From the IMG/VR virus record IMGVR_UViG_3300037851_000102, positions 32,001-96,000 of that record: DNA of 64,000 bases; one strand, 5' to 3'. Numbering within the stretch: the stretch's first letter is position 1; each line of letters starts with the position of its first letter. The notes under the pieces are model-generated. The model was not told the DNA's origin. It saw nothing but the letters and a program-made list of their open reading frames with translations, and ran no database searches. The position numbers and the translations under genes are program-made. The DNA comes from a virus. Below are positions 1 through 64,000 of the stretch, one piece after another.

Positions 1-1
1 C

Positions 2-817
2 ACCTATCGAACAAACTTCGCACAAGGCGCGGCCACAACAGCGGCGACCAATTGGAATTTAAACATCGTTCGAGACAATTTCGCTCGAACAATTTCGACA
101 GATTATGGAATTAGCTATGGAGACGCAACGACGACCATTTCAGGTGATTCGATATCTGTGGGCACATGGGGGACAAGTGCAGGGACAACAAACGAATACA
201 GAATCTACGTTACAGCCACGGACGCTACCACGTTCACGATCTCAGGATCTTCAATCGTTAGTGGGGCAATCGATCTTGCCGATTCGATCAAAGAGATTAT
301 CAGATCGAATCTCCTCATTAAAACAGGAAGAAGCCGATCTCATCTTCCTACACAAGTTTCAGGACAAGAACTTAAAGCAAGAGATACTCTCAGAGATATG
401 CTTACTGAAGCAGAGTGGAGAAGATACGTTACGAATGGATTCATCATGGTCAAAGGAAGAGCAGGATTTACTTCTCCGAAGTTTGGCGTTGGGATCTCTC
501 AAAAGATGTCAGGAAGTTCTCTCTGGTATCAGATCTTCAATGATCGCAGAAGAGTCAAAGTCTTCCAAGACGGCAAAGAGTTCGCGCAAATCTGCATCCA
601 TACGGTAAACGAGTGCCCGCCTTCAGATCACGTTATCAACATGAAGGTTCTCGTTGAGCTTGATGAGGATATGATCTGGCAGGGCGGCAATCCTCACTTC
701 CAAAACGATCTGAGTGCGTCTCTCTCATCTGGCAGTCTTTCGTTTGATTCTGGAGAGGGTTCTCTTTCAGAGCGCGTGAAAAGATTGCGTGAGAATTTTG
801 GGTTGGCGATAGCATGA
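2..817 (+). CDS. hypothetical protein, 5' partial
   Basis: The frame of ORF 158..817 stays open back to position 2, so the gene starts upstream of the window. Its stop overlaps the next start (ATGA). Confidence 0.7.
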   Translation, partial: TYRTNFAQGAATTAATNWNLNIVRDNFARTISTDYGISYGDATTTISGDSISVGTWGTSAGTTNEYRIYVTATDATTFTISGSSIVSGAIDLADSIKEIIRSNLLIKTGRSRSHLPTQVSGQELKARDTLRDMLTEAEWRRYVTNGFIMVKGRAGFTSPKFGVGISQKMSGSSLWYQIFNDRRRVKVFQDGKEFAQICIHTVNECPPSDHVINMKVLVELDEDMIWQGGNPHFQNDLSASLSSGSLSFDSGEGSLSERVKRLRENFGLAIA

Positions 818-1155
818 TGTCAGATGAAATCCATTTGCCGCCAGAGGTTCTCAAAGATTTTGAGGACATGATTGGCAGGGTCACTGCCGACACATACGTT
901 GTCACCAAAATGGATCGTGTTAAATCCAGATTCCCAAAGGCTCTCGGCGAAATTAAAGAGGGCACGGTTCTTTATATGTTGGTCGAAGCCCTTGTGACCG
1001 AGATGGTGGAATCTGAGCGTGAATTTGTTAAAGAATTCGAGAAGTTCATAAAGCCATTGCCACAGAAGTTGGTTGATTCGATCTCGAAGCATCTCAAAGA
1101 AAAATCAGTTGAAGAGAAGGCAGAATTCGTCAAGGCGCTTGAAGCTCTCCGATAA
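814..1155 (+). CDS. hypothetical protein with C-terminal FxxALxxL tag
   Basis: 113 aa ORF, ATGA-coupled, ends EFVKALEALR*. Confidence 0.8.
   Translation: MMSDEIHLPPEVLKDFEDMIGRVTADTYVVTKMDRVKSRFPKALGEIKEGTVLYMLVEALVTEMVESEREFVKEFEKFIKPLPQKLVDSISKHLKEKSVEEKAEFVKALEALR
1130..1155 (+). promoter_or_regulatory. candidate sigma-28-type promoter for the amidase gene
   Basis: TCAAGGCG-N10-TCCGATAA, 30 nt upstream of the ATG; spacer is one base shorter than the TAAAGTTT-N11-GCCGATAA consensus. Confidence 0.45.
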
Positions 1156-1185
1156 GATAGGCTTGAAACCTATTAAGGAGAACAA

Positions 1186-2082
1186 ATGGACAAGCAGAAG
1201 TTATACACCCTGCGCTGGTATGCAATGCAAATTGCACGGGTCTCTCAAGATCCAAAGGTTGATGCCCTCGCATTAGATCAAATCGAAATTCTTTCTCAGC
1301 TTTTGGGCGAACCTGTGCCCGAAGAGTTCGCACCGCCTGAGCCAGATCGACCAAGCAAAGGCGAAGAGCCACAGGAGTCTTCATCAAAAAAGGTCTATCC
1401 AGTTGGTGAGAAAAAATTGTGGTATCCAGAGGCGGTTGTTCGCACAGATATCAAGCGCCAAGCGAAGGGCGAATATCCAAAGGGCTATCCTTATGGAGCC
1501 ATTGTCCACTTCACGGCTGGTCAGTATTCAAAAGGCGTTCAGAATGCGATTGATTCGATCAAGGATTCTCCATATTTCTTTTTGTGCCTTGGGACAGATG
1601 GGAAGATGGTTCAGGCCAATCCTTTGAATCAGTGGGGTTATCACGCTGGAGAGAGCGCGTGGGAGATCGCTGGAGCCAAGCGAAACGGCGTATCCAACTA
1701 TCTTGTTGGAATTGAGATCAACAATCCTGGAAGGCTGACAGAAAAAGACGGGAAGTATTTCACTTATTGGGACACGAAGTTCACCAAGCCAATCGATCCA
1801 AGCGAAGTTCGCGTGATTGAAAAGAACACGGACAACATTTTGGCTGGAGCTTATTTGCCATACACGAAGGCACAGGAAGATTCTCTGATCGAATTCTTGT
1901 TGTGGGCGAAGGCGAACAATCCAAGTGTTTTCAGTTTCGATTATGTTCTTGGTCACGATGAAGTGGCAGGCCCGAAAGGTATCGGTCGCTGGAGAAAGAA
2001 CGATCCAGGCGGCGCACTCAGCATGACGATGACGGAATTTAGGCAGCTTTTGAAAGATGAATACAAAAAAAGATACGGATAA
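1186..2082 (+). CDS. N-acetylmuramoyl-L-alanine amidase (Amidase_2 type), probable endolysin
   Basis: Motifs IVHFTAG, YHAG, GIEINNPG, LGHDEV, KNDPG; AAGGAG ribosome-binding site. Confidence 0.88.
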   Translation: MDKQKLYTLRWYAMQIARVSQDPKVDALALDQIEILSQLLGEPVPEEFAPPEPDRPSKGEEPQESSSKKVYPVGEKKLWYPEAVVRTDIKRQAKGEYPKGYPYGAIVHFTAGQYSKGVQNAIDSIKDSPYFFLCLGTDGKMVQANPLNQWGYHAGESAWEIAGAKRNGVSNYLVGIEINNPGRLTEKDGKYFTYWDTKFTKPIDPSEVRVIEKNTDNILAGAYLPYTKAQEDSLIEFLLWAKANNPSVFSFDYVLGHDEVAGPKGIGRWRKNDPGGALSMTMTEFRQLLKDEYKKRYG

Positions 2083-2100
2083 TTCACTTTTTTTGGCTTC

Positions 2101-2136
2101 GCTGACATTTGTGTTGCGTCAATTCGTATAATCTAA
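2101..2136 (+). promoter_or_regulatory. 36 bp promoter element, copy 1 (sigma70-like, probably leaderless)
   Basis: GCTGACATTTGTGTTGCGTCAATTCGTATAATCTAA, identical at 6612..6647; TATAAT lies 6 nt before the ATG at 2139; no Shine-Dalgarno sequence. Confidence 0.75.
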
Positions 2137-2138
2137 GT

Positions 2139-2741
2139 ATGTGGATAGTAGTTTGTGGCCCGACTGGTTCGGGCAAGCATTTTGTGGTTGAGGCTCTTCA
2201 GAAGGAAGGATACGAGTTCTTAAATGAGCCCGTTGTCCCCGATCCTGCGGAGCCTCTTGAAACCGAAATCAAGTTCATGCTCAGTCGAGCAAAAACCCAA
2301 ATACAGGCATCAAAAGTTCGCAATCGCAAAGATGTGATTACAATGCGGACTTTCTTTGAATCGCGGGACATTTACATTCCACGATCTCATGAGTTGACCT
2401 ATCTGAACGAAAAAGACATGAAGCTCTTGAATCTCATGTCTGGAGTTTTTGCTGACGATGTTTTCGATCCACCGCACGTTCTAATCACGATGAAGACTCC
2501 AATGTGGAGCGCACTTGATCGTGCAAAGCTGCGTGGAATTCCGTTGAGCGATCAAGAATTCAAATATCAAGAAGCCGCATACAACAAGTGGCTTGAGAAT
2601 GTGAGAGTTCCAATCGTCGAGATCGACGCTTCAAAACGCGCAGATCTTATTCTTAAAGATATTGAATTTAACATTGCATCCATCAAAGCCGCAGAGCTTG
2701 GCGGAAGCTCTGTTTGGCAAAAAACATTTTTCAGGGGTTAA
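2139..2741 (+). CDS. P-loop deoxynucleoside/nucleotide kinase-like protein
   Basis: N-terminal Walker A motif GPTGSGKH, lid-like RAKLRG, about 200 aa. Confidence 0.7.
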   Translation: MWIVVCGPTGSGKHFVVEALQKEGYEFLNEPVVPDPAEPLETEIKFMLSRAKTQIQASKVRNRKDVITMRTFFESRDIYIPRSHELTYLNEKDMKLLNLMSGVFADDVFDPPHVLITMKTPMWSALDRAKLRGIPLSDQEFKYQEAAYNKWLENVRVPIVEIDASKRADLILKDIEFNIASIKAAELGGSSVWQKTFFRG

Positions 2742-2744
2742 TAT

Positions 2745-3005
2745 ATGTTTGGTTTTGCATGGAACACCAAGAAGGTGAAAACGATTGTCTCCTCTCCAGA
2801 GGGGCGAGTTCAAGTTGAAGTCACGGCTGGCGACGTTGTTCGTACTCCAAATCGGCATCAAATAGAAACAATCATCTCTTCACTCTGTACTTGTGTTTCA
2901 GAGCTTATGAGCATTCAAGAAGCGCAAGCAAAGAGGATCGCAGATCTTCAGGGGCAGCTTGCGAAAAAAGAAGAGGGGACAACGAATGAGGCAGTACAAA
3001 TTTAG
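2745..3005 (+). CDS. hypothetical protein
   Basis: 86 aa ORF in a tightly packed operon. Confidence 0.65.
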   Translation: MFGFAWNTKKVKTIVSSPEGRVQVEVTAGDVVRTPNRHQIETIISSLCTCVSELMSIQEAQAKRIADLQGQLAKKEEGTTNEAVQI

Positions 3006-3213
3006 ATTCGATTATTCGAGAAAAATCAGCGATGAGCTAATCATCAAGGCAGAGAACGAAGATCAGGCGTGGGACAATTTTAAAATTCTCACAGAGAAGA
3101 CTCATCCAAATCATCATTTCACAATTGAAGTTGAAGACGTGGAAGATCTTGGTGAAATCGTTGAGCCAGATCCAAATCAATTGACGTTTGATTTCATACA
3201 GGCGGCACAATGA
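2986..3213 (+). CDS. hypothetical protein
   Basis: ATG at 2986 after GAGGGG; ATGA-coupled to the next gene. Confidence 0.65.
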   Translation: MRQYKFRFDYSRKISDELIIKAENEDQAWDNFKILTEKTHPNHHFTIEVEDVEDLGEIVEPDPNQLTFDFIQAAQ

Positions 3214-3407
3214 AGGACTGCTCGAATTGCGGAGAAGAAATTCCAGAGAAGCGCGTGAAGGCAATGCCCAACACGGAGCTTTGTGTTTTCTGCCAAGAGA
3301 AACTTGAGAAGGCTGGCAAATTTCAAAGACACGTTATGGATGTTCAGCCAGTTATGAAGGCGGGAGAAGTCGATGAAATAAATTCGACAATAGTGAGGGC
3401 AAATTGA
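3210..3407 (+). CDS. DksA/TraR C4-type zinc finger protein
   Basis: CSNCGEEIPEKRVKAMPNTELCVFCQEKLE matches the family pattern. Confidence 0.85.
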   Translation: MKDCSNCGEEIPEKRVKAMPNTELCVFCQEKLEKAGKFQRHVMDVQPVMKAGEVDEINSTIVRAN

Positions 3408-6400
3408 AATTTACACATCTGCACAGTCACACAGAGGCATCCATCGCAGACGGCTTATTCGGCCCGAAGGCGTGGGTTGGCGCTCTCAAAGATAAAGGAT
3501 TCAAATCACACGCGATCACAGATCATGGAGTGATGACTTCTTTGCTTCCATTTTATTCTCTCATGAAGCAAGAGAAGATGATGCCAATTCTCGGCGTGGA
3601 ATTCTATTACAATGAAGATCCAACGAAGAAGGATAAAGACAACAGAAAGAATTCGCATCTGATTCTGCTTGCGAAAGATTATGATGGTTATCAAAATCTC
3701 TGCAAATTATCGAAGCTCTCTTTCACAGAGGGTTATTACTACAAAAACAGAATTGGACTTGAGTGGCTGAAGCAATACAAGGATGGACTCATCTGTTTAA
3801 CGGCTTGTATGGGCGGAGTTCTTTCGCAGGAAGTTTGGAAGGAGTCTCGCGGAGAAGATTCGGATCTTGAAGGAAGATTCGATCAGTTCTCAGAAATCTT
3901 TGGCGACGATTTTTACGTCGAATTCCAAGGCCACAATGTTATTTCAAGCCTTCCAAGCGGAGAGTTATTCAATTCGCAGGCGCTAATCAATCAGGAATTT
4001 TACGATAGGCTTCGTACACGCAAGGGCTTCAAGCAAGTTGTCACCAACGATTGCCATTATATTTTGCCCGAACACGCCATGATCCAAGCAACACTTAAAG
4101 ATATGTCTTGGAAGGGCGGAGCGAAAGATGGCGCTGGAGACTCTGCAACAGTATCAAAAGAATCGAAGTGTGATTCTCTTTGGCTCAAAAAGCCAATCGA
4201 TATTGCGAAATCATTCAAGGAGCATCACGAATATCTGCCAATGAAGTTCGTTGCGGATGGAATGCTTGCGACTCAAGAAATACTTGAGAAGTGTTCAAAG
4301 TTCGCGCTCCCAACAGGCAAGCGGTATCTTCCAACTTTTAAAAAAGACAAGCCATCGAAAGATCTTTTCAAATTGCTGGCAACAAAGAAGCTGAAATCAT
4401 TTTTAGATTCTGAAGATCTTCGCGCCACTCGAAAAGAGTACATCTCTCGCTTCAAAGAAGAGTACAGGGTTATATCCACTTATGGTCTTGAAGATTATTT
4501 CTTGATCGTGTGGGACATCGTTCGTTACGCGGAGACCAAGGGAATCTATGTGGGACTTGGCCGTGGCTCTGCGGCTGGATGCTTGATCTCGTATCTTCTT
4601 GGAATCGTAAAGATCGATCCACTTGAATATGGATTATTGTTCGAGCGTTTCTTGAATGAGAATCGATGCGTGTCTGGAGAGCTTCCAGATATTGACTTGG
4701 ACTTTGAATCTGATCGACGTGGCGAAATCAAAAAGTACATCTTTGAAAAGTACGGTTCAGATTACGTTTGCGAAATTGGAACTTATGGTCGCATGAAGCT
4801 CAAAACATCTTTGATCGACTTTGGTAAAGCACTTGGCGTGGCAACGCAGAAGGAGCTTCATGCGATCACCACAAATCTCGATCTCGACAAGGAAGATGTT
4901 GACGATCTCGATGCGGCCATTGAATCCGATCCAAGATTGAAGAAGCTGGTTGATTCCAGCGAAGAGTATGGATTTATTGTTCGCGAAATCATTGGACAGA
5001 TCAAATCTCAAGGAGTTCATCCTGCGGGACTTGTAATTTGCTCTGAGAAGATTGCAGACATTACGCCAGTAAAAACACAGAAGAAAACTTTAAAGACCGA
5101 AGAGCGTGTGGATGGTGAGCCGAAGGACAAGCGAATCATCACAACGCAATCAGAAGACAAGTACATTATCGCCAATGGCATGATGAAGATGGATATCTTG
5201 GGTCTTAAAGAATACGACGTTATCAAATATGTGATTGAGAACGCTGGCACTCCTTTCACATTTGAAAACTACAAACAAGAGATCCAAAAACAAGAAAGAA
5301 TTAAGCCAAACAAAAAGGTTTGGCAAATGTTCCAAAAAGGTAAAACAGAAGGCGTGTTTCAGTTCGCATCTGACGGCATGAAGGAGCTTCTCATTCAGAT
5401 GAGACCTGATTCAATCAATGATTTAATCGCGGCGAATGCTCTCTTCCGTCCTGGCTGTCTTGAGAACGGCTGGCACACGCAGTATTGCAGGAGAAAGCAT
5501 GGAGAAGAAGAAGTCGAATATGTTCACCCAGATGTTGAGGCAGCGTTGGGAGAAACTTATGGTGTCATTGTTTATCAAGAACAGTTCATGGCGGTCATTC
5601 ATAGATTGGGTGGAATCAGTCTCGTCGATTCGGATACGATACGTTCCGCACTCGGCAAGAAGGACAAGGCAAAGCTGGACAAGTTCAGAGAGCAATTCGT
5701 TAAAGGTGCCAGTGAAAGAATTGGTACAAGCGCAGCGGAAGGATTATGGTCACAGATCGAGAAGGCGGCAGGATATACGTTCAACAAATCGCACTCAGCG
5801 GCCTACTCAGTCCTCGCATACACATCACAGTATTTAAAGGTTCATTACCCTGCGCACTTTTGGGCAGCACAGCTTGATTGGGACATCCGCAAGGGCAAGA
5901 CCGACGATATGCTCGTCAACAGGCGGGCAGCTTCAGAAATGGGGATAGCTTTTGTCCTGCCCAACGTGAACCGATCCAAAACCAACTTCTACGTCGAAGA
6001 TAAGGATGTTGTTTGGCCGATCAGCGCGGTCAAAGGTTGTGGCCCGAAAGCGGCGGAAGAGATCGTTGCAAAACAGCCATTCACAAGTTTTGAGGACTTC
6101 CATAAGCGGATAAACAAGGCCAAGGTGAAAGTGAATGTTATTGAGGCTTTGATCTGCTCTGGAGCGATGGACGAGTTTGGCGACCGCAAAGACCTGCTTA
6201 AACAGCTATCAGATCACGGCAAGAAGCGTTTCAAACCATTAACAGACGACGACATCGTTCAGCGGTTCTTTGATTCAATGGGCTTCTTTGAGCGCAAAAT
6301 CAAGGACGTTCGAGAAACTTTCAGCGATGTTTGCATCACTGAAGCAGAATTGCGTGAATATGAGCCTGGAGAACACGTCAGGGTCGGCGGCATGATCGTG

Positions 6401-6616
6401 AACGTCAGAGCCACAAAAACCAAGCGCGGCGATGCGATGGGGTTTGCGACTCTTATGGATCTCGATGAAATGATCGATCTTACTTTCTTCCCTGAAACAT
6501 GGGCAGAAAACAGAGAATTGATACGAGATGGCTCAATCGTTGAGGTTGGCGGCAGAAAATCATCATGGGGGAACAAAGAAAATGCGATTGAAGTCGAAAA
6601 AATTCACTCATGCTGA
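3404..6616 (+). CDS. dnaE: DNA polymerase III alpha subunit (family C)
   Basis: PHP domain motifs HLHSHT and AITDHG; GRGSAAG; PDIDLDF; KMDILGL; FNKSHS; C-terminal OB fold; 1070 aa. Confidence 0.97.
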   Translation: MKFTHLHSHTEASIADGLFGPKAWVGALKDKGFKSHAITDHGVMTSLLPFYSLMKQEKMMPILGVEFYYNEDPTKKDKDNRKNSHLILLAKDYDGYQNLCKLSKLSFTEGYYYKNRIGLEWLKQYKDGLICLTACMGGVLSQEVWKESRGEDSDLEGRFDQFSEIFGDDFYVEFQGHNVISSLPSGELFNSQALINQEFYDRLRTRKGFKQVVTNDCHYILPEHAMIQATLKDMSWKGGAKDGAGDSATVSKESKCDSLWLKKPIDIAKSFKEHHEYLPMKFVADGMLATQEILEKCSKFALPTGKRYLPTFKKDKPSKDLFKLLATKKLKSFLDSEDLRATRKEYISRFKEEYRVISTYGLEDYFLIVWDIVRYAETKGIYVGLGRGSAAGCLISYLLGIVKIDPLEYGLLFERFLNENRCVSGELPDIDLDFESDRRGEIKKYIFEKYGSDYVCEIGTYGRMKLKTSLIDFGKALGVATQKELHAITTNLDLDKEDVDDLDAAIESDPRLKKLVDSSEEYGFIVREIIGQIKSQGVHPAGLVICSEKIADITPVKTQKKTLKTEERVDGEPKDKRIITTQSEDKYIIANGMMKMDILGLKEYDVIKYVIENAGTPFTFENYKQEIQKQERIKPNKKVWQMFQKGKTEGVFQFASDGMKELLIQMRPDSINDLIAANALFRPGCLENGWHTQYCRRKHGEEEVEYVHPDVEAALGETYGVIVYQEQFMAVIHRLGGISLVDSDTIRSALGKKDKAKLDKFREQFVKGASERIGTSAAEGLWSQIEKAAGYTFNKSHSAAYSVLAYTSQYLKVHYPAHFWAAQLDWDIRKGKTDDMLVNRRAASEMGIAFVLPNVNRSKTNFYVEDKDVVWPISAVKGCGPKAAEEIVAKQPFTSFEDFHKRINKAKVKVNVIEALICSGAMDEFGDRKDLLKQLSDHGKKRFKPLTDDDIVQRFFDSMGFFERKIKDVRETFSDVCITEAELREYEPGEHVRVGGMIVNVRATKTKRGDAMGFATLMDLDEMIDLTFFPETWAENRELIRDGSIVEVGGRKSSWGNKENAIEVEKIHSC
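5981..5999 (+). repeat. dispersed near-palindromic motif (parS-like)
   Basis: ACCAACTTCTACGTCGAAG, identical at 59637..59655. Confidence 0.6.
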
Positions 6617-6647
6617 CATTTGTGTTGCGTCAATTCGTATAATCTAA
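6612..6647 (+). promoter_or_regulatory. 36 bp promoter element, copy 2
   Basis: Identical to 2101..2136; TATAAT lies 6 nt before the ATG at 6650. Confidence 0.75.
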
Positions 6648-6649
6648 AT

Positions 6650-7084
6650 ATGAGCAGAGATTTAGTTTACGAAGTGAAGGGGCTCCTTCCAGAAAGCGTT
6701 GTTGTCTCGATCCAGAAAGATCTTCGGATATCTGAAGACCTTGATACTGAAGTTGATCGGGCGGCATCACACTATGGCTTTTATGCCGTGCTATCTGAAA
6801 AGGCAGAGACTCGCTATCAAAAGATGAAGTTCGCGTTTGAGCAATGGAAGGCTGAGATTGAATCTCGGCAGATCATGTTGCGAGCGCGTGAAAACAAAAA
6901 GGCGTTCACAGAGGCTCAAATGCGAGCCCACGTTCAATCACAACCAAAGTATCGAGCATATCAGGTGAGACTTATTCAGTACGATGAGCATCGTCGTATT
7001 TTGAAGATCATTGCCCGTGCGTTCGAGCTTAAAAAAGACCTCGTACAAACAAAAGCCGCGAATCGGCGGAAGGAGACACGATGA
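6650..7084 (+). CDS. UvsY-like recombination mediator
   Basis: Helical protein of about 144 aa (FTEAQMRAHV, ARAFELKKD) located upstream of the SSB and RecA genes. Confidence 0.55.
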   Translation: MSRDLVYEVKGLLPESVVVSIQKDLRISEDLDTEVDRAASHYGFYAVLSEKAETRYQKMKFAFEQWKAEIESRQIMLRARENKKAFTEAQMRAHVQSQPKYRAYQVRLIQYDEHRRILKIIARAFELKKDLVQTKAANRRKETR

Positions 7085-7917
7085 GCAAAGAAGTGGAGAA
7101 GGTAAAAAAGAAAGCGGTGGATGATGCCCATTCGCTGATTGACGAAGCTCGAAAGTGCTTTGGCAATATGCAGAGATCATGGTGGGAGTTCGCAAAGTCG
7201 ATCCATCGAATCAGAAAGGAAGATGCGTGGAGCAAGGATTCTCTTGGCAAAGAGGACGGCTTCGATTCTTTCAAAGACTTCTGCTCGGCTGAATACCCTT
7301 CTGTTGACGTGAACACTATTTACAAATTCTGCGCGGTTGTTGATGAGTGGCACGATGTTTTGGAATCGAGAATCAAAAAAGATCCAGAGTTCAGACTTCC
7401 AGCGTATGAGGCTTGTTATCGCCTTGTGACTGCGAAAACAGAGGTTGCAAAGGAAGAGATCTCTCGACTTCGCAAGTCTTTGATGGATGCAAAAATTAGC
7501 TATCGTGGCCTGAAAGATCAGCTTCAGACGTTGATCGTAAAAACGAAGCGCGATTCTGCAAAGACAGTGGAAGAGGCGGAAGAAACCGTTCGCCAGCTTG
7601 AAGAGGATCTCGCAAAGGATTTGAGCGACGACGAAATGAACTTTGATGATTCGTTGTTCGATTCTGAAGTGGAAGAGGATGCTGACGCTGAAGAGCCAGA
7701 CTTCGATGATGAAGAGCTTGAAGAAGATGCGGACTCATCTGCGGCATCTTGCAAGGCAAGAGTTGAATACTTGCTTGAGAATCTTCCCATCGTTGAGCTT
7801 TCAATGAAGAAGGGCAAGATCCACAACGATATCGTTGAACTAATGACTTCGCTCGAAAAACTCGGCGACGTTGCAAACAATTTCATGAACAAATTTGAAG
7901 AAATTAACAAAAAATAA
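7081..7917 (+). CDS. hypothetical protein
   Basis: 278 aa ORF with an acidic linker. Confidence 0.8.
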   Translation: MSKEVEKVKKKAVDDAHSLIDEARKCFGNMQRSWWEFAKSIHRIRKEDAWSKDSLGKEDGFDSFKDFCSAEYPSVDVNTIYKFCAVVDEWHDVLESRIKKDPEFRLPAYEACYRLVTAKTEVAKEEISRLRKSLMDAKISYRGLKDQLQTLIVKTKRDSAKTVEEAEETVRQLEEDLAKDLSDDEMNFDDSLFDSEVEEDADAEEPDFDDEELEEDADSSAASCKARVEYLLENLPIVELSMKKGKIHNDIVELMTSLEKLGDVANNFMNKFEEINKK

Positions 7918-7926
7918 GGAGACACA

Positions 7927-8880
7927 ATGAGTAAGCTAATTGAAAAAATGAAAAAAGAGGCCGAGCGTTTAAAGAAGAAAGAAGCCGAGCGCGGTGAGTA
8001 CGGCCCAAAGGTTGAATGGTATCAACCACAGGTCGGCGAACACATGATTCGTATTCTGCCAAATTTAAAAAACGACGAAGAACTTCCTTACAAACAGGTT
8101 CGAGTTCACTTCATCAATGTGAAAAAGAAAGATGGATCTTTCGCTAAAATTCCAGTTCGTTGTCTTGAGGATTTTGAAGAACAGTGTCCTCTTTGTCAGG
8201 AACATGAGAAGTTGAGAAAGACTGACAATGAAGCCGCCAAAGATCTTCGCGCAACAGAGAGATACATTTATATGATTATCGATTACGCGACGAAGACAGT
8301 TAAGCCTTGGCAGGCTGGAATCAGAGTTCATACAAGTATCGTTGAGTTCTTTGGAGACCTGGCAGACACGGCATTAAAGCGTGATTGGAAGCTGACAAAG
8401 AAGCAAAATGGCAAATCTAAAATGGCGATTGATTACACGATCCGTCCATCAATGAAAGAGACAGACATTCCTGCAAAACTTGAGGCTCTCGTTGAAGAAG
8501 CGGTGGACATCGACACGCTTTTCGCAACAAACGAAAAGAAGAAGATGCTTGAGTTCTTGGGTGCGGATGTGGACGAAGATACTGACGTGGATCACGACGA
8601 AGAAGATGATCGCGCAGCAAAAGCTAAAGCGGCAGCGGCAAAGGCCAAGGCAGCAAAAGCTAAAGCGGCAGCGGTTGAAGAAGACGAAGACGATGATCGT
8701 TCAGGTGGATTTGAAGACGAAGAAGATCACTTCCCTGAAGACAAGCCAGCAAAAAAGGCGGCAGCAAAGCCAGCGGCGAAGCCAGTAAAAAAGAAAGTCG
8801 AAGAAGAAGATGAAGATCTTGATATCGACGCTGAGGACGAAGATCTCGAAGAAGAGCTTCGATCACTTGGAGTTGAATGA
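7927..8880 (+). CDS. gp32-like single-stranded DNA-binding protein
   Basis: IRILP, C...CPLC zinc site, long acidic and Lys/Ala-rich tail; recombination gene context. Confidence 0.75.
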   Translation: MSKLIEKMKKEAERLKKKEAERGEYGPKVEWYQPQVGEHMIRILPNLKNDEELPYKQVRVHFINVKKKDGSFAKIPVRCLEDFEEQCPLCQEHEKLRKTDNEAAKDLRATERYIYMIIDYATKTVKPWQAGIRVHTSIVEFFGDLADTALKRDWKLTKKQNGKSKMAIDYTIRPSMKETDIPAKLEALVEEAVDIDTLFATNEKKKMLEFLGADVDEDTDVDHDEEDDRAAKAKAAAAKAKAAKAKAAAVEEDEDDDRSGGFEDEEDHFPEDKPAKKAAAKPAAKPVKKKVEEEDEDLDIDAEDEDLEEELRSLGVE

Positions 8881-9089
8881 TGCCAGAATTAGATAGAGTA
8901 AATTACAGTTTTGGTCACAAGGTAAATCTTGGGAATTATGAATCAGCCGACTTTCACATTAGCTATTCGAGCGATGTTAAGGAAGACGAAACGCCTGAAG
9001 AAGCACTTGAACGAGTTCGCAAATTCGTTGAAGGACAGGCAGAGGAGAAATTAGATGAGCTTAGATCGGTCGCAAAAGCAGGAAGGTAA
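8877..9089 (+). CDS. small phage hypothetical protein
   Basis: 70 aa; KVNLGNYES motif. Confidence 0.7.
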   Translation: MMPELDRVNYSFGHKVNLGNYESADFHISYSSDVKEDETPEEALERVRKFVEGQAEEKLDELRSVAKAGR

Positions 9090-10065
9090 AAAGCGTTTTG
9101 GCAAGAAGGCTCCACCAAAAGTGGAGCCCGAAGTTATCGACGCTTCAGAGGATATTGATGATGGATTCTTTGATAGGTTTATCGAAACAGCGAAGGGCTC
9201 TGGAGACAAATCGTTCATCGTCCCAATCGACGAAAACGAGCCGTTATTGCAAGTGCAGCGTTATGTCCCGATGCCAACACCTATCGCCGAAGTTATCGGC
9301 GCACCTGGAATTCCGTGCGGCCTCATCACAGAGGTTTACGGACATCCAGATTCAGGGAAGACGACATTCTGTAACGAGATCCTCAAGAACACGCAAACAA
9401 TTGGCGGGATACCGATTCTGCTTTTGACGGAGCTAAAATACGATCTTCCACGCGCTCAGGATATGGGCTTAAACGTGAAGCGTATGATGATTCGTCGGCC
9501 AAAAACTATCGAAGATGTTCGCGCACAATTGCACGACATTATTACTCTGATCCAAAAAACAAAGGGTCAGGATAAGCCTGTGACAATCGTGTGGGACTCG
9601 ATGGCGGCTACACCTTGCGAGAAAGAGCTTAACGAAAAACGCGGTGACTTCGCAGCGGACAACGCTGCGGCGCTGACGGTTTTGTTGAGAAAGACTCAGG
9701 CAATGATCCGCGATTACAGCATCGCATTTGTGATGATTAACCAGATCAGCACGAAGATCGGCGTATCGTTTGGCAAGAAGACGCAGGCTAAAGGCGGATT
9801 CGCACCAAAGTTTTATTCTGCTTTGAGAATCGAATTTCAAAAAGTTGGAAGGCTTCGTGCAGCTACCGATGCAAAAGACTCTGATTTCAGTGCGATAAAA
9901 ACAGTGATGGAAGTTGAGAAAAATCATCTTGGAACTCCATTTAAAACTGGAGAGTTCGCGATTGATTATAAGGGGTTTGTCTTCGACAGACAGGTGGAGA
10001 GAAAAGGTGGAAGTAAGAAAGTACATTCAACAAAGAAAAGCCGAGATACTGAAGAGGGCGAATGA
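9055..10065 (+). CDS. recA: RecA/UvsX-like recombinase
   Basis: GIPCGLITEVYGHPDSGKTT Walker A, IVWDS Walker B, INQI, GG..PKFYS..RI, EKN. Confidence 0.9.
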   Translation: MSLDRSQKQEGKKRFGKKAPPKVEPEVIDASEDIDDGFFDRFIETAKGSGDKSFIVPIDENEPLLQVQRYVPMPTPIAEVIGAPGIPCGLITEVYGHPDSGKTTFCNEILKNTQTIGGIPILLLTELKYDLPRAQDMGLNVKRMMIRRPKTIEDVRAQLHDIITLIQKTKGQDKPVTIVWDSMAATPCEKELNEKRGDFAADNAAALTVLLRKTQAMIRDYSIAFVMINQISTKIGVSFGKKTQAKGGFAPKFYSALRIEFQKVGRLRAATDAKDSDFSAIKTVMEVEKNHLGTPFKTGEFAIDYKGFVFDRQVERKGGSKKVHSTKKSRDTEEGE

Positions 10066-10285
10066 TAACGCGGTTAAGCCTCTCATCACGGTCGGTTGGA
10101 CTTTTATCGAAGATCGGATCGCAGAGAGGTTTACTTCGATCACGCCAGAAGTGGCTCGCAAGGTTGAACTCCTTGAGGTTTTGCTCGCGTCCTTCATTGA
10201 ACACGGGCTCAATCTTGAGAAGTTAAACGAGATTGAAGAACAGATACAGGATTTAAGAAGAGTGACAGGGAGATCGGTGCAGTGA
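10007..10285 (+). CDS. hypothetical protein
   Basis: Probable GTG start after GGAG; fills the gap between recA and sbcD. Confidence 0.55.
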   Translation: MEVRKYIQQRKAEILKRANDNAVKPLITVGWTFIEDRIAERFTSITPEVARKVELLEVLLASFIEHGLNLEKLNEIEEQIQDLRRVTGRSVQ

Positions 10286-11316
10286 ATTTTTTGATGTATT
10301 CAGATTTGCATTTAAGAGAAGAGCGCAAGGAAGATTGCGGTAAAGTTCTTGATAAGGTTTTGGATATCGCTTTGCGAATTCAGGATAAGATCAAGCAAGA
10401 GGTTGTTGTTTTGAACGGTGGAGACACATTCAACACTCGCGGCCTGATCCGAACTTCTTGCTTTGATCTTTTCTATTCTAAATGTCAATTGATGCACGAA
10501 AAAGGATTGAAGAAGATCATCCTTGTTGGCAATCACGATCAAGAGGACAAGGCTGGCGAGATCCACCCTATGCGAGTTTTCTCCAAGTGGAGCGGCTGGT
10601 ATGTGGTGGATAAGCCAATGGTGATTCCAGAATTCAAAAGAACAATCTTCTTCCCGTACATGAGTCCAACGCAAGTGAACGCATGGCTTGATACAGATGA
10701 GTCTGGAGCCAAGTTCAAGGACTATGATGCTTTTGTTCATTGGGGCATTCGTGGAGCGAAGAGAAACGATCACAACACAGACAATGATGGCGTTCCCGTA
10801 GAGTGGCTCGGTGGATTCAGAAATGTTTTTTCAGGCCACTATCATTACAGGAGCGTTTATAAAAACGTCCAGTACATCGGCTCGCCCATCCAACAAAACT
10901 TCGGAGAGATGGGTCAAGAGAAGGGCTTGATGTTCTATTCACAGAAGAGCGGTAAAAAGCAATTCATTGAGCTTAAAGGATTCCCGATCCATCGAGAGAT
11001 CGAATTGGATTCCGCACAACTTGATGACACAGAATTTAAGAATGACATGACCAACGACTTCCTTCGCGTCATTGTGAAGGGAGATGCGGAGTCATGCGCA
11101 AGAGTCACGCAGGGCTGGATCTCTGAAAAGATCAACGCTCGCGATATCAAAATAGAAAGAAAGGTAAGCGAGAAGCATTATTCTCGTTTGAATTTGAAAT
11201 CGACAGATGTTCTTAACCAAGAGCAGATCATGTCGAAGTATGTGGACTTCATCGAAACGAAACTTGATCGCAAGCGTTTGATGGATGTCGGCAGAGAGCT
11301 TGCGGGGTTATCATGA
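10282..11316 (+). CDS. sbcD: SbcD/Mre11/gp47-like metallophosphoesterase nuclease
   Basis: SDLH, GGDTF, GNHD, SGHYH, YIGSP motifs. Confidence 0.92.
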   Translation: MNFLMYSDLHLREERKEDCGKVLDKVLDIALRIQDKIKQEVVVLNGGDTFNTRGLIRTSCFDLFYSKCQLMHEKGLKKIILVGNHDQEDKAGEIHPMRVFSKWSGWYVVDKPMVIPEFKRTIFFPYMSPTQVNAWLDTDESGAKFKDYDAFVHWGIRGAKRNDHNTDNDGVPVEWLGGFRNVFSGHYHYRSVYKNVQYIGSPIQQNFGEMGQEKGLMFYSQKSGKKQFIELKGFPIHREIELDSAQLDDTEFKNDMTNDFLRVIVKGDAESCARVTQGWISEKINARDIKIERKVSEKHYSRLNLKSTDVLNQEQIMSKYVDFIETKLDRKRLMDVGRELAGLS

Positions 11317-11687
11317 GCTATACAGTAAAATCAGTTGGCGCAGCTTCCTTCAAAACTATCGATTTGCAGTGCCCGAAATGTCAGTACGAAGAAGAGCGTT
11401 CAATCGACCTAAGAGGTTGTGACACCGACGAAGAGCGAGAGCAAAGAATGAGCGCCGAACTCAAGTGCCCTAATTGTGAAGAGGCAGAGATGGAGCGCGT
11501 TTGGCGACACGCACCTTCAGTCGGCACAAAGTCTGGTTCAGATGAATATGTCGCTAAGATGAAGAAATCGTTCAAAGAGCGATTCATCAAAAAAGAATTA
11601 GACCAGGTTCGCCACAAGCACGGAAGGCTTTACGACGATGCGGTGAGATCCGCAGCGGCCACTCGAATCAAGAAGGGTGAGGCATGA
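11313..11687 (+). CDS. zinc-ribbon protein (FmdB-like)
   Basis: CPKC...CPNC...MERVW pattern. Confidence 0.65.
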   Translation: MSYTVKSVGAASFKTIDLQCPKCQYEEERSIDLRGCDTDEEREQRMSAELKCPNCEEAEMERVWRHAPSVGTKSGSDEYVAKMKKSFKERFIKKELDQVRHKHGRLYDDAVRSAAATRIKKGEA

Positions 11688-12019
11688 TGGCGTGGCTTCA
11701 TAAGAAGATTCAAGAACAGATGGCCGACAATTCTCAGGTCGTGCCTGAATGTAAATGGTCAGAGCGTGATCGCGCATTCTATATCAATTCGGTCGCAGGG
11801 CTCATCAAATACAAGCCCAAGGACGTGAAGGATTTAAACAGGTTTAGAGACAGATGGGTGAACTTGTTTGAGCAGTACAGATCCACTGCGCTCAATAACA
11901 AAGATCTTGAAAGCATGATGTTTGGGTTCACCAACATGATTCGCAAAGAAGAGCGCGTGAAGTACACGGCGAATATAAGAACAAGACTAAAGGGGACAGC
12001 GTGGACTTTAAGAGTTTAA
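11684..12019 (+). CDS. hypothetical protein
   Basis: 111 aa, translationally coupled. Confidence 0.7.
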   Translation: MMAWLHKKIQEQMADNSQVVPECKWSERDRAFYINSVAGLIKYKPKDVKDLNRFRDRWVNLFEQYRSTALNNKDLESMMFGFTNMIRKEERVKYTANIRTRLKGTAWTLRV

Positions 12020-13767
12020 AGCTCAGAAATTTTATGTCGTATCAGTCACAGGACTTTGATGATCTCTCAGATCCAGAGTTGACACTGATCGAAGGGCCGA
12101 ATGGTTCAGGCAAGTCTTCCATTTGGGATGGAATATCGTGGATACTATTTGGACAGACAGTTCGCGGAGTCAAGAACGACGACGTGATAAATAGAAAGTT
12201 CAAAAAGGATTGCGAAGTTGAATTATCAATACAGCTCAGAGGCGATGAACTCAGAATCAAGCGTTACCGCAAGCATTCTCGTTTTGGTGATCGTCTTTTC
12301 TTTACATATCGTGGAGCTACAACAGAACTCGGCACACTCGCGGATACTCAAAAATCGCTTCTTGAGCTTCTACAAATCGATTTTGAATTATTCCGTTGTT
12401 CAATTTTGTTTGCTCAAGGAGAGACTTTCAATTTTGTCAACGCTGGTAACAAGGCTCAAAAAGAAATTCTATCGAAAGTGATGAGAGTTGATTACTCGAA
12501 TGGTCTCGATGAAGCCAAGAGAATAATCAAGAAGTTCGACAACGAAGCCGCAGAGAATGAGCGCAAGCTCGCAGTATTGAATTCGCACCTTGAAGCGCAA
12601 GTCGATTGGGAATCTGAAATCAAAGAGTTTGAAGATGCGAGACAGGCAGCCATTGATTCGATACAAGAAGACATCGACGCAATCACTTCTGAAATAAAAA
12701 CTGCAAGCGCAAAATTGAAATCATCGACTGAAGACTCAGACTCACAGATGAAGGACTTGAACTTCGCCAAAGAAAAGCTCGAAAAATCCGCAGAGTCCAT
12801 CAAGAACAAATACTTCCAGATACGCTCAAAGGTTGAGGCGCTGAAAGACCAAAACAAAGAGCTTAAAGATCTTTCAGGTGAATGCCCTACTTGTTATCAA
12901 GATATCGACGAAGAGCAGAAGGCCGACATGATTGCGGCCAACGACAAAGAGATCCAGAAGTTGAGCGACGAATTGAAAAGCGTCACCGAATTAGAAAAGA
13001 TCGCGCTCGAAAAAAGAAAAGAGAACTCAGAAAAGATCGAAGCTCTGCGCAACAGATTGGCGGCCAACAAAGCCGTGGTTGAAAAGATCCGTGGACTGAA
13101 TGCTCGCAAGAAAGACTACGAAGCTCGGCTGAAAGAGAAGCAGGATGAAGAGAATCCCGCACTCGCTCGCAAAGAGAAAGATGAAGAGCGCAAGAAGGAG
13201 ATCGCGGCCAAGATCAAGCAGATCGAGAAGAAGCAGATCGAGATCCAGAATCTTCAGCCTTACTACGATTTTTGGGTCAACGCATTTGGTGATTCAGGCA
13301 TCAAGTCTTTCATCTTTGATTTGATATGTTCCAGCCTTACAAATAAGTCGAACAAATATCTCAACATTCTTACAGATGGGGCGATCACAATCTCGTTCGA
13401 CACACAGAAGAAGCTGAAGACTGGAGAGCTTCGAGAGAAGTTTGATTGCGAGATACTAAAGGACGGGGAGCGCGTCGAATACGAATCATATTCAGGCGGA
13501 GAGAAGCGCAGGATATCGCTCGCAGTGGACATGGCATTGAGTGAGATCATGTCAGAGTATTACGGCCAGAAGTTTAGCATGGTCGTGTTCGATGAGCAGA
13601 CAGGTTACATGGACGAAGGCGGAAGAGTTGGATTCATGAATTTGCTGCGTGAAATCGCCAGAGAGAAGCGCGTGTTCGTGGTGGATCATGATGCTGAGTT
13701 CAAGGCGATGTTTGATATGGTTTGGACAGTTCAAAAGAAATCAGGAATTTCAAGGGTTATAGCATGA
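12001..13767 (+). CDS. sbcC: SbcC/Rad50/gp46-like SMC ATPase
   Basis: GPNGSGKS, coiled coils with a CPTC zinc hook, YSGGE signature, VVFDE Walker B. Confidence 0.95.
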   Translation: MDFKSLKLRNFMSYQSQDFDDLSDPELTLIEGPNGSGKSSIWDGISWILFGQTVRGVKNDDVINRKFKKDCEVELSIQLRGDELRIKRYRKHSRFGDRLFFTYRGATTELGTLADTQKSLLELLQIDFELFRCSILFAQGETFNFVNAGNKAQKEILSKVMRVDYSNGLDEAKRIIKKFDNEAAENERKLAVLNSHLEAQVDWESEIKEFEDARQAAIDSIQEDIDAITSEIKTASAKLKSSTEDSDSQMKDLNFAKEKLEKSAESIKNKYFQIRSKVEALKDQNKELKDLSGECPTCYQDIDEEQKADMIAANDKEIQKLSDELKSVTELEKIALEKRKENSEKIEALRNRLAANKAVVEKIRGLNARKKDYEARLKEKQDEENPALARKEKDEERKKEIAAKIKQIEKKQIEIQNLQPYYDFWVNAFGDSGIKSFIFDLICSSLTNKSNKYLNILTDGAITISFDTQKKLKTGELREKFDCEILKDGERVEYESYSGGEKRRISLAVDMALSEIMSEYYGQKFSMVVFDEQTGYMDEGGRVGFMNLLREIAREKRVFVVDHDAEFKAMFDMVWTVQKKSGISRVIA

Positions 13768-14003
13768 GTTTAAGAGGGACATACATTGAAAAGTGTAAAC
13801 ACATTTTAAATTGGGCAGATGAGCATCCAGAGTTCGACGAAGGATTTATTAAGAGCGTTCTTTCGCAGATGGAGCATGGCAATCGTGAGCCCACAGATAA
13901 ACAGGCAAACGCAATCGACAACATTATTGGGCGATTCAAGATTGATCTTCCAGATCCAGAGATGGATGCGCGAAGATTTGAAATGGATTTGGAAGAGTTA
14001 TGA
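13764..14003 (+). CDS. hypothetical protein with variant C-terminal tag
   Basis: ATGA-coupled start; ends RRFEMDLEEL*. Confidence 0.7.
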   Translation: MSLRGTYIEKCKHILNWADEHPEFDEGFIKSVLSQMEHGNREPTDKQANAIDNIIGRFKIDLPDPEMDARRFEMDLEEL

Positions 14004-14311
14004 GTGTCATCGAAGATTTAAAAACAGTGGAGAACAGGGTTAAAGTTATTCTCATCAAATATCCAGAGACTCGAAACAACGATAAGAAATTGTGGCTCGC
14101 ATACAATCTTTTGCACAACGATTTAAAGCCAGTTGTTAAGACGGGAGATTGGGAGACGTTCAGGGTTTGGATTATGAGCAAAAAGACACCAATGTTTGAA
14201 TCATTGAGTCGCGCTCGCAGAAAGATCCAAGAAGATCATCCAGTCCTGGCTGGAGCAAAGAAGAAGCGTTTGAAGATCGCTGAAGAAGTGAAAGAGTGGT
14301 CGCGCACATGA
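14000..14311 (+). CDS. hypothetical protein
   Basis: 103 aa; YPETRNND and ESLSRARRKIQ motifs. Confidence 0.75.
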   Translation: MSVIEDLKTVENRVKVILIKYPETRNNDKKLWLAYNLLHNDLKPVVKTGDWETFRVWIMSKKTPMFESLSRARRKIQEDHPVLAGAKKKRLKIAEEVKEWSRT

Positions 14312-14796
14312 GAGAAACTAATTTCAACACCGAAGTTATGAACAGCCTGAAGAAGTTTGGAGCGTGGGCGTACAAGATCGCAGACTCACCGACATCATGG
14401 ACTATGGCGGCCACAAGGTTCACGCCAGAAAAGCCGTGCGATATTATTGCTTGTTACGATGGGAAGTTTCTCGCAATTGAAGGCAAGCAGATTAAGAAGT
14501 TCAAGGCGTTCGGCATGAGCGACATGAGACCAGCACAGATCAAAAACTTAACTGAAGTGATAGAGAGAGGCGGCAGGGCATTCATCTTTCTGAATGTCAG
14601 GATACCAGCAATCAAGGGTAAGCAGAAGCGTGAGAACCGTCTTCTGATTTTTGATTGGGCAATGTGGAAGGATCGCTTAGAGCGCGAATCGATCAAAAAG
14701 GGGGAGCTTGAGATCTCTCCATACTACTCGACGATCAAGATCGGGGACGACAGGTATTATGATCTCAGAGTTTTTATAAAGAAGTTGAGGGAATAG
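14308..14796 (+). CDS. Holliday junction resolvase-like PD-(D/E)xK nuclease
   Basis: E...PCDIIA...AIEGK...Q pattern, as in RecU/Hjc-like nucleases. Confidence 0.75.
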   Translation: MRETNFNTEVMNSLKKFGAWAYKIADSPTSWTMAATRFTPEKPCDIIACYDGKFLAIEGKQIKKFKAFGMSDMRPAQIKNLTEVIERGGRAFIFLNVRIPAIKGKQKRENRLLIFDWAMWKDRLERESIKKGELEISPYYSTIKIGDDRYYDLRVFIKKLRE

Positions 14797-15111
14797 ATGA
14801 GTGACCAATTGCGAGATCAGCTTAATAACCTGACCAGCGGCATAGCAACTTCGATGGATATGAGCGAAATGCTTTCGTATTCAATTTGGGGAGCGGCGGT
14901 CACGACAACAAGAGCCTTTGAGAAAGTGACTCTCAGGGTGGACACCAACAGCAACAGGATATTCGTATCAGTTAAGCTGCGTTGGTGGGCGACGTTTGAA
15001 AAGTTTAAGAGGCTTCAGGATGCGTGGCTTTCACGGTGCGAGGATCGCGTGAAGGAGCATATTCCTGAAGGTTGGAAGGTTTTGGTTTATTACGAAAGGA
15101 GCAAGAAATGA
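14797..15111 (+). CDS. hypothetical protein
   Basis: 104 aa ORF with a ribosome-binding site. Confidence 0.7.
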   Translation: MSDQLRDQLNNLTSGIATSMDMSEMLSYSIWGAAVTTTRAFEKVTLRVDTNSNRIFVSVKLRWWATFEKFKRLQDAWLSRCEDRVKEHIPEGWKVLVYYERSKK

Positions 15112-15338
15112 AAGAGCAAATTCAGGCGATTGCAGAAGCAGTGGCGGCCTCAGAGGGCACACTCGATGTGAAATCAACGATCACAATGATGCTTGATGTG
15201 ATGGCGCTTCAAGCATCAAAGATTGAGGATCTTGAAAAAGGCCAACAAAGGATGCGAGAAGCGTTCTCAACAATCTCAAGTGGCGGCAAGATTCCAACAC
15301 AAATGGGTGGTAGCAATGGCGGCTTCAGCATCGGGTAG
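15108..15338 (+). CDS. hypothetical protein
   Basis: AAGGAG ribosome-binding site; ATGA-coupled. Confidence 0.7.
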   Translation: MKEQIQAIAEAVAASEGTLDVKSTITMMLDVMALQASKIEDLEKGQQRMREAFSTISSGGKIPTQMGGSNGGFSIG

Positions 15339-15711
15339 GTTCGTTAGAAACGAAGAGTCCAAGAGAGTTTTCAAGAAGTGGATGAACCTAATCGACAATG
15401 GGGAGAAATACTACTTTGCCAAAGCTGCGGATCTCTTCAGTGATCTTCCAGCGCGTCATCAATCAGCATTCATAAAATACTTTGCTGATAAGGTGAACGT
15501 GAAGTTTTGGCTGGACAATTGGCACGATAGTACGCAGTATCGTGATGTATTACGTTCGATTCTGTTTTATTATTCTGGTCGCGAAAAAGCGAAAGATCCG
15601 AATAAGAAAGAGTTCAGAAATGAGCTTATGGAATTCATGAGGAGTGATGAGTTCAAATCTGGCGTAAAACATGAGGCAAAAGAATTTAAAGAAGGATTGG
15701 AAAGCTTATGA
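15316..15711 (+). CDS. hypothetical protein with C-terminal tag
   Basis: Ends KEFKEGLESL*; start position uncertain. Confidence 0.7.
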   Translation: MAASASGRFVRNEESKRVFKKWMNLIDNGEKYYFAKAADLFSDLPARHQSAFIKYFADKVNVKFWLDNWHDSTQYRDVLRSILFYYSGREKAKDPNKKEFRNELMEFMRSDEFKSGVKHEAKEFKEGLESL

Positions 15712-16712
15712 ACACAGAAGTACAACAACAGAAAGCGCCAGTGGCGAAAACTGCATATCAGATGGAGAAGGACATGAAGCACACTCACTATCTTGAATGC
15801 AAAAAAGAAATCGAAAAACTCAAGGCAAAGACCGATTCGCAACACCGATTGCTTCAATCGATCCACGTTTTGATGAAGAACTATCTTGCCAAGCAAGAGG
15901 CAATCTCAGATGCGCTAATCGGCGCTGGAGTGATCTCTGAACAAGATCTCAACGCGAAGATCGATGCAAATTTGGGTCTTCGAGAGTTGTTTGGTGATGA
16001 TGAAATCAAGATTGGTGACGTTGTTTGGGTGAAGTACACGGCAACAGTATCAGGAAGTGATCGCAAGTTTGAAGATGGCAATCTTCCCGTTCGAGTTGGC
16101 GCAAACGCAGTTGTGTTTGAACCAGCACTTGTCGGCAAGAAGGTCGGCATGAAGGGCGTTCATTTTACTGCAACACTAAAATCAGGCGAGTTCGCAGGCC
16201 AAGATATGATCTTTGATATCGAAATCTTGAAGGCAAAAACAAAACTCGCGCTCGCGACAGAAGGAGTTACGAATGGAGAACAATCAGGAGAACAACAGCA
16301 ATCTGGATCTCAAGGGGGAGACGAATCTTCTTCTCACGCTGAAGGACAAGGACACGGAGAATCAGGTGCAAGTGGACATAGCACTGTTTCAGAAGCAGGA
16401 CTCAGTGTCGTTGGTGAAGGAAGCAACGGAAGCGGTGAAAACGGCGCTGATCCGAATGGGGTTGGTGCAGGAGAGCGAAGTGAAGCTGGAGACACAGGTT
16501 CACACGATAGCGTACAGAGTGAACAATTAAACGAAGGAGCAGATATGAACGGCGAAGAGAAAAAACCAGAGCAGCAAGAACAAGATCTTACACACCACAA
16601 GACAGAAACCACAGATGTTCTTGTGAAAGCTGAACGTCCCGCTGAGGATTTTATGAGCCAACACGACTTGGACAAAGAGACTCACGGTAAAAAAGAAGAA
16701 GAAAAACAATAG
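15708..16712 (+). CDS. protein with a trigger-factor-like FKBP domain and low-complexity tail
   Basis: IKIGDVVWVKY...FEPALVGKKVG...FAGQDMIFDIEI resembles the FKBP domain of trigger factor. Confidence 0.65.
   Translation: MNTEVQQQKAPVAKTAYQMEKDMKHTHYLECKKEIEKLKAKTDSQHRLLQSIHVLMKNYLAKQEAISDALIGAGVISEQDLNAKIDANLGLRELFGDDEIKIGDVVWVKYTATVSGSDRKFEDGNLPVRVGANAVVFEPALVGKKVGMKGVHFTATLKSGEFAGQDMIFDIEILKAKTKLALATEGVTNGEQSGEQQQSGSQGGDESSSHAEGQGHGESGASGHSTVSEAGLSVVGEGSNGSGENGADPNGVGAGERSEAGDTGSHDSVQSEQLNEGADMNGEEKKPEQQEQDLTHHKTETTDVLVKAERPAEDFMSQHDLDKETHGKKEEEKQ
16273..16530 (+). CDS. hypothetical protein nested out of frame in 15708..16712
   Basis: AAGGAG at 16261 followed by ATG; ordinary globular amino-acid composition. 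Confidence 0.6.
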   Translation: MENNQENNSNLDLKGETNLLLTLKDKDTENQVQVDIALFQKQDSVSLVKEATEAVKTALIRMGLVQESEVKLETQVHTIAYRVNN

Positions 16713-16720
16713 TTTACAAA

Positions 16721-16737
16721 CTGAGACGTAGAAGTTG
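16721..16737 (-). repeat. dispersed motif copy (parS-like), intergenic
   Basis: Reverse complement CAACTTCTACGTCTCAG is identical to 46235..46251. Confidence 0.6.
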
Positions 16738-16739
16738 AT

Positions 16740-16988
16740 ATGAAGAAGGTTGTCTATAAGTCAGATTTAAAGGGAGTTGAGGCTCGCGCAAAGGCGGCCA
16801 AAAACTCTCTCATCGTGATGGGAAGATCCAAAAAGAAATTGTGGGTCAAGAACTTGGAACTCGAAGGAGTGGAACTCAAGTTCGATCCCGAAACCGAAAT
16901 GGTCACGATGAGCTTCCCTTTGCGGCAGGGTGAATTCCTTGCAATCCAAGACGAGCAGGCAATGGCTGAACAGAAGGAGCTTGGATGA
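16740..16988 (+). CDS. hypothetical protein
   Basis: 82 aa, coupled to the ParB-like gene. Confidence 0.7.
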   Translation: MKKVVYKSDLKGVEARAKAAKNSLIVMGRSKKKLWVKNLELEGVELKFDPETEMVTMSFPLRQGEFLAIQDEQAMAEQKELG

Positions 16989-17887
16989 GCAACGTGATTG
17001 AGGTCTGCAAAGTAAACTCATACGCAGACATATCGAAACTGAAATTCCATCCTAAAAACCCGCGCACGATCAAGGTTGATCGCCTCGAGCAATTGAAGGA
17101 TTCGATCATCAAGAAGGGCTTTTATCAGCCAATTCTTGTTTGGAAGAAGGGCGGGATCGTTCTTGCAGGCAATCACAGACTTCTTGCGGCTCAAGAGTTG
17201 GTTAAGGAAGGTTGGACGTTCAAATCGCCAGAGGGCAAGGAGAACGTGCTTCCTATCGTGATGGAAGATGTGAGCGATGAGGTCGCAGAGCAGATTCTTT
17301 TTGAAACCAACAACACCTATGCTGAATGGGTGGAAGATAAGCTGAGAGATGCGATCCAGAGCGCAGAGCAGAAGGGTCGTTCGATATCTTCATTTGGATT
17401 CACGACGGACTATGTGGACAACCTTTTGGCTTCGGCAATTGACGACGCTGAGAAGGCCACGAAGAAGATCCGTGATTCTATGGATGAAGAGGGCTCAGAT
17501 GATCTTGATAAGCTCATGGCTGAAACGGCAGATGAAGAGGAGTTTGAGTCCTTAATTCTGCCAAAATCGGTTTACACCAAGCTCACAGCACTTTTGGCCG
17601 ACATATCAGAGGCGTTGGTTCCAGAGTGGCATGAGGGTGATGGTTATAAAGAGGCGGTTCTTGCGCTTTTGCAGGCCGCTGACGAGACCGAGATCACGGA
17701 GCATATCAAGAGCAGGCTTGCGAGCGAAGAGCTTGCTGACGCGCCTGTTATTGACGTTGAAACGGAATCAGACTCCATTGGGGAGCCTGAAGAAAACGAA
17801 GGAGAAGAAGATATGGCAAAAACTACAAAAGCCAAAACTAAGAAGACGGCTACAAAGAAAAACAAGAAGACAAAAGCAAAAGCATAA
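16985..17887 (+). CDS. ParB N-terminal (ParB/Srx) domain protein
   Basis: HPKNPR, SI..KGFYQPILV, VLAGNHRLLAA; basic C-terminal tail. Confidence 0.85.
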   Translation: MSNVIEVCKVNSYADISKLKFHPKNPRTIKVDRLEQLKDSIIKKGFYQPILVWKKGGIVLAGNHRLLAAQELVKEGWTFKSPEGKENVLPIVMEDVSDEVAEQILFETNNTYAEWVEDKLRDAIQSAEQKGRSISSFGFTTDYVDNLLASAIDDAEKATKKIRDSMDEEGSDDLDKLMAETADEEEFESLILPKSVYTKLTALLADISEALVPEWHEGDGYKEAVLALLQAADETEITEHIKSRLASEELADAPVIDVETESDSIGEPEENEGEEDMAKTTKAKTKKTATKKNKKTKAKA

Positions 17888-17918
17888 TTTACATTATGCG
17901 GCAGACTGTGGGGCAGCT

Positions 17919-18230
17919 ATGGAATCCAAAATAAACGACGATAAGAGAAAACGACTCATGCGAGTGATGTTCGGGCCGATTGAGGTGCCCGCATGGGTCA
18001 TTAAACAGGTCTTCGAGAAACTTCCTGAAGATGCGGTCATGATTACGCATATTCACGATCCACAAAGATTGCAATGGGGATGGATTATTGCATCGATGGA
18101 ATTCCCAGTTGTGGAAGAGGGAGCAGTGTTACCGCCAGCGGTTGTATCGGTGGACGGAGTGAAGAAGACGGTTGAAATTACGAGACCAGTGACAGTGGAC
18201 TCATTTGAAGACGCATTGAAGGCACTATGA
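17919..18230 (+). CDS. hypothetical protein with C-terminal tag
   Basis: Ends DSFEDALKAL*. Confidence 0.75.
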   Translation: MESKINDDKRKRLMRVMFGPIEVPAWVIKQVFEKLPEDAVMITHIHDPQRLQWGWIIASMEFPVVEEGAVLPPAVVSVDGVKKTVEITRPVTVDSFEDALKAL

Positions 18231-18490
18231 GTGAGAATGAAACTGAAACAATAAAATTTCTGCGCGAGAAACTGGCTGAAGCGCAGGTTCAAAACGACAA
18301 ACTTCAAGCGGCACTTGAATCGGCGAAATCTGATATTAAAAACGCTACAAATCTAATTATCGACTTCATTGCGGAGTATTCCACGCCGAACAATTCACTG
18401 AAGACAGAGGACGCATTGGGCGGTCTCAAGAACTTCATAAGAGAGCGGTGTGATAGTGGATCCGAAAAACAAGCTGCGCCAAACGCTTGA
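18227..18490 (+). CDS. hypothetical coiled-coil protein (no tag)
   Basis: 87 aa, ATGA-coupled. Confidence 0.7.
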   Translation: MSENETETIKFLREKLAEAQVQNDKLQAALESAKSDIKNATNLIIDFIAEYSTPNNSLKTEDALGGLKNFIRERCDSGSEKQAAPNA

Positions 18491-18725
18491 ACACGCGATA
18501 GAGCAAATCAACAGAGATCCGCATCTGGTTCGTTCACACACAGTTGATGCACTTGCAGAGCAAGTTGGGCTCAAACGACGACAAGGGGAGCCTGACAATG
18601 TTCTTTGGGCTCGAATTGAGGGCTCAGGTCGGCTTGATGATTTACGCAAAGAGCTTATGGATAAAATGAATTCGCTTGGCAATGATGAGGTACGAGACTT
18701 TGAATCAGCACTGAAAAACTTGTGA
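18450..18725 (+). CDS. hypothetical protein with C-terminal tag and baseplate-like motif
   Basis: VDALAEQVGLKRRQGEPDNVLWARI; ends RDFESALKNL*. Confidence 0.75.
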   Translation: MIVDPKNKLRQTLEHAIEQINRDPHLVRSHTVDALAEQVGLKRRQGEPDNVLWARIEGSGRLDDLRKELMDKMNSLGNDEVRDFESALKNL

Positions 18726-18731
18726 GGATGT

Positions 18732-19049
18732 ATGAAGCTGAGGGCGAGAAGCAAATTAGAGGATTCAAAAGAGGTTGAACTTTCAATGGAATCACTCGGC
18801 AAATTGTTGGCGGATGGTCTGAATGGAGTCTTCGAGAAGATCCACACAGATGATTGGAAGAAGTTTTCGTTGAAACTTGAATTCTATGCCAAAACAGATA
18901 GCAACGGCGTGTCAATTGCAAATCTTACATTATCTGAAACGACAAGTGGAGAGAAACCCGCTAACATTAAAAAAGCAGGGAAGCGGGTTGAGGGCTCCAC
19001 GGACGGGGCCGCTATTGTTGATTTTCTTGAGGGCTTGAAAAAGCTATGA
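18732..19049 (+). CDS. hypothetical protein with C-terminal tag
   Basis: Ends VDFLEGLKKL*. Confidence 0.75.
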   Translation: MKLRARSKLEDSKEVELSMESLGKLLADGLNGVFEKIHTDDWKKFSLKLEFYAKTDSNGVSIANLTLSETTSGEKPANIKKAGKRVEGSTDGAAIVDFLEGLKKL

Positions 19050-19450
19050 GTGAATCGGTGAAGCGGCCTTTGTTGATGGTTAAGCCCGAACTCGTTGCAA
19101 TGATCGACGATTGGGAGCGCATACGCGGCTCGAAGAGCGATGTAGAGCGCAGAAGACGGGAGCAAGAAGAGATTGCGAAGCTGCCCGTTTTAGATAGGCT
19201 CAAGCGCGAAATTTCAATTGGTGACAGAATAAAATTCGTCACAGCACAGAAGAACCGCAAAGCCGCGCTCGACAAGGAGTATGAGGTCTTATCAAAGCGG
19301 CGATACTGCACGAATCATGATGGTGGAGAGGTTGCGATCCTTTGTGATGATGGGAAGATTCGCGGATACTCGACCAGAAAAGTTGAAGTTATCAATCCAC
19401 AAAAACTCAGCGAAATAGAGCAGTTTTCAAACGCATTGGAGCTTTTATGA
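19046..19450 (+). CDS. hypothetical protein, possible SH3-like domain, with C-terminal tag
   Basis: ISIGDRIKF...KEYEV...ILCDDG; ends EQFSNALELL*. Confidence 0.75.
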   Translation: MSESVKRPLLMVKPELVAMIDDWERIRGSKSDVERRRREQEEIAKLPVLDRLKREISIGDRIKFVTAQKNRKAALDKEYEVLSKRRYCTNHDGGEVAILCDDGKIRGYSTRKVEVINPQKLSEIEQFSNALELL

Positions 19451-19794
19451 GCGAAACCATGCGGATGTTCACGCTTTATGTGGTGGAGAAGGAGACTGGA
19501 GAGCGGATTGCGATCCGTCCAGGTCTCATTTTTGAAGAAGAGCCAACAGCGGGAATCGCAAATCGTTTCACGATCAAGGCACTGAACACAGAGAAGCGCG
19601 AAGTGATTATTGAAGCACACGCATTCAAATCAGAGGTCACAGAATCGTGGGACAAGTTCGTTAAAATGGTCGCAGATGGCGAGTTAAAGCTCGTTAATTC
19701 AGAGAATGTGATCCGCGAGATGCGAGAGGCAAGAGAGCAGGGCAAGAGCGAGCAATCGGCCAAGGATTTTGAGGATGCGCTTAAAAATTTATAG
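19447..19794 (+). CDS. hypothetical protein with C-terminal tag
   Basis: Ends KDFEDALKNL*. Confidence 0.75.
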   Translation: MSETMRMFTLYVVEKETGERIAIRPGLIFEEEPTAGIANRFTIKALNTEKREVIIEAHAFKSEVTESWDKFVKMVADGELKLVNSENVIREMREAREQGKSEQSAKDFEDALKNL

Positions 19795-19803
19795 GGGACA
19801 GCG

Positions 19804-20280
19804 ATGTTTGATGAGTACAAGACAAGAGTGATGGGCAAGTTTGAAGAGCCAGAGATATCACACAGAGATATTGACAGGCTTGCAGAGTATTTCATACGTC
19901 GATCATTAAGATACTACGCAGGCGGTGGAGCCAGACACGTTGGCGGTGCGAGAATGCCAATGGAGTTCTACCGAGATCTTGCAAAGCAGGTGATTGAGCT
20001 TGCCTATAAATTTCACGGCGACAAATCGCATTCACTCAAGTCACTCGTTGCAATCATAATCGGGCCCGAAATCGAAAAGATCTTTTCACCCGATCCAAGA
20101 GAGGCGCGTCCACCTCAAGCAATCCTTGATGAGACCGATGAGAAGTTTTGGAAGATGATGGAAGAGCCAATGCTCACGAAAAAAGACATAGAATCCTTTA
20201 CAGAGAATGATTTTAAGCCAAAGAAGCCAAGGCCAAAGACAGAGATAGAAGAGTTCAACAAGGCACTTAAAAAGCTATGA
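19804..20280 (+). CDS. hypothetical protein with C-terminal tag
   Basis: Ends EEFNKALKKL*. Confidence 0.75.
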   Translation: MFDEYKTRVMGKFEEPEISHRDIDRLAEYFIRRSLRYYAGGGARHVGGARMPMEFYRDLAKQVIELAYKFHGDKSHSLKSLVAIIIGPEIEKIFSPDPREARPPQAILDETDEKFWKMMEEPMLTKKDIESFTENDFKPKKPRPKTEIEEFNKALKKL

Positions 20281-20579
20281 GCAAGCTCCCAAAGACCCGA
20301 TCAATTTACGATGTCGATAGGCTCACTTCAAGCTCAGAGATAAAGCTCGACGGCAGGACAATCGGCACAATCACAGATATCAGAATCGAAGACGGCACAG
20401 CCCACGTCGAAGCGACAATCACACCGCCAAAGCCCATTGAATCAATCACCTTTGAAGGCACAATCACAGGCTTTGAATCCATTGAAGAGATCCCAAAACC
20501 GAAATCCAAACGCCTCAGACACACACCAAAAGAGAAATCAGAAATTGAAGCATTTGAAGAGGCACTCAAAAACCTATGA
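20277..20579 (+). CDS. hypothetical protein with C-terminal tag and sheath-C-terminus-like segment
   Basis: TAHVEATITPPKPIESITF; ends EAFEEALKNL*. Confidence 0.75.
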   Translation: MSKLPKTRSIYDVDRLTSSSEIKLDGRTIGTITDIRIEDGTAHVEATITPPKPIESITFEGTITGFESIEEIPKPKSKRLRHTPKEKSEIEAFEEALKNL

Positions 20580-20902
20580 AGCCAGAAGGAATCACAATCA
20601 CACAGTATATGCTTCCCGAAGGCCCAATACACTTTGATACGGCCTCAGCCGAACAGCTCGATAGAATCGGAGAGCTACACGCAATCAGAAGAGACGACGG
20701 AGAGCCAGACGCAAGTTACAGATCCAAGCTATTAAAGGCACTTCATTCAAGAACGTCATACATGACCACAGATGAAGTGAAACAGTTCTTCGATCCCGAC
20801 ACAGGCAAAGAGTTCGTACAGATAGACCCAAACGAAATTCAAGCCAAAATCCAACACACGCAACAAGTCCAAGACTTTTTGACGGCGCTCGACAAGCTCT
20901 AA
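20576..20902 (+). CDS. hypothetical protein with C-terminal tag and baseplate-like motif
   Basis: TASAEQLDRIGELHAIRRDDGEPDASYRSKL; ends QDFLTALDKL*. Confidence 0.75.
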   Translation: MKPEGITITQYMLPEGPIHFDTASAEQLDRIGELHAIRRDDGEPDASYRSKLLKALHSRTSYMTTDEVKQFFDPDTGKEFVQIDPNEIQAKIQHTQQVQDFLTALDKL

Positions 20903-21003
20903 AACAAACGCTCGACCAACATACTACAATGTAATACATTCAATTCCGTAGTCAGGGAGAATCTAATGTATTCGCCGATACAGACACCATTGGAGTAACA
21001 ACA

Positions 21004-21834
21004 GTGAGTAAATGGAAGCCCAGAAGAGATTTTAAAGCAGTAACAGATAAGCGCACTTCAAAGAAGTCGGCTTCAAAACAATCAGATCCAACACCACAAG
21101 AGTTCCAAAGAGACCTCGAAGATTTAGACGTGCCAGATTTATTTGAAAAGGGCACAAGAATCTTGAAGCGTGACATGGGTGGAGCAGACAAGCTCAAGCA
21201 CGATGGTCACATTCTTATGATGGAGTGGGCGATTAAGTATTCAGACATGATACCGCGCAAATTCTTAATGGAGCGCAGAGGTTATTCACACGCACAAGCA
21301 GACGTGATTTTAGCGGTCACAGGTTCAACGTCAGAATGGGCGAATGCGCGAGAGCGCGTACTTGATTCAATGAGTGAATCAGTTATCAAGCGGCACATTG
21401 ATAAGCTCGTTGAAGTGAACGATCAGCACATAGCGGCCTCAAAGCTCACGATGGCAAAAGCGATTGAGATGCTCACGAAATTGCCCGTGGATGTGGAATT
21501 AGATCCAAAGACAGGCAAATCAAAGAAGCGCACTATGAGATCAATTGATCTTGTGAATTGCGCAAACGCGATTGAGAAGGCGCAATCGATCTATCGAAAG
21601 GCGATGGGCTTGCCAAACGAAGAGTCAGGTCTTGCGCAGATCTTGGAGAAGGTCGCGCAATTAAACGTGCAACAAAATGTTCAGATCAACAACACGGTTG
21701 TCCAGCAACAGCCTGAGAAGAGTGAGCAACAGAAGAAGATAGAGGCATTAAGCTATGATGACATTATGGAGTTCGTTGAATTTAGAAGAGAGCAGAAGAG
21801 ACTCGCGCAACAGCCAAAGGACACTGGATCTTGA
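21004..21834 (+). CDS. hypothetical helical protein, possible terminase small subunit
   Basis: 276 aa; helical with a Q/N-rich C-terminal strand as seen in some TerS proteins; function is tentative. Confidence 0.45.
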   Translation: MSKWKPRRDFKAVTDKRTSKKSASKQSDPTPQEFQRDLEDLDVPDLFEKGTRILKRDMGGADKLKHDGHILMMEWAIKYSDMIPRKFLMERRGYSHAQADVILAVTGSTSEWANARERVLDSMSESVIKRHIDKLVEVNDQHIAASKLTMAKAIEMLTKLPVDVELDPKTGKSKKRTMRSIDLVNCANAIEKAQSIYRKAMGLPNEESGLAQILEKVAQLNVQQNVQINNTVVQQQPEKSEQQKKIEALSYDDIMEFVEFRREQKRLAQQPKDTGS

Positions 21835-21872
21835 GCGATTGTATGCGTATGGGGCAGAGGGTGAGGTTTTAG

Positions 21873-22112
21873 ATGTCACACATGATGGGTCAACAGAAGG
21901 CTCGGATGAGGGAAGAGAACAGGAATTGGCAGGAGAGAGATCGGGAGAACTTGAGCGGGAGAGCTTTGCGTAGGGAGCAGGAGCGCAAGGTCGCTGCATG
22001 GAATAGAGAGCAGGCGCGACTACGATCCGAAGAAGAGATTAGAGAACGGGCGCGGGAGCGAGAGCGATTGGTTTCGATTGAACGGTTCCAAGACGCGCTG
22101 GAGAACTTATGA
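21873..22112 (+). CDS. Arg/Glu-rich protein with C-terminal tag
   Basis: Ends ERFQDALENL*. Confidence 0.7.
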   Translation: MSHMMGQQKARMREENRNWQERDRENLSGRALRREQERKVAAWNREQARLRSEEEIRERARERERLVSIERFQDALENL

Positions 22113-22264
22113 AGGATTTAATCAATTTTACGTTCGCGCTTATCGCATTTGTCGCACTATTCCTTGTGCTTCCATTCGTGGTCTATAGCATCAACAAGTA
22201 TGTTCACCATGATCGCATCGAACAGATGATTGAATCAAAGGTAAAGGCGGAGTGTTTACGATGA
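22109..22264 (+). CDS. small membrane protein (51 aa)
   Basis: MKDLINFTFALIAFVALFLVLPFVVY...; ATGA-coupled at both ends; below the ORF-track size cutoff. Confidence 0.6.
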   Translation: MKDLINFTFALIAFVALFLVLPFVVYSINKYVHHDRIEQMIESKVKAECLR

Positions 22265-22368
22265 GTGAGCTTTTAGGATTCGCAGAGAGAAACCCAATAC
22301 TCGCAGTGATCTTGGCTTATATCATCGTGCAGGGCTTGGTTTATATGATCCAAGCGATTAGGAGATGA
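22261..22368 (+). CDS. small membrane peptide (35 aa)
   Basis: MSELLGFAERNPILAVILAYIIVQGLVYMIQAIRR; ATGA-coupled. Confidence 0.55.
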   Translation: MSELLGFAERNPILAVILAYIIVQGLVYMIQAIRR

Positions 22369-22454
22369 GCGATTGGGAGTGGATACTTTTGATCGCGATG
22401 CCATTGATTGTAATGATCGCGATGAGTTTAGTTTTATGTAATTATTTTTGTTAG
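22365..22454 (+). CDS. small membrane peptide (29 aa)
   Basis: MSDWEWILLIAMPLIVMIAMSLVLCNYFC; ATGA-coupled. Confidence 0.5.
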   Translation: MSDWEWILLIAMPLIVMIAMSLVLCNYFC

Positions 22455-22462
22455 GAGATGAA

Positions 22463-22792
22463 GTGAAGCCAGAGCAAGTTTCAAACGATGTACTTGAGTT
22501 TTTAAAAAATAAATATGGCGATGAGATCAACATTGAATCATTGAGGCTTGGTCTTGGTCTCACAGTTTCAGCGATTCATGCAACGCTGATTCATTCGGCC
22601 AAAACAGATGATGAACGACAAGGGGCAGTTCACACAGCGATGGACACGGTGGAGCGCATGATTGGTTCGATCCAAAAAGATTGCGAAATTTGTGGAATGC
22701 CTGGAATTGAATTCGTTAAGGGTATTGTGGATGAGAACGGCAACATGGTTGAAACTAAACAGGGGGAGAACGATGAAGGTCGGGTTCATTGA
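22463..22792 (+). CDS. hypothetical protein
   Basis: GTG start after AGGAG. Confidence 0.7.
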   Translation: MKPEQVSNDVLEFLKNKYGDEINIESLRLGLGLTVSAIHATLIHSAKTDDERQGAVHTAMDTVERMIGSIQKDCEICGMPGIEFVKGIVDENGNMVETKQGENDEGRVH

Positions 22793-23033
22793 TTTAGCAG
22801 AGAACGCATTCAAGATTGAAAAACAGATTGAACACGCGCTTAGAGATCGTTGGCTGGATGGAGACACAGCACACGAATTCAAAAACGAAATGTATAAGCG
22901 CAGAAAACAAAAGGGTGGATTGAAAGCCCTACTGAAAGAGATCAACACAGAGATTGAATTCAGAAAGAAAACATTCGGGGGGATGGATGAGACAATTAAA
23001 CAAAAGGCAAATAGAGTTAATACTGCCGTCTGA
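22773..23033 (+). CDS. hypothetical protein
   Basis: ATG after GGGGGAG. Confidence 0.65.
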   Translation: MKVGFIDLAENAFKIEKQIEHALRDRWLDGDTAHEFKNEMYKRRKQKGGLKALLKEINTEIEFRKKTFGGMDETIKQKANRVNTAV

Positions 23034-23229
23034 TATCACACTTGATATGCTCTATTCAGCGATGCACGAGGGGTTTTTGAATCACACACTCAAGACCAGC
23101 ATCGATGGCAAACCTTTTCATTTGGGAATTGAAATGGTCAGTGGGAATTCAGAGATCCAAACGATTTTGGTCACGAAGATTCCAGCGCACCACAAACAAG
23201 GAGCAAACAATGAAACAGGGGAGCAATAA
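22987..23229 (+). CDS. hypothetical protein
   Basis: ATG after GGGGGG. Confidence 0.6.
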   Translation: MRQLNKRQIELILPSDITLDMLYSAMHEGFLNHTLKTSIDGKPFHLGIEMVSGNSEIQTILVTKIPAHHKQGANNETGEQ

Positions 23230-23707
23230 TATGGGGACATTCGCATTTTTAATGTTTTGCGCAGCGATATTCGCAGCGATGGGCATTTGGCATTATTCAC
23301 AATCAGAGGACACGGCCTTTCACAAGACGCTCGGCCTATGTCGATCATGTGAAGCAGATGTAAAGCGCCACGAAGAGAAGTTAAAGAAGTATGATGAGGA
23401 TTTTAAAGCGTTGAATGCGCGATTGGATGCAGCGGAAGCGGAAGTAAAGAAATTCACTGAACAGCTTGATATATTCCGCGATCAGGTCTCAGACACACGC
23501 GAGAAGCAGATCCAACTCAAGGATGATTTATCGAATAAGACTCAGCGATTGGTGATGCCAAAGGGCCCGATTCCAGTTGAGATCTATGTAGCACCAACGG
23601 TCAGAGCCACAGCACCGAAACAGCAAGCACCGCCTAAGATTCCAAAAGAGACACCACAGCAAACCATGAAGAAGATCAAAAAGCAGATCGATGGGTTATC
23701 GAAATGA
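23210..23707 (+). CDS. membrane-anchored coiled-coil protein
   Basis: AAGGAG ribosome-binding site; N-terminal transmembrane segment followed by a coiled coil. Confidence 0.7.
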   Translation: MKQGSNNMGTFAFLMFCAAIFAAMGIWHYSQSEDTAFHKTLGLCRSCEADVKRHEEKLKKYDEDFKALNARLDAAEAEVKKFTEQLDIFRDQVSDTREKQIQLKDDLSNKTQRLVMPKGPIPVEIYVAPTVRATAPKQQAPPKIPKETPQQTMKKIKKQIDGLSK

Positions 23708-23943
23708 AGATCCAAAGAATGCTCGAATACTTGAAGACGCTTGCGAAGATGAAGCGAAATTTCTTTGGTGAGCTTGCAGATGAAGCGAAATCAGAAATTG
23801 ATAAGGCGAGACTTCAGGGCATGGCAGATGCCCACGCCGAACAGACAAACGAGCTTGAGCAGATCAGTGCGGCCATGATCGAAACGCCAGATCAGATGCC
23901 ACAGCAAACCGAGAGCGCACCGATAGGAGTAACACTACAATGA
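23704..23943 (+). CDS. hypothetical protein
   Basis: 79 aa, translationally coupled. Confidence 0.65.
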   Translation: MKIQRMLEYLKTLAKMKRNFFGELADEAKSEIDKARLQGMADAHAEQTNELEQISAAMIETPDQMPQQTESAPIGVTLQ

Positions 23944-24146
23944 AGCAAGACGTGAATACGCAAAAGGCGAAATTCAATAAATTGTATAAAGAGATGGCCG
24001 AGATCGTTAATACTTTCGATGGGCACAACAGAGATCTTGCTATGCAGGGTCTCAGTAGTTGTGACTTGTGGGCAAATTCGTATTTTACAAAAGAAGGAGC
24101 GAACGATGGAACGAGAGAAGAGACTATTCAACGGTCAGCCGATTGA
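23940..24146 (+). CDS. hypothetical protein
   Basis: 68 aa, translationally coupled. Confidence 0.6.
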   Translation: MKQDVNTQKAKFNKLYKEMAEIVNTFDGHNRDLAMQGLSSCDLWANSYFTKEGANDGTREETIQRSAD

Positions 24147-24453
24147 ACTTGGACAGCAACGAGAGAAGCCAGCGGGGTTGATTCTGCCCGATCAGGATTT
24201 AAAGAAGCTGCATGAAGATCAACTCAAGGCAGAAGCAGAGAAGCGAGCGGCAGAAGAGAAGCGCGTATTCGATCAGATGGTTGAGAGCCCACAGGCGATG
24301 CGGGGAGTGATCCAAGAGTGCATCAATCGTGGCAAGGTCAGATTGAGTATGGATTTGGATTTACTTGATGATGAACAGGTGAAAAAGACTTTCATTCATT
24401 TGTGGGGTCAAGCGGGAGCAGGCAAGCCGAGCGTTACCGAAATCAGTATTTAA
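24106..24453 (+). CDS. hypothetical protein
   Basis: AAGGAG ribosome-binding site. Confidence 0.7.
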   Translation: MEREKRLFNGQPIELGQQREKPAGLILPDQDLKKLHEDQLKAEAEKRAAEEKRVFDQMVESPQAMRGVIQECINRGKVRLSMDLDLLDDEQVKKTFIHLWGQAGAGKPSVTEISI

Positions 24454-24722
24454 TGGGATGCTCATCTTGCGGTGGGGGAATTAAGAAGCCCACGAAGTTC
24501 CAACAGGTGAGATCCTTCGCATTAAGTCTTGCCAACGTGATTGAACACGCGATATCCACAGGACAGATCGTTGCAGATCGTGGGACAGTGGATAAGCGCA
24601 TTCAGATATGTACTCAATGCAAATACAGAGAGCCCATTAGAAACCGCTGCAAGGCTTGTGGTTGTTTCTTGGCAGCTAAGAGTGGCCTTGCCAGCGAAAC
24701 GTGCCCACAGGGGTATTGGTGA
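24453..24722 (+). CDS. Cys-rich zinc-binding phage protein
   Basis: MGCSSCGG, R..ICTQC, RCKACGCFL, CPQGYW. Confidence 0.7.
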   Translation: MGCSSCGGGIKKPTKFQQVRSFALSLANVIEHAISTGQIVADRGTVDKRIQICTQCKYREPIRNRCKACGCFLAAKSGLASETCPQGYW

Positions 24723-24728
24723 GGTTAT

Positions 24729-25055
24729 ATGGGGCATTTACCAACATTAGAGAGTGACGCAAGCGGGAGAGTGAGAATCACATGGCCTGATGGACGCAGG
24801 TCAGAGGGACATATCACCAAAATGAATGTTCAGATGGGGAGAGGTTCGCTTGGTGAGCATACTCAAACGCTGGACTTCACTTTGACGTGCTTTGAGCCCA
24901 TGCTATCCGAAGAAGCCAGCACAATGAAGGCGGCAGCGGATGAAGCGAACAAAAGAGTCAGAGAAAATAAAGCCAAAAAAGAAGGCGTTAAAAAGATGGA
25001 AGAAGACCGTCTCAAGCCAGTCAGAGACTTCATCAAAGGCCTCGAACAGTTTTAG
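24729..25055 (+). CDS. hypothetical protein with C-terminal tag and tail-tube-like segment
   Basis: VRITWPDGRRSEGHITKM...LDFTLT; ends RDFIKGLEQF*. Confidence 0.7.
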   Translation: MGHLPTLESDASGRVRITWPDGRRSEGHITKMNVQMGRGSLGEHTQTLDFTLTCFEPMLSEEASTMKAAADEANKRVRENKAKKEGVKKMEEDRLKPVRDFIKGLEQF

Positions 25056-25115
25056 CGACGAAGAGCGCCAGTATCAGATCAAAAGGTTCTTAAAAGATTC
25101 AAAGGGTGCGAAAGT

Positions 25116-25358
25116 ATGGAAGTCGTAGTCTGCGGCTTTCATTTTAATTTAATCACGATTCGTTGCCACAACAAGAAGTGCAAGAACAAGTTCAAAGTTC
25201 TTGAGAGTTCAAAGCAGAAGTTTTGCTCATCTCACTGCGCAGGCATTGAATTGCCATTGCCCAACTACAACTACACTCAGCGAGTCCAGAAGATGAAAAC
25301 GATGAAAGAGACGATCATCGACTTCTACAAGGATTCCGAAGACGACTACGGCGCGTAG
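25116..25358 (+). CDS. small zinc-finger protein
   Basis: CHNKKC...F...KFCSSHC. Confidence 0.55.
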   Translation: MEVVVCGFHFNLITIRCHNKKCKNKFKVLESSKQKFCSSHCAGIELPLPNYNYTQRVQKMKTMKETIIDFYKDSEDDYGA

Positions 25359-25494
25359 TTTAAAACAAATAAAATAGCTCATTGATTCAAGACTCCAACG
25401 TGTTCAAGATGGGACTGCAATGGTTCTATCCGATTAAGGTCTTGCAACGAGAAGATGCGGGACGTGACCGCCGCGCCGCCTGAAGAGGAGATTT

Positions 25495-25767
25495 ATGGCT
25501 CGATCCAAGAAAAAAGAATTACGCGCAGAAAGTTCTCAAGACCTGGCGACACCTGGGCCCGAAATCGCGAACGTGGATTTTTCTAAACCGTGGACTTTGG
25601 ATCGCCAAGCCTATGACAAAGTGGCGTTTGCCGAGCTGGTCATGAAGCTCAAAACTTCTACGTCGAAGCTGGAATATCATCCAGACGGGAAGGTGACATT
25701 CCATTGGAAGGGAATGGCTAAATCCGCAGAATCACAGAGCTTTTCAAAAGCATTGGAGAATTTATGA
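25495..25767 (+). CDS. hypothetical protein with C-terminal tag
   Basis: GAGGAG ribosome-binding site; ends QSFSKALENL*. Confidence 0.75.
   Translation: MARSKKKELRAESSQDLATPGPEIANVDFSKPWTLDRQAYDKVAFAELVMKLKTSTSKLEYHPDGKVTFHWKGMAKSAESQSFSKALENL
25653..25668 (+). repeat. dispersed motif copy (parS-like)
   Basis: AACTTCTACGTCGAAG. Confidence 0.55.
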
Positions 25768-26303
25768 TGCCTTATCCAGTTATTATTGGGGCGATAATCG
25801 GAGCCGTTATTGGCGGCCTGATTGGGGCTTACATTGCCAGACGCAGGGTTCAGCCGAAGCTCGATTTATTGGCTCAGAAGAACAGCCAGCTCGAAGCCAG
25901 CCTGAACCAGATGATCTACAAGAAGCCAGGTCGCAGGGCTGAACCCAGCCGCAAACCAGGTGAGTTCGATCCAACTAAGCATAACAGTTTGCAGCCAGCC
26001 AACAGAAAGCCTCTTCCAGTTGAGTTCCAACAGGTGAAAGAGGGTGATGGAGAATTCAAAATTGAGTCTGCAAGTTTCGCGAAACAGATGCCCAAGGGCG
26101 ACTACACATACAGATTTTTCGGTTCACAGCTATCGTTGGGTGAGAATGTTTTGATCTCAGGACTTCAGCGAAAGATGCACCAACTCGAAATCACAAAGGA
26201 CGACCAAGTTTACATTGGTGGAGTCGAGTACAGAATCAATCCAAGTGATGTCGAACAACTCAAAAGGGTAATCGCGAAAGCAGAGAAAACCGCAGAGGTG
26301 TAA
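25764..26303 (+). CDS. membrane-anchored hypothetical protein
   Basis: N-terminal Gly-rich transmembrane helix. Confidence 0.7.
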   Translation: MMPYPVIIGAIIGAVIGGLIGAYIARRRVQPKLDLLAQKNSQLEASLNQMIYKKPGRRAEPSRKPGEFDPTKHNSLQPANRKPLPVEFQQVKEGDGEFKIESASFAKQMPKGDYTYRFFGSQLSLGENVLISGLQRKMHQLEITKDDQVYIGGVEYRINPSDVEQLKRVIAKAEKTAEV

Positions 26304-26306
26304 TCG

Positions 26307-26831
26307 ATGGCGGTCAATTTCTCGACTCTGTTTGAGGATTTAGTTCGCAACGAGTCGCACAGATATGAATATGATCGCCTTTTGTCAGAGGCAATCCAAG
26401 TCCTCGCCCAAGGCGGCGGTGGAATTCAATGGATTGACGGTGTTCCCTATATTCCAGACCCAGGTCGCGCCAAAAACATATCGCTCAATCGTCCAGTTTT
26501 TACGGCAGGGTATTATGGTCAGAATCAATCGAGCCGATACCTGAGAGTGGACGGTGTGACCACTTCGAGTGATTCGGGCATTTTGCTCCCAAGAGATGCA
26601 GTGATAACGAGCTTGTGGGGGAAGAGTCGTTCAAACAACAATTGGTCAATAGAAATAAGACGAAATGGCAATCCGATAACGCTTGTGTCAGTGAATGTGG
26701 TTGGTTCGGTTGGCAGTGATCCAGAACTTGATATCGATTTGGACGCTGGGGATTTTATTCAATTTTACATGGTCGGCAGTGGGGTCGATCATCCAATCGC
26801 AGGCGTAGAAATCGCTTGGCGAGCCAATTAA
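26307..26831 (+). CDS. putative virion fibre/decoration protein
   Basis: Beta-rich C-terminal domain paralogous to the C-terminus of 26841..28355. Confidence 0.55.
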   Translation: MAVNFSTLFEDLVRNESHRYEYDRLLSEAIQVLAQGGGGIQWIDGVPYIPDPGRAKNISLNRPVFTAGYYGQNQSSRYLRVDGVTTSSDSGILLPRDAVITSLWGKSRSNNNWSIEIRRNGNPITLVSVNVVGSVGSDPELDIDLDAGDFIQFYMVGSGVDHPIAGVEIAWRAN

Positions 26832-26840
26832 GGGGGGCAA

Positions 26841-28355
26841 ATGAGTTTTTTCAGAGTAACAGAACCGAATTCAGTCGCAGTTCCAATTGATGATTTAGGT
26901 ATAGTGATCGCGGCGGATGCGGCAAACGTCGTTTTATCAAACCAGTTCTCAGTTCATGATTTGTATCTTTCAGCGGATCTCGAAGCTGCAATCATCAACG
27001 GGGACTTAGATGTAGAGATCAACTACGGCACGGGCTTCGCGGCAGTGGCGGCAGTGGATTATACAAACCGAGATGCACTTGCGGCATTTTTGAACGTATT
27101 TGAAATCACCAACGAAAACTCAAACGAGCGTTTGGTGAACAATACGGACGCTTCTTCGGGTTCACAGCTTCACCATCATGATACGCGATACTTCACCAAG
27201 ACAGAGCTTCAATCGACGGCCAATGGATCTTCGGGCGGCACCTTAATTGGTCTGAACGATGATGCGTGGGACACAGAGTATCCTTTCACATTCACGACCT
27301 TGCAGGGCTTTGTTGATGGTCTTTACACGATTTTAACAACGGGTTTTGACCTTGACCAAGTTTACGACAACGATGCAGACGGCATTTTAAATGTCGATGG
27401 CACAACGAAGCCTTTGGACTTCAGATCAGACAACGTGAACGACATTATTATCAGTCGTTTCTCAACGCCAGATCTTCAGCAAGCATTGATTTTTGATGTC
27501 AGCGCAGATGAGTTGATTCTTGGATCTCTTGCGGTTGGTGGACTCAACGACATCAATGTGAGAGTTCGATCAGATCTTATCGTTGATGGGGACATCGTAT
27601 TTACAGGGACTATCACAGATACCACAGTCAACGAATTGAACGTGACCAACGCCAACATTCGCTTGCGTGATGGGGCGACAGCGGTTCCAGGCGCAGATGC
27701 TTACATTGAAGTTGAGCGCGGAACTTCGGGCAACGATGCAAGACTTCTTTGGAACGAGACTTCGGATCGTTGGCAGGCAGGCATTGTCGGCACACTTGGC
27801 ACCATTGCACTCCTTGAGTTCGATGAGATTGTAACAGGCGTTTGGGAATTCCAAGGCGGAGCGGCCACAGAGCCTTCGATGTACTTGACCGACAAGGCAT
27901 CGGCACCGACCACAAACCTTGGGACTGCAACACAGATCCCAATTTCAATGATTAACAACACTCCTGCGTACTACGACAAATCGAATTCAAGAAATAAGTT
28001 CTTGTCGATGTATCGAATGCACCAAGCGTTCTCAGGTCGTGATAACGCCAACAACTCGAACGAATATCTTCGTGCGGGAGAGTTTACGTCAAATCAGTCG
28101 AGCTATCGCTTGATTAAAAACATGACTCTGATTGGAATCTCAGCACAGACAAACGGAGCGGAGACTTGGACAGCGCGTGTGAGAAAGAATGGAGTAGTGA
28201 CCAACTTGGCCTCTCTCGCTCTTTCAGCGGTCGCTGGAGCCCAAGATGCAACGCTAAACGTGGACTTCAATGCTGGAGATAAGATCGAAGTTTATTGCGA
28301 TGGCACAGGCGTTGACAGACCTTTTGTGATGCTTGAGTTCGCTGAAAGGTTCTAA
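26841..28355 (+). CDS. putative fibre protein
   Basis: HHHDTRYFTKTE fibre-type motif, EVERGT...LLWNETSDRW, Thr/Gly/Asp-rich. Confidence 0.65.
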   Translation: MSFFRVTEPNSVAVPIDDLGIVIAADAANVVLSNQFSVHDLYLSADLEAAIINGDLDVEINYGTGFAAVAAVDYTNRDALAAFLNVFEITNENSNERLVNNTDASSGSQLHHHDTRYFTKTELQSTANGSSGGTLIGLNDDAWDTEYPFTFTTLQGFVDGLYTILTTGFDLDQVYDNDADGILNVDGTTKPLDFRSDNVNDIIISRFSTPDLQQALIFDVSADELILGSLAVGGLNDINVRVRSDLIVDGDIVFTGTITDTTVNELNVTNANIRLRDGATAVPGADAYIEVERGTSGNDARLLWNETSDRWQAGIVGTLGTIALLEFDEIVTGVWEFQGGAATEPSMYLTDKASAPTTNLGTATQIPISMINNTPAYYDKSNSRNKFLSMYRMHQAFSGRDNANNSNEYLRAGEFTSNQSSYRLIKNMTLIGISAQTNGAETWTARVRKNGVVTNLASLALSAVAGAQDATLNVDFNAGDKIEVYCDGTGVDRPFVMLEFAERF

Positions 28356-29338
28356 TGCCTAAGCTGTTTCTATCCACAACTGGAGCAGATGTCGTGATCC
28401 CCGAATTGGGGATCTCGATTATTCATCCAGCAACGGATTATGAAATAGACGCGCAATTCTCTGCGGAAGATCTTGCGCTTGCATCGAGCTTAACGACAGC
28501 AATCAATAATGGTTCACTTGTATGGAAGAAGACTGCGGGCGGTTCAGCACAGCCGCCAACAGATTACGATCCAGATTATTTGGAAGCAGAAGAACTCTCA
28601 GGCGGTTCAGGCAATCTGAATCAACAGCTTGTCAAATCTCTTGGGAGTTCAATTCTAAGCCTCAAGGCGCAAGTTCAGGCGACAGTGGCGGGGACATTGG
28701 TTCTCACACGCGGGACTTCGACAGTTTTGATTTTTACAGGCACGACAGCGGGTCAGATCATTCAGCTACCAGGTGCGACGACACTGGATAACGGCCATTA
28801 TTTTGAAGTTTGGAACGTCAGCACAGAATCAATCGTTGTTAAGAATGCAGGCGGCGGGACACTCTTCACGATAGGTCAGACATCGACGGCGTATATTAAA
28901 TTGCAAGACAACACGACATCGAATGGGTTGTGGGTGTACTGGCAGGTTTTCGTTTCAGCACTTGCAGCGGGAATTCTAAACTACACGCTCACTTCGGGCG
29001 TGAACTTCATAACAGCATCGACATCGGACACGATCATCACTGGATTTACAGTGACACCACAAGCGGGCTTGTATGCAGCGTGGTTCTCTTGTGATGTGAC
29101 GATTGCGACCAACAACAGGCTTATGGACTCGGTTCTTTACATTGGCGGAGTCGAGAACGCCAACACGCGAAGGACAGTCCAAGGGGTCTCTTCAAACTTT
29201 AGAGCAACATCATCAGTCATCGGTCTTGCCAACGTGAACGGATCGCAAGCGGTGGATGTATGGGTGAAGAGTTCGGGCGGTAACATCACCGTTGGTCAGC
29301 GTTCGCTCGTTCTAATTAGATTGGGGACAAACGTATGA
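28355..29338 (+). CDS. putative fibre/structural protein
   Basis: N-terminal domain paralogous to 26841..28355; Thr/Gly-rich beta repeats. Confidence 0.6.
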   Translation: MPKLFLSTTGADVVIPELGISIIHPATDYEIDAQFSAEDLALASSLTTAINNGSLVWKKTAGGSAQPPTDYDPDYLEAEELSGGSGNLNQQLVKSLGSSILSLKAQVQATVAGTLVLTRGTSTVLIFTGTTAGQIIQLPGATTLDNGHYFEVWNVSTESIVVKNAGGGTLFTIGQTSTAYIKLQDNTTSNGLWVYWQVFVSALAAGILNYTLTSGVNFITASTSDTIITGFTVTPQAGLYAAWFSCDVTIATNNRLMDSVLYIGGVENANTRRTVQGVSSNFRATSSVIGLANVNGSQAVDVWVKSSGGNITVGQRSLVLIRLGTNV

Positions 29339-30039
29339 TGGTATTTAATTTTACGAAATCACCGTGCAATCCTGCGCGATTAAAACTTGAGATCGAAGCA
29401 TCTTCAATCACAGTGGCACTTGCATCGGTCTCTCTATTGGGTGCAGATGCGTTGACCGTTTCTTTTAAGGCAGATCTTTCTGCGGGCGAAGAGACGACTC
29501 TTAACGGTCTTGTGACCGCACACACGGGCGAAGATCTTCCAGATGATTATGTGGCGACAGTACAGCTTGAAGCACTTCCAGAGCCAGAGCCCTTTGCAAA
29601 GCCGAGCTTTAGAACAAAGCGAAACAAGACGGCAGCGTGGCAGACGATCACCGAAGGTCAGACAGTGGATCTCGATTTTCTTTTGACAGAAGAGCGATAC
29701 GTTTCAGGTGGAGAGATCATTTACAAGGGAGCAAAAGAGGGCGACTACGTTAAAGCCTCAGTGATGGACGTATTCAATGGGGGAGTGATACCAGCACCAT
29801 ATCGTCCAGCCAACGTCGGCATTTGCGAGAATTGGCCCCTTGTGAATGAGTATATTAACGGCGAGTGGATTGTTCCGAACAACACGAATGAAGAGTACAA
29901 GAGCAAGATTATCAACACATATCCTTTGAACGCGAAGATCACTCCATATTTGGTTTTGCGAGTGACCTACACAGCATCGGCAGAAGCGGGTGAGAGACAC
30001 GTCGCCGTGAACTATCATCTCACGAAAAAATTGTTATGA
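29335..30039 (+). CDS. hypothetical protein, probably structural
   Basis: 234 aa, coupled to the fibre-like genes. Confidence 0.65.
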   Translation: MMVFNFTKSPCNPARLKLEIEASSITVALASVSLLGADALTVSFKADLSAGEETTLNGLVTAHTGEDLPDDYVATVQLEALPEPEPFAKPSFRTKRNKTAAWQTITEGQTVDLDFLLTEERYVSGGEIIYKGAKEGDYVKASVMDVFNGGVIPAPYRPANVGICENWPLVNEYINGEWIVPNNTNEEYKSKIINTYPLNAKITPYLVLRVTYTASAEAGERHVAVNYHLTKKLL

Positions 30040-30239
30040 TTATTTGTTGGCGTTTGGTCTCTCGAAACATCGGCGGATTCACAGTGGAGTTTTGGCCTGA
30101 AGATGATGAGAGCCAAAGACGCAAAGAGGATTTTGTTATTTTAGAAGAGCAGAGATTAAAGTTTAGATTCCAAAATGTTTTCAAGGCCAAAGAGATTCGC
30201 TTGAAAAAAGTGGAATCAAGGAAGAGCAGATGGGATTGA
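30036..30239 (+). CDS. hypothetical protein
   Basis: 67 aa, translationally coupled. Confidence 0.5.
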   Translation: MIICWRLVSRNIGGFTVEFWPEDDESQRRKEDFVILEEQRLKFRFQNVFKAKEIRLKKVESRKSRWD

Positions 30240-30787
30240 AGATTGGTTTTTCTAAATCGCGCAAGAAAGTTAAGTTGTTCAGTGATCTTATTATTTTTTG
30301 GGATCGCGTTCGCCACGGTTCAAATCTTCCGATTTCTCATTGCTATGGTCGTTTCACTTCTGCTTCTTGGGAGCGTGATTTTATTTATCAGGCTTCAGGC
30401 CACGCGACGAACTTCATGGGCGAGAAGAACTTTGCAAACAGGCATGAGGTGATTGAGGAGTACACGCTTTCAATTCCACGCGATGTCGTTGAGAGAATTG
30501 GACGAGTCTGCGTTGATCGTGAGGGCAAGCCCTATGCAATCAAGCAGACAATTGGCATTGCGATATCAGCAATTATTTGGATCATTACGTTTGGCAAAAT
30601 AGAAATTAAAAATCCATTTGCAGATGGCGACGCTGAAACAAACTGCATTGAAGAGTGGGGGAGAATTCTCGCACAGGAGCTTAATGTAGAGCCGCCACAG
30701 TATTTGGATGGAATTTCTGTAAAGCCATTCCGAGATTGGATTGCAGGCTTGCCGATGGCAAGATTGACAGATGTAAAGTTAGATTGA
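30230..30787 (+). CDS. permuted papain-like (YiiX/YebB, NlpC/P60) protein
   Basis: His before Cys order: ISHC ... GKPY ... NCIE. Confidence 0.6.
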   Translation: MGLKIGFSKSRKKVKLFSDLIIFWDRVRHGSNLPISHCYGRFTSASWERDFIYQASGHATNFMGEKNFANRHEVIEEYTLSIPRDVVERIGRVCVDREGKPYAIKQTIGIAISAIIWIITFGKIEIKNPFADGDAETNCIEEWGRILAQELNVEPPQYLDGISVKPFRDWIAGLPMARLTDVKLD

Positions 30788-30802
30788 AAGTTAGGTTGAT
30801 AG

Positions 30803-32275
30803 ATGATGAGTTCGGTTGAAGATGAAAGATTGAAGTTCATAGCGTATTCTGCGCTTGATGAAGAGACGCTTCTAAGGACGGATCTCGCCTATTTTGCGGA
30901 AGAGATTCTTAACATGGAGATCTCAGATCACCACAAGTCTTGGTCAAGGCTTGTAGCAAAACACAAAAAACTTGCAATCGAAGCACCTCGAGATCACGGG
31001 AAGAGCTTCATGTTCTCATTCGCTTATGCGATATGGAGAGCGTACTTCAATTGGATTCCAAGCTCGCTTGCGGTCTCTTCAGATTTCAAATCGATTCCAA
31101 GAGTGAGTATTGGTTACATATTCTCGAACACTCAAGATCAGTCCATCAAACTTCTCGAACTCGTAAAGAGAGAGATTGAAGATAATCCAAAGCTCGAACA
31201 CCTGATTCCAGCGGACAAAGACGTGTGGTCAAAGACAGAGATCAGGCTATCAAACGGAGCGGCCATTCGAGCAAGAGGTTGGGGTCAATCAGTACGGGGA
31301 GCCCATCCAGTTTGGATCGTGGCGGATGACTGTTTGAACGATGAAACGATTTATTCTGAACTCACACGAAACAAGCAGATTGATTACTTCTTCTCAGCGG
31401 TGACACCGATGCTTGTGCCAGGTGGACAGTTGATTGTTGTGGGCACTCCATTCCACAGAGAAGATCTTTATCAAAGGCTTTCAGAAAACCCTGCGTATCA
31501 CTTCCACAGAAGCCCTGCGCTTGATGCGGGCGGGGCACCACTATGGCCGACACGTTACACGAAAGAAATGCTCGTACAGCGAAAGCAAGAGGTTGGTTCG
31601 GTTCGATTCTCAAGAGAGTATTTGTGCCTTCCAATTTCTGACGAATCGTCTCTCTTCCCTGAAAAGATTCTCGAACAGTGTTATGAGCCAGAGTTTGAAA
31701 TGCCAACACAGGTCGAGCCAGAGTGGAGAAAAGAGCTTCGCATTTACACTGGAGTCGATTTCGCCATGTCTTCCACAGTTGGAGCCGATTACACGGTTCT
31801 CACAACGATTGGCGTGGACAAGTATCAGAATCGCTGGATTCTGGACATACGTCGTAAAAAGGGTCTTTCATTTGGCGAACAGCTTAGAGAGATCCAAGAT
31901 GTGGCAAGACAGTATAAGCCGCTTAAAATTCTGTGCGAGAACAACGGATTTCAAAAGATTTTCTCAGATACACTTGTCAGACACACGGATCTTCCAGTTG
32001 AGGGCTACACTACGACAGCCAGCAAAAAGAACAGTTTTGAAGAAGGAGTGCCATCTCTTCAGATTTTGTTTGAGAATTGTAAGTTCAAGATTCCGAGAAG
32101 GACTGCAAGATGTCGCGAGAAAACGGATATTCTCATAAACGAATTAAAATGCTTCACATGGGCGGAAGGCAAGCTGCAAGGGCTTGGAGCGCACGACGAC
32201 ACGGTGATGTCCTTGTGGATAGCAAATCAGGCGATATCTGCCCACGATTTCAGTTTCAGTTTTGTCGGCGATTAA
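30803..32275 (+). CDS. terL: terminase large subunit
   Basis: APRDHGKS Walker A, RGAHP..IVADD, VGTP, GVDFA, HDDTVMSLW nuclease motifs. Confidence 0.95.
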   Translation: MMSSVEDERLKFIAYSALDEETLLRTDLAYFAEEILNMEISDHHKSWSRLVAKHKKLAIEAPRDHGKSFMFSFAYAIWRAYFNWIPSSLAVSSDFKSIPRVSIGYIFSNTQDQSIKLLELVKREIEDNPKLEHLIPADKDVWSKTEIRLSNGAAIRARGWGQSVRGAHPVWIVADDCLNDETIYSELTRNKQIDYFFSAVTPMLVPGGQLIVVGTPFHREDLYQRLSENPAYHFHRSPALDAGGAPLWPTRYTKEMLVQRKQEVGSVRFSREYLCLPISDESSLFPEKILEQCYEPEFEMPTQVEPEWRKELRIYTGVDFAMSSTVGADYTVLTTIGVDKYQNRWILDIRRKKGLSFGEQLREIQDVARQYKPLKILCENNGFQKIFSDTLVRHTDLPVEGYTTTASKKNSFEEGVPSLQILFENCKFKIPRRTARCREKTDILINELKCFTWAEGKLQGLGAHDDTVMSLWIANQAISAHDFSFSFVGD

Positions 32276-32302
32276 GAGCCGAAGTAACCAAGGATAGTCA
32301 AT

Positions 32303-32491
32303 ATGTTCGTAATCAAAAGAGTGAATCTCTTTTTGTATCTGCGTGGAATTTCAGAATCAAATATCGAATGGACTCCCAAAATACGAGAGGCAATGCCATT
32401 CAAGACCTATGAGGCGGCTGAGAATTATATCGCCAAGTATGGTCTGGATGATGATGCAGAGGTGATGGTTGTCTTGGCGGAGGCCGCATGA
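32303..32491 (+). CDS. hypothetical protein
   Basis: 62 aa with a ribosome-binding site. Confidence 0.6.
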   Translation: MFVIKRVNLFLYLRGISESNIEWTPKIREAMPFKTYEAAENYIAKYGLDDDAEVMVVLAEAA

Positions 32492-32721
32492 TTGTTCAAA
32501 GTCTTATTTGCGTGATGTTCTTTTTCGTTGGTGGATGCGCTACAGATGGCAGGAAGCAGGCGGCACTGAGAGATAATCCAGGATGTGTGTGGGACGATGA
32601 GAACGAGGATCTTATCTGCCCGCTGCCTTGGGACTCGACAGGGGAGCTTGAGACCTTAAAGCCCGAAGAGATCGAAGAAATGATAAAGCCCAAGCCAAAG
32701 TCTAAGAAGAAGAAAAAGTGA
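32488..32721 (+). CDS. putative lipoprotein
   Basis: Hydrophobic N-terminus with a lipobox-like VGGC. Confidence 0.55.
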   Translation: MIVQSLICVMFFFVGGCATDGRKQAALRDNPGCVWDDENEDLICPLPWDSTGELETLKPEEIEEMIKPKPKSKKKKK

Positions 32722-32746
32722 TCCGAAGAGGGCGGCAGGAGACACT

Positions 32747-34393
32747 ATGCCGCTTTTCACAGGTGATGCGTACAAGCTGATTCGTAAAATTCCAGATGGC
32801 AAAATTCATTGCGTGGTCACAAGTCCGCCTTATTGGGGCTTGAGAAACTACGGCAACGATGCACAGATAGGGCTTGAGCCGAGTCCCGAATTATTCGTTC
32901 GCAAGTTTGTTTTACTCTTTAGGGAGATCAGAAGGACTTTGCGAAAGGATGGAACGATTTGGCTTAATATGGGTGATTCGTACTACGGATCGGGCAAAGG
33001 ATATGGTCACAATTGGGAGAACTCCCCAAAGCAGAAGACCAATGAGGGCTCGCTATTCTCTCAAGACATGAGGCCGCCTTCGCTCAATAAGCATCCATAT
33101 TTAAAATCAAAAGATCTGATTGGCATTCCTTGGAGAATCGCATTCGCGCTTCAGGAAGACGGCTGGTATTTGAGATCTGACATCGTGTGGGCGAAGACAA
33201 ACTCAATGCCCGAATCAGTCCTTGATCGACCTACGCGCTCGCATGAATACGTTTTTCTTCTTTCAAAGAGTCCCGATTATTATTTCAACCACAAGGCCAT
33301 TCAAGAGGATTGTGTTTCAAACGAGAGAGACAAGGCTCGAATGAAAAACCCTGAAGAGCGACCGAAGGACAAAAAATATCAAAGCATTGTGGATCCAAAG
33401 CTCGCAGGCACAGGCTCGAAGATCGGCAAGTTTAATTCCGTTGGCAATGGAGAGAAGCGAAACAAGAGAGACGTGTGGTCTCTTGCGACTTCGCAATTCA
33501 AGGGCTCCGCAGAAATCGTTGAATATCGGGCCGTTCGCCGCGATGAAGCCCAAGATGACACGCTATACATAGCGTCACCAAGTTGTTTAATCTATGGGGG
33601 TCTTTTTGACCTTCTTGCCACGGCTCTATGTGATGAACGTGAAGTTGACGATGTGATCCACAGGCTTGACATTGGTTCTCGTCTCTCTCAAGAGCCAAGG
33701 AGCGGTTTCGTTCATATTGACCAGCTCCGCGCTTGGAGCTTTGGTGGACGAAGTTTGGATTTGATTCTTTCTGAATGTTCTGCTTTTGCCAAGTTCCGTA
33801 ACAATGGAAGCCGCAAAACGGGCCTCTTTGTTTCGACCAGTCTTTCATGTAAGCCTTTCTCTGAAAGACTCTCTTGCATTGGGCGCATTTTAGAGAAACA
33901 CGGCTTGTCTGAGCGGAAGCTGAACAATCTCTTGAACAATACTTTGGAATCCGATTTTTACGAAGATCAGATGAAAGAAATTCTTTCGAGCAATTTTGGC
34001 AAACATATTTCAGTAAAGACATCGGGCGTGTTTTACAAAAAAACAATTAGAAACGCAAACCACTTCGCGACGATGCCTGAGAAGCTCGTAGAGCCGTGTA
34101 TTCTTGCAGGATGTCCGAGAGGGGGAATAGTGCTTGATCCGTTCGCTGGAGCGGCCACGGTTGGCGTAGTGGCTGAGAGGCTTGGTCGCAAGTTCATCGG
34201 CTTCGAGTTGAATCCAGAGTACGCGAAGATCGCGGAGAAGAGGCTTCAAGATGAGCGAGAAAAAGGGTTATTGGGAGCTAAGAAGAGACCTCGAGAAGAG
34301 GCTGTTCAAACATCTGGACGAGAAGCTGCCGTTGGAATTGAAGATGCAGTTGAAGGGATCGCAAATCAAAGAGATTTTGATGCTCATCTCTGA
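32747..34393 (+). CDS. N4-cytosine/N6-adenine DNA methyltransferase (beta class) with an in-frame insertion of about 183 aa
   Basis: VTSPPYW catalytic motif, W.K.N.MPESV.DR, HFATMPE, VLDPFAG SAM-binding motif. Confidence 0.9.
   Translation: MPLFTGDAYKLIRKIPDGKIHCVVTSPPYWGLRNYGNDAQIGLEPSPELFVRKFVLLFREIRRTLRKDGTIWLNMGDSYYGSGKGYGHNWENSPKQKTNEGSLFSQDMRPPSLNKHPYLKSKDLIGIPWRIAFALQEDGWYLRSDIVWAKTNSMPESVLDRPTRSHEYVFLLSKSPDYYFNHKAIQEDCVSNERDKARMKNPEERPKDKKYQSIVDPKLAGTGSKIGKFNSVGNGEKRNKRDVWSLATSQFKGSAEIVEYRAVRRDEAQDDTLYIASPSCLIYGGLFDLLATALCDEREVDDVIHRLDIGSRLSQEPRSGFVHIDQLRAWSFGGRSLDLILSECSAFAKFRNNGSRKTGLFVSTSLSCKPFSERLSCIGRILEKHGLSERKLNNLLNNTLESDFYEDQMKEILSSNFGKHISVKTSGVFYKKTIRNANHFATMPEKLVEPCILAGCPRGGIVLDPFAGAATVGVVAERLGRKFIGFELNPEYAKIAEKRLQDEREKGLLGAKKRPREEAVQTSGREAAVGIEDAVEGIANQRDFDAHL
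33498..34022 (-). CDS. HNH endonuclease with N-terminal zinc fingers, nested antisense in the methyltransferase gene
   Basis: ERDENQCQACG...LHVHHI...NLVTLCIACHLGLH; CxxC...CSxxC repeats. Confidence 0.88.
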   Translation of the reverse strand: MSLLKYVCQNCSKEFLSSDLRKNRIPKYCSRDCSASAQTSRVSLKCAQCKRVFQRKAYMKDWSKQRGPFCGFHCYGTWQKQNIQKESNPNFVHQSSKRGAGQYERNRSLALERDENQCQACGSHRQLHVHHIEPWQEGQKDPHRLNNLVTLCIACHLGLHRGERPDIQRFLRSP

Positions 34394-34529
34394 GTATGTT
34401 TATCAGGATACTAAACTAAAAGAGAAGGTGTCAGCGGCTCAAGATAAAAACTGGTCGAAGATCAGCGCCGTGCTGGACTCAAGCACAGAAGAACAGGACG
34501 AATTTCTCGCCGCGTTAAACAAATTGTAA
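34251..34529 (+). CDS. hypothetical protein with C-terminal tag
   Basis: Ends [10 protein letters not shown]; overlaps the methyltransferase tail. Confidence 0.7.
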
Positions 34530-34572
34530 AATTTCTCTGGGCAAACTGGATCGCTTGTGTTTCAATTTCTCT

Positions 34573-34878
34573 ATGGTTGGCAAGGTTCTATGGTTTGACA
34601 TCAAAAAAGGTTTTGGATTCATCCGTTCTAATGGGGCGGACATATTCGTTCACTACTCAAAAATCGAGGCACCACTTGGTGAGTTTCGCGCTTTGACAGA
34701 AGGCGATTCAGTTGAGTTCGAGCTATTCGACGCGGATCGCGGAGATGGCAAGACCAAGCCCCAAGCCAAAAATGTAAAACTCATTGAAGGGGGGCAGCGC
34801 AATGCGATTCTACGAAAAGACCAAGATCACAATTTCAGAGGACACGACCAACGAGCCGAAACTGATTCGACTCTCTGA
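34573..34878 (+). CDS. cold-shock domain protein
   Basis: GKVLWF..KGFGFI, DIFVHYS, L.EGDSVEF, PQAKNV. Confidence 0.9.
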
Positions 34879-35158
34879 GGACATCGAAACGACAGATGTC
34901 ACTCTTTTAAAAGAGAGCATCTCCCGTCAAGAAACATTCCCAGTTGGCACTCACGCAATCTCTCTTGGCAACATTGCCCTTGGAAAATTTCTTTATTTAA
35001 AACCGAAGCAAGACATGGAGTTCTCGATCAACGGCTCTACGCCAGTCCTCAAAGCAAGAGGCGGCAAAGCCACAAAAATGTGGGTTGAAATCACATCTTT
35101 AAGCATCACAATCTCAACTGACCCACAAGAGGTGTTGGTTTTCTGCGCAGGAGAATAG
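34802..35158 (+). CDS. hypothetical protein
   Basis: ATG after GGGGG; beta-rich sequence. Confidence 0.65.
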
Positions 35159-35159
35159 A

Positions 35160-35876
35160 ATGAATGCGCAGATCGTAAAGTGGATTAAAATCGTAGTTAT
35201 GAGAACGCTGCGGGAGAAAGGGCTCACGCGGCTTGATGTCTCCACTCTGATCTCCGCAGGAATGCTCGGTTACTCTCAGGCGCTAAGAAGGTTCGACAAG
35301 GATCGCGGTGTAAAATTCAAAACATTCGCAGAATATCGAATCAAGGGCGCAGTTCTCGATGAAGTTCGTAAAATGATTGGCGATGAACGCTGCAAGACCA
35401 AAAGACCACGAAAGGTCGATGATTTTGATTTTGATCTTATTGGCGATGATGGCAGGCAGTTCGAGTACGTCGAATCGGCCATGTCAATCCAAAGTTTCAT
35501 GGCAAGCGCGGCACTTGATGTCCGCGAAAAAGAGATTCTTGAATGCCGCTATGCTGGCATGAACCTTAGAGAAATATCTCAAAAATTTGGCTTCAGCGAA
35601 TCAAGGGCTTCTCAGCTTTTGGTGAAGATCAAAAAAGAGGTGTACGCTCATTACTCAAAAGAAATGAAACTTGATTTTGGCCTCGCCACTCATCAATGCC
35701 CGTCATGTCATGGGGATAATACGGTTTCGGATCGCGTGGATGGGTTCCGTTGCGACATTTGCGATGCGGATCTCAGGATCGTCGATGGTGTTCCGATATT
35801 GGCTGTGACAGACGACGGATTATCGGGAGAGGATATCGATGTTCAACGATTTGCAAAAATTGGCCTCAACGCTTGA
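35160..35876 (+). CDS. FliA/WhiG-like RNA polymerase sigma factor with a C-terminal zinc ribbon
   Basis: Region 2 RFDKDRGVKFKTFAEYRIKGAVLDEVRK; region 4 MNLREIS..FGFSESRASQ; CPSC...CDIC. Confidence 0.88.
   Translation: MNAQIVKWIKIVVMRTLREKGLTRLDVSTLISAGMLGYSQALRRFDKDRGVKFKTFAEYRIKGAVLDEVRKMIGDERCKTKRPRKVDDFDFDLIGDDGRQFEYVESAMSIQSFMASAALDVREKEILECRYAGMNLREISQKFGFSESRASQLLVKIKKEVYAHYSKEMKLDFGLATHQCPSCHGDNTVSDRVDGFRCDICDADLRIVDGVPILAVTDDGLSGEDIDVQRFAKIGLNA
35773..35799 (+). promoter_or_regulatory. candidate sigma-28-type promoter for the head gene cluster
   Basis: TCAGGATC-N11-TCCGATAT, 39 nt before the ATG at 35839. Confidence 0.5.
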
Positions 35877-37365
35877 TGAACACATCGAGAAGGGTCAAAA
35901 ATTAGAAAAGAAATCTCGAATTGAAGTCTATGAAGAGCAGATCGCAAAAGGCCTCTCGCACGATCCCTTCATGCCTCACGAAATGTCTTACGATTCGCCA
36001 TATTACAATCCATATCGATTGGTTCCTGGAGAGGGCTTTTTGCCGTATCCAGCGGAGTATTGGGAATCGCAGGGCAAAAACAAGGAAGACTATCGGCTGA
36101 CGAGCGAACTCTATCAGCGGATCGCGCCAGTGCAGAAGGCTCTTGATGGACTTTTTGGCCTTGGACGACTTCTTGAGAAAGATCTTGAGAAGGGCGGAGC
36201 CGTTCCAATTGGAACGATTCATACCTATGCTGACGGACAGCGTTATAAGAAAGTTCAAGAAGGAGTGTGGACTCCAGTCGCAGGCCTCGAAGACAAATCA
36301 CACGCGAAGTGGCTTCAGCATAAAGATCCGAAAGTTCGACAGAAGGCTTCGGGCATGATCGAAGAACACGCTGGTAAGGCTGATAAGGTCAAACAATTGA
36401 TCGAACAGCGCACACGCGAACAGAAGCATGGCGATGAGATCAAGCGACAAACGATGAAGGAAGCCATTGGGCACGTCCGAACGGCGATGTCCAAGCTCTA
36501 CGATGGCGATGTCCCTGAAGGCATGGAAGATCATTTTAAGAAGGTCGAAGATCAGGCTGGTATTCCGTCTGAACTCCAAAGAAAAATCGGTAAGCGTGGC
36601 AAAGGCCAAGGCCGTGAAATCAAGCTCTCAAAAGATGAGCTTCAGACTCTTTTGAAGTCTGGCAAGTACGCGCTCATCTCCGCTGGTCGAAATCCAGCGC
36701 ACGAAGAGGATGTAAAGCTCGGCGATGATAAGATTCAAGAGCGTTATGATTCTTTAAAGAATGAACTTGTTGAGGGCGGATACGCATTCTCGAATGTCAA
36801 AGGTCACTACGGCGGCCAAGAAGACAGCTTCCTTGTGATGGTTCACGAAGCAGACAAAGAGTATATCAAAAAGCTCGGCACCAAGTTTAATCAGGATTCG
36901 ATCATTTACTCTGAGAAGGGTAAACACGAAATGCACTTCACGACTGGCGAAAAAAAGGGCAAGCACCATAAAGGTGAAGGTCTTGATCCAAAGGCCGAAG
37001 GCGCAGAAGATTATTATTCTGAGGCCGAGACTGCGGATGGTGAGAAGGTGAAGTTCGCGCTCAATTTTGATTTTGCGAAAGAGTATGGTGAGGGTGGAGC
37101 GGAGAAGGTCGATCCTAAGAAGAACTTGAAAGAGATTGGCGACACGTTAAGCGGGTCGAAGAAGCATCATGTGACAGTGGACTTCACTCACGGCGGGCAG
37201 AAGTACAGTCACAAGTTTGAGAATGTATCTGCGACAACACATTCGGAAGCGACGGACAAGGTTCATGCGGCCTTGAGATCTAAACTTCCAGGTGCGCAGG
37301 TGTCGAGAGTGAAAGTTGAACAACAAAGATCGCCGAAGGGTGCAGAGGCACAGGGGGAAGTATGA
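35839..37365 (+). CDS. head-associated multidomain protein with a SAM-lyase-like domain
   Basis: Several K-[GA] sites in the N-terminal part; YALISAGR...GHYGGQEDSFLV...FNQDSII. Confidence 0.6.
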   Translation: MFNDLQKLASTLDEHIEKGQKLEKKSRIEVYEEQIAKGLSHDPFMPHEMSYDSPYYNPYRLVPGEGFLPYPAEYWESQGKNKEDYRLTSELYQRIAPVQKALDGLFGLGRLLEKDLEKGGAVPIGTIHTYADGQRYKKVQEGVWTPVAGLEDKSHAKWLQHKDPKVRQKASGMIEEHAGKADKVKQLIEQRTREQKHGDEIKRQTMKEAIGHVRTAMSKLYDGDVPEGMEDHFKKVEDQAGIPSELQRKIGKRGKGQGREIKLSKDELQTLLKSGKYALISAGRNPAHEEDVKLGDDKIQERYDSLKNELVEGGYAFSNVKGHYGGQEDSFLVMVHEADKEYIKKLGTKFNQDSIIYSEKGKHEMHFTTGEKKGKHHKGEGLDPKAEGAEDYYSEAETADGEKVKFALNFDFAKEYGEGGAEKVDPKKNLKEIGDTLSGSKKHHVTVDFTHGGQKYSHKFENVSATTHSEATDKVHAALRSKLPGAQVSRVKVEQQRSPKGAEAQGEV

Positions 37366-38759
37366 ATCAGTTAAAAAATCTTGGTATCACTATCGGTGAA
37401 AAGAGCCTTGTCGAGCAGACAGACTTTTCTATTCACACGACAACGCAGCAAACGCATCTTCAGCCGATTCGTAAAGGTCTCGGCACATCTGCATCTGATC
37501 GATTGAACGATCAGCTTAATAAGGGTGTGGCACTTGCAATGGGCAAGATGGAGTGGAAGGAGCCGCAATTAAAGCGCGATTCTCCTCACGCTCCTGAAGA
37601 GCGCGATGGATGGGAGAAGAAACAAATCGCCAACAGAATGAAGGCGGATAAAAGGTTCAAGGAGAGAACAAAGGATGATTACGAAGGCACACTTCGCAAT
37701 ACGCACGGTGAAGACTGGCATGATGATAACGATAAACAAGTTGAAGAGATGGTATCTTCAGCACACGAAGTTGATCGTGAGTTCGACGGTGAATCCCGTC
37801 CTGTACGCAGAAATCCTCGCGAATGGCAGCGCACAGGAGACGGAGAGAAAAACTACTCATACGAAGTGGAAGAAAAATCACTTTCACGCGAAGAACTCTT
37901 TCTCAAAGCAACGTCGTCGGATGGGTCAGATGAGAGCCCCGTAAAAAAGGGTCATCCATTCCCTAAAGTTGGAAGCAAAAAAGCCCCTCATCTTGAAAAA
38001 GATCCAGAGCAAACAAGAGAAGAGCGAGCAGAGAAAAAGCGTCTTATGGGTAAGGGCTGTGGAGTTAAGAAGGGCGCATTCAAAGAAATGGATATCGAAA
38101 ACGCTCTTGATTCTTTGGTTGAAATGGTGAGCGATCCTTATGCTGACAAGGCGGAAGAGCTTGCAAATCTTCATGAGAATTCAGAAGGAATCATCGAGCG
38201 TAGAGTTGAAAAATCTGCACCTATGAAGCGTTCTTTAAACAATCCGTTCTTAAAGGCCGTTGGGCCTGGTGGAATGGTTTTCGATTTTGGATATCGAACA
38301 GGCAATGCAATTGCAGATCGCGCATCTGATCTTTTGAATCAGCATGGTGATCCAGTTCAATCAAGCAACGCCAACTATCAGCGAAACTCTTATCAAGAGG
38401 CGATCACAGAATATGCCGTGAAGGGTGAGCAAAACTTTGAAGGCAAAATGTTCGGCAACATCGACAAGGGTTGGGACGAACAGCTTGGTAAATCGACAGA
38501 TCAACAGGTGAAAGAAGCCTACGAGAAAGGCTTGCTCGATAACACTGGCCCTGCGGTTATCAATAAGCATAACGAAACACAAATTCAAATGGGCGGAGAA
38601 GTTATCAAGGCGACATCTGAAACTGACGCCGCATTGATTAAGATGATGCTCGAAGAACAAGCGGCACAACGTCCAAACGAAGGCGGTGTTACAGTTGATG
38701 CTTCATTTGGTGGAGCGCAAACGGTGGCGATTGATACATCTGGCAACGTCTTAGAATAA
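37362..38759 (+). CDS. putative head core/internal protein
   Basis: Numerous K-[SAG] motifs; immediately upstream of the portal gene. Confidence 0.55.
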   Translation: MNQLKNLGITIGEKSLVEQTDFSIHTTTQQTHLQPIRKGLGTSASDRLNDQLNKGVALAMGKMEWKEPQLKRDSPHAPEERDGWEKKQIANRMKADKRFKERTKDDYEGTLRNTHGEDWHDDNDKQVEEMVSSAHEVDREFDGESRPVRRNPREWQRTGDGEKNYSYEVEEKSLSREELFLKATSSDGSDESPVKKGHPFPKVGSKKAPHLEKDPEQTREERAEKKRLMGKGCGVKKGAFKEMDIENALDSLVEMVSDPYADKAEELANLHENSEGIIERRVEKSAPMKRSLNNPFLKAVGPGGMVFDFGYRTGNAIADRASDLLNQHGDPVQSSNANYQRNSYQEAITEYAVKGEQNFEGKMFGNIDKGWDEQLGKSTDQQVKEAYEKGLLDNTGPAVINKHNETQIQMGGEVIKATSETDAALIKMMLEEQAAQRPNEGGVTVDASFGGAQTVAIDTSGNVLE

Positions 38760-38770
38760 GGAAGATTGAA

Positions 38771-40573
38771 ATGGGTTTGGTTAAAGATACGCTGTCAAAG
38801 GCGATTGATTTTTACAAAGAGGAGCTTGCGCCACTGCGCTCTGATCTCCTCAAGGCTGGTATTTTAAAGCCAGATCCAAGCGCGTATGATCCCAAGGCAT
38901 CACTCGTTGACCCTTGGTCGTATGCAAACACGGCCTATGGATATAAAGAGAAGTATTCGATTCTTGATTATCCGAAGTGCCGACAAATCACTTATGCAGA
39001 TCCAGTTGTGGCGGCGGTTCTTCAAACTCGCGTAAATCAAGTGGCAGCATTCGCTCAACCTCAGCGCGACAAGTACAAGATGGGTTTTAGAATCCGTCTT
39101 CGTGATACTGAGAAAGAGGCGAGCGACGCCGAACGTGATCGTGCAAAAGAAATTGAAATGTTCATGCTTAATGCTGGAGTTCCAGAGAATTTTGATGATA
39201 CTCCAGAGCTTCGTCGTCGAGACAACTTTGAAACTTTCTTGAGAAAGATCACACGCGACACTCTCACGTTCGATCAAGTGAACTTCGAGATCGTTCCAAG
39301 AGTTGACGGCAAGCCTTATGCGTTCCAAGCGATTGATGCGGCAACGATCAGAATCATTCCAGACAAAAAAGAAAACATCGAGCAATTCGGCGCACCGAAC
39401 GCGGGCGCAGGAAGAGTTTTCGTTCAATCGACTGGCACAGAAAGAGCGTTCAAAGAGTTCAGACCGAAGCATCCAAGATTCGCGCAAGTGATTCAGGGCA
39501 CAGTCAGACACGTCTTTGATGAGTGGGAGCTTGCGCATGGCATACGAAATCCTCGTACTGACATCGCAGCGTATGGTTATGGGTTCTCTGAGATTGAGAT
39601 GCTAATCACAACGATTACATCACACATGAATGCAGAGACCTACAACAGAAAGTTCTTCTCTCAGGGCTCTACAATCAAAGGTGTTATCACATTTGAAGGC
39701 TCAGTCCCGCCAGACCAACTCGAAGCGTTTCGTCGTCAATGGTATCAACAAGTGACAGGAGTGAATAACTCTTGGAGAACTCCAATCATGGCTCTTGGCA
39801 AAGAGAACAAGATGAATTGGACTTCTTTGCATTCTACAAACAGAGAGATGGAATTTGGTAAATGGCTTGAATACTGTATCAAGACAATTTGCGGTGTCTT
39901 CCAGATGGATCCAATCGAAATTGGATTCGACATTGCGAAGATGGGCGCAGGCCAGCAATCATCTTCAGGTGGACTCGGTAACGGCAATCAGGCAGAGCGT
40001 TTCGCATTCTCACAGGATAAGGGTCTTCGACCGCTTCTTGTTTTCTTGCAAACCATGATTAACGATTACATCGTTTATCGAATCGATCCAAACTATGAAT
40101 TCGAGTTCGTCGGCCTCAACGTAAACTCTGAGAAGGACGATCTCGACAAATCAATTCAACAGGTGAAGGCTTTTAAAACGATCAATGAAATTCGTTCAGA
40201 GCATGATCTTGATGAATTGAGCTTAGAAAAAATCAAAAAGAATCCAGGCGAACTGATTCTTGATTCGTCTTTCATTCAGTACATCACTGGTCAAATTCAA
40301 GCAGAGCAAGACCCAATGGGCGGCATGGGCGGTGGAGATCCATCGCAGATGGGCGCAGGCATGGGCGGAGATCAGGGCGGCGAAGGCGGAGAAGATCAAC
40401 AGGCTGAACCTGATTATGAGAACATGAGTCTTGAAGAGCTTCAGGCCGAGTACGACAAGCTGTCTGGCGGCGGAGATCAAGGTCAACAAGGTCAGCCACA
40501 ACAGGCGCAGAAGCCTCAACAGCAAGCACAGAAGAGCTTCAGAAAGTCCTTCTTTAAGGAGATCAAGCTATGA
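38771..40573 (+). CDS. portal protein
   Basis: RDTLTFDQVNFE, RNPRTD...GYG.SE.E, FFSQG, MEF.KWLEY, KGLRPLL resemble SPO1/Twort-type portals. Confidence 0.92.
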   Translation: MGLVKDTLSKAIDFYKEELAPLRSDLLKAGILKPDPSAYDPKASLVDPWSYANTAYGYKEKYSILDYPKCRQITYADPVVAAVLQTRVNQVAAFAQPQRDKYKMGFRIRLRDTEKEASDAERDRAKEIEMFMLNAGVPENFDDTPELRRRDNFETFLRKITRDTLTFDQVNFEIVPRVDGKPYAFQAIDAATIRIIPDKKENIEQFGAPNAGAGRVFVQSTGTERAFKEFRPKHPRFAQVIQGTVRHVFDEWELAHGIRNPRTDIAAYGYGFSEIEMLITTITSHMNAETYNRKFFSQGSTIKGVITFEGSVPPDQLEAFRRQWYQQVTGVNNSWRTPIMALGKENKMNWTSLHSTNREMEFGKWLEYCIKTICGVFQMDPIEIGFDIAKMGAGQQSSSGGLGNGNQAERFAFSQDKGLRPLLVFLQTMINDYIVYRIDPNYEFEFVGLNVNSEKDDLDKSIQQVKAFKTINEIRSEHDLDELSLEKIKKNPGELILDSSFIQYITGQIQAEQDPMGGMGGGDPSQMGAGMGGDQGGEGGEDQQAEPDYENMSLEELQAEYDKLSGGGDQGQQGQPQQAQKPQQQAQKSFRKSFFKEIKL

Positions 40574-40806
40574 AGATTCACATTGAGTCTTCATCGCAAG
40601 AAGAGTTCGATCAGAAGCGCGAAGATCTTATCAAGGCGATTGCTGGTTCAAAGCTCAAAGTAAAAATTGAGAAGAAGGGTCAAAGGCTTGCGACAGATGC
40701 GCGTGAGCCTTATTACGAATCTCAAAAGACCGTTCTTAATCATTGGGACAAGAAATTCAAAAAGATGATCTCTGACATCAAGGCGGACATCGATGAAATC
40801 ATTTAG
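40570..40806 (+). CDS. hypothetical protein
   Basis: 78 aa, translationally coupled. Confidence 0.65.
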   Translation: MKIHIESSSQEEFDQKREDLIKAIAGSKLKVKIEKKGQRLATDAREPYYESQKTVLNHWDKKFKKMISDIKADIDEII

Positions 40807-43800
40807 TTTCTTCATCGACATTGCCAAGGGTAAAGAGGTCGCTTCAATCGCCGTTATGGATGGCTCAAAGCTCTTAATGGGCAAGCGCAGAGATAACGGC
40901 AGATGGACTCTTCCAGGTGGGCACTTGGATGAGGGAGAAGATAAGCATGAGGCCGCGATTCGTGAATTGTACGAAGAGGCTGGCATCAAGGCTGAGAAGA
41001 AGGAATTGAAACTTCTTGGAACTAGAAAACTAAAAACATTCACAGGCAAAGATTATAAAATTCACGCATTCAGGATGGATGGTGCATCTATTAAGAGACT
41101 TTCTCATGGAACAAAAGATCCAGATGAAGAGATCGAGAAGTGGGAATGGATTGAAACAAAAGATGGCCTTCCAAAAGATGTCGCAGAGAATTTGCATTCG
41201 CCAAAGAATGTTGTGCTTCAGAAGATTGGTCTCCAGAAGTCTTTTGCGGATGATCTGAATTTTAATCTTCAGATTTGGAAGGGTGTTATGAATTTACAAA
41301 AAGCAGACCGCATTCACGGCGGATTGGCAGACAAAAAGAAGAGATCAAACTTTGATTCTAAACAGCTTGCGGCTGGCAAAAAAGTTGAGATGGAGCATAC
41401 GAATGATTCAAAAGTCGCAGAAGAAATTGCGATGGATCATTTGACCGAAGACCCAAAGTATTATGTGAAGTTGAAAAAGATCGAAAAAAGTGGAGAGGGC
41501 TCGCGTGGCGGCAAGATCATTGGGCACACGAAGTCTGGCAAGCCGATTTACCAATCTGGTTTTTCTCATGAGTCTGTGAAGCACTTTACAAAGCAAGATC
41601 ACAAAGATGCCAAGAAAAAGCACTATGAGGTCGGCGGCAATCATTATGAAAACTATGTGAACGAGCTTGAGGTCGCAAATGGTGAAGAAAGGTCTCCACA
41701 CCCTTCGGCTTATGAAAACGAAAAACTTGCGAATCATCATGCAGATCAGGCGATGGCTCATGATGAAGCCTCTAAAAAGATCGATAAGTCTTTCTTCATC
41801 ATGGATATGGTGAAGGCTCTTGGACACAAATACCTTCGCAAGTATCAGCGAAACGGCAAGTGGATTTACGTTTACCATGAGGGCGAAGGTCACGGCAGAC
41901 GTTTGAGCGAAGAGCATTTGGAACACATGAGTTGGCTCGCAGAGCATGGTGAAGGTAACGTCCGACAAAAGATGCGCGAACTTATAGAGAATGCCAAGGC
42001 TCACAATGAAGAGCATTTGGAGAATCTTCGTCACGTTGCTGACAAGCATGAAGATGAGAACGTGCGAAGACGCGCTCATGAGCATTTGAAAAAGTTTGGA
42101 ATTGATCGAGACATTGAGAAACTTGAAGATCAGGCTCACGCGGCGGCGAATGCAGATGACCTTAATAAGCAATTGGCTCCCGCAGATCAGCGAAAGTGGA
42201 TGGAAGAAATTAAGGGAATTCTGAATTCAAAGGTCTTTGGACATTTGGCTTCACACATGGATTCGCCGTGGTCTCAATCTGTTGTCAGAGCGAGAATCAC
42301 TCTTGAATCTGTGATGAGAGATGTTCAGACCAAGCAGAATCCAAAAGATATTTTGGATGCTCTTCATGCAGAAATGAAGAAGATCGATCAGGCGCAAGCT
42401 GGATCTCCGCCATCTGCGAACAGCGAAGTCAATCGAGTCGGCGGATACGGCTCAATGGCTTACAACGAAGTGATGAAAAAGCTCGAAGAGAAGGGGCTTG
42501 TTCCAACAAAGTATTCTCGCACACACAAGATGGAGCGTTCAGAAAGAACAGCGATGCCCAAGTTTAAAGAACATTTGGATCAGCTTTCTGAGCAAGAGCG
42601 CAGAGAGGCCGCAGAAAGAGCGGAGCGCGAAAGACGTGAGGCCGCAGAGAAGGCAGAGCGAGAAAGACGCGAAGCTGAGGCATTGGCTGTCGCACATAGG
42701 ACTCACGCTGAATCTGTTGAGAAGATGTCTAACTACTTCGGTGTCACTCTGAGCGACATTGAGAAGAGAAGGCTGTCTGGCAACATTGAGAAGTTCTTTG
42801 GATCAGATTTCAAATTCCAAAGAATGTTCGATCATCTCCAAGGGCATAAGGATGTTGAGATTAGAATCGGCGAAGGTTTCATGCAGGGACTTCAGCGCGG
42901 AAGCAATTCACTTTCTGTTGGATTCACGTTCCACGCTCCAGATGGACGAAAGATCACTTCTGCAAGCAGGACGATTACAAAGAATTCAGATGGATCTATT
43001 GATTGGCACAACGGAGTTTTTTCGCGAGCAGCGAATCAGGATTTAAAGAGATACGATGGAATGGCTTCGGGTCTTTATGGTGGAGTTGAAAACTTCCTTC
43101 GTGAGATCTCAAAGAACTGGACTGGATCGGCCAAGGAGAACACTCGCGTATCAATCGGAACTGCCGCAAACGGTGGATTCGGGGACTCTTATAAGGGCTC
43201 AAACGTATGGGCGAAGCACTACTTTGAATGGGAGAGCAATCGCAAATCTGGCTTTCAATCTCGTTGGAAGTCTAAGGCGAGCGAGATGATGGCTCGAATC
43301 GGTCGTGAATCAGAGCTTGCGGATTTCAATCGTCACATCGATGGTGCAGAATATCTGTATCAATTCTTGAGAACTCCAATCCAATTGACCAAGCAAGAGG
43401 CTGAACGCGCTCTTGGAAGATCTTTGGATTTTGACTTTAATCAGATCATTGAGAAAAAGGGCAAGATCGACATTGGCGATCTAATCATGACTTCGACTGG
43501 CGCAAGCTATGGCGGAGCAGTCGCCTACATCAATAAAACTTCAGGAAGACACGGGCACTTGAATGAGAAGCGCCGTCGAATGTACGATGCGGTTCTTCCA
43601 GAAAGTCGTTCGTTCCCAGCAAGACCTATGCGAAGTGCTGCGGATGCAGATCGGGCAGCAAGAACAGCACAACAAGAGGCGGATCGAAGAAGATCCGAAA
43701 CAGCTTCAAGACATGGAATTTCGGGTGGAGAAAGAGATCACGTTGACAGATACAATCGATACTGGACTCGCGGAGATGCAAATATCCGCTTGACCGAGAG

Positions 43801-43915
43801 CAGGCTGAGAACCATCGGGCGATGGACGCAAGGCCAAAGAGATTACTTCTTATCAACGGCACGATTGACTCCACAAGCGAAAGCAAGAATAAGAGCATTA
43901 GGGAGAGCGACATGA
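40793..43915 (+). CDS. large multidomain head-associated protein with an N-terminal Nudix hydrolase
   Basis: Complete Nudix box GGHLDEGEDKHEAAIRELYEEAGI; further modules separated by K-[SAG] sites. Confidence 0.8.
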   Translation: MKSFSFFIDIAKGKEVASIAVMDGSKLLMGKRRDNGRWTLPGGHLDEGEDKHEAAIRELYEEAGIKAEKKELKLLGTRKLKTFTGKDYKIHAFRMDGASIKRLSHGTKDPDEEIEKWEWIETKDGLPKDVAENLHSPKNVVLQKIGLQKSFADDLNFNLQIWKGVMNLQKADRIHGGLADKKKRSNFDSKQLAAGKKVEMEHTNDSKVAEEIAMDHLTEDPKYYVKLKKIEKSGEGSRGGKIIGHTKSGKPIYQSGFSHESVKHFTKQDHKDAKKKHYEVGGNHYENYVNELEVANGEERSPHPSAYENEKLANHHADQAMAHDEASKKIDKSFFIMDMVKALGHKYLRKYQRNGKWIYVYHEGEGHGRRLSEEHLEHMSWLAEHGEGNVRQKMRELIENAKAHNEEHLENLRHVADKHEDENVRRRAHEHLKKFGIDRDIEKLEDQAHAAANADDLNKQLAPADQRKWMEEIKGILNSKVFGHLASHMDSPWSQSVVRARITLESVMRDVQTKQNPKDILDALHAEMKKIDQAQAGSPPSANSEVNRVGGYGSMAYNEVMKKLEEKGLVPTKYSRTHKMERSERTAMPKFKEHLDQLSEQERREAAERAERERREAAEKAERERREAEALAVAHRTHAESVEKMSNYFGVTLSDIEKRRLSGNIEKFFGSDFKFQRMFDHLQGHKDVEIRIGEGFMQGLQRGSNSLSVGFTFHAPDGRKITSASRTITKNSDGSIDWHNGVFSRAANQDLKRYDGMASGLYGGVENFLREISKNWTGSAKENTRVSIGTAANGGFGDSYKGSNVWAKHYFEWESNRKSGFQSRWKSKASEMMARIGRESELADFNRHIDGAEYLYQFLRTPIQLTKQEAERALGRSLDFDFNQIIEKKGKIDIGDLIMTSTGASYGGAVAYINKTSGRHGHLNEKRRRMYDAVLPESRSFPARPMRSAADADRAARTAQQEADRRRSETASRHGISGGERDHVDRYNRYWTRGDANIRLTESRLRTIGRWTQGQRDYFLSTARLTPQAKARIRALGRAT

Positions 43916-44136
43916 TTGACGATCAAGGCGAACTGACTTTAGAAGACGACATCATTGAATATGTTGAAATGGCGAGAGACAGCAGGATCTCTGGCGACAC
44001 GTTTGTAAGAAACATGGTTCTTATCGTGGGCGGCAAAGATTGGGAAGAAGTGGCTCGCGATGTTTTGAAAGAGAAGCCTGAACTTTTAAAGGTTTTTGAG
44101 AGCTATGTTGACGAAGCGCCAACTCAAGCAAATTGA
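43912..44136 (+). CDS. hypothetical protein
   Basis: ATGA-coupled; acidic; 74 aa. Confidence 0.6.
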   Translation: MIDDQGELTLEDDIIEYVEMARDSRISGDTFVRNMVLIVGGKDWEEVARDVLKEKPELLKVFESYVDEAPTQAN

Positions 44137-45115
44137 GGAGATCATTCGTCGAAGATTCCTTGCGTTCACATACGAAGCCCTTGGTGAGAGGGCTTTATCA
44201 GAAGAAGAAATCGCCGAACTCAAAAGAATTGGACTTCTAAGAGGGTCTGTCAGATCGATGGTCGCCGATGGATATACCATTGGCAAAGTTGTATCTGCGC
44301 TTGAGCATGAAGATGCAAGGGCGATGGGTTTCGATGAGATTCTGGCAGCGGCCAAAAAGATTCCAACGACAGCGGTTGAGAAGCAGATGATCGAATGGTC
44401 GAGTTCTCACGCGGGCGAGTACATCAAGGGAATTTCTGACAGCATGGTGAAAGAGATTCGTGGAACAGCGGCAAGAGGAGCCCTTCAAGCTATCCGCGAA
44501 AAGGTCGAGGAAGGAATCAAAGATCGGCTGACTCCATCGCAATTAAAGACCGCTCTTTTCGATACTATCGACGACAAGGCAAGAGATTGGGGTCGAATCG
44601 CATCGACCGAACTCACAAATTCAATTCAAAATGGAATCGCTAACGAAATCAGAAGGATTCATGGATCCGAACAACTGGTCTATAAAAGGCCGAATCCAGA
44701 CGCTTGCAAATACTGTAAAGCCGCCTTTCTTGAGGATGATGGAATCACGCCAAAGGTGTTCAAGCTCTCGGACATGGAAGATCATAACTTTGGGAAGCGC
44801 GTGGCCGATTGGGAGCCAACAATCTCGGCGGTTCATCCGTGGTGTCAGTGCCAGCTTATGATGATTCCAGAGGGTTACGACTTTGTTCAAAAAAGGACTG
44901 TAAAGGCTCCTTTCGCGCACGATGGCAAGAACTATAAGCGTGGACAGGTCGTTGCCGATGAGGTGTTCGACGCGCTTTCAGAGGACAGCAAACAGAAGAC
45001 TAAGTTGGACGCAATACTTGAGTACACAGGGGAGACGGCAACGCCCTCAGTTAAAAAGAGTCTCGGCTCCGATATGGGGCATGAACACGGCGAAGACTGC
45101 ACCTGTGGATATTAG
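44105..45115 (+). CDS. MuF/SPP1 gp7-like minor head protein
   Basis: RDWGRIASTE, CKYC, HPWCQC. Confidence 0.8.
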   Translation: MLTKRQLKQIEEIIRRRFLAFTYEALGERALSEEEIAELKRIGLLRGSVRSMVADGYTIGKVVSALEHEDARAMGFDEILAAAKKIPTTAVEKQMIEWSSSHAGEYIKGISDSMVKEIRGTAARGALQAIREKVEEGIKDRLTPSQLKTALFDTIDDKARDWGRIASTELTNSIQNGIANEIRRIHGSEQLVYKRPNPDACKYCKAAFLEDDGITPKVFKLSDMEDHNFGKRVADWEPTISAVHPWCQCQLMMIPEGYDFVQKRTVKAPFAHDGKNYKRGQVVADEVFDALSEDSKQKTKLDAILEYTGETATPSVKKSLGSDMGHEHGEDCTCGY

Positions 45116-45123
45116 GAGAGAAT

Positions 45124-47625
45124 ATGGATTTAATCGGCCAAAGATTCGTAATTGATATCGAAAAGGCAAGAACTCACAAATATGTTAAACGCACAGGTAG
45201 TCCTGGCAATTACAAATACTGGTACAAGCTGCCAAACGGTGAGCTTGTGGCAGAAGACGACAAGCAAGAGATGGGCAAGCTCGACCACATCAAGCGGCTC
45301 ATCGTCGCAAGATCTAAAGGCCATCATGAGATGGACAATGATGCCATTGCACGACACGTCGGCATCGACAAAAAGAAGGTCGGCAGTGCAGAAAGAAATC
45401 TGCGTCGTGCAGGCCGACAGTGGCAGCATGGAACTACAGGAGCGCAACGACAGTTCTCGGCAGGCCACGACTACACTGACGAGCATTTGGCCGAAGCAAA
45501 GGCAGATCTTATTGCCAGAATCAGAGAAGCAAGAGGCTCATCGGCCACGCCTGCGGCACCTGCTCCTGCGGCGGCAGAGCCAGCAAGGACTGAAGCTGCG
45601 CCAGCACCAAGAAGAAGGGCACCAAGAGCCCGTGCAGAGGCTCCAGCCACGCCATCTGCGGTCGCAACAATATCTTCTTTAGGCACCGATCACGGCTTTA
45701 CTGCGGACACTCATAGAAAGCTCGTTCATGCTGGACTTTCAGATGAAATGATTAAGGAGTTCGGCAAGGGTATTAAGATTGATACTGAAGGCGAAATGCA
45801 AGGGGAGATGACAGTTCCTTTTGATAGGTATCGTGACGAACATAGAGATGAGCTTTTGAATCATGTGATTGAGAATGCTCGAAACAATAAATTTGAAGTT
45901 GGTTTTAAATATCTCCAATTAAAGGGAGATGATGATAAGTTGGACGAAGGTCTTCAGGCACTTGGATTTAATAAGATCGCAAATGCTCCAGACAGCACTG
46001 GAAGAACATCTGAAAGATGGGTTCATCCAGATGGAATGGTCTTCACAAGAACAGGTGGATATTCAAACCTGACTGGTAAAATGGTCAAAACCCACAGAAT
46101 GATGAAGATGATTCTTGAAGAGGCGACCTATGTTAAGGACGTTTCTCCATTCGCAGATGGACTTCATGGAAGTTTGAAAGACGAGCAATACCGATCCGCA
46201 CTTGGATCAGAATCCTCTTCAGGAACTACTTCTACAACTTCTACGTCTCAGACAGAGGCTTCAACGCCAAGCGCAAGACAAACGTCCAGCCCCCGCGCTG
46301 GGAGAGGGACAGCCGACTCAGAGACTCAAAGAAGGCTTCAGGCTCTTAAAGATGCAGGATTTGATTTTGGAGAAGGGTCTCAGGAGACAGAAGTCGCTCC
46401 AGAAGAGGCTTCTCGCGTTCAAGAGCAAGCACAAAGAGCCCAAGAAGCTGCGCAAGCTGCGAGAAGGCAGCGAGAAGTCGAACCAGCATCTCCAGCCGCA
46501 AGAGAACTTCATGCGGTCGCTCCAGACTTAGCGGAAGCAGATGCTCCGATCCAAGCAATGCTCGAAGCTCAACGACGTGGTGAGAACCCGTATTTGAATC
46601 GAGCAAAGGATATTTATCACAACATCCAGGCCGATTTGAAACCAGAGCGCAAAGATGTGGTCAGACACTTGTTGTCTGCGATTGATGCGGTAAAGGATTC
46701 GTCTGGTAAAGTCGATCAGGCGGCTCTCCTTCAAAAGTACAAAGAGCTTTCTGGCAAAAATGTCAGAGGTCTTTCTGGCGTTGCAGAAGAATTTGAAAAG
46801 GGCACGTTCATGACTCTCGATGAGGTCACTGGCAATGCTCCTATCGATGTTGAAATGGAGCGTATGAAGCGCGGTTATGCTGCGAAACAGTTCGCTCGAA
46901 TGAAGCCATTCTTGAAACAAAGTTGGGTGAACGCAAATCCATCGGCTCCGCCGCCAATGCCTACGTTCGGAGATGTTAAGTCTTGGACTGAGCATGGTGG
47001 ATCAAAACCAAGTTGGGCTGGAACAACTCGTTTGGCGATGCCAAGAGAAGTTTACGATGCGGCTCACAAGATTGGCGGCAAGCCAAAATATCCGCCAGCA
47101 TGGATGCCGATTCACATGATGCCCGTTTGGAATTATGTGATGGCGAAAACTGGCGATGATTCTGCTTACCAAGCTCGAGGCGGCGGCCTTTCTCAAGGAA
47201 GCAGTCCGACTGGTTGGAAGATGAACATGGGATCACAAGCTGGATATCAAGAAGGCATTGTGATGAACGCGATGAGAAAGTACGTTCAGATGCGTGGCGG
47301 TCACGATCAATTGACCGACATTCCTGCACACAAGCTCGCGGAAGTGAATTTGAGCCATTCAGATATCTTCAAAGCCCTTGACCCTCATGATATGAGCGAC
47401 AAGGCTATGAGAAGTTTGATGACTACAAAGGTTGTGGATCCAGTGGCACTCTTGCCATTCATTAAAGAAGAAATGAAAAATAAGCCCGTGAAAAAGTCGA
47501 TTGAACTTGTTGTGGACGCAGATCTTAAGCCGTTCACATTCAAGAAATCTTTTGTCGTCGATGAGAAGATGGCAAAGGCTGAACTGATCGCTAAAATCAG
47601 GGCGGCCAAACACACGGGGAGATGA
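45124..47625 (+). CDS. large head-associated protein (putative internal/ejected protein)
   Basis: N-terminal IDIEKA and HKY module shared with 40793..43915; HTH-like segment; C-terminal K-S sites. Confidence 0.6.
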   Translation: MDLIGQRFVIDIEKARTHKYVKRTGSPGNYKYWYKLPNGELVAEDDKQEMGKLDHIKRLIVARSKGHHEMDNDAIARHVGIDKKKVGSAERNLRRAGRQWQHGTTGAQRQFSAGHDYTDEHLAEAKADLIARIREARGSSATPAAPAPAAAEPARTEAAPAPRRRAPRARAEAPATPSAVATISSLGTDHGFTADTHRKLVHAGLSDEMIKEFGKGIKIDTEGEMQGEMTVPFDRYRDEHRDELLNHVIENARNNKFEVGFKYLQLKGDDDKLDEGLQALGFNKIANAPDSTGRTSERWVHPDGMVFTRTGGYSNLTGKMVKTHRMMKMILEEATYVKDVSPFADGLHGSLKDEQYRSALGSESSSGTTSTTSTSQTEASTPSARQTSSPRAGRGTADSETQRRLQALKDAGFDFGEGSQETEVAPEEASRVQEQAQRAQEAAQAARRQREVEPASPAARELHAVAPDLAEADAPIQAMLEAQRRGENPYLNRAKDIYHNIQADLKPERKDVVRHLLSAIDAVKDSSGKVDQAALLQKYKELSGKNVRGLSGVAEEFEKGTFMTLDEVTGNAPIDVEMERMKRGYAAKQFARMKPFLKQSWVNANPSAPPPMPTFGDVKSWTEHGGSKPSWAGTTRLAMPREVYDAAHKIGGKPKYPPAWMPIHMMPVWNYVMAKTGDDSAYQARGGGLSQGSSPTGWKMNMGSQAGYQEGIVMNAMRKYVQMRGGHDQLTDIPAHKLAEVNLSHSDIFKALDPHDMSDKAMRSLMTTKVVDPVALLPFIKEEMKNKPVKKSIELVVDADLKPFTFKKSFVVDEKMAKAELIAKIRAAKHTGR
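46235..46251 (+). repeat. dispersed motif copy (parS-like)
   Basis: CAACTTCTACGTCTCAG. Confidence 0.55.
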
Positions 47626-47850
47626 TTGATGAGTCAAAAGATTGACGTTGACTGTCCCGAATGTGGGGCGAACATGATAAAATCGTATGCTGAAGAGGCG
47701 AAGTTTCGTTGCAAGTTAATCAAGTGGGACAAGGAAGGCATGAAGGCAATCTGTAAAAGCTGCGATCATGAGGTTCCAATTTCTGTTGATGTACTAAAGT
47801 CGGTCGAATCGACCTTCGTCTTTGAGGCCGACAAAAACTTAAAGAAATAA
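47626..47850 (+). CDS. small zinc-ribbon protein
   Basis: CPECG...CKSC. Confidence 0.7.
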   Translation: MMSQKIDVDCPECGANMIKSYAEEAKFRCKLIKWDKEGMKAICKSCDHEVPISVDVLKSVESTFVFEADKNLKK

Positions 47851-47866
47851 CTTGCGACTCCGATAA
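47840..47866 (+). promoter_or_regulatory. sigma-28-type promoter for the protease/scaffold/capsid operon
   Basis: TAAAGAAA-N11-TCCGATAA versus the consensus TAAAGTTT-N11-GCCGATAA. Confidence 0.7.
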
Positions 47867-47939
47867 TACGGTGTAACACTATAGAAGCCAACATAAGACT
47901 CAAGTTTGACGGAGTAGTACGGCTGAACTTGAGGAGCTT

Positions 47940-48761
47940 ATGGATAAACCCTTCTACATTGGTGAGAACGACTTTCGCGTTTGGCTTCCAGACATTCAAC
48001 TCATCGAAAAATCCGAAGACTCTGAAAAATACAATTCTCGTAAAATTTTTGGCATTATGTCCACTGATCGTAAAGATCGGCAGGGCGAAGTTGTAGAGGC
48101 TAAGGGCCTCGATTTTGATGAATTTTTATCTCACGGACACTTCAACGATAACCATTCACAGGATACCAGCGCAATCGTCGGCTATCCAGAGAGCGTGAAG
48201 TATCATGCTTCTTTGGCGCAGTTCGATCCCAAACTGAAGAACGCTTCAGGATGGACTTGCGAAGGATTCGTCTTAAAGGGCACCAAGCGTTCCGAAGCAA
48301 TTTGGGAACTTGCGAAGGCTCTCACATCTGTTCCAGGCCGAAGTCTCGGCTTCTCAATTGAAGGTAAAGTGAGTCGAAGAGAGGACAAGACAATCAAATC
48401 TGCAAAGATTCGTAACGTGGCAATCACAAATTGTCCCGTGAACACTGATTGTTCTTGGAGCGTTCTCGAAAAATCCTTCCACCAACCAGACATGGCAATC
48501 AAGGCGATGACCGCTGGATACGGCGTTTCGCCTGCCACACAGTCTGGCGGTGGAGCAATTAGAGCAGAATCTTTGGATCATGATCCGAAGAAGGTGTCTG
48601 AGGTTCTCGATAAAAAGAAAAAACGAGAAGAGGCTCTGAAGAGAGCGTTAGGATTTGAAGACATGGTTAAAGCAATGGAATTGGTTTTGGAGCGTCGGCC
48701 TGACTTCGATGATGAAGCGGCGGCAGCGTTCATTAACTTCATTTTTAAGAAAGGGGGGTGA
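47940..48761 (+). CDS. prohead protease
   Basis: GIMST..KDRQGE, NDNH, LGFSIEG, NVAIT..PVN. Confidence 0.9.
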   Translation: MDKPFYIGENDFRVWLPDIQLIEKSEDSEKYNSRKIFGIMSTDRKDRQGEVVEAKGLDFDEFLSHGHFNDNHSQDTSAIVGYPESVKYHASLAQFDPKLKNASGWTCEGFVLKGTKRSEAIWELAKALTSVPGRSLGFSIEGKVSRREDKTIKSAKIRNVAITNCPVNTDCSWSVLEKSFHQPDMAIKAMTAGYGVSPATQSGGGAIRAESLDHDPKKVSEVLDKKKKREEALKRALGFEDMVKAMELVLERRPDFDDEAAAAFINFIFKKGG

Positions 48762-48765
48762 AAGC

Positions 48766-48990
48766 ATGGATGGATTCCAATTGGGTCGATTGTCGGCAGA
48801 TGAATTGGGCAAAAAAGTGCTTCACGATGCTCCTGAGAAACAAGTCGCGGCCTTGATGTCCAAGGTCGATGAGCTTACCACCGCGCTCGCAGCGTTGTGT
48901 GCAAAGCTCGATGCGGATGCAGGTGTCACCGACACTGACTACGCGGCGACCATCTCAGATAGCGTCGCGAAAATTGAACTTTATATTTAA
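48766..48990 (+). CDS. small head-associated protein
   Basis: ATG after GGGGGTG; AKLDADAGVTDTDY motif. Confidence 0.6.
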   Translation: MDGFQLGRLSADELGKKVLHDAPEKQVAALMSKVDELTTALAALCAKLDADAGVTDTDYAATISDSVAKIELYI

Positions 48991-49010
48991 ACTTAAAAGG
49001 AGAAAACGAA

Positions 49011-49808
49011 ATGAGCAAAAAGGTATCGCAAGAGCAAGTAGAAAAAGCTCTCGCTTCGCTTGAGGCTCAGTTGGCAGAAGATACGGTTGTCAAAGCGTCT
49101 GAAGACGATCTTGACCAGCCTGAAGGTGCCGACATGGGTAATCCAGCTAAAGACAAAATGTCTGACGCTGCGAAGGCGAAAAAGGGAGTGAAAAAAGGAG
49201 ACCTCAAAATCGAGCATGAAGGTGACGAGGATGAGGATGAGGGTATGGAGATGGAGAAGAAAAAGGCTTATCAAAAAGCTAAAAAATCTTTCTCTGACGA
49301 AATGCCAGAAGAAGTTCAGACCAAGATTGATGTTTCTGAATTCTTGAAGTCGCTTGTGGATCACACAGGCAACACAATCGAGACTCTTCGTGTAGCTGTC
49401 GTTAAGAGCGAAGCGCACAATGATGCTCGATATGGACAGCTTGCTGAAGCTGTTGAAGATGTTCAGAAGTCTCAGGCCAAAATCGGTGTTGTTCTCAAAG
49501 CAATTTGCGAACGTATCGGTGTTATTTCTGCCGCGCCTGCTCGTCCTGCAAAGGCCGACACTGTGGCGAAATCCGAAGGTGCAGCGCCAGCCGCTCGCAA
49601 ATTCGATTCTGGTCTCGAACAAGAAGGTCAGGAGAAGGTTTTCAAATCTCTCTCTGACAATCCACAAGTCGCCAAGTCACAAATGAGCAATGCTCTATGT
49701 GATTTAGTGAAAAAGGGCGAAGCAACGGATCTTGATGTAATCGGCTTTGAAAGCGGCGGTTATATCAGACCTGAGCTAGTGGGTAAACTTAAACAGGTCT
49801 TGAACTAA
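49011..49808 (+). CDS. scaffold-like protein
   Basis: Lies between protease and capsid genes; charged and helical; more than 10 K-[SAG] sites. Confidence 0.75.
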   Translation: MSKKVSQEQVEKALASLEAQLAEDTVVKASEDDLDQPEGADMGNPAKDKMSDAAKAKKGVKKGDLKIEHEGDEDEDEGMEMEKKKAYQKAKKSFSDEMPEEVQTKIDVSEFLKSLVDHTGNTIETLRVAVVKSEAHNDARYGQLAEAVEDVQKSQAKIGVVLKAICERIGVISAAPARPAKADTVAKSEGAAPAARKFDSGLEQEGQEKVFKSLSDNPQVAKSQMSNALCDLVKKGEATDLDVIGFESGGYIRPELVGKLKQVLN

Positions 49809-49823
49809 CAAGGGGGAAGAACA

Positions 49824-51284
49824 ATGTATCCAATGCTTGACGTAAAACAATTCGAGCAGCATGGCGAAGGGTTCGGACTTTCAGATGCTCAGACCGTTGC
49901 CGACTTGAACAAGGCATTGACAGCGGGCTACGCTGTTGACCCTGGAACTCAGTCGAACGGCGGCGCACTGCGAGTTGAGAGCTTAGACTCCACGCTAAAA
50001 ATCGTGTCGTTCATGGAGAAAAATATCATTTTCTACAACGACATTCCAAAAACCAAAGCCTACAACACTGTCGAAGAGTACAACCTACTCTCAAAATACG
50101 GCGGTCGTGGTGGGTTCTTCATCGATGAAGGCGGATTGCCTCGTACTGAAGACAGCCAATATCAACGTAAGGCAGCTTTCGTGAAGTTCATGGGAACTAC
50201 TCGCGAAATCTCTCACCCTATGTTGTTGGTTCGTCCTGCTCATGGCAACGTCGTTGCTCTTGAGACTAAAAACGGTGCGAAGTGGATGCTTCAGCGAATG
50301 GAAGAAAGTCTGTTCGGTGCAGATTCATCGATCATTTCTCAGTCTTTCGACGGCTTGAAAAAGCAGTTGTTGACTGGATACGCAGATCCTACGACTGCGG
50401 GTGATGGTCGTCCTTCAGTGTCGAATGAACACGTTATCGATCTTCGCGGCCAAGTGTTGAGCGAAGCTGTATTCGAGGAGATTTCTCGAATCCTGCAAGA
50501 TAACTATATGTATCCAACACACTGTTATCTGAACAACACCAACCACAGTGATTTCTCGAAATCGTTCTTCTCAAAAGGACGCTATCAGATTCCTGTTGGT
50601 GCTGACGCTTCTGTTGGCTTTGTCGTTGACAAAGTTAAGACTGGCGCAGGCGTAGTTCAGTTACGTCCAGACGTATTCTTGCGAGTGAACCAAACTGCTC
50701 CTGCTTCTGCGGACAATGCTGCGGCTCCAACCGCTCCTGCATCTGTTGGCGTTGCTGTTGGTGCGGTTTCTACTTCTCGCGGTTTCAAAACTGGAGAGTA
50801 CGCGACTTATGCTTATGAAGTTACTGCGATTTCAAAATCGGGTGAATCTGCGGCTACAGTCGGCGGTGCGAGTGCCATCGTTACTTCTGTGAACAACGAA
50901 GTTACTTTGACAATCAACCGTGGTGCCGTGTCTGGTAACGATCTCACAACTGGTTACAAAATCTATCGTACTCGTCAAGCTGACGGTGCGGCTGGAACCA
51001 AGTATCTTGTTGCTGAAATCGCTTCTGCGGGTGCCGTTACTACTTTCAAAGATGGTAACGAGAGCCTTCCTGGATATGGAACAGCGTTCATGGGTCAAAT
51101 GGATGAATCGGTTCTTACTCTTCGCGAGTTGAGCCCGATGCTGAAATTCCCTCTGGCAACTGTGGCTTCAAGCATCCGTTGGATGCAGTTGTACTACAAC
51201 GTGCCAATCGTGTTCCGTCCTCGTGGATGGGTCATCATCAAGAACATCGGTTTCTTGGAACAACCTAAGCTCGGCTTAGTGTAA
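49824..51284 (+). CDS. major capsid protein precursor
   Basis: LNKALTAGY..DP.TQ..GGALRVESLD N-terminus of SPO1/Twort type; Ig-like insertion; followed by a terminator. Confidence 0.93.
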   Translation: MYPMLDVKQFEQHGEGFGLSDAQTVADLNKALTAGYAVDPGTQSNGGALRVESLDSTLKIVSFMEKNIIFYNDIPKTKAYNTVEEYNLLSKYGGRGGFFIDEGGLPRTEDSQYQRKAAFVKFMGTTREISHPMLLVRPAHGNVVALETKNGAKWMLQRMEESLFGADSSIISQSFDGLKKQLLTGYADPTTAGDGRPSVSNEHVIDLRGQVLSEAVFEEISRILQDNYMYPTHCYLNNTNHSDFSKSFFSKGRYQIPVGADASVGFVVDKVKTGAGVVQLRPDVFLRVNQTAPASADNAAAPTAPASVGVAVGAVSTSRGFKTGEYATYAYEVTAISKSGESAATVGGASAIVTSVNNEVTLTINRGAVSGNDLTTGYKIYRTRQADGAAGTKYLVAEIASAGAVTTFKDGNESLPGYGTAFMGQMDESVLTLRELSPMLKFPLATVASSIRWMQLYYNVPIVFRPRGWVIIKNIGFLEQPKLGLV

Positions 51285-51297
51285 TCTGAAATTTTGG

Positions 51298-51332
51298 ACG
51301 GGGGAGCCTAAAGCTCCCCTGTACTTTCTTAT
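51298..51332 (+). terminator. rho-independent terminator
   Basis: GGGGAGC-ctaaa-GCTCCCC hairpin followed by a T-rich tract. Confidence 0.75.
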
Positions 51333-51356
51333 TGAATTAGATTGAAAGGGGTTAAG

Positions 51357-51650
51357 ATGATTCTCGTTAATGAAAAAATGCCGAATATGAAGTTCGCTCT
51401 CGGCAAAGAAGTTGTGTCCACAGATGAAAAAGGACAAATCGAAATTTCTGATAAGGATGCAATCGAATCTTTGAAAGCATCTGGATTTGTCGAAACGAAG
51501 ACACGATTCAAATCTGCAAAAAAAGAAGAGGCTCCTGCGCCTGAGTCAGAAGTGGCTCCAGAGACGGCACCTGTAATGGAAGCAGAAGTTGAAGCAGAAG
51601 AGGCGAAAAAAGAAGAAGAGCCGTTCTATAAGAAAAATAAAAAGAGGTAA
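51357..51650 (+). CDS. hypothetical protein
   Basis: Small gene directly after the capsid gene. Confidence 0.65.
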   Translation: MILVNEKMPNMKFALGKEVVSTDEKGQIEISDKDAIESLKASGFVETKTRFKSAKKEEAPAPESEVAPETAPVMEAEVEAEEAKKEEEPFYKKNKKR

Positions 51651-51653
51651 TTT

Positions 51654-52061
51654 ATGGTTCAAGAGTGGACACCTGAAACAAAGCCCTTTAGTCAGGGCGA
51701 AGTTGATTACGCCGAACATTCTGCTTTTGCGAAAGCGAAGAAGGTTATCGATGGCCCTCTGAACATTCCGCAACATGAGTCTGTGGCTGGCCGTCAAGCG
51801 GCAGCGATCCACAAGGCGATGGCTGGAGCAATTACTGTTGGAAGCGCCGATGGATTGAAGCAAGGCAAAGCATATCGAATGATATCGAATATCGCCTTTC
51901 ACTTTGTCCAAGCGGCTGAAGAGTTCGCTGGCCCTGCAACAGTCAGTGACACATACGTTCCAGCAAATACTCCTGTTGTAATCCAAATGATTCAGTATGA
52001 TCGCGTTTACGCGATTCCAAATTCTGGATCAGGATTTTTACAACTGGTTGAGGTGCGATAA
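51654..52061 (+). CDS. hypothetical virion protein
   Basis: 135 aa, GAGGT ribosome-binding site. Confidence 0.65.
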   Translation: MVQEWTPETKPFSQGEVDYAEHSAFAKAKKVIDGPLNIPQHESVAGRQAAAIHKAMAGAITVGSADGLKQGKAYRMISNIAFHFVQAAEEFAGPATVSDTYVPANTPVVIQMIQYDRVYAIPNSGSGFLQLVEVR

Positions 52062-52540
52062 TGTTTGAAACGGGCAATTCTCTTGCGAAAAGGCACGGCA
52101 TGGCTGGCAAGCCAATATACGTCGTGTGGCAGAGGATGAAAGAGCGTTGCCTGAAATCAGATCACAAAGACTTCAAAAATTATGGCGGCAGAGGCATTCA
52201 GCTTTGCAAAGAGTGGAACTCTTTTGTTCCGTTTTTTGAATGGGCAAAGGCCGCTGGATACGAGCGCGGATTGACATTGGATCGAATAGACAATGATGGA
52301 GACTATTCTCCATCCAACTGTCGTTGGGTCACAAAAGCTGAAAACAATAAGAATAAAAGAAAAAGAATGATTAAGGTTGGCGGATTGAGCGGTGACTATC
52401 AGTTTTGGGCAAAAAGACTTGGATGTGATCCAAGAAGGATTTCTCTTAGAATATCTTCTGGATGGAGTCCCGAAAGAGCCGTGACTCAACCAGTTCTGCC
52501 TGTCGGGAAGGGTAAAACTTATGAGTCTTCCTTTATTTGA
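52061..52540 (+). CDS. free-standing HNH-type homing endonuclease
   Basis: MKERC..NYGGRGI..C.EW, LTLDRIDNDGDYSPSNCRW..N.KN. Confidence 0.85.
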   Translation: MFETGNSLAKRHGMAGKPIYVVWQRMKERCLKSDHKDFKNYGGRGIQLCKEWNSFVPFFEWAKAAGYERGLTLDRIDNDGDYSPSNCRWVTKAENNKNKRKRMIKVGGLSGDYQFWAKRLGCDPRRISLRISSGWSPERAVTQPVLPVGKGKTYESSFI

Positions 52541-52751
52541 AACTGTTAACTACTTGTTCGCCGCTTATTTGCAAACCAATGAAGGCGGCAGACACAAGGT
52601 CGTGAAAGTCGAAAAGCTCAGACCTGGCAAGGCAAAGTTCTTTTTTGAACTGACACCTGAGCAGGCTGAGGATCTTCAATTCAAATTCCATCAATCAATT
52701 TGTTTGGAGTTTGAGCAGAAGCGAAGAGCGACAATGGATTTAGCATACTAA
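52521..52751 (+). CDS. hypothetical protein
   Basis: 76 aa; LFAAYL motif. Confidence 0.65.
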   Translation: MSLPLFETVNYLFAAYLQTNEGGRHKVVKVEKLRPGKAKFFFELTPEQAEDLQFKFHQSICLEFEQKRRATMDLAY

Positions 52752-52763
52752 AAGGGGGAGACA

Positions 52764-52883
52764 GTGCTTGAGGCTTTAGTCGTGGAGAATGATATGATTG
52801 AAGCCGTCGCAGTCGAATCCGATAGCGTAGAGGCAATCGCCAGCGAGAACTCTCGCTTAGAAGCTATCGTCGAGGAGATCTGA
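52764..52883 (+). CDS. 39 aa acidic peptide with 10 aa periodicity
   Basis: GTG after GGGGGAG; exactly fills the gap between neighbouring genes. Confidence 0.5.
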   Translation: MLEALVVENDMIEAVAVESDSVEAIASENSRLEAIVEEI

Positions 52884-53573
52884 ATGGGCTGTTTCTCAAG
52901 ATATTTTGAATTTTACGCAAATGAGTCCAAGCGACTCGAACTTCAAGTAAATGTTGATAAGAACGACTGCAAAGAGCCAATCGGCATGGTTGTGCCTTTG
53001 GCATCTGCATCTTTGATCGTTCAAGATTTGACCTACACTGCGCTCTTAAAGCGTGGTGATACTGGCAATCTGATCGCAATCGAATATGTCGGCGGTGGAA
53101 CCGCAGGCAGCGAAGTCGTCACTCTTTCTGGAACTCTTGTTCATGTCGGCCAAGGTGTTCACATCGGATCAAAGATCACGGTGCAAATCGAAGCTGGAGT
53201 TTCAACTGCAACGCAAATCAAAGCGAAGATTGATGCGAACGCTGATATCGCCAAACTTTTGACTGTTGCGGTTTCAGGGGTTGGATCGAACGCGCAAATC
53301 GTTGCAGCATTGCAATCGTTGAGCGGCGGCACTGGAACTCAAGTTGAAATCGAACTTCCTGCTTCTCCAGATAATTTGTTTGTCGATCAGGGGACATCTC
53401 CACAGGTTGTGATTGATGATGCTCCGTTATCAAAAATTCATGTTGATCTCACAAGTGTTGAAACTTCTCAAATGGTTGACGGTGCGATCATCGTGCGAGT
53501 TACAAAGCAGGGCAAAATGAGTCTTGCTGTTGTAGAAGGTGGATCGAAAAAATTAACGATCCCGAATTGTTGA
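52884..53573 (+). CDS. hypothetical virion protein
   Basis: GDTGNLIAIEY...ITV...STATQI resembles sheath-like beta modules. Confidence 0.6.
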   Translation: MGCFSRYFEFYANESKRLELQVNVDKNDCKEPIGMVVPLASASLIVQDLTYTALLKRGDTGNLIAIEYVGGGTAGSEVVTLSGTLVHVGQGVHIGSKITVQIEAGVSTATQIKAKIDANADIAKLLTVAVSGVGSNAQIVAALQSLSGGTGTQVEIELPASPDNLFVDQGTSPQVVIDDAPLSKIHVDLTSVETSQMVDGAIIVRVTKQGKMSLAVVEGGSKKLTIPNC

Positions 53574-53580
53574 GGTATGA

Positions 53581-54366
53581 ATGACAGCAACGCCAGCGTA
53601 CAACAAGAGGCCATATTCTAAGAATCTGATTATCACTCCTCAAGAGCTTAAAGATATTTTTCTTTTTGGCGTGGATTTGACCAATGATGATGGTGATCCA
53701 TATCCAGAGGAGATGTTTGAATTTTATATTTTATCCGCGCAACAGTGGCTTGAAACCCAAATGGGCGGACTCATGCTTTGTGAAAAGAAGATTGAGGCCG
53801 AAGTTCACGATTACTGGATTGCGGATTATATGTCGTACAGCTTTATCAAGCTGTTTCGATATCCCGTTCAAAGTGTTGAGAAGGTCGAGATCCAATTCCC
53901 GCTCGCGCAAAATGTTTTGCAATTTGATCCCGCATGGTATCGGGCTGAGAGTGTGAATGGAATTGTAAATCTCGTTCCAACTCAGGGGACTTTTTCTTCG
54001 ATTCTGCTTTCTCAAGGCGGCAATTTCTTGCCACTTCTTTATCAAGGTCTTTCATACGTTCCATCGCTCTTTCGAGTGACGTACACGGCTGGATTTAAGA
54101 AAGACGAAATTCCTGTGCAGTTGAAAGAGATCGTCGGCATGAAGGCGGCAATGGGCCCACTCAACATCGCGGGTGACTTGATCGCGGGCGCTGGTATCGC
54201 AACGAAGTCAATCGGCTTGGATGGATTGAGCCAATCTATTTCAACGACATCTTCTGCGACCAACGCTGGTTATGGCGCAAGAATTTTACAATACAATAAA
54301 GAAATCGAAGAAAGGATGAAGGGGCTCCGCGAATACTATGGCGGAATCAACTTCACTGTTGCATGA
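53581..54366 (+). CDS. head-tail adaptor/neck protein
   Basis: VTYTAGF, GAGIA..SIGLDG.SQSI.TT.SA...GYGARI, as in SPO1/Twort-type neck proteins. Confidence 0.8.
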   Translation: MTATPAYNKRPYSKNLIITPQELKDIFLFGVDLTNDDGDPYPEEMFEFYILSAQQWLETQMGGLMLCEKKIEAEVHDYWIADYMSYSFIKLFRYPVQSVEKVEIQFPLAQNVLQFDPAWYRAESVNGIVNLVPTQGTFSSILLSQGGNFLPLLYQGLSYVPSLFRVTYTAGFKKDEIPVQLKEIVGMKAAMGPLNIAGDLIAGAGIATKSIGLDGLSQSISTTSSATNAGYGARILQYNKEIEERMKGLREYYGGINFTVA

Positions 54367-55139
54367 GTGATTCGATACCTATCAAACCAGCTTCAGATGT
54401 TACGAGACCGAAGCGAGCGGGCGCGAAGCCTGGACGTGTCGATCTTGTGCCCGAAGAGTTTGAAGCACTGATTGAAGATCAGGGCACACTCGTTCGCATC
54501 ACGCCTTCAATTCTTTGTCCAAACCGAACCTCTCTTGAAGACACGAATCACGTTCTTGATTGCCCAATTTGTTTTGGGACAGAGGTCGTGGATCTCGATG
54601 ATAAGTGCATTGAAGATTGGGCATTTATTCAGGGAATCGATTTCGAGAAGATGCTCAACGTGCAGGGAATTTACGATCAGAAGGACGCTCGAATCACTGT
54701 AAAGCAGGGGATTCGCCTTTATTACTGGTACAAAATTGAAGTTATAGATTTCGCATCTGTTTACAATCAGCTTCTTAAAAGAGGCGGTGGAGAGCGAGAT
54801 CGTCTTAGATATAAACCAACAGGGAATTGCGATACTCCCTATTATTGTATCGCCAAAGATGGAACGCAGTTCACTCTCAACGAAGATTACAAGATCGTTG
54901 ACGATAGATACATCAAATGGATTTCGGCCAAACGTCCACTTGCAGGAGAACTGTACTCTTTTGTTTATCCAATTCTGCCGACATTTCGTGTGATGGAGAT
55001 GATGCACGAAAACCGATATTACTACACTGGTTTCAAACAAAAGGTGAAGACTCCAGTGAATCTTCCGCAACAAGCGCACATCCGTTGGGATTACGCCGCG
55101 AAGAGATCGGGAACGCAGATTGAGATAGAGAATGGCTGA
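54363..55139 (+). CDS. neck/head-closure protein
   Basis: Gene position; CP...CPICFG motif. Confidence 0.65.
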   Translation: MSDSIPIKPASDVTRPKRAGAKPGRVDLVPEEFEALIEDQGTLVRITPSILCPNRTSLEDTNHVLDCPICFGTEVVDLDDKCIEDWAFIQGIDFEKMLNVQGIYDQKDARITVKQGIRLYYWYKIEVIDFASVYNQLLKRGGGERDRLRYKPTGNCDTPYYCIAKDGTQFTLNEDYKIVDDRYIKWISAKRPLAGELYSFVYPILPTFRVMEMMHENRYYYTGFKQKVKTPVNLPQQAHIRWDYAAKRSGTQIEIENG

Positions 55140-55932
55140 TTTTTCACTTAAAGCAAAATTGACAGACATGGGTTACGACGTTGATGCCTTCGATCTCGGC
55201 ATGGTGTCGGCTTTTGAAACTGGACTTGCTGGCATCGCCAAGGGTGCGCAGAATGAATGGATCAGGCTCGCTCAAGAGCGCCTTGGAACTTCAAGAGAAA
55301 TTTACATCAATGGATTGAGGCAGGCCGAGTCTTTCACGGTCAAGGGCTCTCCAACTTCTCCAATTTTTGAAATTCAACTCGTTGGGAATATGCCAAACAA
55401 CTTTGAGTTCGGCATGGCTTCATTTGACATGAAGTCGGTTCGTCCAGGCTGGCTTGGTGGAGCGAAGGCAAAGACCGCAGCGGATGGCTCCAAGTATGTC
55501 GTGATTCCGTTCAGGCATTCAACAGGCGATTCGGCTCGCATGGCGTACACGGGCAAAGCTGCCGCTGTCGATCCAAATCTGAAAGATCAGCTTCGCAAAG
55601 CCGTCAGAGATTACGGCCTTGATCGCATGGTTCGCACGGCCAGTGGCAAAGTTGTCGAAGGAGCGGTCTCAAGAATTCCGAATAAGGCTCCAGTGCATTC
55701 ATATTTGAAGGGCATGGTGAGAACTCAAAAAGGCATGGATGGGACAACCAAAACAGGTCTTCAAAAGGGCTCATCGACGCTGACCACGTTTAGGGTGATG
55801 TCTGAAAAGAGCAGACCTGATTCGTGGATCCATCCAGGCCTTGATGCAGCGAACTTGCTTCCTGAAGTCGAATCGTGGGTGGACAATCAGCTTGGGAACA
55901 TAATTGAAACAGTTTTATCAGGAGATTTTTGA
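55132..55932 (+). CDS. tail completion-like protein
   Basis: FDMK, YVVIPFR, TFRVMSEKS.PDSWIHPG. Confidence 0.7.
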   Translation: MADFSLKAKLTDMGYDVDAFDLGMVSAFETGLAGIAKGAQNEWIRLAQERLGTSREIYINGLRQAESFTVKGSPTSPIFEIQLVGNMPNNFEFGMASFDMKSVRPGWLGGAKAKTAADGSKYVVIPFRHSTGDSARMAYTGKAAAVDPNLKDQLRKAVRDYGLDRMVRTASGKVVEGAVSRIPNKAPVHSYLKGMVRTQKGMDGTTKTGLQKGSSTLTTFRVMSEKSRPDSWIHPGLDAANLLPEVESWVDNQLGNIIETVLSGDF

Positions 55933-56735
55933 TGCAAACTTTAGGAGCAGGTGCATATCAGTATCCACCGCCAGAATTTAAGGAAGATCAGCACTTCGGG
56001 CTTCATCCTGTCGATTTCATTTTGGAGTCAATCCTTCGCGGCGGCCTTGAATGGTTTCGCACGACAGAGGGTGCTGGCAAGCGAGTTTTTGGTCACTTGG
56101 AAGATCCGTGGCTTTCAAAATACGGTGAAGCCAAGATCATTGAGATCACGAATTTCATCAAGAAGTACGAGATCAAGATTGTTCAGCATTTTGCTCTTAT
56201 CGATGCCACTTATCCAACCATTTCGATCCAGCTTCTTGATGGCTCAGAGATGACCGAGAGGGCTGGACTTGCAGATTTCAGGACTCAGATCGACGTGCTG
56301 GATGCTGACAACATGGTGAAAGGAAGAACTGAGGTCGGTTACGCTCCAGTCTTCGACAACATTCAAATCGGCATTCATAACTCGAACACGCCAGACCTGA
56401 CAAAATACCTGTACTATTTGACCATTTACATTTTAAGCGCATTTAAGCCAGAGATGGAGCGCAGAGGTCTTCACCTTGGAACCTTCAGGGCAACAGATCT
56501 CTCGCGAATGAACGAGTTTCTCCCATCCAATATCTATTCGCGTTTTATCAATTTCTCTATTTTTACAATCGCATCGTTCGACAAAGGCATGGTGCCAATA
56601 GTCGAGCAAATCATTGGCGCATCGTATCCAAGTTCTTCTTTAGGTGGAGAGGCGGTCGAATCGTCCGATAATGCGATTGAGAACGTAGAAACTGGATTGA
56701 GATTAAGCGATACGAATCAATCGAGTGGAGGTTAA
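55929..56735 (+). CDS. tail terminator-like protein
   Basis: Position upstream of the sheath gene; PTISIQL..E motif. Confidence 0.55.
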   Translation: MMQTLGAGAYQYPPPEFKEDQHFGLHPVDFILESILRGGLEWFRTTEGAGKRVFGHLEDPWLSKYGEAKIIEITNFIKKYEIKIVQHFALIDATYPTISIQLLDGSEMTERAGLADFRTQIDVLDADNMVKGRTEVGYAPVFDNIQIGIHNSNTPDLTKYLYYLTIYILSAFKPEMERRGLHLGTFRATDLSRMNEFLPSNIYSRFINFSIFTIASFDKGMVPIVEQIIGASYPSSSLGGEAVESSDNAIENVETGLRLSDTNQSSGG

Positions 56736-56737
56736 GT

Positions 56738-57064
56738 ATGGCTGAAGATAAAGAAAAGGCTCGATTTGGACGGAAGGAAGTGCGTGAAGAACGTGCTGAA
56801 CCCGTTGCAGAGTCAAGCTGGCTTGAAAAGAAGATCAAAGCGATCAACGAATCGGCCATGCCTGAAGCTCAAAAGAAAGCCTTGCTGAAAGAGATTGGGG
56901 CGATCCACGATGAATCTGCGGATGGTAAAATTCCGTTCAACGTGTACGCCAGAATAAGAAAAATCGAGATTGGTCGGCAAAAGGCAATGATGGCCTATCC
57001 GAAAGCAAGGCTTAAAAACATGAACTCACTCGAAGAGTGGGATCAAATCTTTAAAGAATTTTAA
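56738..57064 (+). CDS. hypothetical protein
   Basis: GGAGGT ribosome-binding site. Confidence 0.7.
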   Translation: MAEDKEKARFGRKEVREERAEPVAESSWLEKKIKAINESAMPEAQKKALLKEIGAIHDESADGKIPFNVYARIRKIEIGRQKAMMAYPKARLKNMNSLEEWDQIFKEF

Positions 57065-57074
57065 GGGGGATTAA

Positions 57075-59207
57075 ATGGCAATTAAGCGCACATTCAATGG
57101 AGCGACGATTATCAAGCCAGGTGCGTACTCGAAAATCGTCGTCGAGAATCTTACTGGCTTCCCTCTACAGCCCACAGGTGTCGTTGGCATCGTTGGTGAA
57201 GCTGTAGGTGGAGAACCGCACGTTTTGGATTTCTTGAGCAAAGAAGGCATTCAAGATGCCAAGGCTCGATATAAAGAAGGCCCAATCGCAGATGCTCTTG
57301 AGCTTCTTGCGAATCCTTCTTTCGATCCACGAATTCCAAACGGCGCAAGTCAAATCGTTGTTTACAAGACCAATGCAGGCACACAATCTGCGCGGGCTCT
57401 TGCAAACGACCACGGCACACCCGTAACGGCTTTGAATCTAACCTCAAAGAATTGGGGCGATGATGAGAACCAGTTATCGGTCGCTGTAAACGCTGGAGCA
57501 ATCTTGGATGCACACGCATTCATTGGTGGATCTGTAGCAGGCCCGTACACACTGGCTGGCGCAGAGACTCTGATCGTGATTGCAAATGGCGTTTCTTATA
57601 CGTTCACGAATACTCTGACAGGTTCAACAACCGCTGCGGCTTTAATCGCAGAGTTGAACACTCCTGCACGATGGGCTCCTTCTAAGCCTGTGATCGCTGC
57701 CGCTCACAACACAACTGCAATCAAGATCACTCTTGATCCAACAGTTGTTACTGGCGGTCAATACGATTACGGATGCTTGAAGATCAATGCAGCATCGACC
57801 ATCGACACAATCGTAGGTATCACTGGCGAAGCTCGCGGTGTGAAAGGTTCTCGAATCTTCACATTCACAAAGGGCACGTTCAGCGAAACTTCGTTGGATC
57901 TTGGCGGTGTGAAAGAGCTTCAAGTGAAGTATGTTGGAGCGGGAACTGCGGCGACCTTAGACATCCAAGATGTTTCAGGCGAAAAAGTTCTTTCAACAGT
58001 AATCACTGGAACTCCAGCGGACAACTTGAGCATCGTTCTTGTGGACGACCAAGGTCGAAACAAGTACACGATGAAAGCTCTCGCAGATCTTATCAACTCT
58101 CACGCAGCATACGAAGCAAGCGCAGTTGGGCCGAACCCACTCGCAAATGCTGGTTTGCTTGATTACGTTGATGATCTTGAGATCATGACTGTCGCTGCGA
58201 CAATCACCAAAGATATGTATGAAATCGAAAGCTACATCAACACGTTCACAACTCTTGCGAACGCTGCGAAGGTGTCAAACGTAGAGCGCGGTCTTGCGAT
58301 TGTTGCAAGTCCAGTGTTCTTCTCTGGCGGTTCAGATGGAGTGAGTGCGAACAGCGATTTCGCGGATGGATTTGAGGCTTTCAAAGAAGCTCGAATCAAC
58401 GTGGTTGTTCCATTGATTTCAAAAGATATCGGTGCATTGACTATCGATTCGATCAACGCTCTTGCCGCTTCACACGCAGCATGGGGCTGGTCAACGACTG
58501 GTAAGAGTGAGCGAGCAGGATTTATTTCAATCGAAGGCTCTAAGACAGCGTTCAAGGATGCTGCGAAGGCCATCAATTCTGGATACGTTTCAATCGTCGG
58601 CCAACAGGTTCGAGTTCTTGATAAGTTCGGGAATTTGAACTGGAAGGATCCTTGGGCTCTTGCTTGTATCCTTGCGGGTATGAGAGCGGGTGCTGAGGTT
58701 GGTGAACCTTTGACGAGCAAGACCATCAACGTGAACGATGTTCGCGTGACAGATGGATCTTGGCAGCCTCGTAAAGATTACGCCGAGATGATCGAAGCTG
58801 GATGTACGATTGTTGAGCCTCTGGACACTGGCGGATTCCGCTGCGTTCTTGGCAACACGACGTATGTTACCGATGGCAGTTTCGTGTGGAACCGAGAATC
58901 AGTTGTTCAAGCGGCAGGCTATGTGGCCTACGACCTTCGATTCAACTTGGATCTTCAGTTCACAGGAAGCAAGGCAAGGACTGGAACCGCAGAAGCAATT
59001 GCGAACTTCGTTAAGAATCGCATGAGCTTGTATCTTGATGCAGACATCATCGTTGGAGACGACGACAATGAAGGTATCGGTTACAAAAACTTGAGCGTGG
59101 TCGTTCAAGGGAATACGGCTCTAATCAATGTGTCGATCACTCCTGTTCAGGGAATCGACTTTATCTTGCCAACAATCTATCTCGCCGACATTAGGCAGAG
59201 TGCATAA
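57075..59207 (+). CDS. tail sheath protein
   Basis: KPGAYS, GEAVGGEP, WG...N, GEPLT.K, C-terminal ITPVQGIDFI; 710 aa. Confidence 0.93.
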   Translation: MAIKRTFNGATIIKPGAYSKIVVENLTGFPLQPTGVVGIVGEAVGGEPHVLDFLSKEGIQDAKARYKEGPIADALELLANPSFDPRIPNGASQIVVYKTNAGTQSARALANDHGTPVTALNLTSKNWGDDENQLSVAVNAGAILDAHAFIGGSVAGPYTLAGAETLIVIANGVSYTFTNTLTGSTTAAALIAELNTPARWAPSKPVIAAAHNTTAIKITLDPTVVTGGQYDYGCLKINAASTIDTIVGITGEARGVKGSRIFTFTKGTFSETSLDLGGVKELQVKYVGAGTAATLDIQDVSGEKVLSTVITGTPADNLSIVLVDDQGRNKYTMKALADLINSHAAYEASAVGPNPLANAGLLDYVDDLEIMTVAATITKDMYEIESYINTFTTLANAAKVSNVERGLAIVASPVFFSGGSDGVSANSDFADGFEAFKEARINVVVPLISKDIGALTIDSINALAASHAAWGWSTTGKSERAGFISIEGSKTAFKDAAKAINSGYVSIVGQQVRVLDKFGNLNWKDPWALACILAGMRAGAEVGEPLTSKTINVNDVRVTDGSWQPRKDYAEMIEAGCTIVEPLDTGGFRCVLGNTTYVTDGSFVWNRESVVQAAGYVAYDLRFNLDLQFTGSKARTGTAEAIANFVKNRMSLYLDADIIVGDDDNEGIGYKNLSVVVQGNTALINVSITPVQGIDFILPTIYLADIRQSA

Positions 59208-59220
59208 GGAGAGGTGAACT

Positions 59221-59634
59221 ATGTCACAAGTAATGACAGGTGCGAAGGCGATCTTCAGATTGAACGGCAATCAAGTCGCATTCGCTTCCAGTGTAACGTA
59301 CAACGAGAACATTCAACTTGAAGAAGTGAATGTCCTCGACAATTTGGCAGTCGTAGAACACGCAGAGGTAGGATATCGAGTTGATATGTCCTGCCAAAAC
59401 TTCCGCGTGGCGAATCAATCGGTCAAACAGCTTGGCATTATGTCCAAGCTCAATGCGATCCTCACTCAAGGTGAGTTGACCGCAGAGATCATTGATCGCA
59501 CGACCAACGCAGTTATCCTTCTCATGGAAGGTGTCAAACTTGAGAGTCGTCAGACTTCAGTTGATGCCCGTGGGATCATGACTGAAACGTGGTCGTTCAA
59601 GGGACGCAAGTCCTCAGATGAAGCTGGTCAATAA
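59221..59634 (+). CDS. tail tube protein
   Basis: 137 aa beta-rich protein directly after the sheath gene. Confidence 0.85.
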   Translation: MSQVMTGAKAIFRLNGNQVAFASSVTYNENIQLEEVNVLDNLAVVEHAEVGYRVDMSCQNFRVANQSVKQLGIMSKLNAILTQGELTAEIIDRTTNAVILLMEGVKLESRQTSVDARGIMTETWSFKGRKSSDEAGQ

Positions 59635-59636
59635 CG

Positions 59637-59657
59637 ACCAACTTCTACGTCGAAGTT
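59637..59657 (+). repeat. dispersed near-palindromic motif (parS-like), intergenic
   Basis: AACTTCTACGTCGAAGTT, an 18 bp palindrome with one mismatched pair. Confidence 0.6.
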
Positions 59658-59691
59658 TGAATTTGTAGTGAAATTAAGAGGTTAGGTTGAC

Positions 59692-60117
59692 ATGAAAAAA
59701 GAATATAAACTCCCCAACATGGAACACAAATTCCATGTTGAGGTTACAGGTGAAGAATCCAAAATCGTGTGGGTCGGTGACTTTTTGTATCGCCGACCTA
59801 CGCTTCGTGAACGAGCCATGTCCGATGTTATGCGAGCCCGATTAAACGGCGACTTGATGACAATCGATGAGGACATCCGAGCATACAATGAGGCCATCTC
59901 ATTCTTGCGATTCACTCTCAAAGAATACCCTGATTGGTGGAAGGACACTGATTTCGGGGCGAATATGTACGATGCGAACGTCGTTATCGAAGTTCACAAC
60001 AAGTGCATGGAATTTGAGGCGAAGTGGCGTGAGAAGGTTTATGGCGGCAAGCCAGAGGATGTAAAGGATGGCTCAGTACAAGGGGCTGAATTGGCTTCTC
60101 AGGGACAAGAGCCTTGA
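59692..60117 (+). CDS. tail assembly chaperone
   Basis: Lies between tube and tape measure genes; G.F...RPT, PDWW. Confidence 0.75.
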   Translation: MKKEYKLPNMEHKFHVEVTGEESKIVWVGDFLYRRPTLRERAMSDVMRARLNGDLMTIDEDIRAYNEAISFLRFTLKEYPDWWKDTDFGANMYDANVVIEVHNKCMEFEAKWREKVYGGKPEDVKDGSVQGAELASQGQEP

Positions 60118-60577
60118 TGATTCCAGCAATCTCCACAGAATTGCGATAGCAAGTCTTCAGGACTCGAACAGAGTCCTTGAGCGTTGGTGGACGAAGAAGT
60201 ATCAGCGGCCTCTTAAAGATTGGGAAGATCATGTGAGCGAAGAGCTTGTGATCGAGATGCTGGAAGATTTCTATGAAGCACAGCCAGCCGAAGTTCACAA
60301 ATTCCTTCTCACAGAAGATGCGAAACAGTCTGGCGAATGGGATGGCCGCGTTTCTCCAGAGCATGAAGATCGAATGAAGAAGGTCTGGAGCAAGAAGAAA
60401 CAGGTCGATATCTCAAAATACCAGTCGAAAGATGAGCTAACGCCAGAGCAAGAAGAAGAGATTTTGGCAAACCTTGGAAGAGGATTGCCTGGATCAAGAG
60501 TTGTGACGAAGAAGGGTAACGAAGTGACTCTCGGCAAAGACGATGAATTTGAAGAGAAGTTCGATACTCTCGGCTAA
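60068..60577 (+). CDS. second tail assembly chaperone-like protein
   Basis: WW.KKY..P motif; precedes the tape measure gene. Confidence 0.65.
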   Translation: MAQYKGLNWLLRDKSLDDSSNLHRIAIASLQDSNRVLERWWTKKYQRPLKDWEDHVSEELVIEMLEDFYEAQPAEVHKFLLTEDAKQSGEWDGRVSPEHEDRMKKVWSKKKQVDISKYQSKDELTPEQEEEILANLGRGLPGSRVVTKKGNEVTLGKDDEFEEKFDTLG

Positions 60578-60586
60578 GGAGATGAG

Positions 60587-62896
60587 ATGGCAAGGACGGC
60601 AAAGGTATCGTTGACAGCGGATGTGAGAGGCTTCAAGGGCGCAGTTGATGATGCCAGAAAGTCTCTCGCCTCACTAAAAGATATCGATGTCGCGCCAGAG
60701 TCGGCCAAGAAGCTCAAAGATTTAATTTCAAAAGATTTAATCAAACAAGCTGATACCGTCAAAACTAAGATGGAAGAGATCTCTGTCAATCTTGAGAAGA
60801 TTGCCAGCGGTCAAGAGGCGTTTGATTCTCGAAAAGTCGTCAACTACACAGCGGCTTTAAAAAATCTCAAGCAACAATTGAAAGACATCAATACCGAGCA
60901 GGCCAATGTTGATAAGGGCGCGTTCGGCGATTTCAAAGATAAATTCATGGGCTCTCAGATTCCTGGAATGGGTGGAGCCAAGGGCGGCGGCGGTAAAGGC
61001 ATTATGGGATCGCTTGGCGGTCTCAAGAGCTTGATTGCTCCTGTTCTTGGTGCGCTTGGTGTGCGAGCCATGTTTGGCCGTGCAACGGGAATTGCAGATG
61101 AGAGATTGGCTCAAAGAGCTTTGACGAGAGATGCAGGATACGTTGGCGAAGATTCAAAGTATGGATATTTGCCAAGCGAGCGCCGTCAATCAGCGGCCAT
61201 GTTCGCTTCTCAGGCGGGCGCTATTGATTCAGGAAGATTGACTGGCCTTGTTGATATGGGCGAGCAGATTGAACGCGCCTACGGGGTTAAGAGAGAGGAT
61301 TCTGCATCATTTACTGGAGCGGCTCGAAGAGCGGGTGTGAGTGACACTGGTAAGGCTCTTTCAAACTCAATCGGTGCAGCGGTCGCCGCAGGATTAGAGG
61401 GCTCGAAGATCGGCGAATACTTGAATGGTATGCGCGGATTTATGGAAGAGATGTCTCAAGGAATCAATGTTGATAATGATTCTTTGAACGGTTTCGCAGC
61501 GGCGATGGGCACACTTCCGTTTTTCAAAAACGATCCAAGCAGAATTTTTTCTGCATTGAGATCAATGGATCAAACATTTAAAGGCGGAGATCGATTCCAG
61601 CAAGCGATGGGCACAAGAGCGATTCTTGCGTCAGCACCTGGAGCTTCTGCATCTGCAACAGAATTCCGTCGCAGCATGGGCTTATTTGGTGAGCTTGATG
61701 AAGGCACACTGAAACAGCTTGATGCCGCAGGCGTTGATACTCGCGCAATGAGAGTTGGCGGCGCAGATGTCGTGAGCAATATGTTCAAAGACATCATGTC
61801 TTCAACAGAGGGCATGAGTCCAGATGACCAATTGTACGCATTCCAACAAAGAACAGGATTGGAAGCTGGGCCCGCAGCGGAGATCTTTGCACAATTGAAA
61901 TCTGGAAGACCTGATATGAAGGGCATTTCAGACAAGCTCAAAGAAGCTGCGATGAGCCCTGAAGAAAGATTGAATAAAACATTTAAGAACGCTGAGGGCT
62001 CAATCAAAGATCTCGAGGCAAAAATTGATCGATTGATCGAAGTTATTTCGATGGAACTTGTTCCGCCACTTGTAAAGTTTGTTCAATGGATCACAAGCAA
62101 GATGGGACAGGCTGAAGGACTTTTTGATACCGTTCAAAATACTGGAGAAACTGTCGCGACAGGCGCGATGATGGCTGGCGGATTGTACGCTGGATCGAAA
62201 GCGATGGGTGCGGCTGGAGCCGTTGCGAAATCTGCTCCTGGCAAAGCCGTTGGCAGAGGATTACAGAAATTTGGCGGCAAAGCGGCTCAAAAAGTTTTAC
62301 CAAAAACTTTGGCAAAAGGTGGAGCGAAAGCTGTTGGTCAAGCGATCCCATTTGTGGGCAACGCGATCAACGCTGTGGCCGCTTATCAAAAATATCAAGA
62401 GATTGAAGATAAGGGTGGATGGGACAAGGCAAGCAAGGCTGATAAAGCCGCATTGATGGCCTATGGCGGTGGAACGCTATTCCCTTGGCTTGGATGGGCT
62501 GGTCTTGGTGCAGATGTTTATTCTGACTTCCAAGGCGGCGGAGACGCTGGGCCTCAAGCCCCTGCGGGCGGCGGAGCAATGATGCCGACTCCTTCTGACA
62601 AGATGGCGACTGGCGGATTCGATATCAACAACATTACAAATCCAACGAGTGCTTTAAGCTCTCCTCTTTCTCCTCAAGTTGGATCTCCGATGATTCCGCC
62701 ATCGATTGCGGCACCGAGAGCATCGGCTCCATCACTTCCTTCTGTTTCTCTTGAGGACACAATCACTCGCGAAAACACCATTGCGATTCAAGGTCTCACG
62801 CAGGCGATTATTCGCACAAAGCCAAACGCATACACGCCGAATCCTTCATACGCGAACCCAACAAGGATGAATGAGCGGGCAGTGGGCAAGAGGTAA
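60587..62896 (+). CDS. tape measure protein
   Basis: Ala/Gly-rich helical protein of 769 aa at the canonical position. Confidence 0.8.
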   Translation: MARTAKVSLTADVRGFKGAVDDARKSLASLKDIDVAPESAKKLKDLISKDLIKQADTVKTKMEEISVNLEKIASGQEAFDSRKVVNYTAALKNLKQQLKDINTEQANVDKGAFGDFKDKFMGSQIPGMGGAKGGGGKGIMGSLGGLKSLIAPVLGALGVRAMFGRATGIADERLAQRALTRDAGYVGEDSKYGYLPSERRQSAAMFASQAGAIDSGRLTGLVDMGEQIERAYGVKREDSASFTGAARRAGVSDTGKALSNSIGAAVAAGLEGSKIGEYLNGMRGFMEEMSQGINVDNDSLNGFAAAMGTLPFFKNDPSRIFSALRSMDQTFKGGDRFQQAMGTRAILASAPGASASATEFRRSMGLFGELDEGTLKQLDAAGVDTRAMRVGGADVVSNMFKDIMSSTEGMSPDDQLYAFQQRTGLEAGPAAEIFAQLKSGRPDMKGISDKLKEAAMSPEERLNKTFKNAEGSIKDLEAKIDRLIEVISMELVPPLVKFVQWITSKMGQAEGLFDTVQNTGETVATGAMMAGGLYAGSKAMGAAGAVAKSAPGKAVGRGLQKFGGKAAQKVLPKTLAKGGAKAVGQAIPFVGNAINAVAAYQKYQEIEDKGGWDKASKADKAALMAYGGGTLFPWLGWAGLGADVYSDFQGGGDAGPQAPAGGGAMMPTPSDKMATGGFDINNITNPTSALSSPLSPQVGSPMIPPSIAAPRASAPSLPSVSLEDTITRENTIAIQGLTQAIIRTKPNAYTPNPSYANPTRMNERAVGKR

Positions 62897-62899
62897 CGA

Positions 62900-64000
62900 G
62901 TGGCAATTTCAAAATCTCTTGATAGAAGACAGAGCGACAAGACAACAGTGTTCAGAGGATTCCCTCTTGCAGATCGCGCAATCGCGACAAGAACATCGTA
63001 TGCAAAGATCGTTTATTATCACTACAAGAAACAAAACTTCGGCAAGCCAACAAATCTTCGAGATGGCGGAGAGCCGTTTCTTGGCGTCGAAGTCGGCGTG
63101 ATCGATAACGACATTGATTCAATTCAGGTTTCAAAATCAATCCAAGCTGCGAGTGGAACTTTTGAGTTCTCTCTCCTTCCAAGTCAAAACTGGAAGGGAG
63201 TTTTATCTCCTGGCGATTGGGTTTTAATTTATTTGTTCAACGAATTCCAAGCCGAAGGCGAGCCGCAAGACACTCGAAACTGCCTTATGATCGGCAACAT
63301 TGATCGCGTTTCTCGCTCGCTACAAAGAGATGAAGATGAGGACAAAGTTTCACTTCGTTATCGTGTGGCAGGAAGAAACTTCGGCAAAGTGTTTGAAGAA
63401 ACTGATCTCTGGTATGATCCATACGCAGAGCAGGTGAACACTCTTGATGTTGCTTTGAGAAATGCAGGATTAGAAATTCTCGGCAATCCAACAGATCTCG
63501 TTTCAAACCTTGTGGACATATTCTTGGGCTCTGGCGGACAAACGGCAAGCGGAGCGACTTCAGACTTGAAGCCGTGGAGAATTCCATCTCTTCTTGCTGG
63601 CAAACTTGGAGCGACTATCGCAGGTGTTTTGAATAGTAATTCTCCCGAACTCTTGAGCCTCTTGGGGACTACGGTCAGCGGAGCGGGCTCAATAAGCTCT
63701 GAAGACAAGTTTTATGATATTTTAAAAACAGACATTCAAGATGAGCTTCCTGGATTCAAAGCTCGCGAAATGCTCACAGTGGATTCAAACGGATCTCTGT
63801 GGGACATGATTAAGCGAAATTCAAATGAGCTTGTGAACGAAGTTTATCTTGAAGAAGTTCGCAACACGGATGGAACGATCAATCCAACGCTGGTATTGAA
63901 GCCGCGTCCAATTCAAACTCCTTTCTTTGAAGATCTCTTCACAGTTGGTGAACCGCCAAGGACTCCGCCTGTCGAGAAAGATGTTACTTATCGAATCAAG
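62900..64000 (+). CDS. baseplate hub-like protein, 3' partial
   Basis: Frame from GTG at 62900 reads VSKSIQAASGTFEFSL...SPGDWVLIY...GNIDRVSR...GRNFGKVF and appears to run off the window. Confidence 0.7.
   Translation, partial: MAISKSLDRRQSDKTTVFRGFPLADRAIATRTSYAKIVYYHYKKQNFGKPTNLRDGGEPFLGVEVGVIDNDIDSIQVSKSIQAASGTFEFSLLPSQNWKGVLSPGDWVLIYLFNEFQAEGEPQDTRNCLMIGNIDRVSRSLQRDEDEDKVSLRYRVAGRNFGKVFEETDLWYDPYAEQVNTLDVALRNAGLEILGNPTDLVSNLVDIFLGSGGQTASGATSDLKPWRIPSLLAGKLGATIAGVLNSNSPELLSLLGTTVSGAGSISSEDKFYDILKTDIQDELPGFKAREMLTVDSNGSLWDMIKRNSNELVNEVYLEEVRNTDGTINPTLVLKPRPIQTPFFEDLFTVGEPPRTPPVEKDVTYRIK

Follow-up and report, generated by a model that had tools for sequence, protein, structure and literature searches.

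Why do so many otherwise unrelated small proteins of one phage end in the same short peptide, and what might read it? The original prediction, made on a 64,000-nucleotide window of viral DNA (positions 32,001 to 96,000 of record IMGVR_UViG_3300037851_000102), was that fifteen proteins share the C-terminal motif F-x-x-[AG]-L-x-x-L. We scanned the whole 110,388-bp genome of this uncultivated freshwater phage (designated G000) in six-frame translation and compared it with related phages.

A shared C-terminal tag selected at the protein level

All fifteen predicted ends are present in the window, with their stop codons at the positions originally given (Table 1). Of the nine genes in the run 17919..20902, eight are tagged, as predicted; the one without a tag is 18227..18490. 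The window gives an undercount: five more tagged genes, two strict and three variant, lie elsewhere in the genome, bringing the total to about 20 carriers that are otherwise unrelated and have this one peptide in common. They are mostly ORFans of 60-290 aa, encoded on both strands in early or replication regions, and many of their genes belong to replication or recombination modules, adjoining those for ligase, primase, SbcC, RecU and SSB.

Table 1. Tagged genes and related features (window positions, except where marked as genome coordinates)
Feature	Position	Strand	Remarks
Tagged, FVKALEAL+R	814..1155	+	no Pfam match
Tagged, FEMDLEEL (variant, D at position 4)	13764..14003	+	start uncertain: 13722 or 13764
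Tagged, FKEGLESL	15223..15711	+	
Tagged, FEDALKAL	17919..18230	+	first in array
Tagged, FESALKNL	18450..18725	+	
Tagged, FLEGLKKL	18732..19049	+	
Tagged, FSNALELL	19046..19450	+	
Tagged, FEDALKNL	19447..19794	+	
Tagged, FNKALKKL	19804..20280	+	78%-identical homologue: FTKALKSL
Tagged, FEEALKNL	20277..20579	+	
Tagged, FLTALDKL	20576..20902	+	downstream gene not overlapped
Tagged, FQDALENL	21873..22112	+	
Tagged, FIKGLEQF	24729..25055	+	
Tagged, FSKALENL	25495..25767	+	
Tagged, FLAALNKL	34251..34529	+	start uncertain because the gene overlaps the methyltransferase gene end
Tagged, beyond window, FLKALKKL	18321-18767 (genome)	-	
Tagged, beyond window, FATALKNL	27591-28193 (genome)	+	
Variant tag, beyond window, FMKSLESL	15326-16195 (genome)	-	
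Variant tag, beyond window, LKEALEKL	15144-15329 (genome)	-	
Variant tag, beyond window, FSEALKAI+GE	20312-20860 (genome)	-	
278-aa helical protein, tag-like end NFMNKFEEI+NKK	7081..7917	+	adjoins SSB gene
gp32-like SSB, tail DLEEELRSL+GVE	7927..8880	+	Pfam gp32 match
86-aa orphan	2745..3005	+	between dNK and DnaE genes

Six-frame translation of the genome yields 29 matches to the strict motif F-x-x-[AG]-L-x-x-[LF]; in 16 of these matches a stop codon follows directly, where about 0.01 would be expected. Credible genes hold 15 of the 16, and one further match ends R-stop. The predicted enrichment at C-termini holds against internal and shuffled controls alike. In a rough automatic gene set, two internal matches in 33,447 windows set the expectation at 151 C-termini to 0.009, and 11 were observed (Poisson P ~1e-30), a count from an incomplete set, since some tagged genes were omitted from it. 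When the final 20 residues of each protein were shuffled, a genome had on average 0.0055 matches and never more than 1.

Residue counts by position in the 20 tagged proteins show that the tag is longer than first described. Position -12 is E in 11 of 20, position -11 is I, V or A in 13, and position -9 is D or E in 12; the tag in this phage spans about 12 residues, with the consensus E-[IVA]-x-[DE]-F-x-x-[AG]-L-[EK]-x-L-COOH. An AlphaFold2 model of the DUF6744 carrier (overall pLDDT 92) places it in a separate helix, residues 279-288, behind a 5-residue linker, at a local confidence of about 68. We predict that the tag folds as a short amphipathic helix, tethered by a flexible polar linker, at the very end of the protein.

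The original prediction had put the constraint on the protein and called the upstream domains unrelated, and both statements stood up to scrutiny. Synonymous variation occurs at all four conserved positions (TTT and TTC for F; GCA, GCG and GCT for A; CTG, TTG, CTT, CTC and TTA for the two L positions). With the tails removed, the lowest pairwise BLASTP E-value between tagged bodies is 0.12, and Pfam matched only a WGR domain and DUF6744 across the 20 proteins; apart from WGR, these proteins have no recognisable DNA-metabolism domain. Given variable codons for the conserved residues, and unrelated bodies, the constraint acts on the protein.

These observations bear directly on the idea that the motif merely reflects a signal in the DNA where genes meet (ribosome binding, coupling or a recombination joint) or a functionless duplicated 3' segment. 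In its favour, nine of the window's 15 ends, as originally counted, share an ATGA with the next start; GAGG or AAGG occurs within the codons of some tags, roughly 10-14 nt ahead of that start, and tagged genes lie in a tandem array. Against it stand the synonymous variation at every conserved position, the six tags without an overlapping downstream gene, and the persistence of the tag in orthologues of 35-45% identity as well as on both strands. Versions of the tag are defined by amino acids, and the aligned tagged ends, judged by eye, contain no DNA repeat. We regard this explanation as highly improbable and already largely refuted.

Versions of the tag in related phages

The original prediction had named random loss of the tag among homologues as evidence against itself; the tag is retained in orthologues of 35-78% identity, and it occurs on both strands. 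In the homologue of the 19804..20280 product (Table 1), F, A, L and L are kept and the x positions differ. The end [DE]-F-x-x-x-L-x-x-[LI]-COOH is found on some 40 DUF6744 cluster representatives, those closest to the carrier (33-61% identity), and distant members of the family lack it. The WGR protein and the 15223..15711 protein retain the tag in G001, G003 and G005; orthologues of the latter end FKSELEAI in G003 and VTEALENL in G005, and in G004 FKEELEEV is followed by 12 residues.

Each phage has its own version. That of G000 is stop-adjacent 16 times in its own genome and 0-2 times in each of four relatives. In G003, FM.[ED]L..I has five matches, all stop-adjacent; in G005, [FIM][ILM].EL..[LI] has seven, again all stop-adjacent; and G008 has at least 12 ends of the F...[LI]KDL type. 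Each version is nearly restricted to the protein ends of its own genome, and orthologues carry the version of the genome in which they sit. The tag system extends through a whole clade of uncultivated phages, in lineage-specific versions. In G004 the tag survives only as remnants beside a complete replication module, so a universal replisome reader of the tag is not required by that machinery.

Candidate roles and the reader of the tag

One role put forward for the tag was that of a capsid cargo-loading peptide: tagged proteins would bind the procapsid interior or scaffold, be packaged and be injected. Encapsulin targeting peptides and the T4 capsid-targeting sequence load cargo inside capsids in this way. 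The capsid of this phage is of the HK97 type, a scaffold-like protein encoded upstream of the capsid gene ends P-E-L-V-G-K-L-K-Q-V-L-N, with hydrophobic spacing similar to the tag, and the carriers resemble injected internal proteins in their small size and diversity. However, the major capsid protein has an identity of 83% with that of G003 and 79% with that of G004, and the scaffold-like protein one of 65% with both, although the G003 tag differs and G004 is almost tagless. Both strands have tagged genes, in early and replication operons, and tag-like ends are found on SSB and on replication-module proteins. These results disfavour the capsid role, which we consider very unlikely.

A second proposal is that the tag is a shared degron read by a host or phage AAA+ protease, through which a class of early proteins would be removed on schedule. 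Degrons of the ssrA type and other C-terminal degrons have a free carboxylate and hydrophobic final residues, as the tag does. The carriers are small accessory proteins from early regions, and genome-specific versions could track differing hosts (the GC content of these phages runs from 43 to 60%). On the other hand, the conserved i, i+3/4, i+7 spacing, which covers about 12 residues and includes a strict Phe eight from the end, is better suited to a helix lying in a groove than to an extended degron inside a pore. Tags typically finish in K/E-x-L, not in the L-A-A type of ssrA-like ClpX degrons, and tag-like ends occur on conserved proteins required throughout infection (SSB, the WGR protein and the 278-aa protein). 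We think a degron unlikely.

The phage also encodes a CobS/CobT-like machine, in which a MoxR-class AAA+ ATPase is paired with a vWA protein whose MIDAS site and HExxH metallopeptidase motif are both intact. The tag could mark its clients or adaptors, which would dock on the CobT-like subunit, as CobN does in cobaltochelatase, for remodelling or cleavage, or would deliver targets to it. The two proteins are true homologues of CobS and CobT (E 3e-42 and 6e-21 against solved chains), and among homologues of the CobT-like protein HExxH is present in 54 of 64 and the DxSxS MIDAS motif is invariant. Four tagged genes, including those for the conserved DUF6744 and WGR carriers, share a leftward region with the cobS/cobT-like genes, and this region is syntenic in relatives. 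In CobSTN, the final two helices of CobN adjoin the CobT MIDAS site (preprint 10.64898/2026.07.21.739949). The ligand of a MIDAS site is acidic (PMC13036017), and immediately ahead of its F the tag has a conserved D/E. The phage has no CobN. Whereas the client's last helices lie at the MIDAS face in cobaltochelatase, the tag is tied to CobT only through a few neighbouring genes. Nor do tag and motor go together across genomes: G004 encodes the two cobS/cobT-like genes but retains the tag only as remnants, and 70 further IMG/VR loci with a CobT-like gene have no such ends within 10-kb flanks. G003 is tag-rich yet lacks DUF6744. The tag-like ends on SSB and replication-module proteins also lie outside this scheme, and its chances seem poor to us.

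Our preferred explanation starts from the SSB. The G000 SSB tail, D-L-E-x-E-L-R-x-L-G-V, has the hydrophobic spacing of the tag; D-L-[ED]-x-E-L-[RKQ]-x-[LM]-G-V ends 17 of 24 SSB homologue clusters, and T4 gp32 ends D-L-D-D-L-L-N-D-L, with the same i, i+4, i+7 spacing. The tag, for its part, has the acidic context and the amphipathic helix with i, i+4, i+7 hydrophobics that mark a gp32-type tail. This resemblance is one of sequence pattern, a generic amphipathic i, i+4, i+7 arrangement with acidic residues nearby. The carriers themselves do not belong to the gp32 family: only 7927..8880 matches Pfam gp32, and none of the 20 tagged proteins contains an SSB domain. In the SSB, G-V-x comes after the motif, which hence, unlike the tag, is not at the free C-terminus. 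Moreover, the SSB tail is far more conserved between genomes than the tags, which is odd if both fit one pocket.

We infer that the tag is probably a docking tag with a single reader, through which some 20 unrelated accessory proteins would dock on one common partner. The original prediction of a docking helix is in line with the protein-level selection, the unrelated bodies, the retention in orthologues, the genome-specific versions and the predicted terminal helix; of the three roles it proposed, AAA+ adaptor and degron are no more than candidates and capsid loading is disfavoured. More tentatively, the reader may be the one that reads the SSB tail, an assignment that we hold to be possible and somewhat doubtful. 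That partner would be a phage replication or recombination component, and tagged proteins would be recruited to the SSB-tail site or would be rivals for it. Taken together, a docking tag with one reader, most likely whatever reads the SSB tail, falls a little short of an even chance in our judgement.

Two further genes deserve mention. Orthologues of the 278-aa protein beside the SSB gene end NFLDHLDEI+GKED and LFTKLEEI; a search for gp59 homology in this protein found none. The 86-aa orphan at 2745..3005 is found together with tag-rich genomes and is a candidate reader or cofactor, which we offer as a lead only.

Comparison with known short-tail systems

Sliding-clamp binders are one precedent: bacterial proteins bind the clamp through a QL[SD]LF motif, and T4 gp43, gp33 and gp55 bind the gp45 clamp through C-terminal tails. 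As with the tag, a short, often C-terminal motif on many unrelated proteins fits one hydrophobic pocket on a hub. The PIP-box, Qxx[LIM]xx[FY][FY], is likewise a clamp-binding peptide (PMC6881253). The tag matches neither motif; it has no conserved Gln and its spacing is F-x-x-[AG]-L-x-x-L. In contrast to clamp clients, the polymerase, helicase, primase, ligase and RecA of this phage are untagged, and no clamp gene was found among the scanned phage proteins.

The hydrophobic spacing of the tag is also that of the ESCRT-III MIM1 helices, (D/E)xxLxxRLxxL(K/R), whose binding partner is the MIT domain of the AAA+ ATPase Vps4. There too a C-terminal amphipathic helix on a flexible linker is presented by several carriers to one reader domain. 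However, the conserved Arg and terminal K/R of MIM1 are absent from the tag, no MIT domain was reported when about 50 of the phage's proteins were scanned against Pfam, and ESCRT-III carriers are paralogous whereas the tag carriers are mutually unrelated.

Among SSB tails, the bacterial SSB-Ct (D-D-D-I-P-F) is an acidic run ending in Pro-Phe or Phe, while the final residue of a tag is Leu, Ile or Phe and comes after a helix; the one such end is that of the SSB in tag-poor G004, D-D-D-D-D-L-D-F. In T7, the acidic C-terminal tails of gp2.5 (SSB) and gp4 (helicase-primase) dock on the gp5 polymerase, so that, as proposed here, SSB and a second replication protein share a tail, in T7 one with an essential aromatic residue and one partner. 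T7 has two carriers and this phage about 20, and the T7 tail, an unstructured run of acidic residues, has Phe as its last residue, in contrast to a helix with Phe eight from the end.

A further likeness is T4 gp32; we looked for an excess of tag-like protein ends in T4 and found none. The C-terminal domain of gp32, like the tag, is an acidic flexible C-terminal region with an amphipathic helix that makes mainly hydrophobic partner contacts, docking in this way on the helicase Dda; the Dda-binding helix spans residues 248-270 and is not the extreme tip, where the tag lies (PMC11551737). In T4 one gp32 tail has many readers, whereas in this phage many unrelated proteins carry the tail.

The phage and its tagged proteins

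The window covers bases 32001-96000 of a virus record of 110,388 bp. Nearly all of the genes in the window lie on the plus strand, and gene identities were assigned with Pfam and PHROGs. The major capsid protein is ~40% identical to its counterparts in SPO1-like Bacillus phages. The full sequence occurs in a single run, that of a freshwater metagenome from which the phage may derive. Searches against GenBank phages gave no nucleotide match to the DNA of the tag array and no match to the DUF6744 carrier, a tagged protein encoded upstream of the window; the CobT-like protein had two matches only, both distant (~35%) and partial. Neither a sliding clamp nor a clamp loader turned up in the phage proteins that were scanned. 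The early leftward region encodes a protein with a BamE-like domain, a hint that the host has an outer membrane. The five-gene block that follows the last tagged gene is common to only two related IMG/VR genomes, G003 and G008, and is absent from two others, G004 and G005.

Features of the phage (and one gene of a relative), in window or genome coordinates
Feature	Coordinates	Strand	Remarks
86-aa orphan	window 2745..3005		between the dNK and polymerase (DnaE) genes
DnaE-type Pol III alpha	window 3404..6616		full-length; PHP, finger, HhH and OB domains
gp32-like SSB	window 7927..8880	+	Pfam/PHROGs
Tagged gene in long ORF	window 17631-18230		ORF from 17631 overlaps ParB-like gene in another frame
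Tagged protein with one close homologue	window 19804..20280
Five genes without family match (179, 174, 504, 327, 234 aa)	window 25764-30039		directly 3' of last tagged gene
Scaffold-like protein	window 49011-49808		upstream of capsid gene
RecA, SbcD, SbcC, RecU, ParB-like protein, two sigma factors			Pfam/PHROGs
Terminase, portal, methyltransferase			Pfam/PHROGs
CobT-like vWA protein	genome 10388-12184, upstream of window	minus	locus L001; Pfam/PHROGs
CobS-like AAA+ ATPase	upstream of window	minus	Pfam/PHROGs
Histone-deacetylase-family protein	genome 13710-14759, upstream of window	minus	locus L001; Pfam/PHROGs
Protein with BamE-like domain	genome 16369-16842	minus	locus L001
223-aa conserved protein	genome 18769-19440	minus	loci L001/L002
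DnaB-like helicase, primase, UvsW-like helicase, ATP-dependent ligase	upstream of window	minus	Pfam/PHROGs
SSB gene of related genome G001	~48300-49050 of contig		locus L010

All 15 tagged C-termini that the original prediction had read from the sequence were found where it placed them, including the array in which eight of nine consecutive genes carry the tag; nine of the 15 stop codons sit in ATGA overlaps and six do not, as claimed. A six-frame count over the complete genome gives 29 instances of the strict motif F..[AG]L..[LF], of which 16 abut a stop codon. This enrichment at C-termini survives the controls, with 0.009 expected from the internal frequency in called proteins and 0.0055 from shuffled protein tails. 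Five more tagged genes lie outside the window, among them those encoding a WGR-domain protein and the DUF6744 protein. The tagged gene in the long ORF probably starts at the ATG at 17919, as had been assumed.

Conservation extends upstream of the strict motif, with mostly Glu at -12, I/V/A at -11 and D/E at -9, giving a conserved element of ~12 residues. Its hydrophobic positions (-11, -8, -4/-5 and -1) fall on a single face of a helix, and the preceding 22 residues have a high content of Pro and of polar and charged residues. The constraint acts at the level of the protein: the codons used for F, A/G and the two L residues vary freely, and no downstream gene overlaps six of the tags. The carriers are otherwise unrelated; once the last 12 residues are removed, they show no significant pairwise similarity (best E-value 0.12), and their pI values span 4.9 to 10.5. 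Given the varying codons, the six non-overlapping tags and the dissimilar bodies, the motif is not explained by a ribosome binding site, a coupling signal, a recombination joint or simple paralogy. Pfam searches with 27 further tagged proteins from G003, G005, G008 and another relative, G006, gave nothing above threshold.

In an AlphaFold2 model of the DUF6744 carrier built on a 40-sequence alignment (pLDDT 92), the tag forms a separate helix, residues 279-288, set off from the preceding long coiled helix by a five-residue break. Confidence in this helix (~68) is below that of the rest of the model; the predicted arrangement fits an exposed docking element. The fold itself found no PDB match by sequence profile or Foldseek.

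Genome-specific versions of the tag

The polymerase, CobT-like and SSB genes served to retrieve relatives from IMG/VR; scans of IMG/VR with single proteins for close relatives yielded none. The tag is kept in orthologues. The sole close homologue of the 19804..20280 protein (78% identity) ends in FTKALKSL, and among the 372 cluster representatives found by HMMER with the DUF6744 carrier, almost all of the ~40 closest end in [DE]-F-x-x-x-L-x-x-[LI]-COOH, an end that more distant members lack. Metagenome loci also preserve a gene order of primase, a 200-aa protein, the tagged WGR protein, ligase and tagged DUF6744.

Each genome has its own version of the tag. At least seven ends in G001 (a 50-kb fragment) follow F-x-x-x-L-[RK]-x-[IL], at least nine in G003 (108 kb, complete) follow F-M-x-[ED]-L-x-x-I, seven or eight in G005 (115 kb) follow D-[FIM]-[ILM]-x-E-L-x-x-[LI], and F-x-x-x-[LI]-K-D-L accounts for at least 12 in G008 and at least four in G006 (GC 60%). 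These versions are nearly restricted to their own genomes: in a cross-genome count, the genome's own version was adjacent to a stop in 5/5 cases in G003, 7/7 in G005 and 16/26 in the phage studied here (G000), compared with 0-2 in other genomes. Moreover, orthologues adopt the version of the genome in which they reside. G004 (104 kb, complete) has the same core genes and retains only remnants of the tag, such as an orthologue with FKEELEEV 12 residues from its end. A tag that is uniform inside a genome and drifts between genomes is the pattern expected of a common reader co-evolving with its ligands.

The original prediction is partly supported, its core being a helical tag selected at the protein level and read by one common partner. 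Its suggestion of a capsid cargo-loading peptide fares poorly: capsid and scaffold proteins are highly conserved even where the genomes have different tag versions or no tags, which argues against a capsid reader and makes this role very improbable. The scaffold-like protein itself ends in P-E-L-V-G-K-L-K-Q-V-L-N, with hydrophobic spacing similar to the tag, and G003 and G004 keep this end. We also consider it unlikely that the tag is a shared C-terminal degron, which would suit the helical 12-residue pattern less well and is at odds with the occurrence of the pattern on proteins required throughout infection.

Candidate readers of the tag

The CobT-like protein has an intact HExxH zinc-peptidase motif (H61, E62, H65), as do 54 of 64 homologues, and the MIDAS motif of these phage homologues is an invariant DxSxS; CobT-related cellular proteins of Paraburkholderia have LLVAR or AQVAR at the HExxH site. 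The phage has no cobN gene and, because of this, its "cobaltochelatase" pair probably acts on proteins. Could the tag mark clients or adaptors of this machine? The pair is truly homologous to CobS and CobT, with a MIDAS motif that does not vary and an HExxH motif that the cellular proteins lack. In recent structures, the client CobN has its last helices at the MIDAS face of CobT (10.64898/2026.07.21.739949), and MIDAS sites bind an acidic ligand (PMC13036017). Yet G004 and ~70 other loci have the motor without the tags, and G003 lacks DUF6744, so we regard this role as improbable. Complex prediction with the CobT-like protein (64-row alignment), a C-terminal stretch of 35 residues from the DUF6744 carrier (40-row), Mg and Zn gave no support (score 0.01, mark 0.32) and is given no weight in either direction.

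The C-terminal domain of gp32 is a contact for several replication proteins. The gp32-like SSB of the phage has the tail D-L-E-E-E-L-R-S-L-G-V-E, and the tails of relatives are similar (D-L-E-Q-E-L-R-K-L-G-V in G003, E-L-N-A-E-L-K-A-L-G-I-E in G005, E-F-E-K-E-L-R-E-L-G-M in G008); among 24 SSB homologue clusters, 17 have the canonical tail, six a variant and one none. These tails and the end of T4 gp32 (D-L-D-D-L-L-N-D-L) share hydrophobic spacing and acidic context with the tag. In T4, a C-terminal helix of gp32 binds Dda, mainly through hydrophobic contacts (PMC11551737); gp32-like ends are not in excess in the T4 genome. In G001, the SSB gene reaches its conserved tail, DLEKEFEEMGI, only via a frameshift in a long acidic GA-rich repeat; this may reflect faulty assembly or a low-complexity tract that is genuinely slippery.

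Tag-like ends are also found on other conserved proteins of the replication region, a 278-aa helical protein encoded next to the SSB and the 223-aa protein beside the WGR gene, and several tagged ORFans lie among the genes for primase, helicase, SbcC and RecU. Given this interleaving, the tag-like ends and the likeness to the SSB tail, we infer that the tag and the SSB tail may use the same receptor. Against this, the SSB motif stops short of the free end and is far more conserved than the tags, and the core replication enzymes carry no tag.

The 223-aa protein ends in DDDLDAILGE and its relatives in DDLDDILKTI, DDLKEILGEM and DSDLESILKS, an acidic tag-like tail that is kept even in tag-poor G004. 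The 278-aa protein does not look like a sliding clamp, as its single-sequence AlphaFold2 model is all-helical, although that model is poor (pLDDT 46); a T4 gp59-like loader is likewise unsupported (hhalign probability 0.45%, no PDB relative). Reading FxxA as a RAD51/BRC-type RecA-binding motif was dropped because relatives have E/D/L at the A position.

One further lead is the 86-aa orphan, which may be tied to the tag system: it is present in 5/5 tag-rich genomes (G000, G001, G003, G005, G008) and, in what is a small sample, absent from both tag-poor genomes (G004, G010). Searches for informative relatives of this protein found none.

A possible docking network

Together, these observations tentatively suggest a clade of ~100-118-kb freshwater phages with a short-linear-motif network. 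In such a network, ~10-20% of the genes would be fast-evolving ORFans with an SSB-tail-like docking helix, all binding one replication/recombination receptor that co-evolves with the tag, giving each phage a private version. Dozens of unknown genes could then be assigned to one pathway. Should the tag be read by the partner of the SSB tail, these phages would be using fast-changing accessory proteins to enlarge the set of clients at their replication hub, with tag and receptor diverging in step from one lineage to the next.

For most small early genes of phages no function is known, and a shared tag under selection places ~20 of them per genome in one functional group. The tag peptide is also a direct experimental handle that can be used as bait for the reader, and terminal address peptides of this kind could double as small modular docking tags.

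In the searchable literature we found no description of the tag motif, of DUF6744 or of shared phage C-terminal motifs. The principle is already known from T7 acidic tails, T4 clamp-binding tails, PIP-boxes and SSB tails; what is new here is the scale (~15-20% of genes), the spread onto ORFans and the private version in each genome. If the docking network is real, it would be the phage counterpart of the logic of the PIP-box and the SOCS-box.

Follow-up and report, generated by a model that had tools for sequence, protein, structure and literature searches.

Two tagged proteins of a freshwater myovirus-like phage carry a minimal helix-loop-helix homologous to baseplate wedge proteins

Two small proteins of a freshwater phage, encoded at 18450..18725 and 20576..20902, consist of a minimal wedge-homologous helix-loop-helix, a linker, and a shared C-terminal amphipathic helix. 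In baseplate wedge proteins of the gp7/gpI type, the homologue of this module is the segment known as "N-terminal helices to trifurcation". Taken as a whole, the observations are probably best explained by a two-member accessory family built on this module, which may bind wedge partners, the other two proteins under study (20277..20579 and 24729..25055) being orphans. Coordinates refer to the window, the whole stretch of 64,000 nucleotides that was analysed (positions 32,001 to 96,000 of IMG/VR record IMGVR_UViG_3300037851_000102), unless genome positions are indicated.

Results

The tagged gene set and its genomic setting

The phage around the window is complete, 110 kb in length, and myovirus-like. 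Fifteen of its genes end in the C-terminal tag F-x-x-[AG]-L-x-x-[LF]-stop, against an expectation of 0.011, and the fuller form of the shared helix reads [IV]-x-x-F-x-x-[AG]-L-x-x-L-COOH. The five different codons used for Leu5 led us to discard conservation of the tag as a DNA sequence. The bodies of the roughly 15 proteins in this array, which include a WGR-domain protein and DUF proteins, are unrelated to one another, and most have no homologue even in related phages. The four open reading frames examined here, the peptides quoted for them in the preliminary description, and their tags were all found where that description had placed them (Table 1).

Table 1. Positions of the four tagged genes and of the features within them
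Feature	Position	Strand	Evidence
91-aa tagged protein, GTG start, wedge-like helix-loop-helix	18450..18725	+	ORF list, family HMM, BLASTP, orthologue
Wedge-like segment of 91-aa protein, residues about 7-58, motif VD.LA...R..GEPD..LWARI	18468..18623	+	
C-terminal tag FESALKNL of 91-aa protein	18699..18722	+	
100-aa tagged orphan with a beta-meander of three strands (residues 20-48), an unstructured linker and the tag helix; sheath likeness at chance level	20277..20579	+	
C-terminal tag FEEALKNL of 100-aa orphan	20553..20576	+	
108-aa tagged protein, gp7/gpI-type wedge N-terminal segment	20576..20902	+	profiles, AF2 model
Wedge-like segment of 20576..20902, residues 20-94, motif LDRIG...R..GEPD..YRSKL	20633..20857	+	HMM alignment range, alignment
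C-terminal tag FLTALDKL of 20576..20902	20876..20899	+	
108-aa tagged protein of unknown fold, no tail-tube likeness found	24729..25055	+	
C-terminal tag FIKGLEQF of 24729..25055	25029..25052	+	

The genes had been described as lying far from the tail operon. This is true of the sheath gene, at 57075, and of the baseplate genes, which lie past the end of the window: the J-like gene occupies genome positions 101216-104740 and the gpI-like gene 104753-105874, whereas 18450..18725 and 20576..20902 start at genome positions 50450 and 52576, about 50 kb from the baseplate operon and not adjacent to the gp6/J-like gene. It is not true of the late region as such, which the tagged block adjoins; fibre-like genes begin there at 26307, the terminase large subunit lies at 30803, and from 27 kb onward all genes are on one strand. 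A megablast search with the 18-26 kb region found no match among deposited phages, and within 14-27 kb the predicted promoters and terminators were fewer than in shuffled sequences. Other freshwater sequencing runs contained only read-length identical pieces.

A short peptide on such different proteins might be a capsid-targeting or ejection signal, in which case the tagged proteins, and the wedge fragments with them, would enter the capsid and be injected as a cargo against host defences. The T4 internal proteins (IPI, IPII, IPIII, and the polymorphic IP locus) are diverse and rapidly changing and have only a short terminal address peptide in common (PMC3012670), as do the diverse and fast-evolving small proteins of the tagged set. 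However, the T4 peptide is N-terminal, targets the scaffolding core, and is removed by the prohead protease, whereas the tag of this phage is C-terminal. No protease site was identified and no tagged gene was found in the head module, and we consider a packaging role improbable.

We compared the phage with three related genomes (G001, G002, and G003). The whole tagged set is absent from G001, and a contig-end ORF with the wedge motif is present in G003. Relatives found through two neighbouring genes, the ParB-like and the 276-aa one, proved too remote or too short, and had no tag except the variant FVNYLMNL in L006. A MoxR/CobS-like and vWA/CobT-like gene pair was rejected as the reader of the tag, since it occurs in the tag-less G001 as well as in G002 and so fails to track the tag. 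Eleven proteins are common to both tag-bearing genomes and absent from G001, three genomes being too few to name a reader among them. The preliminary description had suggested a protease as the common effector; no protease or other candidate reader was identified, and nothing supported a protease.

Shared C-terminal docking tails are known from T4, in which the ends of gp43, gp33, and gp55 bind the gp45 clamp, and from T7, in which gp2.5 and gp4 have acidic tails. In both phages, as here, a short C-terminal peptide is found on unlike proteins, and in T4 and T7 it is read by one partner. The proteins tagged here differ in being mostly orphans, and F-x-x-A-L-x-x-L is unlike clamp-binding or acidic tails. 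No clamp gene was found among the roughly 60 proteins scanned.

The wedge module of 20576..20902

The baseplate wedge (gpJ/gpI-type) motif that the preliminary description had recognised in 20576..20902 was confirmed by independent PHROG, HMMER, and family-HMM tests, all in one register. Among 38,880 PHROGs, the protein matched five baseplate families (1160, 5857, 7378, 4017, and 4056), best of all phrog_1160 with an E value of 7.1e-5, the profile matches spanning only positions 65-123 of 528. A scan of the whole genome with phrog_1160 picked up two loci and no others, the baseplate gene for the phage's own gpI-like protein (3e-7) and 20576..20902 (9e-6); the own gpI-like protein matches phrog_1160 and phrog_7378, as 20576..20902 does. 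An exhaustive HMMER search of 1.8 billion proteins returned one true relative, P0004 (E 4.4e-4, 43% identity over residues 22-72), which is a 202-aa phiCh1-VP31-type baseplate protein and a member of phrog_1160 at 6e-43. The top matches of that search, P0002 and P0003, are giant repetitive proteins and were rejected as artefacts because repeats inflate the score. An IMG/VR search for relatives of 20576..20902 found none.

In the phage proteome, an HMM of the phiCh1-VP31 family matched 20576..20902 with an E value of 5.8e-10 and 18450..18725 with 1e-3, noise starting at 0.23. An HMM of own-family gpI-like proteins reached only 0.71 against 20576..20902, compared with 6e-10 for the archaeal-virus family HMM; the protein is thus no copy of the gpI-like protein of its own phage, and wedge proteins from unrelated viruses are its closer relatives. 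The wedge motif is also present in the phage's J-like protein, where it is split by an inserted domain.

By sequence, P0004 matched solved wedge chains, namely the phage 812 arm scaffold 9euf_H (E 8e-6), the Bas63 wedge protein 9ndy_J (1.4e-5), phi92 gp146, and Pam3 gp22. A direct PDB sequence search with 20576..20902 and 18450..18725 returned nothing, and hhalign with the two single-sequence queries gave E values of only 0.011 and, for 18450..18725, 0.12. The AF2 model of 20576..20902 is of poor overall quality (pLDDT 52) and has only about 35 confident residues, with helices 25-34 and 45-60 at pLDDT 70-80. Its best structural matches were wedge chains, 9ndy_M (Z 6.1, rmsd 2.0 Å, 44 residues, 32% identity) and the phage 812 arm scaffold, a Z of about 6 being in the range of common helix-loop-helix arrangements.

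The weaker member, 18450..18725, and its orthologue

For 18450..18725 the proposed wedge motif is weaker but consistent with the data; taken alone, its sequence evidence is marginal. It was the second-best proteome match of the phiCh1-VP31 family HMM, and BLASTP aligned its residues 7-43 with residues 35-69 of the phage's own gpI-like protein in the same register (E 0.037). It had no PHROG match, and no relatives of its family were found in IMG/VR. Its tagged orthologue (L038:7115-7384), in the 108-kb relative G002, gave a Smith-Waterman score of 66 against 23.5±4.2 in shuffles and, in a separate test, an E value of 1.4e-3; it retains LD..A...R..GE.D..L.AR, although its tag is F-M-x-[ED]-L-x-x-I. 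This orthologue is an 89-aa ORF that stands by itself and has an equivalent start, which makes it unlikely that 18450..18725 is joined to 18227..18490 by a frameshift. The genes 18450..18725 and 20576..20902 are both intact, tagged, and translationally coupled.

The module might be an evolutionary relic, a generic binding or folding module whose target, in host or phage, is unrelated to baseplates, as is presumably the case for the remaining tagged orphans. Only the short helix-loop-helix is retained, and it sits in an array of tagged proteins with unrelated bodies, mostly without homologues, that also includes the WGR-domain and DUF proteins. On the other hand, the residues conserved between 18450..18725 and its orthologue are exactly the wedge-family signature, and the motif is otherwise confined to baseplate families. 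We regard a relic as possible, though doubtful.

The sheath and tube resemblances

The resemblance of 20277..20579 to the C-terminus of the phage's own sheath protein did not withstand testing: it has 7 identities in 17 positions and a BLOSUM62 score of 31, a value that 10% of shuffles attained and that unrelated proteins matched. No sheath family (PHROG 279) was matched at E<=1, and no sheath chain was among the structural matches of its single-sequence AF2 model (pLDDT 62; best Z 2.9). Among 5.8 billion proteins it found only itself. Its score against Pfam MlaD was 20.8 bits, below the cut-off of 25.1, and against TIGR04430 14.6, the threshold being 135; superposition on MlaD/MCE covered about 32-50 residues at Z<=2.9. 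Of the tube families, only phrog_3776 was matched (E 0.029, not recovered in the genome scan), and BLASTP gave no match to the phage's own tube protein.

The tail-tube likeness of 24729..25055 fared no better: the protein matched none of the PHROGs at E<=1, BLASTP did not align it with the own tube protein, and its Atlas model (from residue 32, pLDDT 0.59) had no match. Pfam and NCBIfam searches gave noise only. A good ribosome-binding site, GGTGAGG, precedes the ATG at 24729. Both proteins are ordinary tagged orphans, without demonstrable tail-protein ancestry.

Chance thus accounts for these two resemblances. That it accounts for all four, with no relative of tail proteins among them, is very improbable: the pairwise E values of the wedge fragments against the own baseplate protein are weak (0.04-0.06), but chance is refuted for 20576..20902 by its E values in the exhaustive search, among the PHROGs, and with the family HMM, in one register. 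The preliminary description had envisaged several structural-protein mimics. Two isolated tagged wedge fragments outside the baseplate operon remain, whereas the sheath and tube resemblances failed; the group is therefore reduced to a single small family with one wedge motif as its basis.

Discussion

We compared the two fragments with gp7/gpI-type wedge proteins, namely phage 812 gp117/"TmpF" arm scaffold (N-terminal 176 residues), Bas63 gp024, phi92 gp146, Pam3 gp22, and phiCh1 VP31, and with PHROG 1160. All share the helix-loop-helix LD.[LI][GA]...R..GE.D..[YL]R.[RK][LI] between the N-terminal helices and the trifurcation domain, more weakly so in 18450..18725. In solved baseplates, this segment mediates wedge-module contacts and holds the (gp6)2-gp7 wedge together. 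The wedge proteins are 200-1000 aa long, whereas the fragments have 91 and 108 aa and are without the first ~50 residues, the rest of the trifurcation domain, and the C-terminal domains; in the alignment, wedge residues 1-50 have no equivalent in 20576..20902, and of the N-terminal helices a single short one is left in 18450..18725. The fragments also differ in lying outside the baseplate operon and in sharing the C-terminal tag. Since the first ~50 residues and most of the trifurcation domain are missing, the fragments may not form a wedge interface at all.

Tentatively, we propose that the module would use the conserved wedge interface to bind a partner of the gp6/J or gp7 type, and that the tag would couple the complex to its reader. 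This partner may come from the phage itself, but a different contractile machine in the same cell is its likelier source; wedge assembly would be modulated or blocked.

The two proteins could instead be minor virion or assembly components. They would then be ordinary parts or chaperones of the phage's own baseplate, for example a transient cap that stays on the J-like protein until the arrival of the gpI-like one. Homology to a segment of the wedge interface is in keeping with such a role, as is the position of the tagged block directly upstream of the late region and its one-stranded genes. Against it stand the distance from the baseplate operon, the greater similarity of the module to foreign wedge proteins than to the phage's own, and the relatives: 20576..20902 has no counterpart in two complete relatives and G001 lacks the tagged set, yet the same baseplate is built. 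A role in the own baseplate is therefore rather unlikely.

A more specific form of our proposal is that tagged minimal copies of the wedge core might block or re-route the wedges of rival machines (co-infecting phages, prophages, tailocins, or a type VI secretion system), or act as decoys for a wedge-recognising immune sensor, the tag handing the partner to a common reader. We put this forward as speculation with a small chance of being right. Structural-protein homologues by which satellites hijack helper assembly are known in P4 Sid, SaPI CpmB, and PICI Ccm. As truncated or diverged relatives of virion proteins that act on the assembly of another element, they are a precedent for a "poison subunit"; they differ from the wedge fragments in acting on capsids and in being satellite-encoded. 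We are not aware that a baseplate-wedge motif has been described in isolation before.

If the motif is only a relic, these genes are a modest case of domain re-use among phage orphan genes. If the module does bind wedge partners, it would be the first phage-encoded baseplate-assembly mimic, as far as we know, and a natural minimal peptide with which contractile injection systems (phage tails, tailocins, T6SS, and eCIS) could be probed or inhibited. The wedge fragment gives one of the few tagged proteins a testable partner, and this partner could in turn help to trace the reader of the tag.

Two tagged proteins carry the core motif of baseplate wedge proteins

The isolated, tagged wedge-core motif is a real and unusual feature of this phage, with two copies here and one in each of two relatives; in one relative the contig stops within the ORF, and its tag is unseen. 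The preliminary description had presented four tagged proteins as possible mimics or decoys resembling fragments of baseplate, sheath and tube proteins. It was half right: the wedge motif stands in two of them, and the sheath and tube likenesses do not rise above chance.

The motif in 20576..20902 was confirmed by PHROG families, a genome-wide profile scan, an HMMER search and a family HMM. Residues 18-83 were matched by five PHROG baseplate families, the best being phrog_1160 (E 7.1e-5); phrog_1160 and phrog_7378 were also matched by the phage's own gpI-like protein. When the whole genome was scanned with phrog_1160, only two loci were detected, the gpI-like gene (3e-7) and 20576..20902 (9e-6). 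Run exhaustively over 1.8 billion representatives, HMMER returned the protein itself, two matches rejected as artefacts of repetitive proteins, and P0004, a 202-aa baseplate protein of the phiCh1-VP31/ChaoS9 family of haloarchaeal myoviruses. P0004 is a strong phrog_1160 member and is 43% identical to 20576..20902 over residues 22-72. An HMM of the phiCh1-VP31/ChaoS9 family was then scored against the proteome of this phage. It ranked 20576..20902 first (E 5.8e-10) and 18450..18725 second (E 1e-3), followed by the next best protein at E 0.23, and gave the gpI-like protein E 2.8. These values place 20576..20902 closer to the canonical wedge proteins of unrelated viruses than to the phage's own; a recent origin by copying of the resident gpI-like gene is therefore rejected. 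A main rival to the binding role considered below is that the tagged wedge-motif proteins take part in assembling the baseplate of this phage itself.

The AF2 model of 20576..20902 was poor overall (pLDDT 52), with confident parts (70-80) at a helix (25-34), a loop and a second helix (45-60). By sequence, P0004 matches wedge chains of solved structures, namely the phage 812 arm scaffold (9euf_H, residues 27-120), Bas63 wedge protein 1 (9ndy_J), phi92 gp146 and Pam3 gp22. Wedge chains of this group also gave the top structural matches of the model, 9ndy_M with Z 6.1 (rmsd 2.0 A over 44 residues, 32% identity) and phage 812 chain D with Z 5.8, although a Z of about 6 for a helix-loop-helix is not decisive alone. 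In gp7/gpI-type proteins, the segment from the N-terminal helices to the trifurcation mediates three-chain wedge-module contacts (PMC13433997). The J-like protein of this phage has the motif split by an inserted domain, with one half (SDLDNRAFEYGLER) near residue 68 and the other (GRDIESDQELRDRI) near residue 262, as would fit a signature that gp6- and gp7-type chains share. Generic re-use of the wedge module is a further main rival.

Support for the motif in 18450..18725 is weaker, and comes from its second place in the family-HMM ranking, its alignment with the gpI-like protein and an orthologue in the related genome G002. No PHROG match was found for it. Its alignment with the phage's gpI-like protein (E 0.037) keeps the same register, and its likeness to 20576..20902 exceeded 98% of shuffles. 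The positional counterpart in G002 is a clear orthologue: with tags removed, the Smith-Waterman score was 66, against 23.5±4.2 for shuffles, none of 500 of which attained 66, and the whole-record search gave E 1.4e-3. The orthologue keeps LD..A...R..GE.D..L.AR and ends in the G002 variant of the tag, FMEDLKKI. In a third genome, G003, the ORF cut by the contig end (at the start of contig segment L040, G003:C1:1-9000) has the wedge motif LTELADHFGVIRQEGETDVAVRGRL, and the ORF before it ends in FERAIEELPE, a tag-like helix with two more residues. The tagged wedge-motif protein is thus encoded by a gene that has been conserved under selection, rather than by debris.

The sole gene without the tag inside the coupled array extends 41 nt past the GTG start of 18450..18725, in a +1 frame relation. 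The orthologue in G002 is a separate ORF, which makes a frameshift fusion of the two improbable.

Coordinates of features in the phage record and in the relative G002
Feature	Frame	Coordinates	Strand	Length (aa)
Wedge-motif protein	window	18450..18725		91
Protein of the sheath claim	window	20277..20579		100
Wedge-motif protein	window	20576..20902		108
Protein of the tube claim	window	24729..25055		108
Orthologue of 18450..18725	L038 (G002:C1:88400-108329)	7115-7384		89
Untagged gene in array	window	18227..18490		
WGR-domain protein	genome	18321..18767	minus	148
AAA+ ATPase and vWA-like pair	genome	10388..13357	minus	
Fibre-like cluster, four genes	window	26307..30039		174, 504, 327, 234
Terminase large subunit	window	30803..32275		
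S-adenosylmethionine lyase family protein	window	35839..37365		508
Portal	window	38771..40573		
NUDIX/DUF5661/HEAT protein	window	40793..43915		1040
Sheath	window	57075..59207		
Tube	window	59221..59634		
J-like baseplate protein	genome	101216-104740		1174
gpI/gp7-like protein	genome	104753-105874		373
DnaE-type polymerase, SSB, UvsX-like recombinase, DnaB, primase, ligase	replication region			

Sheath and tube likenesses

The sheath likeness of 20277..20579 was rejected. It amounts to a 17-residue match with 7 identities (BLOSUM62 score 31) that 10% of shuffles equal, and several unrelated proteins score higher against the sheath. No PHROG sheath family was matched at E<=1, and 5.8 billion sequences contained no relative of the protein, an orphan. 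In its AF2 model (pLDDT 62) a disordered linker joins three strands (residues 20-48) to the tag helix. One faint signal alone recurred, to the opening strands of MCE/MlaD barrels: Pfam MlaD scored 20.8 bits where its cut-off is 25.1, TIGR04430 gave E 0.022, Atlas structural neighbours and Foldseek yielded no more than weak matches, and VIA-align reached Z 2.9 at most. The protein was not assigned to that family. A weak match (E 0.029) to phrog_3776, a family also matched by the tube protein, was absent from the genome scan.

The tube likeness of 24729..25055 is unsupported: it matched no PHROG family at E<=1, and BLASTP did not align it with the tube protein of this phage. Pfam and NCBIfam returned only noise, and the Atlas no match. 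A good ribosome-binding site, GGTGAGG, precedes the ATG at 24729, so the N-terminal strings quoted for this likeness are probably translated.

The C-terminal tag and its distribution

The tag, F-x-x-[AG]-L-x-x-[LF], ends 16 stop-to-stop ORFs of at least 40 aa, all but one of them plausible genes; amino-acid frequencies predict about 0.011 such ORFs. Five different codons are used for its Leu at position 5, so it is the peptide and not the DNA that is conserved. The position three before the Phe is usually hydrophobic, so that the tag makes up an amphipathic helix some 12 residues long, and the tag was helical in the AF2 models of both 20576..20902 and 20277..20579. Genes within the tagged array are coupled by ATGA overlaps. 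Every tagged gene maps to the replication or accessory regions; the head and tail modules contain no such gene. Another main rival holds that the tagged proteins may be packaged and then injected as cargo, by analogy with T4 internal proteins, whose capsid targeting sequence is the only thing they have in common (PMC3012670).

G002 (complete, 108 kb), whose neighbouring genes are about 44% identical to those of this phage, encodes eight proteins ending in F-x-x-x-L-x-x-[IL], mostly F-M-x-[ED]-L-x-x-I-stop. No protein of G001 (a complete relative, 104 kb) has the tag. Between genomes, the tag changes as a set. The WGR-domain protein (Pfam E 9e-6) is itself tagged. BLAST detected homologues in G002 for it and for just one other tagged protein, and the G002 homologue of the WGR-domain protein is tagged as well.

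A candidate reader of the tag was a pair in which a CobT/vWA-like protein accompanies an AAA+ ATPase of the MoxR/CobS type. The pair is conserved in G001 as well as in G002, tagged or not, and does not co-vary with the tag. Nothing supports a protease in this role. The proteins common only to the two tag-bearing phages include the fibre-like cluster, which is present in G002 (62% identity for the 504-aa protein) and absent from the tag-less G001. None of its four proteins matched a family; a C-terminal domain of about 60 residues is common to those of 174 and 504 aa, and the cluster may be a host-recognition module. From its distribution, tag and host may go together, three genomes being too few to decide.

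The phage and its surroundings

The record is a single sequence of 110,388 bp from a freshwater metagenome, rated complete by CheckV, and the phage is of the myovirus type. The window spans positions 32001-96000 of this record. About 190 metagenomic relatives are known for its baseplate protein. Four further runs on freshwater metagenomes, belonging to three studies of 2020 and 2025, contain read-length contigs identical to window 17900..22200, which indicates that the same phage occurs elsewhere too, at low abundance. The 1040-aa protein whose gene directly follows the portal gene, with NUDIX, DUF5661 and HEAT-repeat matches, is possibly a large internal virion protein. The S-adenosylmethionine lyase family domain of the 508-aa protein lies at residues 300-380. 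At window 19795..19806 and 11993..12003, and at genome 13168, 26127 and 28688, the sequence GGGGACAGC stands immediately next to a start codon; the genes concerned include the tagged 19804..20280 and an SbcC-like gene at 12001.

Possible role of the wedge module

These results show that two tagged proteins carry a minimal wedge-interface module, of a family conserved across phages with differing tags. Such a module would bind a wedge partner. Given its greater likeness to foreign wedge proteins than to that of the phage itself, we speculate that this partner may belong to another contractile machine, and the sequences permit a reading of the wedge fragments as decoys.
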